From Piedraia hortae CBS 480.64 (lineage: Eukaryota), in assembly GCA_010093745.1 (NCBI GenBank), contig MU006034.1, forward strand, positions 1 to 48,393: a stretch of 48,393 nt of DNA. Reading direction: 5' to 3'. Shown here in pieces: positions 1 through 48,393 of the stretch. The notes beneath the pieces are model-generated. The model ran no database searches and was not told where the DNA came from. It saw only the letters and a program-made list of their open reading frames with translations. The position numbers and the translations under genes were made by a program. Each line of letters starts with the position of its first letter. The first letter of the stretch is position 1.

Positions 1-286
1 ACGCGTCAACTAGTTTTCCGTAGAGATTTGTATGCAGGTACACATCTGCTCACAATTATAATATTCAAGCATCGCCGCTAGCGCGTATGCGGGGCACTTG
101 CACAGCAAGTCAGCGATACCTCCTACACTACCAGCTGCACCCTAGGTTTTTTTCCTTAGTGCACATGGTTGATATCTGTGTCGAAGAGGGCTTTTGAGGA
201 CTTATATACCTGCAAGATTGTTGCTTCAGGGCCAACGTAATGTGTCAGAAGGATGTGGCACCCACCATGACCAGAACTATAGATAG

Positions 287-427
287 TGTTGTGCAGTTCG
301 CCACGGAGCGATCCGCAGGTGATGACCCACATCCCTGACCAGGTTTCGATTACTCAGAACTTTTCTTGTAGCTCTAGATACGCGTGTATACTGACACACC
401 TGTGAGGTGCCGCTGCTTATTAGAACA
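287..427. mobile_element. Solo LTR (141 bp), copy 1, with 5-bp target-site duplication GATAG
   Basis: Termini are TGTT...AACA. GATAG flanks it at 282-286 and 428-432. It is the near-identical reverse complement of 18181-18323 (6 substitutions and one 2-bp indel by manual alignment). Confidence 0.92.
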
Positions 428-789
428 GATAGAAGTCGAAACTTCTCAGGTTTGTTACCTCTATAGAGGAAGCTTTCCCAGAGACAGGTCATTGTCTCGT
501 TCATGCTAAATGGCATGGTTCGCTGACGTTGTCCTGGCAAATGCGGTCAGACTGAGGTAGTGTGGGGAAGGATTCGAACCTCACCTCATAGAGGTAGACA
601 TCTACATTTCACATTTTTCAGTAAAATTTGAGTGAAAACTTTTGTCGTTGATATCCACTCCACTCTAGTCCTCGGAGGTTCACCCCTCCGACATAATGCT
701 TGTAGAATTGTTCTGAGCGTCCAGTCAACATTCGTGGGAACAGGGCGTGAAATTGAGCGGGATTCAAGACTGCGTGGTAGGAAATGTTT

Positions 790-1080
790 AAGAAAATACG
801 CATTTTGTGGCCGAAGATGTCATATGAGTCGCCAGTGAAGTTATTCGAACTACGTCAAGGTATGCCGAGCAATACTCGTTCAACATGCTGTACAATGCCT
901 GGTTGATGTAGTTCTGGAAAACTGACAGGTCATTACAGAGGCCAAAAAGGTGTGACCAGCTGCTCAAAGAGACCGTACCGCGTAATGAACGCTGTCTTCC
1001 AATCCTCTCCTTCAGCAATTTGTATCCCGATGAAGACCGCGATCACATTCAGTTTTGTGAACCCTTTAACTTGGCCTGAA
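790..1080 (-). pseudogene. Degenerate Ty3/gypsy reverse transcriptase fragment
   Basis: The minus strand reads TKLNVIAVFIGIQIAEGEDWKTAFITRYGLFEQLVTP, then frameshifts to FGLCNDLSVFQNYINQALYSMLNEYCSAYLDVV. This matches the gypsy RT motifs KTAFxTxxGxFExxVMPFGLxN and YLDD, with YLDD mutated to YLDV. Confidence 0.85.
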
Positions 1081-1399
1081 TATCATGAATCAGCGGGTGG
1101 GAAACCGATTCGTGATGTAACTCGGATGTCGGCGTTCGCCAGTCGGAGGATCGCTAGCAGTGTGAAGATGGAAACTTGCGCCCCGGAGAGGTCGTTGCAG
1201 CGTTGAGTGAGCTTCAGTTAGTTGTCTTGTCGACCTGCGCAATGATGCCGATGCCTATGTGGTGGTTGACACGTTGCAGCGGACAATGGAGGGGTCAATT
1301 GGCTAATGCACAAAAAAAGAAAAAATCGGTGATTCCTTTCCATCACTCACCTTAAAGCTTCCTGGCCTTCTGATGGCTGGCATTATCTTCGTTCCTTTC

Positions 1400-2280
1400 C
1401 TGGGTGACCCCATTTCGTTGGACTTCGAGTGCATTAGGATATCAACACGGTGGCAAGGAGGTTTATTTTGGGTTGCTTATTTTACGATATGGGCTCATGT
1501 TACTTCTAAGAAGGCCATGGTGTGTTTGAAGCAAAAAGGTTGGTGCTTCCCGCAGTAAGTCAACGTATTTCCCTCTGCGCCGATCTCGTCTCCGGACGAC
1601 AGTTGCCGTTAAACTCGCGGTCTGGGCAACGTGACAATGTGCTTGAGCGAGCCATCGTTCGGTTTCGATTTTATTGTGAATTTGTGGACTAGGTGCGGTG
1701 AGATCCGTGACATTGGCGCTGGATAGTGGTTCCCTGATTGCCCTTCTTGCATGCCAGCAGCACAGCTGGATGATTGCTTCTGGGAACACTTTTTGATTGG
1801 TCAATTTCGCTGGCATCCTTGTCACAGCCGAAAAACGTGGGGGATATACCGACATCCCGCAATTCTTTCAGGAATTCTGCTAACAGAACGGAATGCGCCC
1901 AAATCGGCTCGTTCCATCGTCGCGGCGCAGTGTGGTTTTGTTGCTTGAGGTAAAATGCCAATCCACGCACATTGCTCACCTGGATCAACTTCTTAAGAAA
2001 TTCGTCCGAGTTCCTGTCCTGGAGCATCCCAAGGTCGAACTGATGGGAATTGCACCTAATCGGGCAAAATTGTGGATAGTCCACAAGTACCAGCTGCACG
2101 GCCTTGCGAATGTTGGCAACCGTTTCTGTACTGATGGCATTCGGTCCAACTCTCGGAGTGCCTTCCACAAATCATCACAAAGATACTGGCGGCAAATTGT
2201 ACCGCTTTGTCGGCTTTCTTGGCTGGACCGCCCGGGACAGAGTACTTAGTTGAGGCACCTCCAGTGTTAAATGCTGATGA
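1400..2280 (-). pseudogene. Degenerate Mutator-like (MULE) transposase
   Basis: Frameshifted pieces LAEFLKELRDVGISPTFFGCDKDASEI and QKVFPEAIIQLCCWHARRAIRE match the MULE DDE core (D-x-D...VFP...QLCxWH). Boundaries are approximate and no TIRs were found. Confidence 0.7.
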
Positions 2281-2607
2281 CATGACTCAGCTTGATGTTG
2301 CCTGCGCTTGTGAAATCAGGAAAAGCACCAAAAGTCTTGAGATGTAGTCTGCCTCATGACCACTTTCCATACTTGTCTTGACCTTTGCACTAGTATGGTC
2401 TCTGAGAGCATGGTGGTGAGAGATCAACCAACTATCAGCCCCGCCAATGTTCCCGCAACGAAAGTTGACGCACAATCGAAATTTGTCCTGAGTGTGAACA
2501 AAATGAAGAACCTCGCAGTGGGGTGGGGACGGAACCACCCGCCGGGCCCACCCGCCGGGAGCACCCGCACCCAGCTCCGCAACGACCGGCCGAGCAGGCG
2601 GTCGTCG

Positions 2608-4593
2608 ATGGCCTTGCCATTCTCATCGTCGCCGGCGTTCGCGACACCGCCAGTCGCCTCTCCTCTCCGCGACACACCTGTCCTGCCTATCCTCCTTACC
2701 CCGGCCGTGATCCGCCCCCTCGCATTTAGAGTCTTCACGAAGAAACACGGCCTATCACTCCACCTCTCCGCGGTCCAATCCTTCGCAGTTTTCATCGGCC
2801 GACAATGCGGATCCGGATGGCGCGAAACAGGCAGCGGCGAAGCAACCCTCGATGAAATCGCACGACTGTGGAAAGCTGAAGAAGGTGGGATTATAGTCTC
2901 GGATGGGGACCGTCTAAAATCAATCTTAAAAACAATCGAAGCGGGGAGCGAACCACCAAAACTCAACCGTGAAGATAGCTACGGACTAAGTAACTTAGCT
3001 GTCACGGACGAAGAACCAACCAACCCGAAAGACTGGCTGAGGGTTCACTCCTCATTCTCCCTCCCACGATTTATCTACAACACCGAGCAGAAAACTTTCG
3101 TCCCACGGAGTGGAAAACCGACCCTCTTACCCCCGGTAGGGCACAAAACCCTCCTCAACACGGAACGTTACAACATCATATACCAACAATTATTGCGAAA
3201 CGAAGCCTTCCAACCCCCTACCATCCCTACAAATGCAAAATCCCACTACAAAATAACACCCATCGCCAACCTCCTAGGCAGAGGCGGGACAACACATCTC
3301 CTCTTCGGCACACTCGTTGTAGCACCAACGGGGAACCTAGCACTAAACGACCCGTCGGGATCAATAACCCTCGACCTATCCCGCGCAGCATGTCCCCTCC
3401 CCAAACCGTACTACTGTCCCGGGATGGTGATCCTCATCGAAGGGATCTATCAGGAAGATTATACCGGCGTGGGGTCGCACCCCCTCGGGGGAGATAATAT
3501 CGGGGGAAGATTTATTGGGTTGACACTAACTCCCCCGCCGGTTGAGAAGAGGAGTGAGACATTTAGCGGTGGCGGGTTTGGGTGGACGGACTTTCTGGGG
3601 ACGGGGTCACACAATGCCGTCGGGGAGAAGATGGTGAGGCTGGAGGAGAAGACGATGGGGAACGAGAAGCGGAAGGCGGTGGTGATGGCAGATCTAACGT
3701 TGGATAAGCCCGCCGTACTGAGAGCGTTGAATGCTGTGTTAGAACGGTACGCTGCCGTACCGCCGCTCGTGTTCATCCTCATGGGCCCGTTCTGCTCCAA
3801 GGCCGCACTCGCGGGCGGGGGGATCGATGCGGTGGGGTATAAGGATTTGTTTGATGGGTTGGCGGGAGTTTTGGGGGAGTTTACGAATTTGTTGAAGAAA
3901 TGTGCGTGGGTTTTTGTACCTGGTGATGGCGATCCGTGGGCGTCCGCGGGCGCAGAGGGGGCGAGTTGTCCCATCCCTAGAGCCGCCGTGCCGGAGTTTT
4001 TTACGGGGAGGGTTAGTAGAGTCGTTGGGAGGGAGGGAGGGGAAGTGATTTGGACGACGAATCCGGCTCGGGTGAGTCTGTTTGGGACGGCGGGGGAGAT
4101 GATTCTGTTTAGAGATGATGTGCATGGGAGGTTGGGGAGGTTGGGGGTCAAGGTGGGTGGGGAAGAGCAGGAGGGGAATGGGAATGGCCATGAGGGAGAT
4201 GTGGAGATGGCTTCGCCCGAGGGGACGTTCAATGGAATTTCGTCGCCCGTGGGAGAGGAACCTACCGGAGAACCCATCCACCGCAACGGAACAGGCAAGA
4301 GTGACGACGAGACTGCGAAGAGGATAATCCTTTCCCTCCTCCCCCAGGCTACTCTCTCCCCGTTTCTACTCTCCTCGAGACCTGTACACTGGGATTACGC
4401 TCAGGCGTTAAGTCTTTATCCTCTTCCGCATACGCTCGTCCTTGCGGATGCAGAGACGAAGCCGTTTGCGATTACATATGAGGGGTGTTTGGTCTGCAAT
4501 CCCGGACGGTTTGTGGAGAGGAATACCGCGACGTGGTTGGAATATGATTTCTGGGAGAAAGGGGCGAGCGTAGAGAGCGTTTGGGTTCGTTAG
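2608..4593 (+). CDS. DPB2: DNA polymerase epsilon subunit B
   Basis: Motifs FSSSPAFATP, LRPLAF-like IRPLAFRVFTKKHGL, ITPIANLLGRGG, FVPGDGDPW, TNPARVSLFG..EMILFRDD, RPVHWDY..ALSLYPLP..LVLAD and YEGCLVCNPG. Start set at ATG 2608; the upstream ATG at 2503 is also possible. Confidence 0.93.
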   Translation: MALPFSSSPAFATPPVASPLRDTPVLPILLTPAVIRPLAFRVFTKKHGLSLHLSAVQSFAVFIGRQCGSGWRETGSGEATLDEIARLWKAEEGGIIVSDGDRLKSILKTIEAGSEPPKLNREDSYGLSNLAVTDEEPTNPKDWLRVHSSFSLPRFIYNTEQKTFVPRSGKPTLLPPVGHKTLLNTERYNIIYQQLLRNEAFQPPTIPTNAKSHYKITPIANLLGRGGTTHLLFGTLVVAPTGNLALNDPSGSITLDLSRAACPLPKPYYCPGMVILIEGIYQEDYTGVGSHPLGGDNIGGRFIGLTLTPPPVEKRSETFSGGGFGWTDFLGTGSHNAVGEKMVRLEEKTMGNEKRKAVVMADLTLDKPAVLRALNAVLERYAAVPPLVFILMGPFCSKAALAGGGIDAVGYKDLFDGLAGVLGEFTNLLKKCAWVFVPGDGDPWASAGAEGASCPIPRAAVPEFFTGRVSRVVGREGGEVIWTTNPARVSLFGTAGEMILFRDDVHGRLGRLGVKVGGEEQEGNGNGHEGDVEMASPEGTFNGISSPVGEEPTGEPIHRNGTGKSDDETAKRIILSLLPQATLSPFLLSSRPVHWDYAQALSLYPLPHTLVLADAETKPFAITYEGCLVCNPGRFVERNTATWLEYDFWEKGASVESVWVR

Positions 4594-4990
4594 GGACAAC
4601 GTTTGGGGACTACACTGGAGTGATTGGAGTATTCCTTTTTGGGGAATCGATGGAGTTGGGAAGAGTATTCGTTTGTACAGAGCTGTTAGATGGGTGGAGA
4701 TATGAAATACCCAGTCAAATGCGAATATAGCCCACGTGGTGCACTCATATATGAAGGTGTCGGTCGTGCAATCTTACAAATCGCCATGGCTGTGAACAAA
4801 GAAACAAACAAAAGAAACTGGAAAAAAAAAGGGAATCGTTGGAGGGTTACGTGGATATTACAATTAACCTTGCAGTTCTTATCGAAAAAACAAGTGCTTC
4901 TCAGACACAGACGTACAAGTTACATGACCATCAAGTACTACTTGACTGCGATCCATACAATAGCAAAACATTACACCCATAACTACACAT

Positions 4991-6964
4991 TTAATTTCCA
5001 CCACCAGGTTTCCCAACCGTAACATTACCCAATTCCACAAAGCCGCCCCAGCTGGGGAAGCTGTCCGACGCCGTGGCGGGCTGAACCTTGGCACCCACCA
5101 CCCTGACCGTAACGTTTGCGGCGCCGTTGGGTGGCACCTCTGTTCCATCAAACTATCACATCGTCAGGACAATTTCGCTTGTGAGAATACAACAAACTTA
5201 CCATTGCGACGCCCCAATTCAAGTTACCCCGTAAATAAGCCGTGACTGCTTCAGTCGTCATGTTCTGCAACTCGCCGGCGTGTTTCTTGTCGAGGAGTTT
5301 AGAGGTCAAAGGAATCGTCCCGGATACATCGATCGGGTTCATTGCCCGCCGGTCGCTGCTGGCCGAGTTCAATGCCGCGAATACGGCGTGCGTTCCCACG
5401 AGATTGGGCGATAGGGCCCAGGCAGAAGGCGAATTTGGAACGTCGCCGATGAAGAGGTAGATACCATAAGACCCGTTGAGAGAGAATTTCCGCGAGGATA
5501 CTGTGGCGAGGTATTCGTACAGCTGGCCTTCCTCGTCCGTATTCGTTGCTGAGGAAGAACTTGCGGCGAGGTTGACGAAACGTGTGGCTCCAGAGCTTGT
5601 GCCGGCACTGCTGCTGCCGTATAGAGAGTTGATAGTCTTCTTGACCGATGCTGCGCTGCCGTCGCCCAGGTCGTTGTACGTGTAGCCGAAAGTTGAAATC
5701 GTGCGAACATCGGATGATGTCCAATATGTGTTTGACGTGTTCGAGTTGTGAAACGGTGATAGAGGCGAATTGACGTCCATGACTTGTCCTTGAGTTGTGG
5801 CGAAAGTCTGCTCCAGTTGCGCCATGGGCTCGACATAGGTCGATGGATAAACGGCTTGATACATGGCAAATAGGCGGTCAATGTTGGCATGGTGTAGCCA
5901 GAAGATGGGATCAAACGCAGAATAGTCGAGATATGTCATGTGGCCACTGTTTCCGGTTATGCCATGGATAGCATCGTGCAGTGATTCCAGACTGTCGGCA
6001 TTCGAAGCATCAGCATCTATCCAAGCTTCTGTGCTGAATTTAGTAAACTGTTTTCGTCAGCGTTGATCGACATGTCTCTGGCAGATATACATTATTGTAG
6101 TTGGTAAAGAGATTGTACAGACGGTCCTGGAACGACGACCGGCTGTTATCAAGAGTCTGCGCGACCAAGTTGTTCTGGCTCGACGCGCCCGGGCCCCAAA
6201 CCGTAGGGTATCGATACGTTTCTGTCCATTGTGAAAACTACATGGTTAGTGCAATTGCTTTATCAAAGACTGGATTTCGTACTGGGTTGTACGCAAAGTC
6301 ATCGGGTCTGACGGGATGGAACTTGTACGAGAATAGCGGATTGTGAATCGTCTGCGTGCCATTCGGAGTGGTCACCTGTACAGTCTCTCGAGTGAGGCTG
6401 CTCGGCAACACGCTCTGGCCGGAAGCGGGTGCTTTGGCCCAGTCCCAGTACGGAAGACGCCAGTTGACTGCGGCAGCGGCGTATTTCTGTCGCTGTGGAC
6501 CGGCAGGAAAGGAATTAACAGCGTCGATGATGTGCGAGTAAAGCGTCTGTTCAAACAGAGCTAGATACGGGCGATGCCATGGGAGAAACAGATTGGAAAC
6601 GTGTCGACAATAACCTGGGTCAGATACGCCGGCTGGTGGTTCAGCTCCGTCCCATGGAATATACGGACGACCATGCAATCCTACCACGTTAGTCGCATTC
6701 ACCCAACTCATCAAGCATACCGCTGATCTGATAGTAGGAGAGCTTCTCCGACTGGTCGACCGCTTGGAAACGAGCAAGACCCAGCAGATAGATGTTCCAC
6801 TGGTCTGCGTTCTGCTCGAGCTCTCGAATCTCCAACCGAGGTTTGGTCCCAGTCTCAACAATTCCCTTGACAGCTACGTAGCTGTTCTGTCGGGGCTCGA
6901 GCTGCCTGGGCAACACAGTCGCATGAACGAATGCGGCCAGGGCGGCCAGTCGCATGAAAAGCAT
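4991..6964 (-). CDS. Secreted tyrosinase (type-3 di-copper) with C-terminal domain; 5 exons
   Basis: Signal peptide MLFMRLAALAAFVHA. CuA: GLHGRPY, GYCRHVSNLFLPWHRPYL, RLPYWDWA. CuB: SLESLHDAIH, SAFDPIFWLHHANIDR. GT-AG introns at 6681-6720, 6238-6282, 6048-6090 and 5153-5201 join the frames. Ends ...GKPGGGN* at 4991. Confidence 0.93.
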
Positions 6965-7912
6965 AATGACAGGTCAGGTACCGACCCAAGAGAGCGGGAG
7001 CGTATGGAATGTGTAGAGTAGTGGGAAAAACAAAAGGAAACTGGCTTCGAAAGTGAACGGCGTCTATGCAGACTATCAGCGAGCCAGGGTAAGCTACCCA
7101 CGTCACCTTGATACGATGCATCGAAGGCTGGCGGGAATCGTGTCAACGCCCTGCATGGTGCCGCATGGTGGTTCCGCTGAACGCGCCCCGTCAGAGTTGG
7201 GTGACCCAGCCGCCTTCATGCAGGGCCCGGTAAGCCTCTCTGACCGACGTGGAGGTCGGCGACGAGTTTAAAAGTCGCCAGGTCGACATGAAATGGGTGT
7301 GGTCGCCATGGAGCCACGTGCCCATGGGAGATGTGGAGGCAAGGGAAGACAGCCGCCCTCTCACCATGCACTTCACCCTCTGCAATGCCTTGAACCGTGT
7401 TCCCAAGGCACTGCAGCGGGCAGTCGCTCGTACACTGAGTCGTACATGGGTCTTGTCAGCCCGCTCGTGCGGTGCCCTGTAGCTTTTCGGCACGGAAACG
7501 AATAAATTGTCTTGTCCACTGGTAGATCATTGCCACCCGTCTCGTGGCCTCATGGCCGCCACCATATCCCAGATCCTTACCGGGTATCCCCAAACCATAT
7601 GTCCGCCCTATTTGAAGGTCCATCCCTTGCGTTAGCGTGGCGGCGTGATGTGGTGCTACACGGCTATCACGAGGCGGATGACGCAGCACATGAGCGAATA
7701 CTCGTCTTCTATGTCAGACTAATGTAGTATGCAGCTTGATCTGGCCAATACAGCAATAGGGGCTTCCAATAATAGTAACTCTGATCGTGCGACACCGATC
7801 AAAGTAAGCGGGATCAAGGTTCCGATGGCACCATCCGACATCTACAAAACGAGAATAGTTGGATAGCAGCACGTTTGTTGGTTGGACATGGTTGAGGCTA
7901 CAGAATGGACAA

Positions 7913-8462
7913 TTAAAACTCTGCCTATATTAGCTTTATCCGTATAACGAGGTACGGAGACTCACTCAGTGGCGTGAAGAACCACCTGTTCTTGCCGCTA
8001 GCGTAGCGCTCCTCGAGCGTCTTCTTGACCATCTTTTTGGCGTCCTCGCGCTGGCTCACCTCGGTAAATGTTTCGGTAGTGACGGCGCCCTTTAGACCCT
8101 CCAGCTCAAGCGTGTAACGAGTCGGCATCATGTGGTTGTAATTTATGACCTTGATGAAAGGCTTCACCTTACTCCTCTTGGCCATACGCACTTTTGACAT
8201 GCGGCGAGTCACCTGCTGGGGATAGCGCTCGATTCCAGCGACGATTGCGTGAGGGAAGGCGTGCTTTTTGGTGCCATTATCCTGCGGCTGGATGATGACG
8301 ACTTTTTTTCCGGCGTAGCGACCACGGGAGATGATGGCCTGTACAAGTCAGCGGGATGGAGTGCCAGCCCTCAGATCGCCCATACCACGCGCCCAACCTT
8401 TAAGACTATAGCAGAGTCAGCCAGCAACCCAAGTACAGCATCTGCCCATACGTACACTTCAT
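7913..8462 (-). CDS. RPL27: 60S ribosomal protein L27 (eL27); 4 exons
   Basis: Spliced product [26 protein letters not shown]...[25 protein letters not shown]...[12 protein letters not shown]. Introns at 8406-8455, ~8339-8385 and ~7921-7965. Confidence 0.96.
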
Positions 8463-8869
8463 TCCGACGGCTTGTTGCTGAGTGGTGTTTCCGTGACGCT
8501 GACCGAATTCAGTGGGCTAAATTCTTGGCACAACGGGACAGCCCGTGAGCTCGGACCAGGCACGGGAAAGCGGAAGGACTAAACCTGATTTGTAACGACG
8601 CGCCCTGATTGGCGTTGCTAGCGGCGGCGAGTTTGTTTGTTTACATTGGCGACAGATCGTCCCTGCTCAAGCTGCCGCGCGAACGCGCTTCTACATTGCC
8701 AACCACCAGCCTCTTTTGCGCGCAACGATCTCATACTGCTTCGTTGGCCAGAGCGTAGTGAGCAAAGCAATTGGACTACGATAATGCCATTGTGCGCCTC
8801 GCGCAATAACGAAACAGCTGCCCAGTGGTAGCAACAACATTCCGGTCAATTTCGGAACCAGAAGAGACA

Positions 8870-11800
8870 ATGCCCGGCCGTGAATGGGAAGGCCCGCGCG
8901 ATCGGGAGATCAAGCATCAACATTCCTTGTCGGAGAGCGGTCGCTCGAGCGTGCCAATGTAAGCAATCTCGGTCGCGTTTGACCTCGAGAATGCCTTTGC
9001 TAACGAGTATCAAACGCAGGTGGGACAGTTCAGATCCGGAGAGAGCACCCCCTCCTCTTCCCTTTCCCCCAGGCGCCGGCAGCCCTGCAACCAAACACAA
9101 CACGTCCTCTGGTATTGCCGCAGCGGCGAAGAAGTTTGTGGATCAGGCGCGCGAATCCAACTCCTGCAGCGTACACACCCCCCAGGGCTCACCGGAGCGG
9201 AGTCTGGTAAAATCCCAGCATCAGAGGCTGCAGGGCTTCCCAACGGGGAGCGTAAAGGACCTGCGCAGCTATCTTGACGGCGGTCGGTCGCCTGAACGAC
9301 CCGCAAGCAGAGGAGGACTGTCCAACTTCAGCCGCCAGCAGAGCTTTGACGATATATCGTCGCCATTGTCCCAGCGATCATCCACGCCCACTCCTGCCGG
9401 CAGAGACCCGATGAAGGATACGCCGGTGCTGAGACCTTCCACCAGACCTCCGCCCAAAGCCATCCTAGGCGACGGAACACCGCCATCCGCCACCATGTTG
9501 GCGCTTCAGACGATGCATGTGCCGGAGCACCATGCCAGCGAGGCGCCATCCACTCCTACACCTTCCCGTGCCATCCCATCAGCCGACTTCTCCAGCCAGC
9601 TTCGCGATCTGTTGTCCATTACTACCAGTCTTCAGAAAGAGATGGCAGGATTGAACAGGCGCAGCAAAGACAACGCAATCGATCTCATCAGTTTGAAAGA
9701 GGCTACGAACCAACGCGATGAAGACATTCGCAAAAGTCTGCGGGAGCTGGCTAATTCAGTCGCCAAGCACAGTCTACTTAGCCCACCTCCAGCTCACGGC
9801 ATGCTGCGGTGGGAGACGGGATCCGGCGTTGGTTCCGTGGACGGCAAATCCTTCACCTCTCCACCGTCTGTTTCCAAAGGATGGAGCGTCCCGAGGGCTG
9901 CTAGCGCCCACAGCTTCCGCGGCGATGAGCGGTTCTCGCCCTACTCGGTTGAAGGTGCGGCCAGCGTGGCCATGCTGGAGAAGATCATCCGGGAAATGGT
10001 GACCAAAGAGGGCCAGGAGCGGCTGTTGTCTACGCTATCAGAGATCATGGAGAGGAGCCAAAAGGACAATACCGAGGCGGCGAAGAAGGTTGAGGAATTG
10101 TCTGAGTTCATCAAGGAAATGTCCGAGTCGCGGGCATTGGTCATGCATCACGACAGAGGCCCCAAGTTGGAGCTCAACTACGATGCCGATGGTAATCTGG
10201 CTAAGGTCGGGCGCCAAGGGGAGGATGACGAGGTTCTAAAGCTGCTCCACCGTCTCAAGGAGTCGATTGCTCATGCCGGTGGTTCGACCAACGAAGTCAA
10301 GAGCCTTGTGCGTGATCTTCGTGGAGAAGTCCTTGGCATGGGCCGTGAAATCGGCCGCAAGCTAGACCAGATCTCGGGGACGCAGCTCGACAACTCGCTT
10401 GATAAGGGCATCGAGACGGGCCATAGCCATGAACATGCCTCTGAAGTGCAGCGTATCGTCGAAGAAGGCATGGCAGAGCTCAAGCAGCACATCAACAGCC
10501 TGCTGAGAGAACGTGTTGAACGGGATGACGACGCTTTCAAGCAGATTACCACTGTGCAGTCCAACTCGGAGGGCGAAGAGATGTTGGCAATGGTCAGACA
10601 TGCCTTGGCCGAGCATCAGCAAAGTACCTCGCGCGAGGTTGGCCATTCCTTTGACCGTGAAGGCATGATTGAAGCCGTCAAGGATGGTCTCAAGGACTTT
10701 GAGCCCAACATTGAACTGCAGCAGTATGGTTTGGAGCGGGATGAGGTTCTGGCTGTGCTCAGAGAGGGTCTAGAAGACTACCAAGCCAGCAAAGCAGAGT
10801 CCCAGGCGGTTGCCAACATCGACAAGGGCGAGATCTTCGAGGTCATGCAGGAAGCTCTCAAGGATTTTCAGCCTCCCTTCCCTACCGTTGCTCTTGACCA
10901 CATGAAGGAGGAGATTATTGAAAGTGTTCGACAGGCCATTCCTGAGCACCCCCCGGCGCCCTCGGCCATGCCGATTGATATGGATGCTATAAATGCCCAG
11001 GTGTTGGAGGCGGTCAGGGAAGGCCTTGCCAAGCATGGTCCTGCGCCGAGAGAGCTGGAAATCAGCCGCGAGGATCTCTTTGCTGCAGTCAATGCCAGCC
11101 TGGACGGTTCGTCTATCCCCTTTGGAGGCCTCGGTCAGCAAGTGTTGCACCAGATGCAGGAGCTCATCGACAACATTCGGGCTGAGTTCGCTCAATACTC
11201 TGCCGCCAACGGGCGTGATACCGAACAGGTTCTGGATGCAGTCAAAGATGGGCTCGAGTCTCTACGCACCGAAGTCGAATCATACGTCGATCGGGCTCAA
11301 GATGTCACGGGCAAAGACGAGATTGTCGATACCGTCAAGAGCGGTCTGGAACAGCTCCGGGTCGACGTTCAGGGCTACGTGGCCGAGGGTCCAGCCCACG
11401 ACAACGGCAAGCAGGAGATGCTGGACTACATCAAGTCCGAGTTTGAGCACCTGCATGAGGCCATGAACAACCGGGACCTTTCGCGGGAAATCGAAGGCGA
11501 GGCTCCCAAAGCAGATCACACAGCTGAGATTGTGTTTGCCATCAAGGACGGCATCCAGCATCTGAAGCAGCAGATTGACGAGAAGAATCGTGACTTTGAG
11601 ATTGATTTCCCCACCGATGAGATCAACGATGCGCTCAGGGAGGAGTTGGTGCAGCTGCAGACGTCCATACTCCGGGCTAATGCTGCCGACAAGGATGAGA
11701 TCATCGAGACCATCCAGGAAACCATGGGCTCGCTACACTCAAAGTTGAACAACAGCGATGCCAGCACGCTGTCTGGAGGTGCCATGGACGGCATGCTCGA

Positions 11801-14800
11801 GGAGATGCACCACGAGTTTGCCACCCTCAAGGAGACGCTGCAGGTTATGCTTGACGAGAAGGATCTCGGCGGTGATCACGATGCCATCAACCGGGCTGTG
11901 GATGAGCTGAAGGAGCAGCTGATGGCTCGCCAGAGCGAGGTGTCGTCGGAGACGCTGGCAGCTGTCCGGGATGAGCTAGAGAAGTTCAAGGAGGCAATGA
12001 ACAGCTCCGTCGTGTTGGGTAGTGCGGTTCCAGCTGACTATGGCCCTGCGCTGGAAGGAATCCGCGGTGCGATTGACGAGCTTAGGGAGACGTCTCGCAG
12101 CGTTCCGGAAGGTGGATCTGATGAGCTTTTGGAGGCCATGAGGGCCGAGTTTGAGACTCTTCGTCACTCCATTTCCACTACCATGGTCCCCGGTGGCTCC
12201 AACGATGAGGCTCTTGATGCTGTCCGCCTCGGCTTGGATGATTTGAAGACAAAACTCGACGCTCCGCACCGCAATCAGGAGCAGCAGACTGAGATGCTAA
12301 ACACCATCAACGAAGGTCTGGAGAATCTGCGTGCCGAAGTCGTCAAGACACTTGATAAGCCGCAGGATCTGACAGTCAATTACGAGATCCTCGACACGCT
12401 GAAGGAGGGACTTGTTGGGCTGCGTGCCGATGTGGAAGTTCTCAAGGCTAACCACGAGAGTCGCAGCACCGTCGTCCTGGCCGAGAAAGAACAGTCACGG
12501 GATATGCTCGATGAAGACTCTCCCGCCCATCTCAAACCTGCTGATCTGGAGAAGATGGAAGTGCTGCTTGCTCAGCTTCAGATCAAGGTCGAGGCCATGG
12601 ACTCCACTGTTCAGGATATTCCCCACCCTCAGGTCGACCGGATGGCTGCCAAGGAGGATCTGCACGGTTTGGAGGCGATGATCAAGGACGTTCAGGAAAC
12701 CGTCTTGGCCCTCGCAGCCCGTGAGACTGCGTCTGCTGTACCTGAGGGAATCGCCACCAAACAGGACACTGATGCCATCGAGACGCTCCTACGCAACACC
12801 AAGGCTCAACTCGAGGAGATGACGCCGCCGGACATGGAGAATGCAGTGACTAAAGACCATCTCGACGCTCTTGAGGCCGTTGTACGGGTGACAAACGAGG
12901 CCGTTGATGGGATTGTGGAGAAGCTCGAGAACACGACAGCCGCCAAGGCAGACGTAGCCGTGGTCGAGGTTCTTGCTCAGGACGTCAAGGCGTTGTTGGA
13001 AGAGCTAAAGGAGGGCATGGCGCCGTCGGAAGCAAAGACGGAGCCGCTGACCAAGGACGATCTGGATGTTCTCGGCGTTCTCTGCACGGAAATCAAGGCA
13101 AAGCTGAGCGAGATGGACCTGCCCGAGGCGCAGGAGATGCCTACCAAGGCTGATGTCGAGCAGCTCCAGGGACTCATCACCGACTTCCGTGAGAGCCATG
13201 ACAAACTCCGCGATAGCTACGAGAATGACATTGCCATCACGGCCAAGGCGTTTGACGATCGCAAGCAGGAGTTTCAGGATACCATTGACCACATTGGCGG
13301 CGTCAAGGAGGCGCTCAACGAAGTCAAGGAGGAGCTGCTGGCTCGTCTCGGGGAGAGCGATACTGGTATCAATGCACTTGGCACAACGCTCAAGGAGATG
13401 GAGGAGCGCACTGCGGGCCATGAGCCGGTCGTGGCGGAGGTTAAGGAAGTGATGGAAGCTCTCAACCGGGAGTTTGAACGCGCCCACAGCTCCATTGAGG
13501 CTCTCAAAGTCGACCATCTGCAGTCGGCTGAGACGAGTCTGGAGAAACAGGCTGAGCACAAGGACGCAGCCGTGGCCGAGCTGACTGAAAAGCTCGAGGC
13601 GCTCTTCGACGGGCTCATGACTAAATACGACGATGCCCAGCGAGCAGCCGAAGAAAAGGCCAAAGCGGCCGAATCTGATGCCGTCAAGCAGGCCGAAGTT
13701 CTTGAGAATACTCGCACCATGGCCGACGAGCTCAAACTGTCCATCGACACTCTCGGTTCAACACTCACTGGCCTGGCCGAGACCTTTCCGGAGAAAGTCG
13801 ACCAAATGACGGAGGAGTCACGCACCGTTTTCCAACGCGTGGACGAAACGCACGCCAAGGTCGAAGAAGTCCACGACTCCCTCAAGGGCGAACACTCCGC
13901 GACGCGTGAAACAATCTCCCAAGTCCTCACATCCCTCACCGCCGTCCAAAATGACCTTATAGACCACCACCCGCGCTTCCTCGTCAGCCTCGAAGAGCTC
14001 AAAGCCCTCGTAAACCAACAATACGAACACAGTCAAACCGCCAAAACCTCCGCAGCAGAACAACACCAAGCAGTCCGCGACCTGTCTGACCACCTGAAAC
14101 AATCCCTCCAAGAAACCAAAGACTTACACAACTCCCACCTCGACTCCGTCCGCAACGCCCTCCCGGCTCCTATTGAACCCTACAACGACACCGAACTCCA
14201 CACCAAACTCGACACCCTCCTAACCCAAACCCCCCAAATCTCCCTCCTCGACGCCATCCACGAAAAAGTCCTCGCCACCGCTGCCGAAGTGTCCGCCTTC
14301 GTCTCCCAACAAGCGGCCCAAATAACCCAAACCCAAGACCAAGCCGCCAAAGAAGCCGAGGCCCTAGCCCTCGAACTCGAGCGTCGCTCCGCCCAAAAAT
14401 CCTCCCTCGAAGAGGAGACCTCAACCCTCCAATCCGAGCGTTCAGCGCTCCAAGAAGCAATCGCCTCCCTCCGCGCGGAGCGCGAATCCCTAGCCGCGGA
14501 CGTGGCAAGTCTAGAAACCGCGATGCGGATCCGGAGAGAAGAGCTCCATACCATGGATGCCAAAGCCGAAGCGATTGAGAAACGTGTTCGTGATGGGATA
14601 CTCAACCAGTCGAAGTTACTCCTCCTTGCGAAGAAGCCGACCAAGAAAACTAAGAGGGAAGCGGGAGGGAGGGATCTAAGAGTTCCGTCGGCGTCGTCGA
14701 TGAATACTACTACTACCCCCTCTATGAAGACAGCGAAAAGGGCACCTGCGGCGCAGGAGAGGAGGATCATGTCTCTTGGCGAGATTTCGGGGAATTCGAG

Positions 14801-15248
14801 GGCTGCTCCCCCGCCGTCGACGCAGGCGGGCTTCTCGGTGAAAAGGAGTCATTCCGTTCGCTCTGCATGGAAGGCGGCTGGTGCGCCGCAGGGGAAGGAG
14901 AATGCGTTGTTGTTGAAGGATGTGGAGGAGGATGAGGATGATGAGGATGATGTGAGGAGTGAGAGGACGGCGACGTATAGGTCTAGGGGGGGGTCTATTA
15001 CTGAGGAGGGGAGTGTCAGGCCAGAGAGTAGGGGCACGTCTAGGAGAAGCTCATACGCGTCGACGTACGATGATGCGTCGACGTTTCCGGAGGTGCATAG
15101 GGATAGGGGATATGATGAAGAGGGATCAGAGATGGGAGAGGGGAGTTTTTTCTCCGGGAAGGACGAAGAGGATGGAGTAGACCCGCTTCGCGGGAAGAAG
15201 GACTTTGATTCTGGCCTCGGGACGGAGGTTAATGGGACGGTTTTGTAG
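8870..15248 (+). CDS. Large (~2,100 aa) conserved Pezizomycotina coiled-coil protein (SMC/'chromosome segregation ATPase family'-like annotation; function unknown)
   Basis: Exon 1 is 8870-8958 (MPGREWEG...SVPM). The intron at 8959-9019 (GTAAGC...GCTAAC...CAG) joins it to WDSSDPERAPPPLP. A 6.2-kb open frame follows, with extensive heptad-like E/L/K-rich sequence. Confidence 0.85.
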
Positions 15249-15257
15249 TTTGCTAGT

Positions 15258-15259
<2 letters not shown>

Positions 15260-15295
<36 letters not shown>
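15260..15295 (+). repeat. Poly-G homopolymer (36 nt)
   Basis: Uninterrupted G run starting 12 nt after the stop codon at 15248. Confidence 0.95.
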
Positions 15296-15297
<2 letters not shown>

Positions 15298-15532
15298 GGA
15301 GTATGATATGGTTATGTGCAGATTTTTCCTCGCTCACCCTGGAACCGTATTCATGTAGGAAGTTGTGGACAGTGAACATTTTTCTACCCCTTTACAAATT
15401 GCTACTTCGTGGGAGTATTCTAATGTGACAGAACTTCAGCTTTCCAGCCATTACCCCGTAGGGAGAATAGAGTTGATACTTCTCGTCTCTTCTCGGAGTC
15501 AGTAAGATTAAGAACTTTTCATATATCAATAT

Positions 15533-16741
15533 CTAATACCACTTCACCTCCTTGCCACGCAGGATGCCAAGTCTATCGTACAAGCTCCTCGCACGCACAT
15601 ACGGGTCTAAACGCCAGTAGTTGTCTTTCATGGCAGTGGCCGTAGTCTGCCTTTCAGACTGAACAGCATCATCGCCGGCGATCCAACGCTTCGTCTCGTC
15701 CTCGAAGCGGGTTACCAGTGCAGCCCGGTCTGCCTCAATCTTGGCTTTAGTATCAGCGTCTCGCATCTGATCATCCTCACCGGGATTTGGCTCGACATAG
15801 GAATAAGTAAACTGCTCATCACCGCCGAGCTCTTTCATTATGTGCTCGCGTGGGATGTATTCTTCCAGCTCTGAGACTTTGCTTACAAAGTGCACCTTGG
15901 CCGCTACCACCGGGTCAAGCCAGCCGCGGATGACCTTCCATATGCCCTGGAAGACCCACGGGCTCTTATATACGAGCACCTGACCGAGAGATTCCGGGTA
16001 ATTCGCCTCGAAGCACTTGATCATGAACTTGACGGGCGTGTAGTCCATGTTGGCAAGGGTGAAATCTGTCATGTCGAAGACGATGGTAGCGGTATCGACG
16101 GGCGGGCGGAGAAGCATGCGGCCGGTTTCAATGGTCCACACGGTAAAGCGCTCCAAGGCGGCATCGCTCTGCTCGCCACTGCGGTGCAGCCTCACACGGA
16201 CGTAGCAGCACGGCCGCCCCGCTCTATCAATGCCATGGAAAAATGACTTGCCCATGCGCAGCTGCGTCATAAACTCGTCGTTGGCACCTGCCTCCCCTTT
16301 AAACATGATATCCGAGTCCACCTGCGTCTCCCGCCTCCATTGCAGCGTCGCGACAGCCATAACCAACGCCGCAGAAACATCCCATTTACGCGCCCGCAGG
16401 AACCGCAGTAGCAGCGCATCCGGGTGGTCGTGTTTAGCCATCCCCCACAGCGCCTCGCGCAACTCCGCCGGCGACATTTGCGCCAGAGCCTCCTTGAATA
16501 CGCGGTTCTGTCCATGCTTGTCATTATCCCCCGCTTCCGCTTCGACGGACTTGTCCTTCTTCTTGAACATCGACAACCGCTTGCCCTTCTTCGGCGTATG
16601 CTCCTCGCTCGCCGCGTCTGAGACTGCGCGCGTCGACCTCGTGCCGGACGTCAACTCGAAGATTTCCGTCCACATTTCTTTTAGTTTTGCAGTCTGCTCG
16701 GCCGTGAGGTTTCCCGGCCTTCCGGGCTGTTGCGTCGCCAT
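15533..16741 (-). CDS. CSR1: CRAL/TRIO (Sec14-like) phosphatidylinositol transfer protein, CSR1/SFH2-type
   Basis: Motifs PGRPGNLT, KHDHPDALLLRFLRARKWDV, FDMTDFTLANMDYTPVKFMIKCFEANYPESLG, WLDPVVAAKVHF and YWRLDPYVRARSLYDR. An in-frame upstream ATG at 16891 could add about 50 aa. Confidence 0.9.
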   Translation of the reverse strand: MATQQPGRPGNLTAEQTAKLKEMWTEIFELTSGTRSTRAVSDAASEEHTPKKGKRLSMFKKKDKSVEAEAGDNDKHGQNRVFKEALAQMSPAELREALWGMAKHDHPDALLLRFLRARKWDVSAALVMAVATLQWRRETQVDSDIMFKGEAGANDEFMTQLRMGKSFFHGIDRAGRPCCYVRVRLHRSGEQSDAALERFTVWTIETGRMLLRPPVDTATIVFDMTDFTLANMDYTPVKFMIKCFEANYPESLGQVLVYKSPWVFQGIWKVIRGWLDPVVAAKVHFVSKVSELEEYIPREHIMKELGGDEQFTYSYVEPNPGEDDQMRDADTKAKIEADRAALVTRFEDETKRWIAGDDAVQSERQTTATAMKDNYWRLDPYVRARSLYDRLGILRGKEVKWY

Positions 16742-17488
16742 GGTAGGTGTTTCGGTCGGCTTGGACGGGGTCAAGGTTCCGGCAACGAGTCCACCTGAGA
16801 GAAAGAATAAACACAAAGGACTCACTGCACTGCGTCGCGCGTATCTGTAGCGGAGAGTGATCGTTGGCCTGAACCAGTTCAGCCGCGGCATCAATCTTCG
16901 TTAGCCGTGGCCGTTTTCCACGCAATGGCGTCGGTCGTGACGTCAGAGTTGTGATGTTTCGGTTATAGGGAGTGTGAATGATCCACTGGCTGGATAGGCA
17001 TGCTATGGAGGATATAACTGTATTAGGAGCTGGATATGGTAGGGATCATGTTCATGCTGATTGCCATGATGCTGTCAGGGAAGGTCGGGCGGCCCGACCC
17101 AGCCCGGTTCGTGCTTGGCGTTGGCTGCCCCATATCTGGAGGAAACTTTCGCGGGGTTATTATTTGATTTGACCTTTGTGTGTACACAGCACTTGCAAGA
17201 GCCTGCTCAGCGACCGGATAACCCAACATTGGAGAGGGATTCAGCCTAAGCTGGCTAGAGACTAGGGGAAGTGGCTCATGCCATTCGTGATACGGAAACT
17301 CAAGTCGTTGCATCTTGAACGGCCGGTACTACACCGAAAACCTCAATAACCCAGAGCGAGAGAACTTACCGACTTAAAACCTCACCTCCCTTTCTAGCTG
17401 AATAACGACACCTCGAACTTGCCGACGCTTTCTTTCCCCAACCTTACCGAAATAAACATGTCCCATTTTTACTCTACCAACAATGTAG

Positions 17489-18016
17489 CCTTACTACGAA
17501 ACCTCACCCCGAAAGTCCAATCCTTCAACCCCAGAAACCCTCAAATCCCTCCCCAACCTAAGAGCCAAACCTCACAAACCGCCGCAGCACCCAACTAACC
17601 AATCCCACCCCCCGGAAATCCTATCCCAGAAACATCCACCAAAATCCAGGAATGACCAAACAAAAACCCGAATCCCCTCCAACGAACTCCACGAAGTCCC
17701 TCTTCTCACCTCCCTCGTCCAGGCCGCAACTTCACCCCCCTTCGAATTACAGCGTACCACCAAAGCCACAGTCTTAGAAACACGCCGCAATGTTTTTTAC
17801 TCCTTGCACGATCTCAAAGAATTACATCTTACCCTCCCGGAATGGGTCAGGGGAGAGGACATATACACCCTCCCGTCTGAAAAGCTGCGCTGTCTTGTTG
17901 CCCACCCAGTGACGATCTCGGAGATCACGGATAGGGAGTTTGAGGCTGTGTTCGGATTTTTTGCGGGTTGTGTTGTCACCAGGGCTTACGTGTTTAAGGC
18001 GCTGGGGAGGCTGTAG
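17489..18016 (+). CDS. Possible terminal exon of a hypothetical protein
   Basis: The frame is open from a TAG acceptor at 17486-17488 to the stop at 18016 (PYYETSPRK...LETRRNVFYSLHDLKELHLTLPEWVRGED...KALGRL). Upstream exons were not resolved and no family was recognised. Confidence 0.35.
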   Translation, partial: PYYETSPRKSNPSTPETLKSLPNLRAKPHKPPQHPTNQSHPPEILSQKHPPKSRNDQTKTRIPSNELHEVPLLTSLVQAATSPPFELQRTTKATVLETRRNVFYSLHDLKELHLTLPEWVRGEDIYTLPSEKLRCLVAHPVTISEITDREFEAVFGFFAGCVVTRAYVFKALGRL

Positions 18017-18180
18017 TGTGTTGTCGAAAGGTTTGTTTCGTACGGAGTTGTGTTTGGTGATTTGGCTGGGGTGTGGGGTGGGGTGGGGTGTTGCGTGGCA
18101 TGCTCCGGATTTTGGGGTGAAATAAGGGCTTAGGGATCGATTGAGGTGGGTGCATATTTCGGGGTGTGAGAGGGTGGGAG

Positions 18181-18323
18181 TGTTCTAATAAGCAGCGGCA
18201 CCTCACAGGTTTGTCAGTATACACGCGTATCTAGAGCTACACAAGAAAATTTCTGAGTACTCGAACCCTGGTCAGGGATGTGGGTCATCGCCTGCGGATC
18301 GCTCCGTGGCGACCTGCACAACA
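18181..18323. mobile_element. Solo LTR (143 bp), copy 2, with 5-bp target-site duplication GGGAG
   Basis: Termini are TGTT...AACA. GGGAG flanks it at 18176-18180 and 18324-18328. It is the reverse complement of 287-427. Confidence 0.92.
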
Positions 18324-18730
18324 GGGAGAATAATTATCGGGATATGCAGCGGGGGATTTGGAAGGGTTTGGGGATTTTTTTTTTATGGATGATGGAGATG
18401 GGATTTTTGGATAGCAGACGCAGAGTTGTACGGGCAATTCAAGCGGGATAGGATTTGGCAGTTCGTATGCATTCGCTGAGAAGAAATGAATTTCATTCGC
18501 ACGTGTTTATTCGTCCAGCGGTGCTTACGATCAGTATAGAAACATGTAGTCCATCAACTCCTACGTACCACCCACCGTGACCAACTGCTCGCTCATCAAC
18601 TAGACTATATTTTTGCGGAGGTTGATCCCCACCAACCCAATCTGTCCTAGCGCCACCACTCCACCCCATCAAACACATCAACCAAACCACCCGTCAATCC
18701 ACCATCGCCCGCCAAACCATCCACACAACG

Positions 18731-19360
18731 ATGACAACAAGAACAATTCCCCTCGAAACCTCAACCCCAAACCCCCTCCGCCGCCCCTCAACGCCCTTGC
18801 GCGCAGCATCACGCACCTCTCTCCGCGCCTCCACGACCACTACCCCGACAACCAAACCCCCGAGCGGGCGGGGGGTGGGCGGATCCTCCACCTCCACCTC
18901 CACCTCCCAACCCTCTCCCCTCAACCTCCTCACCCCCTCCTTCGCCGAACTAAGCGACGGCTTGGCCGACTTGGAAGCGAACATGATGCATCTCCAACTC
19001 CTCAACGAAAGCGTCAGCCGGTTCAACGAGAACTTTTCCGCGTTTCTTTATGGGCTGAATATGTCCGCGTTTTGTGTGGATTTTCCGGAGGCACCGCTTG
19101 TGGAGTCTTTTAATCGGGCGAGGGGGAGGAGTGCTGAGGGGAAAGAGAATAGGGATGCTTCGCAGGGGGAGGAGGGGGAGAGTAAGGCTGAGAAGGAGGA
19201 GGGCGATGCGACGACGCTGACGACGGATACGACGTTTGTGGAGAATCCCGGTGCGAAAGGGAGAGTGAGGGAGAGGGGGAGGGGACAGCCTGCGGCGAGA
19301 GGGGCGGGGAGGGGTGGGAGACAGGGGAAGGAAAGGGGGAGAGGGAGGGATGGGAGGTGA
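18731..19360 (+). CDS. DAM1: DASH/Dam1 kinetochore complex subunit Dam1
   Basis: Core FAELSDGLADLEANMMHLQLLNESVSRFNENFSAFLYGLNMSAFCVDFPEAP, plus DATTLTTDTTFVENP. Confidence 0.92.
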   Translation: MTTRTIPLETSTPNPLRRPSTPLRAASRTSLRASTTTTPTTKPPSGRGVGGSSTSTSTSQPSPLNLLTPSFAELSDGLADLEANMMHLQLLNESVSRFNENFSAFLYGLNMSAFCVDFPEAPLVESFNRARGRSAEGKENRDASQGEEGESKAEKEEGDATTLTTDTTFVENPGAKGRVRERGRGQPAARGAGRGGRQGKERGRGRDGR

Positions 19361-19899
19361 TATTCCCAAGTGTTTAAGTGAAAGGGGGAGTTTCTCAGAG
19401 CCTTCCACGCGAAGATTAAAGGTCGACGGGTGATGGAGGATTGTGTTTTACTTCCACTTTGCAGAGCCAATGATGCCTCATAAACATGCTGTAGGGAATG
19501 AATTATTGTCCTAATAGATCTATCACACAATCCTTGAGGGTACGACCTCCCAGTACTGTTTGTATGGTGAGAGTAAAGTAGTGCGTGGTTATTATCTTCG
19601 ATGAGCCATGGGAGGTTCCTCTATGTAGGTACATACAAGAACATCCCCGAATCCTGCTGCTCCTCAGCTATGCCCTTCCCATATAGCTACTTCGATCCAT
19701 CGCTGTGCGCCTCTTCTTGTCGTAGACAGTGCATATCCCACTATAGTTTCACCCTCTAGCAAGCCTTTTCTTTTGCACGGCAATCTCTTGCACGGAACAA
19801 AAGAACACCGAGGGAAGCGGTTATTGGTCCTGGCAGCTGTCATATGCTGAGTATTCGCCCCAACCCCATTCCAAGTACTAGTCCCTGCCCTCTAACCAC

Positions 19900-21771
19900 T
19901 AAGAGTTGTCCTTGGTTCAGTGGCAAGCCGACCTTTGCACGATTTTTGGGTTTCAGAACGCCGCATGAACAATTCGCATGCTCAATCTGCCCCGCCTCGT
20001 GTGCGTGTTCAGGCCCTCTTGGGTCTGGGCTGTCACTGCAATGATAGGGCCGAACCTCTCTGCCCACATGGAAATGTGGAATAAGAGGTGCAGCTTGGTT
20101 TTGTCTTGCGGCGAGCTGAACCCCCAAACGGCCTCCCAGGCCTGGAGGAAGCCTGGACACTGGAGCTGCCGACTACTCAGCGAAGTCCTCTACCATATCG
20201 TCGGACAACAACTTAGCCAGCTTAGCGGGCGGCTGCCACACGCGACGACAGGGAAGACAGGATGAGCCGGTGGAAATCATTGCCTGTCAGGGAGTCGCCC
20301 AGTTCTGCTTGAGGAGGTTAAGCTCGCAAGCTTGCGGGAAATCACGATGGGGTCGAAGGCTTCCACTATAGATGTGTTAGTGGATGTATAAAATAGCTTA
20401 GGCGGACTGTCATATGTGGTCGAGGGCGCGAACTGCAGTCTTTTCGTACACGCAAACACAGCAGCTGTGCATTGCTGCTCCACTTGTGAGAACCCAGCTC
20501 AGATGCGGCTGGATTGTACGCGAAAAGTTCTGCTCATGAGATCCACGACTGCTCGTGGGTTTTTTCTGAAACCCGTTACAAGATTGGTGGGCAGTTTGTG
20601 TCCTCTCTGAGCGCTGCAGACAATGTGCCGGGATCTGCTGGCCGGGTCAAAGGTGATGATTACGCGCAAGATCCGCGCCATGTCTGCTTGCAGGGCACTA
20701 ATCATGCTGTGCCCTTTCACCCGCGGGCTAACGGCCACGTAGTGATGGAAGTTTTCCTATTGAAACATTATTAGTGCGGTCTATTGACACAATGGAAACA
20801 TATTTACCTTCCATGGCAGCCCAGCAAACATGAATAGCCAACTCTCGACACTGTTCCACCGCTTTCCCCATCCTATCGTTCCAGAATTGAGATTGAATTG
20901 GGCCATTGGGTACCCTTTCGCCTCTACGATTCCTCGGGCAGAATGCGGCTCGTCGAGGAACCTTTGTTGGAGGCCCTCGGCCCTTGGTCTAACCCGTCTC
21001 TCCGCAGTTCTATGCTGCATGCCACCAGGCGGTCAGGCTTCCGGGAGGTCTTGTGAACCTCGCATTCGAATAAGAATTCAAGTTACTTCCTTCTATCCTC
21101 GAGACTGGCTTCAACCATGCCCCCCGTCCACATGCGATGTAGCCTGCTGCCCATCACGAACTCCTCCATTAGACGGATGGCCTGGGGCTCCAATCGCCAC
21201 TTCTCACCATTATACTCCTGCCTGGATGTATATCCTAGACGTGTCCCGGCCCCACCACCAACACCCCTGGGGATTCCACGACCTTCTGATCCGGGAGGTA
21301 GGACTGCATGCGGACCATCTCCGGTAGGCTGATTGAATAGAACGGGATGCCATTGTCATTCAACCACCAGTGTGTGGGAATGACATCCCTTGTCCTCTTC
21401 AGCGTTTTGAGAGGAGAGGGCACACTGAGCCCTAGCTCTCTGTCTATACCGAGGATGGACATCATATCCTTATCACTCACCATACACTGCGATGAGTGAT
21501 GCTGGAGGAATTTAGACAAATGTTCTTTCGTTTCGAAAGGGAACCACTCGTTCCCGGTTCCATGATTTGTGAGTTCTCTGGGGGAAAGAAAACGGAAACA
21601 CCGTCCTCTACGGAGTCGTTCACCATATTGGCAGATACCTCTTCCACATCCTCCGCCATTGCTTCTCCTCGGAGGCCCTCGTCCACGAACCCGACTATCT
21701 TCTCTTCCGGTTTGCAAGGAATGGAACTTGTATGAAATCCCCTTTCCCACAATGTCTATAAAATTAGACAT
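19900..21771 (-). pseudogene. Degenerate CMC/EnSpm(CACTA)-like DDE transposase
   Basis: Broken frames contain WFPFETKE...NGIPFYSISLPE, SGTIGWGKRWNSVESWLFMFAGLP, KNPRAVVDLMS and KTKLHLLFHISMWAERFGPIIAVTAQTQEGLN (~19995-20102). The last matches the KxHxLxHxxxxIxRFGP...E.xN motif of this superfamily. Many stops and frameshifts. Confidence 0.65.
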
Positions 21772-22503
21772 TTGGAGGGATTATCATTAACTTACCCTTG
21801 GGGTTTCTCAGTTTATTCTCGTACTTTGAGAAGGATTCGTAGATGGAGGGCCTCAGGGAAATAGCATGAGGTTCTTCGAGGAAACAGGAGGGTATGCCCG
21901 CCGTGTCACAATGCCCTCCTTGGAACGAAATCTACCCACAACAATTTTCTTCAGAATAAACACTTAAGAGTCACATTGTCATGACTCAGGGCCTACATCA
22001 TGCAGAAGGGCCCAGTCCGTCCACAGCCCGAGCCTAGTGGCCCCACTCTACGGCCGACACTGACTTCTCTTTTCTCTTCCTCATGCGTTGTTCTCTGTCT
22101 ACATAGGGTCTACGCAGTCCTCTCGTCCATAGCCCATTGCTTTGAGCCTCTCGCCCTCGTTTCTCATCGATCCCTCGGCCCCGGTCCCTCTTCCTTAGCC
22201 TTGCGTCGTGACAAACATCCTCGACATTATGTCGTCCCGCAGCTGGACCAGGGGTACCCGAGGAATGAATTTCCCACGAACAAGGGGAAAAGGGGCCAGC
22301 GGAAACTTCATTTACAGTGAATGCCTGAGGCCACTTCACACTAAGCATCTCATTGCAAACTAGAACGCAATCCATAAAACCTATCAAACCACGCTCAGGA
22401 AACTCAACAAGAAAAAAAATATGCACAACGCACAAAACTCCCCCCCACTCCCCCCTTCCCCTCCCCAACCCCCAACTCCCTTCCCCCTTGCCTAACATTC
22501 TCC

Positions 22504-23907
22504 CTACGTCACCGCAGGCAGTATATCCGGCCTCGCATCTAAAAACGGTCTCTCATCAGCCTCGTCATCCTCCATTCCATCCGACGAGACCGTCTGGCCA
22601 TCACTTAATGACAAACTCAACGCATGTTTCCTCACAAACGCATCCCTCTGCGCCTGCGAATTCGTCAAGGCTTTGAGATCCTCGTACCAAGCGAGCATGG
22701 TGTCCCTACTTTCCGCTCTTAAAATCCAATTCGGCCCGCTATTCCCGCCCCGTCGCGCCGAGGGTCGACCTTTGAGCATAAACTTGTGGCTTGCGGCTAG
22801 GGGTTCGGATGTTGAGCCTAATTTGTGCTCTTCAAGCGGGAGGGACATTACCGGCGCGCCGAGTTTGTCTGCGGATTTGAACTCGTGGAGGTGGGTGGGG
22901 GAGAGGATGTACCACCCCGGTGTGTAGGATTTGAGGAATTTGCTTTTGCGTTCGAGCATGCCCGAGCGGAGCTCGCTGACGGATGGGTCGTCTTTGCCGG
23001 GGTAAGTGAGTTCGTCGCTGTTGCGGAGAGGGAGACGGGGGTCGGCGAGGGAGGGTTCGTTGTTGACGAAAAGGGTCCATTCTTGGTCTCGGGGGGCGGA
23101 GATGGGGCCCCCTCGGAGGTCGTTGACGAGGGTTTGGGCTTCGTCTGCTTCGCGTTTGAGAATTCCGGAGAGGGCGTTGTAGGCTTTCTGGATTTCGCCT
23201 ACGATGATGGAATCGAGTTCGCGGCCGGAGCTCTCGATGTTGATGTGGGCTTGGTGGAGGTAGTTTTCTTCGTCGATTTGGCGCCCTACGGCGCGGTCGA
23301 CGGCAAGACGGAGGAGATATGGGTCTTCTTTCCCGTGGCTGTTTGGTTTGAGTGCTTCGGTTAGTTTTTCGACTGCTTTGCGTGTGTGGGCTTGTTGTCT
23401 CTCGACCGAGTTCTTGAAATCTCCGCCGAGCTTGCGGATTTCTTTTACTTTGTGGCCCAAATCGTCACGTAGATCGGAGAGGGCGGCGACGATGTCGGCC
23501 TCGATTCTACTTGATTTTGTGGACTCGGCAGCAATGCGACGGTGGTATGCCTCCAACATGCCACTTGCATCGCCGAGGCCGCCCTCGAGAAATGGAGCGA
23601 GGACGGCGGCAGCTTGCAGCTTCTGCATGGCCCTTGCGCGGGCCTCATATGCCTGCTGCACTTCGCGGAAATACGCTATCAGCGACTTCAGCAGCTGTCG
23701 CCATGCCTGGAAGCGGTTTGCCAGGGCCTCGGTGGGAGAGCCTTGGGTGGGAATCGGCGTGAAAAGGACGCTGTGGAACGAGTTCTCCTCACTGCCATTT
23801 TTAATACTCCTAGTGCTACCAGCCTGCCGTTTCTTCAGCAGATTGGCATCGTCCATTGGGGGAAATCTGGCTGGGGAGTTTTGACTGCGGGGGTATCCAT
23901 GCGTCAT
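22504..23907 (-). CDS. SLM1: SLM1/SLM2-like BAR-PH domain phosphoinositide-binding protein
   Basis: Motifs PTQGSPTEALANRFQAWRQLLKSLIAYF, DPYLLRLAVDR..QIDEENYLH, and PH domain SGMLERKSKFLKSYTPGWYILSPTHLHEFKS...RAESRDTMLAWYEDLK. Confidence 0.85.
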   Translation of the reverse strand: MTHGYPRSQNSPARFPPMDDANLLKKRQAGSTRSIKNGSEENSFHSVLFTPIPTQGSPTEALANRFQAWRQLLKSLIAYFREVQQAYEARARAMQKLQAAAVLAPFLEGGLGDASGMLEAYHRRIAAESTKSSRIEADIVAALSDLRDDLGHKVKEIRKLGGDFKNSVERQQAHTRKAVEKLTEALKPNSHGKEDPYLLRLAVDRAVGRQIDEENYLHQAHINIESSGRELDSIIVGEIQKAYNALSGILKREADEAQTLVNDLRGGPISAPRDQEWTLFVNNEPSLADPRLPLRNSDELTYPGKDDPSVSELRSGMLERKSKFLKSYTPGWYILSPTHLHEFKSADKLGAPVMSLPLEEHKLGSTSEPLAASHKFMLKGRPSARRGGNSGPNWILRAESRDTMLAWYEDLKALTNSQAQRDAFVRKHALSLSLSDGQTVSSDGMEDDEADERPFLDARPDILPAVT

Positions 23908-23969
23908 CGTTTTCCATGTAATCTACCCTACAACCTTAAGGCCACGCCTACTCTGCCTAGGAGTTTGAG

Positions 23970-25421
23970 CTACCTATAAGCGAACCGCGCCCAGTCAGCC
24001 TTGATCAATCCAGTTTTCATCACTCTCTCGTCACTCTCCGGAGTCGCCGGAACGAGCATCTCTTCGCTTCCTCGTACTTTTGGTGGCGTTTTGATAGGCG
24101 ATCGAGGCACCAACACCTCCTTCTCCACGTACACTTCCATCTTTGCCCTTTTCCTAGCCTTGTCCTCTGTGTCGGGAGTGGGAAAGAAGCGACTTGTCTC
24201 TCCAGCCTCCGTGTCTGAGCAAAGCCGCCGTTTCTTAGACGGTACTGAGACCGGTGTAGCCACCCACGAAGACGGCCGTCTATCCAACAGTCGCTGCTGA
24301 CTGGGCGAAGGCGTGAACGTGTTAGGATCCTTTTCCGCCAACGGAGTTCGTTTGAAAAACTCGGTAATAGTAACGCCCTTTGGGCCCTTCGAATCCGGCG
24401 TCTTAACCGATGCTCGTAGAGGAATTTTGGTATTCGGATCCAGCTGACCCAGAGCAACAGCAACCGCCAACTCCGGCTCAACGTATTTTCCAATATAAGG
24501 CATATCCGCCACATCCAGTTCAGCCGGGACTGGAGTGAGGTTGACCAACACTCTGTCAACAGGACAGTAAACCCACTGATAGAGAAAAGTGCGTTCGGCG
24601 CGTTTGAACGACTCGAGATAGTCCTTTGGTACCTTTGATTTCCCATCGAATTGGATGACCCTCACAACCTTCTCGATCGTCTTGTGCTTCCTCACCAGAC
24701 GATACGCCGTCTTCAGTCCAATCTTGTCGATCCCAGGGAGATAATCACACCCGCTCAGCATCGCCATGGTGCGAAACTCAGCGTCCGTCCAACCCGCAAG
24801 GTTAATTTCCCTACACGCGGTGAAATCCCGTCTCAGAATGACCACACACTCTCCATGCGCATCCATCTTGGTCAAGAGACATTTGGTTCCAAAGACGAGC
24901 AAATCCGAATCCTCACTGATGATGCCATCGACCAGGCCGCTCTTCTCCAAAAACACGAGCTGCGAATCGGCCTCATACGGGGCAACAATATACGGCACCT
25001 GCAACTTCTTGAGTTCGTCAATCAACTCCCTCGCCATGGCAGGCGTGACATCGACCGCCTTCTGTAGCTCGGCATGAGCTTGGGCAAGCCGTCCCGTCTT
25101 CATCAGCTCCAGCCCCAGTTTCCGCGCTTCCCTGCGCCGTTGCGCCCGTTCCTTCTCCGTGTGCGCCTTGCTAGGTAGGTAATCCCCATCGAAGACCAAA
25201 AACGGCTTGACGCCAAAGTGCAGGAGCATGCGCACGCGGTTCAGGGCAAACTCAATGTGTTTACGCGTCGGCTTGCCCTGCGCGAGCTCGACGGCGCAGG
25301 CGACGGTGCCGCGATGGAGCCATCCGTACGCGTCAACCCCCAACGTCTGGCCTTGGAAGCTGCGCAGATGCGACGGCTTATGGATGCTTTTCAGCAGCGG
25401 GAGGAGGCCGGAGATGCCCAT
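23970..25421 (-). CDS. EXO1: Exonuclease 1 (XPG/FEN1 family)
   Basis: Motifs MGISGLLPLLKSI, GVDAYGWLHRG, VFDGDYLPSK, VAPYEADSQL, SEDSDLLVFG, LSGCDYLPGI and a C-terminal SRFF (MIP-box-like). Confidence 0.95.
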   Translation of the reverse strand: MGISGLLPLLKSIHKPSHLRSFQGQTLGVDAYGWLHRGTVACAVELAQGKPTRKHIEFALNRVRMLLHFGVKPFLVFDGDYLPSKAHTEKERAQRRREARKLGLELMKTGRLAQAHAELQKAVDVTPAMARELIDELKKLQVPYIVAPYEADSQLVFLEKSGLVDGIISEDSDLLVFGTKCLLTKMDAHGECVVILRRDFTACREINLAGWTDAEFRTMAMLSGCDYLPGIDKIGLKTAYRLVRKHKTIEKVVRVIQFDGKSKVPKDYLESFKRAERTFLYQWVYCPVDRVLVNLTPVPAELDVADMPYIGKYVEPELAVAVALGQLDPNTKIPLRASVKTPDSKGPKGVTITEFFKRTPLAEKDPNTFTPSPSQQRLLDRRPSSWVATPVSVPSKKRRLCSDTEAGETSRFFPTPDTEDKARKRAKMEVYVEKEVLVPRSPIKTPPKVRGSEEMLVPATPESDERVMKTGLIKADWARFAYR

Positions 25422-25630
25422 TGTTGTCTTTGCTGCATTCAGATCATGGTGGAACTGGTAGGGTGGTAGGGAACTGCGTCTGGCGCGTCGCGATGCGTTT
25501 AAAATGCAGATGAGGCATTTATCACGTCATCAAAGCTGTGACATTTGATTGGGCAGCCCTTTCCTAGCTTGGACTAGCGCCTCTACCTGCACACACCCAC
25601 ATCAGAAATTATTGAATTTTGAGCACGGAA

Positions 25631-26188
25631 ATGGCGCAGTTGAACAAGGTCCAAAAATCACTACAGAAGAAGAAGAAGCGGACGATAACTGCGCTGCACC
25701 CAAAAAGCAGGGACGCGCATCGTCTCTCTCGCGCTCAAGCCCGCGATGATCGCGTAGCCAAAACAGTCTCTGCCCGCCAAAAGGCCAACAGACCCTGGCT
25801 TGAGAGGGTCGAGTTTTTTCAGTCAAAGATTCTTCCCGCAGAGTGGAATGAAATGGACTTGGACGACCGATCCACAGGTGATGCTCGGTCGTTGATTAAA
25901 GAGTTCATCGCAAGACACGACGATGAATTAGCAAGTTTACAGAAGGACAGACGGCCCGGAAGACCGCCGGCCCAGAGACAAGTGCTGCTTGAGCAGCAGA
26001 AGGAGAGGGAGACCAGCGAGTTCAAGTCTGGATTCTGGGTGCCAGATCTCCTTGACCAAAAGACGAGGGAAAAGTTGATGGAGTGGAAGAAGAATGACTG
26101 GTTGGGTCTGTCGAATCTCAATTTCAAGAGAGTCGACGATGAGGGCAAGGTACGTGAGAGTGATTTCCCCCCAAAGGGAGCTGAGTGA
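25631..26188 (+). CDS. TMA16: Translation machinery-associated protein 16
   Basis: Motifs LHPKSRDAHRL, RRPGRPP and EFKSGFWVPDL. Confidence 0.85.
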   Translation: MAQLNKVQKSLQKKKKRTITALHPKSRDAHRLSRAQARDDRVAKTVSARQKANRPWLERVEFFQSKILPAEWNEMDLDDRSTGDARSLIKEFIARHDDELASLQKDRRPGRPPAQRQVLLEQQKERETSEFKSGFWVPDLLDQKTREKLMEWKKNDWLGLSNLNFKRVDDEGKVRESDFPPKGAE

Positions 26189-26210
26189 TTACCGTGTATA
26201 ATGTACAAAC

Positions 26211-27315
26211 TCAACGCTGAGCCATTCGCTTGCCGATCTCATAGCTGGATATCATTATGGCACAAGCGGGGGCCACTTTGAGACACCGCGCTGCACCGCC
26301 GCGGAACAGTCCGCTCGTGCCTTCTGTTTGGAAAATGTGCCACAGGAAGCGTGGCATACTCCTCCGCTGCTCGGGCGAGTTGCCCGTCTGACGTCGAGTC
26401 TTGCCCACATCAAACGGCGTCGTGACAAATGCCGCAGCGGCTCCCGAGACGGCTCCCGCAACGAACGAGTCTGCGAAAAGCGCGCCGTGGGAGAGCCCCG
26501 TCTGCTCCTTGTGAAGCGTCCGATTCAGCTGCCTACGACCCGTCTCATAACCCCACCAGTAAAGAGCAGAGAAAGGAACGTCCCGCCACAGCGTCAGTGA
26601 CAGTCCGCGCCAGAGGACTCTGTAGCCCTCCGCGCTTACCATGTCCCGCAGACCCAACACCGTTGCCCTCATGACGCTCTTCTCCTTTGTCGTGACCGCC
26701 TGCATTCGCGTCCGTAGCATCTCAATGGGAGAGACCACGACGGCGGCTATAGAACGAACAACAGTACCGCCAATGAGTGGCTGGTAGGCCTCCGGTACAC
26801 AGTCCCTCATCGGACTTTGTCGACTTGTCCGCAGCCAGTCGTAGCCAGCAAAGTAGATGACGTTTCCTGGTACGGACATGGCCAGCGTCGGGCTGAGGCC
26901 CGTCCATAGCGCCCGCAACCCTTCGTTTCGCGCAATTTTCCGGAGACCGTCGGCGGTCGAGTAAAAGGTGCGCCGCTGGCTTTCCGCTGCCGCACAGTCA
27001 GCGGTAAGCCGTTGATCAATGACGGGAACAGCGCAGAAGTTGGAGTGGTTCTGCATCCAAAACACTTCGCGACAGCATGCCGTCACTCCGATGTTTGGCG
27101 GCAGGTGAAGGAAGGAGGATGCGCGGATGGTGGACGGACCCTTTTGCGCCTGCAGTCGCACTCGCACCACATCGAGCGGCGTTACTGGGGCTGTTAGTTG
27201 GGTCTGAATACTGGAAAGCACTTGAGAAAGACCTACCAAGCAAGGAGGTGAATATACTGCCGCTCACGGCACTCAGCATCTTCTGTCCAACGCTAATGTC
27301 GTCACCCTTGTCCAT
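26211..27315 (-). CDS. MTM1: Mitochondrial carrier, MTM1/SLC25A39-40 type; 2 exons
   Basis: QKMLSAVSGSIFTSLLV|TPLDVVRVRLQ across the intron at 27185-27236. Also CCREVF, LWTGLSPTL..SVPGNVIYF.GY, LWRDVPFSALYW and KVAPACAIMISSYE. Confidence 0.9.
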
Positions 27316-27529
27316 GTCGTCACTGCGCCCCGCCGCCGCGTCCGCGGCAGCGTTGGGTTCAGCAGCCAGTACAAAAGGAGCCTTGGAATCCAGTTGGAGA
27401 AGTGTTTGAGGAGTCGATCTGTTCGCTGACTCGGGCAGCTTCGGCTTCGGCAACTTTTTTTCCCAACTTGGAAAAATTACGTCAGAGGCTGCACTCCAGT
27501 ATCTGACTTTATCGTTGCATATGGTCATG

Positions 27530-28716
27530 CTATTGACCTTGTAAGGTGGCTAACAAATTGTTCCACCCTCCCAGGTCATACAGATTGTCTACATCTTTCA
27601 GGCTCCAGATTTGCTTCCACAATGCTTCTTCACCTTTTGGCGGCTGTCCATCACACGTTCTGATGATGACTTGATCGCCTTCTGCACCGCTCTTACATGG
27701 CGCATCATAGCCGCTGCGTCCCTTGAGAGTCTCTCGATCGGATTTCCAAACGCACCCATCACTCATGTCATCCCGCCAGTCGGCCCATTTCTGGGATTCG
27801 TTGGTCGTCATACCTGCCCAGATAAGATACAGATGGTAAAGCAACAGTGCGAGTGGCAGTGGAGCGGTAAATGCAGCCAACATGCCAACCCCTGCGATTG
27901 AAAGGCCGCCTTGATCCATGAGCTCGACAAAGTTCCAGCCTAAGTCGTCCCAGTACTCTGCTGAGAGCCAAGAGACGCCTTGCAGGGGATTATAGTATGG
28001 TTTCAAGATGTACCAACTCAGATATGCCCCGTATGCTTGCAGTGTTGTGAGAGACAACAGCAGGGCGAGAAAGTATCGATGATTTCCTCTGCCAACGCAA
28101 TTATTGATCCATGGACAGTGGTGGTCGCATTTGGCCACACAGCCTCGACAGAAGCTGCAGTGCTTCGATCGGGCAGGCTTGATGAGGTTACATGTCGAAC
28201 ACACGACTCCAGGCCTGTATAAGAGGTGATCGAATGGATAGTCTTTGATCCTCGCCTCATGGTTCTTGGGAACGATCATATGCTTCCTGTCCGTAACACA
28301 GAGATAGGTAAAGTAGTAAGGCAGCCCCAGCAGAATGGGAACAGGAAGAAGAAGATGCCACGGCAGGAGTGAGGGACCGTGGCAGAGAAACAGAAGCGAA
28401 CTCCCCGTTAGCACAAACAGGAATACAATCTGTTTGCTGTTAAGAGATCCCTTCATCTCGGATTGATACATACCAGCACGATTGGATTCTTTTCGTAGAA
28501 CAGATATTCGTTTAGTCTTGAAAGTCTTGCAGCGACTGCACCACCGCTAATTCGTCTATCTGCCGCTTTCATACCACCCGGTACATGGATACACAGCATT
28601 CGGTACATCCATCCTATCGGTGATTTTGTTAGAGCGGGCAGTTGGCCAAAGAGAGCGATGAATGTCAAGGCACTGATGCCAACGACAGCAAGCAGCATGC
28701 CATTGAAAGATTCCAT
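27530..28716 (-). CDS. SWF1: DHHC palmitoyltransferase Swf1; 2 exons
   Basis: N-terminal [16 protein letters not shown]; intron at 28430-28473; [18 protein letters not shown]...[29 protein letters not shown]. Confidence 0.9.
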
Positions 28717-28836
28717 CGCAATTGCATGTTCGTCGATCGCTTGTTGCTTTTTCTTTTCTTGTTTGAGCCCATGGATCGCTTAGTCAGCAGCCTACTTGTG
28801 GGATAAGGCTCCCAGAACTTGGCCATCTATCCTACA

Positions 28837-30417
28837 ATGTCCGACCTACCAGATACCGCCGAGCTAGATGCGTTTCGTGCAGAATGGAAGGCTGAGGTAT
28901 CGAAGAAAAAGGCTGAGCATCAGGCCCGCCCTCTTCCCGCAAATCCAAGACCACGAACTGCTTCATCCGACTCAACCAGGCTGGCACCAACCAAACCACC
29001 AAGTAAGGAAGCGAAAACAGCGGAACCAGTTCGACAAATTGAAGAAAAACTCAGCTCTCTCCACCTCAAAAAGGCCGAAAAAGAACCCAGCTCCGCGCTA
29101 GAGCACTACGAGCGTGCCGTGGAGAAAGAATCCGTGGGCCAACTAGGTGAAAGTATCCACCACTACCGCGCAGCATTCAGACTCGACAGCAGCATCCAAG
29201 AAGCCTACCGAGAAAAGTACTTTCCTCCCAATGCCAGCCCATCAGAAGATAAATCCCCTGCTCCCGTTACTCCAGTCCCACGCCCTCACCCATCCGAAAC
29301 CCTCCCTAAGATCCACGACCTGATAACCTCCTTTTCCACCTCATCCATCCTCCCCCCTCCCGACTCAACTGCAGGGTGCCCCCTATCCGCCCTCCCCCCT
29401 GAACTCCTCCATCTCATCATCCAAGAAATCGCATTAACAGACATCGCGACCCTCTCACCCCTAAGCCAAACCTGCAAATCCCTCGCCTACACCATCCACA
29501 CGAGCGACAAAACCATATGGAAGCGAACCCTCTTGAGCAAAAAATTCGGCCTGGGCGGGATGTACTCACAATTCACCATCGACCTCAAGGGCTACCCTCT
29601 CCAAGGCCAGACGCTTACAGAAAATCCCGCCCAACCCCTTGACATAACCACCCCCCCCCACCTCAGCCTCTCGCCTAGCATGACCTACCGCGAAGCAATG
29701 CACACCCTCCCAAGGATCCGCTTCGAGGGGGTGTACATTTCGACGGTGAACTATACCCGTCCGGGTTTACATTCGACGAATACCCTAACCTGGGGCGCGC
29801 CGGTGCATGTGGTTACGTATTATCGCTACCTGAGGTTTTTCCGGGATGGGAGTGTTATCACACTCACGACGACGGCGGAGCCGAGTGAGGTTGTGTATAC
29901 TTTTGATAGGAATTTGGGGGGTAAGGAGGTGTTGAGGGGACGGTGGATGGTTGTGCCTGGGTGGAATGCGTCTGAGGGGAGGGGGGCGGGCGTTGAGGGT
30001 ACTTCGAGCGCGGGGAAATCCACCGTGGGGACGTCGATGGGAACGGCTGCGAATGGTTCATCCGTACACCCTCCCTCCCTCCTACCCATGGGTTCATCCG
30101 CCCGCCCACCCAAAAATCCATCCTCCCACCCGACCGAGGGTACGCCTGCCCCCCCACCCCGATCTTCTTCCCCACCCAAACAAGAAATTCTAATCGAAAC
30201 AAACGGCATCAACGAGCGATATACCTACCACATGCGTCTTTCTTTTGGCGGGCGGAACGCCACGGGAGCGAGGAATACAAAACTCAACTGGGTGGAATAC
30301 AAATGCTATAACCTCCTAACAGACGACTGGGCGGATTTTAGACTGAGGAATCATAGACCATTCTATTGGGCTAGAGTGGGGAGATTTGGTGTTGATCTTG
30401 ATGGCGTTAGGGAATAG
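28837..30417 (+). CDS. HRT3: F-box protein Hrt3/Pof7 (FBXO9-like)
   Basis: Motifs ELDAFRAEWKAEV, ALEHYERAVEKE..G.L.ESIHHYRAAFRLD, F-box LSALPPELL, PRIRFEGVYISTVNYTRPG and VHVVTYYRYLRFFRDG. Confidence 0.9.
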   Translation: MSDLPDTAELDAFRAEWKAEVSKKKAEHQARPLPANPRPRTASSDSTRLAPTKPPSKEAKTAEPVRQIEEKLSSLHLKKAEKEPSSALEHYERAVEKESVGQLGESIHHYRAAFRLDSSIQEAYREKYFPPNASPSEDKSPAPVTPVPRPHPSETLPKIHDLITSFSTSSILPPPDSTAGCPLSALPPELLHLIIQEIALTDIATLSPLSQTCKSLAYTIHTSDKTIWKRTLLSKKFGLGGMYSQFTIDLKGYPLQGQTLTENPAQPLDITTPPHLSLSPSMTYREAMHTLPRIRFEGVYISTVNYTRPGLHSTNTLTWGAPVHVVTYYRYLRFFRDGSVITLTTTAEPSEVVYTFDRNLGGKEVLRGRWMVVPGWNASEGRGAGVEGTSSAGKSTVGTSMGTAANGSSVHPPSLLPMGSSARPPKNPSSHPTEGTPAPPPRSSSPPKQEILIETNGINERYTYHMRLSFGGRNATGARNTKLNWVEYKCYNLLTDDWADFRLRNHRPFYWARVGRFGVDLDGVRE

Positions 30418-30516
30418 AATACCTATACTGGATTGCTCTACATATCGATACTCATATCGACTAAGAGGATGGAGAGATTATGCTTATGCATAGAACTATG
30501 TACATGTACAGACGAC

Positions 30517-32358
30517 TCAACCCCTCGAATCCGTATACAATATCTTCGAAATCGCCGACTGCAACTTCCTACTTTCCCTTGTATCCGGCAACTTCAACTC
30601 CTCTCCCATAACTCTATACTTCCCATTCGCATACCCCAACCCCTTCGCCCCCTCCTCCGCATGATCAACTCCCTCCACCTTCGCAACAACGATAACATGA
30701 TCCCCGACGCTTACACACTTCAGTAGATCAACAGTGCACCTCAACCTCGCCATGACACCCGCCCCATAAACCTCCGGTGGACCGTCGTCTACATCAACCC
30801 CGAACCCAAGCCTCTTCACATGATCAAACGCCTCGCGGGGGACTCCGTGGGGCTTCGTGAACACGGCAGCCAGCTCCGCGGCCTTTTCCGTTGCGGCGAG
30901 GAGGTGGATGCAGATTCTTTTCTTCGCGACAATGGCGTCCCAGGTCCGGGAGGGGAGTTTGACGTTGAAGCTTACTCTTGGTTCCGGTTGGAGACACACG
31001 CTGGTGAAGGATGAGGCTGTCATGCCCCGTGGCTCGGTCCTCTCGCCGGACGTTATGACTACCACGGGGTGCGTTAGTGGTCGGACGGCCGTGCGGACGG
31101 CTTCGGGGAGGGAGGGCTGCGCTCGTGCGTGGACGATAGCGTCTGGACGGATTTCGCGGAGTTTGGTTTGGATTTTTTGGGTGGCGGTTAGGATCTTGTC
31201 GGATGCGGAAGGGCCGGCCAGGGTGATGGACCCGCGGCGCGCGATGGTTATGGTGTAGTGCGTTTGGGCTTCGAGACGGCGAACTGTGTCCCCGTTGGCT
31301 CCGACGAGGTAGCCTAGCGCTGCTGCTTGGTCGGGTGTGTTGGTTAGGTGGAGGGAGAATTGGGCCTGGGGGCCGGTGTGTTGGAGTCGGGCTTCGGCGT
31401 CTCGGATGAGTTCTCGCGCGAGAATTCGCCCTTCAACAATGGCTGAGGGCGTGCCGTAGAGCTTGAGGTAACACTGTCCCGGACGTTCGGGGACGTCGTA
31501 CACCCTTATGTCGACGAGATCGGCTTGGCGTTTGACTCGGTGGAGGTTAACAAGCTGGTATATGTGCCTTTTGAGGCGGGATGGGAAGTTTAACTCGTCT
31601 CGAGGCGTGGGTCGTTTGATCTTGAAGTCCAGTATTGTGCGAACTCCGTTCCACACTTGTAGACGTCTTCCTCTGAGGGTTATTGTGCAAATATCGCCAT
31701 CGTGATGGCTGATTTCGACTTCTGCTCCGGATGTTATTACTATACTCGGTGCGATGTCTGCGGAAACGCCAACCTCGACGATATCCGTCCAGCCTTGATC
31801 GGAGTGTTGTCGAACGACAATCTCCCATTTGCCGATGGATGAAGACGGCTTTTCTTCGTATGACAATACCCTTGGCTTTCCCCCAGCCTCGTATTGTGCA
31901 AATTTCCTGTCAGACCTTATAAAGTGCAGAATATCAAATGCTTTTATCGTTGCAGCCGTCGTGCCCAACACCCTGATTAGACGCAGGGGTTCTCCTTTTT
32001 CACTGTGTACTTTTCCCATCTCGATATGCGCAACTTCATTCCGGCTCAACCTCTCCAGGTCGGGATCATATCTGGCCAAAAGGACTTGTGCACGATCTTC
32101 GGGCAATGCACACTCATACACCACATCTTTTCCCGCCTTATAGCGCACGGTGCCCTCGTATGCGCACAGGGAAGTAGACGGCGTCTCTTCTACCGCTTGA
32201 GGTCGCACATCGAATGTCTGTTTCTTCGGCCAGACTGTCCATTGCTCATCGGCTTGTGCGTCGAATCTTCGCCTCCCGGTGACATGATAGCTTCTATTCA
32301 GCACCGACCAGCGGTAAAAAGCCCTATAGAAGCTCCTGGCGGCGGGCGGAATGGCCAT
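30517..32358 (-). CDS. Probable mitochondrial protein with KH-like repeats and a C-terminal flavin reductase-like (FMN split-barrel) domain
   Basis: Arg-rich, acid-free N-terminus (MAIPPAARSFYRAFYRW...). KH-type GYLVGANGDTVRRLEAQTHYTITI. C-terminal PVVVITS...RGMTASSFTSVCLQP...VGDHVIVVAKV is typical of Flavin_Reduct. Confidence 0.75.
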   Translation of the reverse strand: MAIPPAARSFYRAFYRWSVLNRSYHVTGRRRFDAQADEQWTVWPKKQTFDVRPQAVEETPSTSLCAYEGTVRYKAGKDVVYECALPEDRAQVLLARYDPDLERLSRNEVAHIEMGKVHSEKGEPLRLIRVLGTTAATIKAFDILHFIRSDRKFAQYEAGGKPRVLSYEEKPSSSIGKWEIVVRQHSDQGWTDIVEVGVSADIAPSIVITSGAEVEISHHDGDICTITLRGRRLQVWNGVRTILDFKIKRPTPRDELNFPSRLKRHIYQLVNLHRVKRQADLVDIRVYDVPERPGQCYLKLYGTPSAIVEGRILARELIRDAEARLQHTGPQAQFSLHLTNTPDQAAALGYLVGANGDTVRRLEAQTHYTITIARRGSITLAGPSASDKILTATQKIQTKLREIRPDAIVHARAQPSLPEAVRTAVRPLTHPVVVITSGERTEPRGMTASSFTSVCLQPEPRVSFNVKLPSRTWDAIVAKKRICIHLLAATEKAAELAAVFTKPHGVPREAFDHVKRLGFGVDVDDGPPEVYGAGVMARLRCTVDLLKCVSVGDHVIVVAKVEGVDHAEEGAKGLGYANGKYRVMGEELKLPDTRESRKLQSAISKILYTDSRG

Positions 32359-32418
32359 GTTCCAGGGTGAGGTTTGGGGCGGGAAGATCCGCCCGCGGGA
32401 ATGCCAAGACTCGGCCGG

Positions 32419-32480
32419 CGACGACGACAACGACGACAACGACGACAACGACGACGACGACGACGACGACAACAACAACG
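32419..32480. repeat. Imperfect trinucleotide microsatellite (GAC/AAC)n in a divergent intergenic region
   Basis: Sequence gacgacgacaacgacgacaacgacgacaac...gacaacaacaac. Confidence 0.9.
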
Positions 32481-32485
32481 TCACG

Positions 32486-32973
32486 ATGTCCAGACCCCAG
32501 CCCTTTAGCTGCTTACGATGCGCATCAAAACGGCAGATCCGCCATGCATCCTACTTGAAACGTCCAAAGCGACCCTACACTTTCACCCAGCTCGTCACGC
32601 TGTCGGACGGCAGCACCTTTCTCCACCGAACAACCTCGCCGCAGCCGGTATACAAGAGCACAAAGGACACAAAAAACTCGGCGCTGTGGAATCCGAGTAG
32701 TCAGAAACTGTTGAATGTGGAGGAGGATGTTGCGGGCAGGCTTAAAAGGTTCAGACAACGGTTTGGTCGCGGTTTCGATGCCGCTGCATTGGAGCAGGGT
32801 GAAGACGTATGTTTGTCTCTATCAGATGCGCCAGAACGATGCTGACAGAACTATAGACGGCAGATGCCGCCCAGAATGCAGCCGATCAAGAGGAAAGCTT
32901 GATGGATCTCATCTCGGGATTCGCAGAGCCAGCTCAGGCTGACAAGGAGAAGAAGGAAAAGGGAAAGAAATGA
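32486..32973 (+). CDS. MRPL36: Mitochondrial ribosomal protein bL31m (YmL36); 2 exons
   Basis: Motif RPKRPYTFTQLVTLSDGSTFLHRTTSPQPVYKSTKDTKNSALWNPS...GRLKRFRQRFGRGFD. Intron at 32807-32856; ends ESLMDLISGF...KGKK*. Confidence 0.9.
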
Positions 32974-33110
32974 TGTCTTCCGGTAATGCGCAAATAGCTG
33001 TACGATAGAAGTTGCAAGAGACATGACGGCCCGGCCCGCATCGCTCAACCGCCGTCACTCATCAAGGATCCGCATGGCGCCGGGCGAGTTGCGCTGGCGT
33101 CTGGTGTATA

Positions 33111-34565
33111 ATGGAAGAGGAAGAGATCAAGTTCTGGTCAGGTGTGTGTGTCTGTCCATGTTGCTGTTTGCCCGACTGACGACCAGATCTCGACGCTGTT
33201 GTCAACACCCCATGCCAGGGGCATGAGGAGATTGACAACGTTCTACGTTCATATCTTGATCTTTCCAGCCAGTTTAAACGTATGCTCTTTTGGAGTATCT
33301 GTTCCCGCTAATCCTCCCTTCCAGAAGGCAGCCGTTCGGAGCATGACATTGCAAGATGCAGCTATATCCTGCTCAAGTCAAAAGTGTTTCGATCAAACCA
33401 GGACTATGTGCGTCGTCAGTTTTTGTATTGCCTGCTCCAGGTGTGTTTTGCTGCTCCGTTTTCTACGCCAGACTAAGTTGAGTAGGAAGACGATGTGCAA
33501 GTCCTCTACACGGTTTCGGCCATGCTACTGTCGGATGGCCGGGTCAACGAGTCGACATTCGAGCTCATGCAAAGCGAGAGTGCCTTCCCACGTCTAATAG
33601 AATTGGTTCGTGGCGGAGACGCTCATGAACGCGGTTTCCACAAGCTCCTCCTTGAATTGCTCTACGAAACCACGCGCTGTCAGAAGCTCGCGCCCGAGGA
33701 GATGAACACCGTTGATGACGATCTCATTTTACATCTTTTCCAGCTGATAGAAGACGTGTCGGACGACGCAGATGACCCTTATCACTACCCCATTATTAGA
33801 GTGCTGCTTGTGCTGAACGAGCAATACATGTGCCATGTGGCTCCGAACCGCGTTATCGGCCTTCTATCCATTCATGGCCCGAAATATCGGACATTTGGCG
33901 AAAATTTGATCATCCTGCTGAACCGCGAGGTTGCGCTGAGCCCGCAGCTGCTCATCTTGAAGATTCTGTACCTCCTCTTTACTACGCCGGCGACGTTTGA
34001 ATACTTTTACACCAACGACCTGCATGTTCTGGTTGATGTTGTGATCCGCAACCTATTGGATCTGGATCCGACATCTGGCAACGAACGGGACGGCCAAACC
34101 GCTCTGACCCATACCTATCTACGCGTGCTCTGTCCGCTTTTGAAAAATAGCCAATTAGCCCGGCAGAGCACCCACTACAAGGCTGAAGAAGTCCGGAGGC
34201 TGCTGCATCTCTTAGTCAATTCGTCATCTGCGCACTTTGCTCCCGTAGATGAGACCGTTCTAAGGCTTGTGAAACGGTGCAGGCAAATTGAATGGCTCAG
34301 GGAAGATGACGACGAAAAGGATCGTGTGATTGAGCAGAAACTGGCAGGCGTTAAGCCTAGTTCGAAGGATGTGGCAAATAAGGCACTTGGAATGTCTTTT
34401 GGGCAAGAAGGTGATAGCAGCATTAGCGTAACCGAAGTGGCTGCCAAAGTTGCAAAGGAGAAGCCGAGTCTTCCGGCGCCAAGGCGCAAAAAGAAGGCTG
34501 CTAATGGTCAGCTAAAGCCTCCACCGCTCCAGACAAAGTGCAACGCGGCCTCAGACGGGCGCTGA
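33111..34565 (+). CDS. LDB17: Ldb17/Dip1 (SPIN90/WISH family) Arp2/3 activator; 4 exons
   Basis: Starts MEEEEIKFWS|DLD. Introns at 33142-33186, 33280-33324 and 33441-33485. Motifs DDPYHYPIIRVLLVLNEQYM, YRTFGENLIILLNRE, EYFYTNDLHVLVDVVIRNLLDL and HTYLRVLCPLL. Confidence 0.88.
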
Positions 34566-35209
34566 TGATCACAGTCCTTTTGCGGACGATAATGCCCCAA
34601 CGAGACAACCACCTTTGTCCTGATCAGAAACAAAGTCTCCTTGCGTAGGGTGGATGAAGACGCAGGCACAACCAGTTTTGACAGGCGTTCTGCAAGGGCC
34701 CGCATACATATTGTTTGGACTATCAAAAGCTATTCATAATGCTATATACATGCTGTAACAGCTTCTCAAACGACATTCCTAGAGGTTGCTAACGTGTAGC
34801 TATCTTCGAGGCGTTCTTGTGGCTGAGTGAAGACAGCATCAACATCTTCCACCACCGTTGCACAGCGTTAGGCTGCACAAGTCCTGTGCAACAACCTGCG
34901 GAACTGCTGCAGGGTCTAATCGTCGTACATTAGGGCCTCTATCTGGACCAGATCACCGAGTCGGGAACCCTCGGTGAAACGGCCTTCATTACCACCTACA
35001 ACAGTCCTACCGGAATCCCTTGGCCCTCCATCCCTTGTGGTCCCCCTTGTGAAAGAAGATCTCGTGCAAACGGCTCTCACTGAACACGAGCCGATGCCGT
35101 GGCGGAACTCTTCGCTGTTCGATCTTGTGCTGCAAGGCCTGGACATATCCTATATAAACCATGGCTCCGACCAGGGCATACTCCACCACTTCCTGGAAAT
35201 CTGTCAATC

Positions 35210-37712
35210 ATGAAGTTCTTGACTGCGCTGGGCATTTTTGCCTTGGCCATTGATATGACCCGAGCTTGTGTGTTTTGATGATGCCGCTACCTGTTCTTGC
35301 TGACGATATGAAGATGTTATAGGCCATCCTGACAATTGCACCCTTTCAGTCCACCCCATGCCTACTGGTCATCACAGCGGGCACCCATGCAAAGGGGTCA
35401 ACGGGAGTTGCAGCATCCCAAGCACTCTTGCAACGGCACCTTCAGAGACTGTTGAGCCCATTCTCACCTCCAACTTGCCGTACGGTTTCCCGCTACCTTA
35501 TTCGCACTCGACAGCTCCGGGGTCTTCGGTTGTCGTCCCATCGAGTGCTGGATCCATTCAGCCTAGCGTCACTTCTATTCCTCTACCTCCTCCTCCGTCG
35601 CCTCCGGCTAATTCGAGCTCGGCGACCCCTTCGTCCTCTGAAGCGGTTGAGCCAGTGCTGACCTCTGTGCCGCCAACAAGCTTAACGGTGGCACCTTCGA
35701 GCTCGACTATCTCTTCGTCCACTGAATCTGTCGAGCCAGTGTTGACTTCTTTGCTTCCAACAATCTCACCAGTGGCACCTTCGTTATCTGGACTTCCACG
35801 CACATGCAGCGTGGGAGCCGACGGGAGTTGCGAGGATGTCTCGTCTACAATTTCCACCCTTCCATCTCCGCCTTCTTACACCTATATGCCTCCGAATATC
35901 CCACCTAAGCCGAGCTCGAGCTCAATGGGGCCTATACTGATCTCTACGGCTAGTTCTGTTCCGTCGGAATCTCCATCTACAAGCTCACCATCGATTGAAC
36001 CTATCCTTAGCACTACAGTTGCTCCTATCCCGTCCTTCACTGGCTTGCCTCGTACATGCAGCGTTGTGGTCAATGGAAGCTGCGTGAATGCCCCTTCTAC
36101 AACCACTAGCTCATCCTCAGAATCAGTTGAACCGATCTTGACCTCGCTGCCGCTGCCAACAAACACCTCGACGGCTTATATTCCTTCATTCACCGGTATG
36201 CCTCACACATGCAGTGTCATGGTCAACGGAAGTTGTTATACAACTGCTCCCTTGCCGACTACAACAACGGTATCTTCATCGGAATCAGTTGAGCCGATTT
36301 TGACCTCTCTACCACTGCCAACAGATACTTCAACGGCGACATATCCTCCATACAATCCTTCTTTCACCGGCCTGCCTCGCACATGCAGCGTCATGGTCAA
36401 CGGTAGCTGTGTGGCTTCAACGACCTTGCCCGTGTCCATCAGCTCAACCATATCACTCACCATGACGGTTCCCACCAGCTCAAGCTCGGAGTCAGTTGAA
36501 CCCATTCTGACTTCCCTACCGGCCACGACTACTGTTTCCACCTCGATCCCGTTGCCGCTCCCTGTGAATTCAAGTACGAGCTCAGAGGCGGTTGTGCCGA
36601 CTTTGACGTCTCTACCGCCGCCGCCGCCTGTTCATTCTTCCCATACACAAACCAGCTCGAGGGTGAGATCTTCGTACAAGCATTCGACTGCAACGAAGTC
36701 CTCTTCTTCTACAGTCTCCTCCAGTTCCAGCACCCTGCTCAGCACAGCGACGACCCCTGGAAGTTCAACTAGCTCCTCAAGCTCGCCGTCAGCTGAGCCA
36801 ACATACTCTAGCGTCTCAAGTACATGCAGCATGATGGTGAACGGAAGCTGTGTCTCTGCTCCGGTAGCCACGTCCACCCCTCCACCAAGCTCAGCTGCAC
36901 CAAGCTTCTCATCTTCCTCATCCAGCTCTGAATCAGTCGAACCAATCCTCACCTCCCTCCCGCCCACTACAACCCCAACCCCATCATCTTCCGGCCTACC
37001 TCGCACCTGCAGCGTTGGCACGGGTGGGAACTGTGACGAGACGTCTTCTTCTTCATCCGTCTCTCCCTTGACCTCGACGGAATTGTCCACGTCTGTCCCG
37101 ACTTCAACGGAAGCGTCTTCAACCGTCATTTCGATGGAGTCGTCCACGATCATCTCAACCTCGACGGAGTCATCCTCCATCCCCACCTCGACAGAGACGG
37201 TATCGTCTTCTTTCGTCTCTCCCACGACCTCGACGAAATCATCTTCCTCCGTCGCCACTGCAACGGCGTCATCTACCTCCATCCTCACTTCGACTGTGAC
37301 GGAGTCGGCCACGCCCGTCCCAACCTCAACTTCAACCTCGACGGAGTCATCTTCCTCTGTTCTCACTTCGACTGAAACACCTTCCGCCGCCTTGACCTTG
37401 ACGGAGTCATCCTCTGTCCCCACGTCAGCTTCGTCCGTCGCCACCTCAACAGAGCCATCAACCTCTCCCTCGACCACTCCCACCCCCTCTTCCTCGACCA
37501 ACATCCCCACATCCCTAATCACCGTCGAACTCACAAGCATGAGTACATTCACCCTCATCCCAACGTCCACCTCATCCGAATCAGTCGAACCCGTCCTCAC
37601 TTCAACAACTACTCCCCTTCCGTCGTACGGAGGCGGATACGGATACGGAAACCCAAAGGGGTATGGGCCTTCGTCTTCCACTCTCAAGATCGGGAGGTTT
37701 TTCTTGCACTAA
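35210..37712 (+). CDS. Secreted Ser/Thr/Pro-rich repeat glycoprotein (cell-wall/adhesin-like); 2 exons
   Basis: Signal peptide MKFLTALGIFALAIDMTRA in exon 35210-35267. The intron at 35268-35313 joins in frame to the long ORF. Repeated SESVEPILTSLP and GLPRTCSVxVNGSC modules. Confidence 0.8.
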
Positions 37713-38019
37713 GATGGAATAAGAGATAGGGACGTTTGAGTAGGTAGTTAGGTAGTTGAATATATATATCTTTTTGGGGGCTTTTCTCTTCAGGGTTTTG
37801 GGGGTGATGCATTCGTTCTTATATGTATGGTGATTTTGTGGTCGCGAAAGGGTATGCATATTGCCGGGAAATAATACCTAAACATGGTTGGCGAGGTAAT
37901 GTTTAGTATTAAGGTTTGGGGATTGAGTTTAGGTTTCCAGGGTGGTGGTTTGGATTGCGGTGCAGGATGAGTGACTCTGATGGAAAGATTTTGATCTGAC
38001 AGTATGGTGGTCTGACCTA

Positions 38020-39650
38020 GCTATCGTCGCTGGGGGGCGATATGACTGACGACTTCTACTGGATTTATACAGTTCACGGTGCATGACTCCCTCGTAACCT
38101 CCACACACTTAATTCTTGCCTCGCACGATGAGTATGGCGCCCATGACCCAACTTTTGAATGCCTTGATAGTGCTGTTGGTGGGATCTTCATGGGGCGCAG
38201 TACTGACATATCACTTGTAGACGATTTGGTAGGGTCGCATGTATATACATCTTGATGGCAGCTTTGGTTGACTCACTGGGATGCCTGTTCTAGTGATCTC
38301 GATGGCCACCCTGTAAGGTCGTCAGCCATAGGAGCAAAGGCCGTGCCTATACGCAGCGGATGTGTTTAGGGGAGAAATAGCCACTGTGTTGCGGAGATAT
38401 GTCCAGTTCCACGCGGGGAGGAGAGACCGTGGCTGACCATACGATGTGGACATGTTAAAAGAGAAAAATTCACTGTGTTGTGGAAACATGTCCAGTTCAG
38501 TGCTGCAAAGCTGGGCACAGCGATTGTGGCCGACACAAAGTTCCACGAACAAAATCACCGGGCAACTCTGTGTTTCGCTTGACGGTTCCATTCGGGCTCT
38601 TCCCCTTTCACCGTTTCCTTCACCCTCTCTGCACGACTTCGCCAGAAGGCCACTTTGACATCAAAGCAAATCTGAAAGCGAATACCCTTGTCTTGTACCC
38701 ACTGTATCCGCAGTATCGGCTGTGAACCTCGTCGATGGGGACATATGTGGACTTGGCACGCCAGTTGCCGCCAGGTGATACTAATAGGCGTCCCATTTGC
38801 TCATCACTGTACTCATGGAGCGGCCAAGTCCGACCAAGAGTGCCCTGAGGAAACAGCAGCGGGTACTGTTGAAGCATGGCATGACTGAGGAACACAGTGC
38901 CACGAACGCTGCTCAATATCCGATATGGATTCGGGTGTAAAAGTGAAAGCTTGGCTCATTGTCCTCATTAGGGTTAATCGCAGCGACCTCGCTGGGAGAT
39001 TAGGCCGGCAAGGATCGATCGTGCTTATATGATCAGCTTCAGCACCAAGCGGTCGTCAGTGCTGGGATCATAATGTGTGCTGTGTGATAGAAGTCGATTA
39101 AAGGGTTGTGGCACTCATGCAGCATGTCGACGAGCTGTCGGGGATGTGTCCTTCGGTCCGCCGTTGTTCTGGACTCAGAAATCTGTGGCAAAGCAGGGCT
39201 ATTGAGATATTGCTGCGCGGAGCATGGTGCTGAGGCTGACCGCAACGGCCCTTGGAGATGGTAAAGCTTGCCCTGGACGACGAAGCTTTGGTTGGCTGCT
39301 GCGCGTTGCTGCCACTGCTCCTGTCAGAAAAAACAGTAGAATGACTATCAGGTCCTTGGAAGCGCTGGTCCCTATGCCAAGTTGCTGTACTCGTGGATGT
39401 TTCGAAGGAACTCTGCGAAATCAGGGTGGTTTCCACACCATAGAACAGCAAACATTCCGGCAGAGAGGGGGTTTCCACGGCAATCTTCCCGTGATCGCAG
39501 CAGGTATTATGATCGTCTTCCGAGGTTTGGTCTCGTCCTTGTAACAAGGACTTTGCAGTACACACATTGTACTTTGTGGGGGCCGAGATGATATTTCTCA
39601 GGGAACCCCTAACGGTCGTGGCCATGTAGGAGATTCGAGCCTTGCATCCA
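38020..39650 (-). mobile_element. Degenerate Helitron (Rep N-terminal region) relic
   Basis: Ordered, frameshifted motifs: CCDHGKIAV (~39500), EFLRNIHEYSNLA (~39400), KLYHLQGPL...LVDMLHECHNPLIDFYHTA (~39080-39270) and QYPLLFPQG (~38850). All are typical of fungal Helitron RepHel N-termini. Ends not defined. Confidence 0.72.
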
Positions 39651-40474
39651 TGGCTACTCGAGGCCTCCTAAATTAACGCGAACGACAGCCTTGGCAGATC
39701 TGGTAAAAGCCATGGTCAGGCAAGCTCGCTTTCGTGCTGAGCGCTGCGTCCTCTGCGCGCCGATTGCAACCGTCACTGCACGTTGGTAGATCCTCACCAC
39801 GAACTCCAAAGGAGCGCCTGTGCGGCGACAATGGGAACAAAAAAGTATGTTTGTTGATGAGGAAACTTGGCCTGCTAACTGGATCCGAAATTGACATAAA
39901 GTGGGGGCCACGTGAGTCTTGGCGCACAATTGCGTTATTAGACTTTTTGGTGGACTTGGAGTGTACCCGCGCTAGCCAAATTGAGCTCATTGCTTAGAGA
40001 TGTATAAATGTACACTCGTTTACTCTTTTTTTTTTTTTTGTTGTGGCTGCCAATCGTGCGAGTCAAGTAGGTTTAACTTTGGCCTCGTGTGGTCTGAAAA
40101 GGGGACAGATTAGCATGCCTAGACCACGCAACACTTTTCGGGCTACGATTAGACTTGGGTTGTACGAATGTACCATTCAGTTAACTCCATGTTTTGTGCA
40201 GCAAAAAGGGTGTATAGCGCAAACTCCATTGGTAACGGAACGGCTGCATGCAAACCGTCTTCATAGTTGTATTCATCCACCAGCTCAGCCGCAATTTCAA
40301 TTCCCCCATTAAGTCATAGTCATGATCCAAGCTGCGATAAGCATTCCACCTCCTCCAGAAGTAATCAAAGTTGAGAGATACCACATGTCATCAGGGAAGA
40401 ACAAAGTACATATACAAATGCCTCAACCATTCCCAATTCATTAACGATCTCACACTCTGATCTCTTCGTCCCCA

Positions 40475-43400
40475 TTACCTCCATTGCCGAAACAACCCCG
40501 AGCTTTCCTCCTCCCCTTCCACTCCCCTTTCGCAGGAGCGGGCGCGGGAACCTCTACCTCTTCTTATTCCACCGGCTACTCTTCTTCTCCCACCTCCTCC
40601 TCCTCCCATTCTTGTACCTTCTTCGCCCGTTCCCCTCGTCCCTTGGGCTCGGCTGCGGGTGCCTTCTTCTTCCACATTGAGACGGGGCAGGCTCCTGCTG
40701 CTTAGCCAACTTCTCCTCTTCACGCTTCTTCCTAGTCAGAATCGCTTCGTTGGCCTTAACGGCCGCTTTGCGGTGGAGAAGAACTGCGCGCGGAAGTTCC
40801 TCTTCTGCGAGCGCAGGAGGCTCTACAGTCTTTGCCTTTTCCTTATTTCTGGCCGTGGCTTTCTTGGCGGGGGCTTCATGCATTGGCTGCGCTGGTTCAT
40901 CAGACTCCGCAGCCTCAGCCTCGGCAGGTTCAGCTGCTTCGACAGCTTCGGCAGGTTCTGCAGCCTCCTTCCTAGCTTTCGCCCTAGCCTGGGCTTCGCA
41001 GGTGCTTTCTCCTTGGTGGGGGCTTTCCTCTTCCGCGTGGCCTTTTTCTTGGCAGGCGAGGCCGGTTTGGGTGATCCTTCCTTCTTTTGTGCAGGGGCGG
41101 GGGAAGCTTGCAGCGTTTTTGCAATTTCGGCCGGGAATTGTACGTTTTGCGGTGGCTCTGCCATTCCTTCGTTTTCTGGCGAAAGAGATTCTTCGGGGAA
41201 TTCTTCCTCGGGGAATCCTTCTGCGATTTCTGGGTGAACTTGTTGAGACGGCAAGCCCTGGGGTGGGATTGGGAGTGAAGGGGATGGGGGTGGTACATCT
41301 GGTCGTGCAGAGGATGAGACCGGTTGTGGAGGTGCCGCCGCTGGAGATCTAGAAGCACGCAAGGACTTTGGTGCTGGAGCGCGTATGGGCGTTTGAGTCC
41401 GATGGCCCGAAGACGCAACATGTCCAGATGTTCCCGCGGCTGCGGATGCAGAGGCTGCGGCTGCCGCTGGTGCCGTGGGTGTGGGCGTGCTTCTTGGGCT
41501 CTTCTTTTGGCGCGGATCAGCCTCGGCGTCCACGGCCAGGTGATTGAGGGATGCTTGGGACGGCTGTATAGGCGGCGCAGGTGGTACTTCTGTCGGCTAT
41601 GGCACCGGTGGCATGTCGTCGTCCACGTTCATTGGTCCGGGTTGTGTTGCTTTGACCACTTCCTTGGCTATTTCTTTGGCAAGCTCCCTTCCTTCACTGG
41701 GAATGTAGGCTTTGAAGGGGAGTCCTGGTTCGCCTCCGCCAGGAAAGTGGACGTTCCTGTCGTAGTTTCGCTGTGGCTTTATGGTCTTGTCTTGATGAAA
41801 TACAGGATCTTCGTGCAGCTTTTTGCCCACATTGAATCTCTCCTTGAACGGGAGCCAGTAGCAGTTGCCCCAATCGCCCTTGAAGATTCCGAAGCCAGGA
41901 TCATTGGCCAGGGCGTCGCGCAATTCAATACGCATATTTCGAACAATGATTTCCCCATTTTCGTCGAGGAGTTTTCCCTGGTCCAGAAGTTTTTTTCTGC
42001 TCAATGTCTTCTGCGTGTGCCTTTCGGATCAAGTTCAGAATCTCGCTGTATGAAGGCCTGTTGTCAGGATCGTCGGCCAGGCATTCCTCCACTGGGCCGG
42101 TCAGCTATGCACTATAGTTGCTCTTGCACCACGGGTCGAGTTGAACTTGATCGCGGAGGGTTGACGGGTCACGCTCAACCACGGACTTTTGATCCCAGGC
42201 AATATAGTTGTCAGCATTAGAAGCCAGGTCGATGCATGACCACAGCACAATGCCTAGGCCACATATATCGCTTCTGAGGGTGGGCAGCTCATTACCTTCC
42301 ACCACTTCACGTCCCCTCGCGTCCCTTGTGTCGACATTTAACCAGTCGGTTGATACATACTCATAATCTCGAGAGATAATGCATGCTAGGCCAAAACTCG
42401 CAGTCTTCGGATTGGGGTATACCCAATATCGGTTTACGGAAGGAGTGCCGAGGACAATGTTGTTCGATTTGATATCGCGATGAAAGATTTGTTCCCACTG
42501 GATGAAAAAAAGCGCCATGCGGGATCGGTTTCGTCCAGTGTACCGTATGTCATGATTTGACCCACCCTGGCCATAGACTCCACCAAGTGCCAAAGGAGGG
42601 GCTCTGGAATCATGCCCAAAACAGACTTCGCGTTGTTTCCCACAATTCGGCGCAGCTTATGGAAGCCCCAACCCGTCGGGTCTGCCCTATCATCCATGAT
42701 CATTCCATCAACATCGTCCAGGGGGCAGTATTCCATATAAAGCCGAAGTCGATAAAAGTACACTAGCTCTTTATAGTGAATCCTGTAGTTGCGTATGGCG
42801 GTAATGTTCTCGGAGCCAACAAGATTGCGCATTAGGTATGGTGCCATAATCTCAGTTGGGATAAATTTTTTATCGGGCTTGAACATCCAGGTCCAATTTT
42901 CGACACCTACGCTACCGGTTTTGACTGCAATTCGGTCGGTAATCATTCGCTGATCGTTGAGTTGTACCCATAAGACAACTTGCCCGAAGCCTCCCGATTA
43001 CATTGGCCACGTTCCAACCCAGTCTTGCGGCATGTGAAATGCCTTGCGAACAGCCTCATGCTTATTACGAAGTTCTTCCAAGTTCTCACTGGTAGGTTCA
43101 GGTGGCTCTACACAAGGCCATAGATCCCCAGGCCAACGAATCCACTTTTTCCATCTCCGCCTTATCTTTCTCCAGAAGGTTCAATACTTCCGAAATATAG
43201 GGTAGATCCGCCAAAGGCTTCAACATTCGGATAAGAGTGAACAACATAGCAATCAATCTACTTGCCACCCGTTTGTAATCATTGACGAATTTCTTAGACA
43301 CATGTTGGTATGATTCTCCATAGTTGGTTGGATAAACTGCGAGCAAGATTTCAAATTTATTGTCAACGGTCTCGTAAGCCTAGGTGATACGCCCAAGGTC

Positions 43401-43634
43401 CCATATCCTTGGCAACTCGGATTCGGGCTCACTTCGCAGAAGCCCGGACTGCTTTGTGCTTTGCCGAATAAGCGCAAGGGCGTTGAAGTTTCCATGCCAT
43501 TCTGTGCGGAAATGGATGTATAACTGACACCAAGTGGTGATGATATCATCGTACTCGTCATGGCTTTCCGATGACTCTGCACTGTCGTTATCGTGTACAT
43601 CTTGCTCATGCGGCTCTGCGTCGTTGTGGTCCAT
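40475..43634 (-). pseudogene. Disrupted Ser/Thr protein kinase gene with N-terminal extension and low-complexity Pro/Ala/Lys/Glu tail
   Basis: Kinase motifs SGGFGQVVLW, RIAVK, RLYMEYCP, IPEPLLWH, IFHRDIKSNNIVL, ASFGLA (DFG altered) and SDICGLG. In-frame stops at 43380-43382 and 42998-43000. Frameshifts near 43100, at the A7 run 42505-42511, and further downstream. Confidence 0.7.
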
Positions 43635-44603
43635 CTTGGTTGGTAGCGGGTGGGTATCCAAAATGCCCTTACAGAACCTCATGGGGAATCTTTGCGTAGA
43701 CCATAAACGAGACATAAAGGATTTGTCTAGACAAAGACCAATGCGGCCGGTTTCCGGATGCAGTGCTCATTATCTGTCACTTGGCTGATCCGAACTGTTG
43801 ACAGGATATGACCCGTCGCATCACGGAAGAGAGTTCTGCCTATCCAAACTTATAATGGCCACTTGATTGCCATGGCATTTCGCAAGACCTGCATGACGCT
43901 TGAGAATTGTTTGCAAACAGGCTTGGTTTTTGTCCATGATGATGCGGAAACGAAAACGCTAAAGCCCAAGTCCCGCAAAGGAAGAATCACGTGCCATAAC
44001 AAACCTCCAACGGAACCGTCTGATGGGGTTGTTTCCCAGGCTTGATGATTAACAGAAGCAGAAGTGCGCCCACGATGCGCAGTGAGGGAGCTCGTGTGTC
44101 CGTGGGGGATCCCGTCGGAGCGGCCCGTGCCGCACTTTGACGCGTTCGCGTAGAGCAGTCTATGGAGAACACAATACGATCTTACCAGCTAGTTGCAACT
44201 ATCCGCCGTTTCGCTCTATATAGCATACCGACTATCATACACGACTCCTCTTGCTGTAGAATATTCAGATCGGTGTCGACGCGGCTCCTTCTGCTGCCGA
44301 GATACCGTCGTGCCTTTGAGCGTCGTGGAAGCACATCGATTAGCTCGGCTCGATGCGTTCCAGGCTAGGCAAATGTTGCAGTCTTCACACTAATAACCTT
44401 GAGTCTCAACTAAGTAGGGCGCAAGGCCTTTGGAAAGTCTTCCACAACGCAGGCTTGCCTCACCATCGTAAGCATGAAGAAGATGCAGCCGATCCGCGCA
44501 CACCAAACTAGGCAAACAGTGCATGTCCAGTGAATGTTAAAAGAATGTTCCAGGCTGCATTCCCTTACACCCCTCAAAGACTCTCGTTCCTCTTCACGGC
44601 AAT

Positions 44604-45551
44604 TTAACAAATTCTCCTCGGCCACGATGGGAGGGGCAACCTATGCCTTTCCTGTCTAACCTCCGTATAACACCTCCTTCCCATCGCAATCAAATCCGCC
44701 TTCGTCGGCCTATCCCTTTTCCTCGTCGCCAACGAATCCAATATAAGCCTCATGATTCCGGGGTCATCCGTAGCCGGATACATACTCAACCTTTTCCTAA
44801 CCTCATCCCTCCCATTTGCCAGTCTTCCCCGATTAAACAATGTTGTGGTGACGACCTCCCACAACGTAGCCCCAAACCCAAAGATATCCGATTCAGCAGT
44901 CATCACACACAACCTATCCGCAGCCTCCGGAGTCGTCTCATATCGCCAGGCTTCGGGAGGGGTGTATCTCATGGTGCCCGACACACCTCTTGAGTTTCTC
45001 TCGAGACACGCCAGTCCAAAATCCCCCAACACGATTTCCGGTAACTCCGGTATGTCCGATCTACGGTTCCAGCGCAGGAAGACATTGCCTGGCTTAATAT
45101 CGTTATGGATAACTGTCTTGTGTCCCGGCTCTACCCGCCCGGATTCGTGAATGTTGCGGATCCCGTGGTGGATGTACATCAAGGCCGAGACGAGGCTGGC
45201 AATGAAGTGTTTGATAAAGATTCGCGGCATGGCTTCCGGTCTGCGCTTCTGCCAGTGCTCAATCATTCTGTTGAGGTCCCCGCCGTTGCAGCATTCGAAA
45301 ACCAAATCCCATTTGCTGCCGTGGCTGTGGGAGGAGAAGCCCTGGAGGGTTATGATGTTTGTGTGTGGGCAGAGGATGTTGTAGAGGAAGATGATTTCAA
45401 GAGGGCGTTGTTGGCGGCTGCTGGAGGTGGAGCGGATGGTTTTGATAACGACAAATTTTCCCGTAGTTTCGTTTTGGGCCAAACGTGCCTGCCCGCCGCC
45501 TGTGCGGCCAAAGTGCCGGATGATGCAGTATACAACTGGACTATTCGGCAT
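44604..45551 (-). CDS. Ser/Thr protein kinase (divergent, NimA/NEK-like fold), apparently intact
   Basis: Motifs FGRTGGGQA, VVIK, FECCNGGDL, IHNDIKPGNVFL, LGDFGLA, GTMRYTPPE and SDIFGFG. First ATG at 45551; the ORF track starts it at TTG 45677. Confidence 0.85.
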   Translation of the reverse strand: MPNSPVVYCIIRHFGRTGGGQARLAQNETTGKFVVIKTIRSTSSSRQQRPLEIIFLYNILCPHTNIITLQGFSSHSHGSKWDLVFECCNGGDLNRMIEHWQKRRPEAMPRIFIKHFIASLVSALMYIHHGIRNIHESGRVEPGHKTVIHNDIKPGNVFLRWNRRSDIPELPEIVLGDFGLACLERNSRGVSGTMRYTPPEAWRYETTPEAADRLCVMTAESDIFGFGATLWEVVTTTLFNRGRLANGRDEVRKRLSMYPATDDPGIMRLILDSLATRKRDRPTKADLIAMGRRCYTEVRQERHRLPLPSWPRRIC

Positions 45552-46142
45552 GATCGACGGTTTGTGGCAAGAAAAGGCTTTCTTTGAGGTAAACTGCGCT
45601 TGGAATAAGGGTATTTTCTGGTAAGGCAAAGGTGCTTCATAGCGTGGTGGTATTAAAATGAATGGCCTTGGTGCCAATCTAGTGCTTGAGCAAATGCTTA
45701 CGATTCACCTTTGTCAAAACTGTGCAACTGAGTGAAGGCGTCAAAGTCGTTGTGGCTGCTGAGCAGTTGCCGTAATGGGCATTGAAGCCCTCCAGTCCTT
45801 GAGATTATCTCCCTGACGAGACATTCTACCGCCTAAAGGCCATGACGCCAAAAATTTTTGGTAATGCTCTTGCCAGTCAGGTACAGCACCGCAGTCGCCA
45901 TTTATGCATAGTCCAAATGAAGTCCATCATTGCTGCCCAATCTTGCATCCTCCGGCGATTAAGTTGCCGTGCCGCCCAGCGGGAAAGCCATGATGCGGTA
46001 AGGTTGGGCGTTCAGGCATCACTACCAAACCTACGCTCTGTCGTCGTGGAGAGAGTGAATATAAGGCGAAAGCCAAAGGGCAGGAAAGTTTTCACACCAT
46101 CGTGATACTGCCTGCCCAATTAGTGCCATAAGCAATAACAAG

Positions 46143-47945
46143 TTAATCGTCAGGATAATCATCGCGAATGTTGCTAACGAATCGCCCCAGTTTCTTATCC
46201 CACCGTTTGAACCATTTCCCCGCTTTCATCATGATTTCATCGCATGGCCTCTCAGATATGGGCAGGATATTTTCTTCCGCCACGTAGCGTGAACTATGGT
46301 CCGCTGCACTGTATCCGGCAATCAGCAACCAGATCAAACAAGTACATGCAACTTACACAACATTGTAAAACGGCTGTCCTCTACCTCCGGGTAAAAGGTC
46401 AACTCCCATGTGTGTGATCCAGTCGGAGTTGGCGGAGCAGTGGGGGTCCCATCCCACTATCACACCCTGATAGTGGTACCTTCTATGGATGAACACGGTG
46501 CCAATTTGAAATTTGATCTTGTTCTCCGGAGTCCTGTAGCATGGTCTGCGTTTCGCGCCGTCATTGTCGCGAAGGTCCTTGATGTGGTCCATGACATCGT
46601 GAAAACGATACTCGTTCCGAAAGGTGGGGTCGACCAGCTGGGAGAATAACAAACTGTCCTCGGGAAAATGTTCTTGCACCTGCTGGTCGAGATGCACAAG
46701 ACATGTACGTCGGGGAGTGAGTGAGCGCCTGGGCAGCAGCGGGTCTTCGATGATAAGGATGGACCAGAGCATGGCATACCAAGCACATTCGCGGTTAGGG
46801 AACACATTACTGGCCGTGATCTGGATCGATTGTATGATATTTCTCGTCACGCGGAGTGTGATCGCATGTACCCCGGCAGGACGCATGTAAAGACTGTGGC
46901 GAGTCGGCGGTACTTGCAACACTGCTAGACGATGTGAGAGGTCATTGGCATCGACTTCTGCCGAGGACCGTGATGGATCCATATACATGACGTGCGAGGA
47001 GTTGAAATAGTCCAAGAATGATGTTTCCATCGGCTTGCCATCCAAGTCGAAATCTCCTTGGGCTTCAATCACTGCAAGCACGTGCTCTGGAAAGTTTGAC
47101 GGCATCGCATTCAATCCCAGCCGCTTGGCAACAGCACAGTATATTGCAGCGGACTGAAGCGGGAGGCATTCGAATGGCTCCTCGAATAGTGCTAGACTGA
47201 TGAAATTATTGCGCAAATCATGGTATTCGTCTACCAACGGGATACCCGCTATGCGCTCGGTCCTCATGGCTTCTGCCAGCAGCAAAGCTTTCTTCCGCGG
47301 ACTCAGCTTATCGAAATTGTCATTTTTAGCCCGAACCATGGCTGCTATCGAATCCAATTTACGCTTGATATCGTCCACTGTGTACCTCCCTGAAAGCACA
47401 AAGGTGTCGAAGGCTCCCAGAGCCTCTTCAAGGCTGACATTATCAGGCTGATTGCGCAATTTGAACCAGATGCCCAATGCGTCCCTGCGGTGAATTGCAC
47501 CCACAACCAGGTTCGCATGATACGTTCGCGCAAGGTAGTCTTCTGCATCTTCAGGTGTATGGTCTCTCAGCCACAACATCACGTCTTTGACGTCGTATCC
47601 CTCTGAAGATATACTGCCCATTCTCGCGGTACGCCATCGCTGCGTCTTGAGCGCCTGACTGAATGTCTGCAACGCATTTCTATCGATGGTCTTGCGCTCA
47701 AGAAAGAGCTCTCGCCACTCTGTTTGGAGCAGAGGCTGCTTCAGGCGCTTCTGCAGTACGTGTCTTTCATTCCAGTACTTCCAAACTTCAACACAGTGCT
47801 TTCGCCATAGTACTTGTTGGTTTGTGATCGCATGCGCCAGGCGACACGTTGCTCCAAAAGCTGCCGTGTCTTCTGGCGATAGATAGCGTGCGATTGAGTC
47901 TATAAGTTCCTCAGGAAGCTTTTGCAAGTGCTGACCAGTAGCCAT
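46143..47945 (-). CDS. F-box + transglutaminase-like + YccV/HspQ domain protein (FBXO21-like); 2 exons
   Basis: F-box LQKLPEELIDSIARYL; LPLQSAAIYCAVAKRLGL..PSNFPEHV; KFQIGTVFIHRRYHYQGVIVGWD...QPFYNVV. The intron at 46309-46356 leads to AADHSSRYVAEENI...FVSNIRDDYPDD. Confidence 0.88.
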
Positions 47946-48393
47946 GGCTTGGTTCGATGTCGCAATGAATGACGGATGTAGAAATGCTGCCTGAGGCAGC
48001 CACGTGACCGTTTGTCCATGACCGAGTGACGTCTGTCATCATCATGTGACCCACGACTATCAGTCATGGCTTGGATGTCGTGTGCTGGTCAAACTGGATG
48101 GTTAAGAACTCGTCACTAGATTGGGATGAACTAACCTAGATGCCGGAATCAAGTAGAAAAACTCATCATGCCCCGCTTAGGCCATGACCAACAAGGAAGT
48201 TCAAAGAACACATCGAACCATGTATCACACAGACCAACTCGTAGATAAGACTCTTATTACTCCCTTTTCGTCCATGTCATCTCTCAAGCCCGATGCAACT
48301 CTTTCTTTGTCGTGACACAAAGAGTGAGCCTTTTGTTGTGAATATGCGGTATATTACGCGCATTATTAGTAACCGTCGCTCGGCTCTCGACTT

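Follow-up and report, generated by a model that had tools for sequence, protein, structure and literature searches.

Gene-anchored C-to-G skew units in a Piedraia hortae contig, an unusually strong example of fungal gene-polar skew

Along the + strand of the 48,393-nt stretch of Piedraia hortae CBS 480.64 DNA analysed here (contig MU006034.1; hereafter, the window), base composition repeatedly passes from C/A-rich to G/T-rich, and then returns to balance. This raises the question of what these switches are attached to, and which process could have generated them. The original prediction, made from the sequence alone, was that such units cut across genes and reflect a strand-asymmetric mutation or repair process centred on fixed sites, with replication origins, double-strand-break or recombination hotspots, and fold-back structures as candidates.

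Anatomy of the units

The abrupt flips are genuine. The four hand counts per 60 nt that accompanied the prediction are exact (C28/G6 at 14161-14220 and C5/G27 at 14941-15000; C28/G7 at 3361-3420 and C4/G32 at 4141-4200), and the nine proposed switch points were recovered, each about 80 nt or less from a minimum of the cumulative G-C curve (3420, 14495, 17838, 19039, 22759, 29724, 30834, 37621, and 45140). A tenth minimum, beyond these nine, is found at 40989. The GC skew reaches -0.66 and +0.71 in 200-nt windows. The ten switches lie within 43 kb, and their arms extend over 0.4-1.1 kb, beyond which the skew is back to zero. When a sharp flip is defined by 400-nt arms with an absolute skew of at least 0.3, the window contains six C>G flips versus a single G>C flip, the latter (18470) sitting between two abutting units. 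Shuffling 400-nt blocks 100 times yields 1.0 C>G flips on average and three at most, and none of the shuffles reaches six; the two directions are unequally represented, and the predicted order, C first and then G, holds. The window sequence is no assembly artefact, because contig pieces of two sequencing runs (X1, 2015; X2, 2019) reproduce it: the pieces listed match positions 13001-33000 with 0 other letters, except for one X1 piece on the 18181-18323 repeat, which has 14 other letters. Differing letters are listed solely at 17226-17229 and in two repeats.

According to a gene map based on Pfam, six of the nine main units belong to plus-strand genes and three to minus-strand genes, and all nine run from C to G in the coding sense. 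On the plus strand, the gene for DNA polymerase epsilon subunit B (DPB2; Pfam PF04042) contains a unit at 2900..4700, delineated on the skew profile with its switch at 3420. Its C/A arm extends to 3420 and its G/T arm covers 3420-4260 and 4400-4700 (limits set by eye from the profile), the latter being broken by a conserved protein segment; at 3991-4140, the 4-fold sites count G20 C1. A coiled-coil ORF of 2138 aa (8832-15248) carries its unit in its last 1.6 kb (13700..15296, switch 14495), with a 4-fold count of G2 C24 A1 T1 at 14232-14381, and its G arm closes in 36 nt of poly-G (15260-15295), located 12 nt downstream of the stop codon. The following unit (17330..18420, switch 17838) comprises a small gene (ORF 17489-18016) plus its flanks, and an unskewed, 143-nt high-copy repeat (18181-18323) is inserted into its G/T arm. 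DAM1 (Pfam DASH_Dam1; ATG 18731, stop 19360) is included in full, together with its UTRs, in the unit at 18560..19440 (switch 19039), the G arm of which ends 29 nt beyond the stop. The HRT3-like F-box gene (28807-30417) has a unit at 29100..30010 (switch 29724), with a short G arm. The last plus-strand unit (37380..38000, switch 37621) is found at the 3' end of a gene coding for a Ser/Thr-rich repeat protein (35304-37712); its G/T arm lies in the 3' UTR, and the C-richness upstream largely reflects amino-acid composition (codon position 2).

On the minus strand, an SLM1-like gene (BAR-like and PH domains; 22504-23922) bears its unit in its 3' two-thirds (22290..23480, switch 22759), which in the coding sense is C-rich, and then G-rich into the 3' UTR. 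In a flavin-reductase-like gene (30517-32550), the unit occupies the 3' half (30450..31560, switch 30834), while the unit at 44450..45700 (switch 45140) encompasses a whole protein-kinase gene (stop 44604, likely ATG near 45551) with its UTRs. The weaker tenth C>G unit (40300..41600, switch 40989, strand unassigned) is made of low-complexity, T-rich sequence, and the Pfam search returned no Pfam family for it. Counting only units whose two sides each have a net G-C of 130 or more, the window contains 1.24 per 10 kb, whereas the density is 0.12 per 10 kb for 38 fungal contigs used as comparators. The Piedraia hortae lineage carries unusually large units, at about ten times the comparator density.

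The units are anchored to genes and extend to silent and non-coding sites

Rather than cutting across genes, as had been proposed, each unit stays within a single transcription unit, on either strand. The + strand always reads C and then G because a C-to-G run along the coding strand is its own reverse complement, and the return from G to C is located between genes. In short genes (DAM1, ORF 17489, and a kinase), the whole gene, from 5' UTR to 3' UTR, constitutes one unit; in long genes, strong skew is confined to the last 1-1.6 kb. Anchoring was assessed by a 3'-end test, in which the coding-sense G arm must end between -60 and +450 nt relative to the stop of the switch-bearing gene. Six of the nine units pass, with ends from -37 to +249 nt relative to the stop codon, versus a mean of 1.2 for circular shifts, of which only 4 in 2000 reach six. 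The three failures are DPB2, the coiled-coil gene, and HRT3; for the first two, the boundary walker halted too early, and the HRT3-like G arm truly ends about 400 nt short of the stop codon. The units are tied to genes, and the notion of fixed sites that cut across them is not supported.

The strength of the signal varies from gene to gene. In this 48-kb contig, the 4-fold skew rises over the last 300 codons in only 8 of the 15 long ORFs, with four strong rises (0.78-0.91), while seven of the 15 are negative (-0.37 to -0.07). Little or no gradient is found for RPL27e, Sec14, DHHC, and the mitochondrial carrier. Within the 2138-aa gene, C arm and G arm meet 5 kb from the start codon, a layout at odds with a ramp fixed to the start of the gene.

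At 4-fold sites, the pooled coding-sense 5' arms (n=892) contain C at 0.55 and G at 0.14, with a GC skew of -0.60 and an AT skew of +0.31. The pooled 3' arms (n=571) contain G at 0.53 and C at 0.18 (GC skew +0.50, AT skew -0.20), versus a GC skew of -0.04 and an AT skew of -0.06 outside the arms (n=3537). In non-coding DNA, GC and AT skews are -0.48 and +0.25 in the left arms of units (n=938), +0.65 and -0.23 in the right arms (n=677), and -0.01 and -0.06 in the remainder (n=18231). Since the skew is at full strength at both 4-fold and non-coding sites, it operates on the nucleic acid itself.

Protein composition, or ordinary codon-usage bias, is therefore a most improbable source of the skew, although amino-acid composition does move with the arms. 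Codon positions 1 and 2 also track them, amino-acid usage shifts along the protein, and the long C-rich stretch of the Ser/Thr-rich gene arises mostly via codon position 2. For DPB2, the amino-acid gradient has the same sign in 46 orthologues, but is weaker there (0.34 +/- 0.045 vs 0.53 here). Nevertheless, the skew peaks at 4-fold sites and is equally strong in UTRs and flanks, and codon preference is unable to switch from C-ending to G-ending codons inside one gene. The DNA-level C>G contrast of DPB2 (0.53 in the window) is, moreover, missing from all 56 orthologous loci (mean -0.04, sd 0.15), none of which reaches it. Silent and non-coding skew and the DPB2 orthologues together largely refute this explanation, in agreement with the original prediction. 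With its contrast reached at none of the 56 loci, the DPB2 unit is lineage-specific.

The pattern recurs in other fungi

The same polarity is found in about 934 kb of other fungal contigs, which contain 53 C>G versus 24 G>C sharp flips (p=0.0013). Inside ORFs of at least 150 aa lie 51 of the 53 C>G flips, versus 7 of the 24 G>C flips, and the median distance from the switch to the 3' end of the ORF is 334 nt. A rise in 4-fold GC skew over the last 300 codons is seen for 184 of the 261 ORFs of at least 300 aa in these contigs (mean +0.18, p=1.5e-14). The metaprofile is at +0.05 to +0.18 in the last 300 nt, versus -0.17 to -0.28 just upstream, and a weaker AT-skew flip is seen as well.

The prediction knew of no description of such a pattern at this density in filamentous fungi. 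GC skews of opposite sign at the two ends of fungal genes were, in fact, reported in a set of species that has filamentous fungi, two Dothideomycetes included (McLean & Tirosh 2011, BMC Genomics 12:638, PMC3315797). The units of the window are an unusually strong example of this already described gene-polar skew. As in that report, the coding strand favours C upstream and G at the 3' end, here for genes on both strands. The bias is likewise present at 4-fold sites (-0.60 and +0.50 vs -0.04 outside), it reaches promoters or 5' UTRs and 3' UTRs (-0.48 and +0.65 in non-coding DNA), and amino-acid usage shifts, as seen with the DPB2 gradient relative to its 46 orthologues. The differences are a larger amplitude here, extending over whole arms at 4-fold sites, the restriction of strong units to some genes, and the position of the strong C arm of long genes, which adjoins the G arm and not the start codon. 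In addition, the AT skew, flat or uniform in that study, flips here from +0.31 to -0.20 at 4-fold sites. Uniform AT skew is a descriptive trait of the 2011 report, not a defining one.

Related start-site signals have been described, namely a coding-strand C (and A) excess near transcription and translation starts in plants and fungi (Fujimori 2005, PMC555766; Bourras 2012, PMC3411245), and C- and A-richness near gene starts in Leptosphaeria maculans, a Dothideomycete (Bourras 2012, PMC3411245). This excess agrees with the left limit of the short-gene units, but it forms a narrow peak near -50 from the ATG in these accounts, whereas the window displays 0.4-0.9-kb arms plus an opposite 3' G/T arm. 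For human genes, Ginno 2013 (PMC3787257) reports GC skew and R-loops at both the 5' and 3' ends. The G-rich non-template strand at the 3' end, tied there to termination, resembles the G arm, while human promoters are G-skewed downstream of the start site, with a sign opposite to that of the fungal 5' arm.

Candidate causes and significance

The units are best understood as gene-anchored polar skew, and their cause is most likely a transcription-coupled, strand-asymmetric substitution bias, either mutational or in fixation, a reading that can be held with good, though not full, confidence. Inside one transcription unit, and irrespective of the strand of the gene, the coding strand is C- and A-rich upstream, and flips to G/T-rich over the last 0.1-1.1 kb, past the stop codon and into the 3' UTR. 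The substitution bias would change sign along the transcription unit, toward C in the body and toward G near the 3' end of the coding strand.

A strand-asymmetric bias seems to be still running in related fungal contigs, judging from polarised substitutions, which come from other fungi and all codon positions, with small counts. The G-rich strand has 46 A>G changes versus 20 T>C (p=0.006), and its per-base ratios are 2.6 for C>G over G>C and 3.7 for T>G over A>C. In C-rich zones, T>C exceeds A>G on the coding strand (23 vs 6, p=0.001), an excess that could partly be a preference for C-ending codons. G-rich coding zones taken alone are without A>G/T>C asymmetry (9 vs 9). From the predicted mutation or repair process, what stands is its nucleic-acid level, its directionality, and a bias ongoing in relatives; the fixed sites, origins, and break hotspots are not supported.

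Selection acting on the nucleic acid, instead of mutation, is unlikely but is the strongest competitor. G-rich, 3' non-template DNA would aid R-loop- or G-quadruplex-assisted termination in a compact genome, or the skew would serve CTP pacing. An adaptive hypothesis of this kind has already been stated, in which C-rich starts and C-poor ends pace RNA polymerase II (McLean & Tirosh 2011, PMC3315797). Selection and substitution bias predict the same anatomy, and differ by the cause alone. The window contains 17 G-quadruplex-type motifs. Ten are + strand motifs, all situated in right arms, nine of them in the main nine units and one in the weak unit at 40989; of the seven - strand motifs, four are situated in left arms. 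Such motifs, however, follow trivially from the skew. The closure of the G arm at or just past the stop codon, once in a poly-G run, also speaks for selection, as does the near balance of G gains (66) and losses (76) in relatives, which would imply that the skew is maintained. Nevertheless, the set of genes that bear strong units is not conserved and many genes are devoid of them, an odd finding if the arms served termination or pacing in general.

A more speculative proposal, to which we give a rather low probability, is that sense and antisense transcription together generate the units in a bistable, self-reinforcing manner, the G/T arm being the sense 3' zone and the C/A arm the antisense 3' zone. 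As any transcript nears its 3' end, the non-template strand, displaced in an R-loop or a paused bubble, would gain G from A, C, and T, and the extra G would stabilise the R-loop, exposing the strand further; the antisense transcript behind the C/A arm would start at the terminator of the gene. If true, this would account for the mirror-image arms, the C arm adjoining the G arm 5 kb into a long gene, and the existence of strong versus near-zero gene classes, and the C-skew known at fungal promoters could be an antisense 3'-end effect.

Mirror-image composition about a point is also a property of replication origins and of strand-switching mutation clusters at resected double-strand breaks, but the scale, density, and gene anchoring of the units misfit both. 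Meiotic or mitotic break hotspots at the switch points, with single-stranded DNA damage or error-prone synthesis over resected arms, would be bidirectional around a point, as the units are, and yeast meiotic resection lengths are similar to arms of 0.4-0.8 kb. They are, nonetheless, very improbable. The units stop at transcript ends and are tied to stop codons, which hotspots do not predict, and nearly all C>G flips in other fungi (51 of 53) lie inside ORFs, close to their ends. Cytosine deamination on resected 3' tails would be of the opposite sign, depleting C from the strand that is actually C-rich, and the skewed zones of relatives show no C>T/G>A asymmetry (27 vs 53, per-base ratio 1.07).

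It is scarcely credible that the switch points are closely packed replication origins from which G/T-rich leading strands diverge, although the sign of the switch (C to G on the + strand) is that of bacterial origins. Origins would be spaced by tens of kb, with skew across the replicon arm and a placement independent of gene ends, whereas the window has ten switches in 43 kb, skew that is zero again within 0.4-1.1 kb, and arm ends coinciding with gene ends on both strands; the switch points share no motif beyond words typical of the arms. Pairing of the C/A arm with the G/U arm as a long RNA (or DNA) fold-back is equally negligible. The arms do have complementary compositions, but none of the inverted repeats listed by the repeat search joins both arms of a unit, four units have a minimum free energy near that of controls with separately shuffled arms (z = -1.8, -2.6, -0.2, and +0.2), and the inter-arm pair share (0.39-0.68 vs 0.46-0.73 in shuffled controls) is not in excess.

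The cause of fungal gene-polar skew is a question that has been standing since 2011, and the signal can be read here gene by gene, in a lineage where the silent sites of whole arms are nearly devoid of one base. Given a full assembly, strand-specific RNA data, and polymorphisms, a mutational and a selective cause could be told apart in such a genome, and the involvement of antisense transcription or R-loops could be assessed. Gene-polar skew distorts codon-usage, amino-acid composition, and phylogenetic analyses, and is not to be taken for a sign of replication origins or recombination hotspots.

Skew units along the window

Over the 48,393 nt of the window (53% G+C), GC skew calculated in 200-nt windows traces a series of bipartite units, in which minima of -0.6 to -0.66 give way within a few hundred bases to values of +0.6 to +0.71. 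Cumulative G-C minima place the main switches at 3420, 14495, 17838, 19039, 22759, 29724, 30834, 37621, and 45140, each at most about 80 nt from one of the nine switch points of the original prediction, whose four hand counts were exact on recount; a tenth, weaker minimum lies at 40989. With 400-nt arms and an absolute skew of at least 0.3, six sharp C-to-G flips are counted vs. a single G-to-C flip, found at 18470 between two abutting units, and 100 shuffles of 400-nt blocks gave a mean of 1.0 C-to-G flips (maximum 3).

The listed contig pieces from two sequencing runs, X1 (2015) and X2 (2019), that match positions 13001-33000 carry no differing letter except in one X1 piece on the repeat at 18181-18323. 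Tabulated letter differences are confined to 17226-17229 and two repeats, and inside the units both runs are without any difference from the window. The sequence of the skew units is, therefore, real, and the abruptness claimed for the flips is confirmed by the skew profile, the minima, the shuffles, and both runs. The X2 contigs skip three stretches of 44-51 nt with GT..AG or CT..AC ends, the RNA label of this run being a guess. Contigs of both runs break at a 36-nt poly-G run (15260-15295) that closes the G arm of a 2138-aa coiled-coil ORF on its outer side, 12 nt past the stop codon.

The repeat search also returned a 143-nt element in two inverted copies (287-427 and 18181-18323, 94-98% alike), which has no Rfam or tRNA match, as is the case for the entire window. 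Its contig depth in DNA run X1 is about 920 vs. about 12 around it (contig depth being no copy number); taken with the large number of variant contigs, this is indicative of a MITE- or SINE-like repeat present in high copy. The element is unskewed within a G/T-rich arm, and was thus inserted after the skew was established. A second repeated stretch, at about 21980-22170, shows several variant letters and a contig depth of about 124 vs. 12; in each run, one contig joins 22174 back to 18181, beside the 143-nt element.

Gene anchoring and silent sites

The Pfam gene map of the window comprises DPB2 (2341-4593), a tyrosinase, RPL27e, the 2138-aa coiled-coil ORF, a Sec14-like gene, DAM1, an SLM1-like and an XPG-like gene, Tma16, a mitochondrial carrier, a DHHC gene, an HRT3-like F-box gene, a flavin-reductase-like gene, bL31, SPIN90, two kinases, and an F-box/YccV gene. 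The units had been thought to cut across genes; each one lies inside a single gene, running from C/A-rich to G/T-rich in the coding sense, on the plus or the minus strand alike. Short genes (ORF 17489, DAM1, and the kinase at 44604-45551) constitute one unit each, starting some 150-300 nt before the ATG and ending 30-250 nt past the stop codon, and in longer genes (the coiled-coil gene, SLM1, and the flavin reductase) it takes up the final 1-1.6 kb. No unit is visible in the skew profile at a ribosomal protein gene of the window. As a C-to-G order along the coding strand is unchanged by reverse complementation, every unit reads C, then G, on the plus strand, which explains the polarity originally described and places the G-to-C returns between genes.

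In an automated test, six of the nine units have a G arm that ends, in coding sense, within -60 to +450 nt relative to the stop codon of the gene holding the switch (mean of 1.2 after circular shifts, with 4 of 2000 shifts reaching 6). DPB2 and the coiled-coil gene fail this test because the boundary walker halts at the first dip and under-calls their arm lengths; by eye on the skew profile, the G arm reaches about 100 nt beyond the stop codon in DPB2 and about 50 nt beyond it in the coiled-coil gene. HRT3 is a true exception to 3'-end anchoring.

Skew is maximal at codon position 3. At pooled 4-fold degenerate sites, the coding-sense 5' arms have C 0.55 and G 0.14 (GC skew -0.60, AT skew +0.31, n=892) and the 3' arms G 0.53 and C 0.18 (GC skew +0.50, AT skew -0.20, n=571), vs. 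GC and AT skews of -0.04 and -0.06 outside the arms (n=3537). Relative to this background, C rises while G and T fall in the 5' arm, G rises while C and A fall in the 3' arm, and 4-fold G+C increases from 0.60 to about 0.69. The non-coding part of the units is skewed to an equal degree: left arms (n=938) have a GC skew of -0.48 and an AT skew of +0.25, and right arms (n=677) have +0.65 and -0.23.

Amino-acid usage shifts along with the arms, and in DPB2 the amino-acid skew contrast is 0.53, vs. 0.34 +/- 0.045 in 46 orthologues. Measured on the DNA itself, the contrast in DPB2 is 0.53, a value that none of 56 orthologous loci on contigs of fungal metagenomes attains (mean -0.04, sd 0.15, maximum 0.47). 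Protein composition as the driver is largely ruled out by these loci and by the 4-fold and non-coding skew, as the original prediction had held. It had also named three findings that would count against it, namely, loss of skew at silent and non-coding sites, equally frequent and randomly placed flips of both signs, and the same codon pattern in distant orthologues; none of the three was observed.

Two further compositional features occur in the window. An 802-aa Ser/Thr-rich ORF (35304-37712), with diverged 50-96-nt repeat modules and no Pfam family, looks like a mucin-like or cell-wall protein, and its long C-richness lies mainly at codon position 2. A GAC/AAC triplet run on the plus strand (32407-32479; coding GTC/GTT), in the ORF upstream of the flavin-reductase-like domain of a minus-strand gene, would be a Val run if translated; its skew is local and unrelated to the units.

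Other fungi and the published pattern

The nearest DPB2 proteins in a collection of 5.8 billion are from Dothideomycetes (Teratosphaeriaceae and allies), at only 47-49% identity, and no close sequenced relative was found there by DPB2. Comparison relied on 80 fungal contigs carrying DPB2 homologues. Over 934 kb of these comparators, 53 sharp C-to-G vs. 24 G-to-C flips are counted (p=0.0013; only exact duplicates were removed, near-duplicates being still included). The C-to-G flips lie inside ORFs of at least 150 aa in 51 of 53 cases, vs. 7 of 24 for G-to-C flips, with a median distance of 334 nt from the switch to the ORF 3' end. Of 261 ORFs of at least 300 aa, 184 show an increase in 4-fold skew over their final 300 codons (mean +0.18, p=1.5e-14), and the metaprofile is positive over the last 300 nt and lowest just upstream, with a small AT flip too. 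On one metagenomic fungal contig, L051 (8400-21000), nearly every gene has at its 3' end a G spike some 300 nt long, with a skew of 0.45-0.67; across this and other comparator loci, arm length appears to be lineage-dependent.

McLean & Tirosh 2011 (PMC3315797) describe a gene-polar skew of the same sign, present at 4-fold sites, reaching into UTRs, and altering amino-acid usage, in species that include filamentous fungi. Another report gives C and A excess near the ATG for the Dothideomycete Leptosphaeria maculans (PMC3411245). The units of the window are the pattern published by McLean & Tirosh. The view that such a pattern at this density had no description in filamentous fungi is superseded as regards the pattern itself; a literature search outside subscription journals found no account of units this large, and none of the mechanism after 2011. 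The window nevertheless differs in several respects: its AT skew flips with GC skew, whereas PMC3315797 reports a flat one; in its long gene, the strong C arm adjoins the G arm and not the start codon; and its genes fall into strong and near-zero classes (over the last 300 codons, four ORFs have a 4-fold contrast of 0.78-0.91, and eleven lie between -0.37 and +0.25).

The sd of 200-nt skew, a plain dispersion measure, makes the window unremarkable, being matched or exceeded in 22 of the 61 comparator loci. Only the large-excursion measure separates it, and indicates that its units are larger than those of the comparators. Minima flanked on each side by a net G-C of at least 130 number six in the window (1.24 per 10 kb) vs. 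eight in 678 kb of 38 de-duplicated comparator contigs (0.12 per 10 kb), none of which reaches the window density; at a threshold of 100, the densities are 1.65 and 0.46 per 10 kb, and two of the 38 reach that of the window.

Substitution bias and candidate causes

Polarising substitutions across six triplets of closely related comparator contigs yielded 206 changes where the absolute skew is at least 0.2. On the G-rich strand, A>G exceeds T>C (46 vs. 20, p=0.006), C>G exceeds G>C (10 vs. 8, 2.6-fold per base, p=0.04), and T>G exceeds A>C (10 vs. 3, p=0.05), in a comparison that concerns other species, pools codon positions, and combines small counts with several tests. Gains of G (66) roughly offset its losses (76). 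C-rich zones within ORFs have T>C 23 vs. A>G 6 on the coding strand (p=0.001), a count to which preference for C-ending codons could add, and G-rich coding zones have nine of each (41 changes, too few). C>T and G>A show no per-base asymmetry in the skewed zones (ratio 1.07), which rejects cytosine deamination as what maintains the skew. These spectra indicate that a bias favouring G on one strand, and C on the other, keeps the comparator skew in place. In DPB2, amino-acid changes relative to the 46 orthologues, too diverged at 47-49% identity for a clean spectrum, have the C arm gaining C from A and G, and the G arm gaining G from A, C, and T.

The most likely cause is a strand-asymmetric substitution bias that would be coupled to transcription and would change sign along the transcription unit. 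Its main rival is selection for R-loop-prone or polymerase-pacing sequence. Break hotspots, one of the original candidates, do not predict gene anchoring, and deamination of resected 3' tails would probably give the opposite sign; dense replication origins do not predict this anchoring either. A fold-back origin is disfavoured: the arms are not complementary in sequence, no inverted repeat links the two arms of a unit among the pairs listed in the repeat search of the window, and predicted RNA folding is no better than in controls with arms shuffled separately. The motif search proposed for the switch points returned no discrete motif; CCTCCC/GGGAGG-type words occur in all nine windows of +/-120 nt (95% random limit, 7), and mirror arm composition because these windows take in the arms. 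Potential G-quadruplex motifs cluster in the arms, on the G-rich strand; like the poly-G run, they follow from the skew and are not independent evidence.

Overall, the strand-asymmetric, nucleic-acid-level part of the original interpretation is retained, and fixed sites across genes, origins, and hotspots are abandoned. The units are not a new class of element, nor do they mark origins or hotspots; they are a strong, large-unit case of a known, still unexplained fungal pattern.
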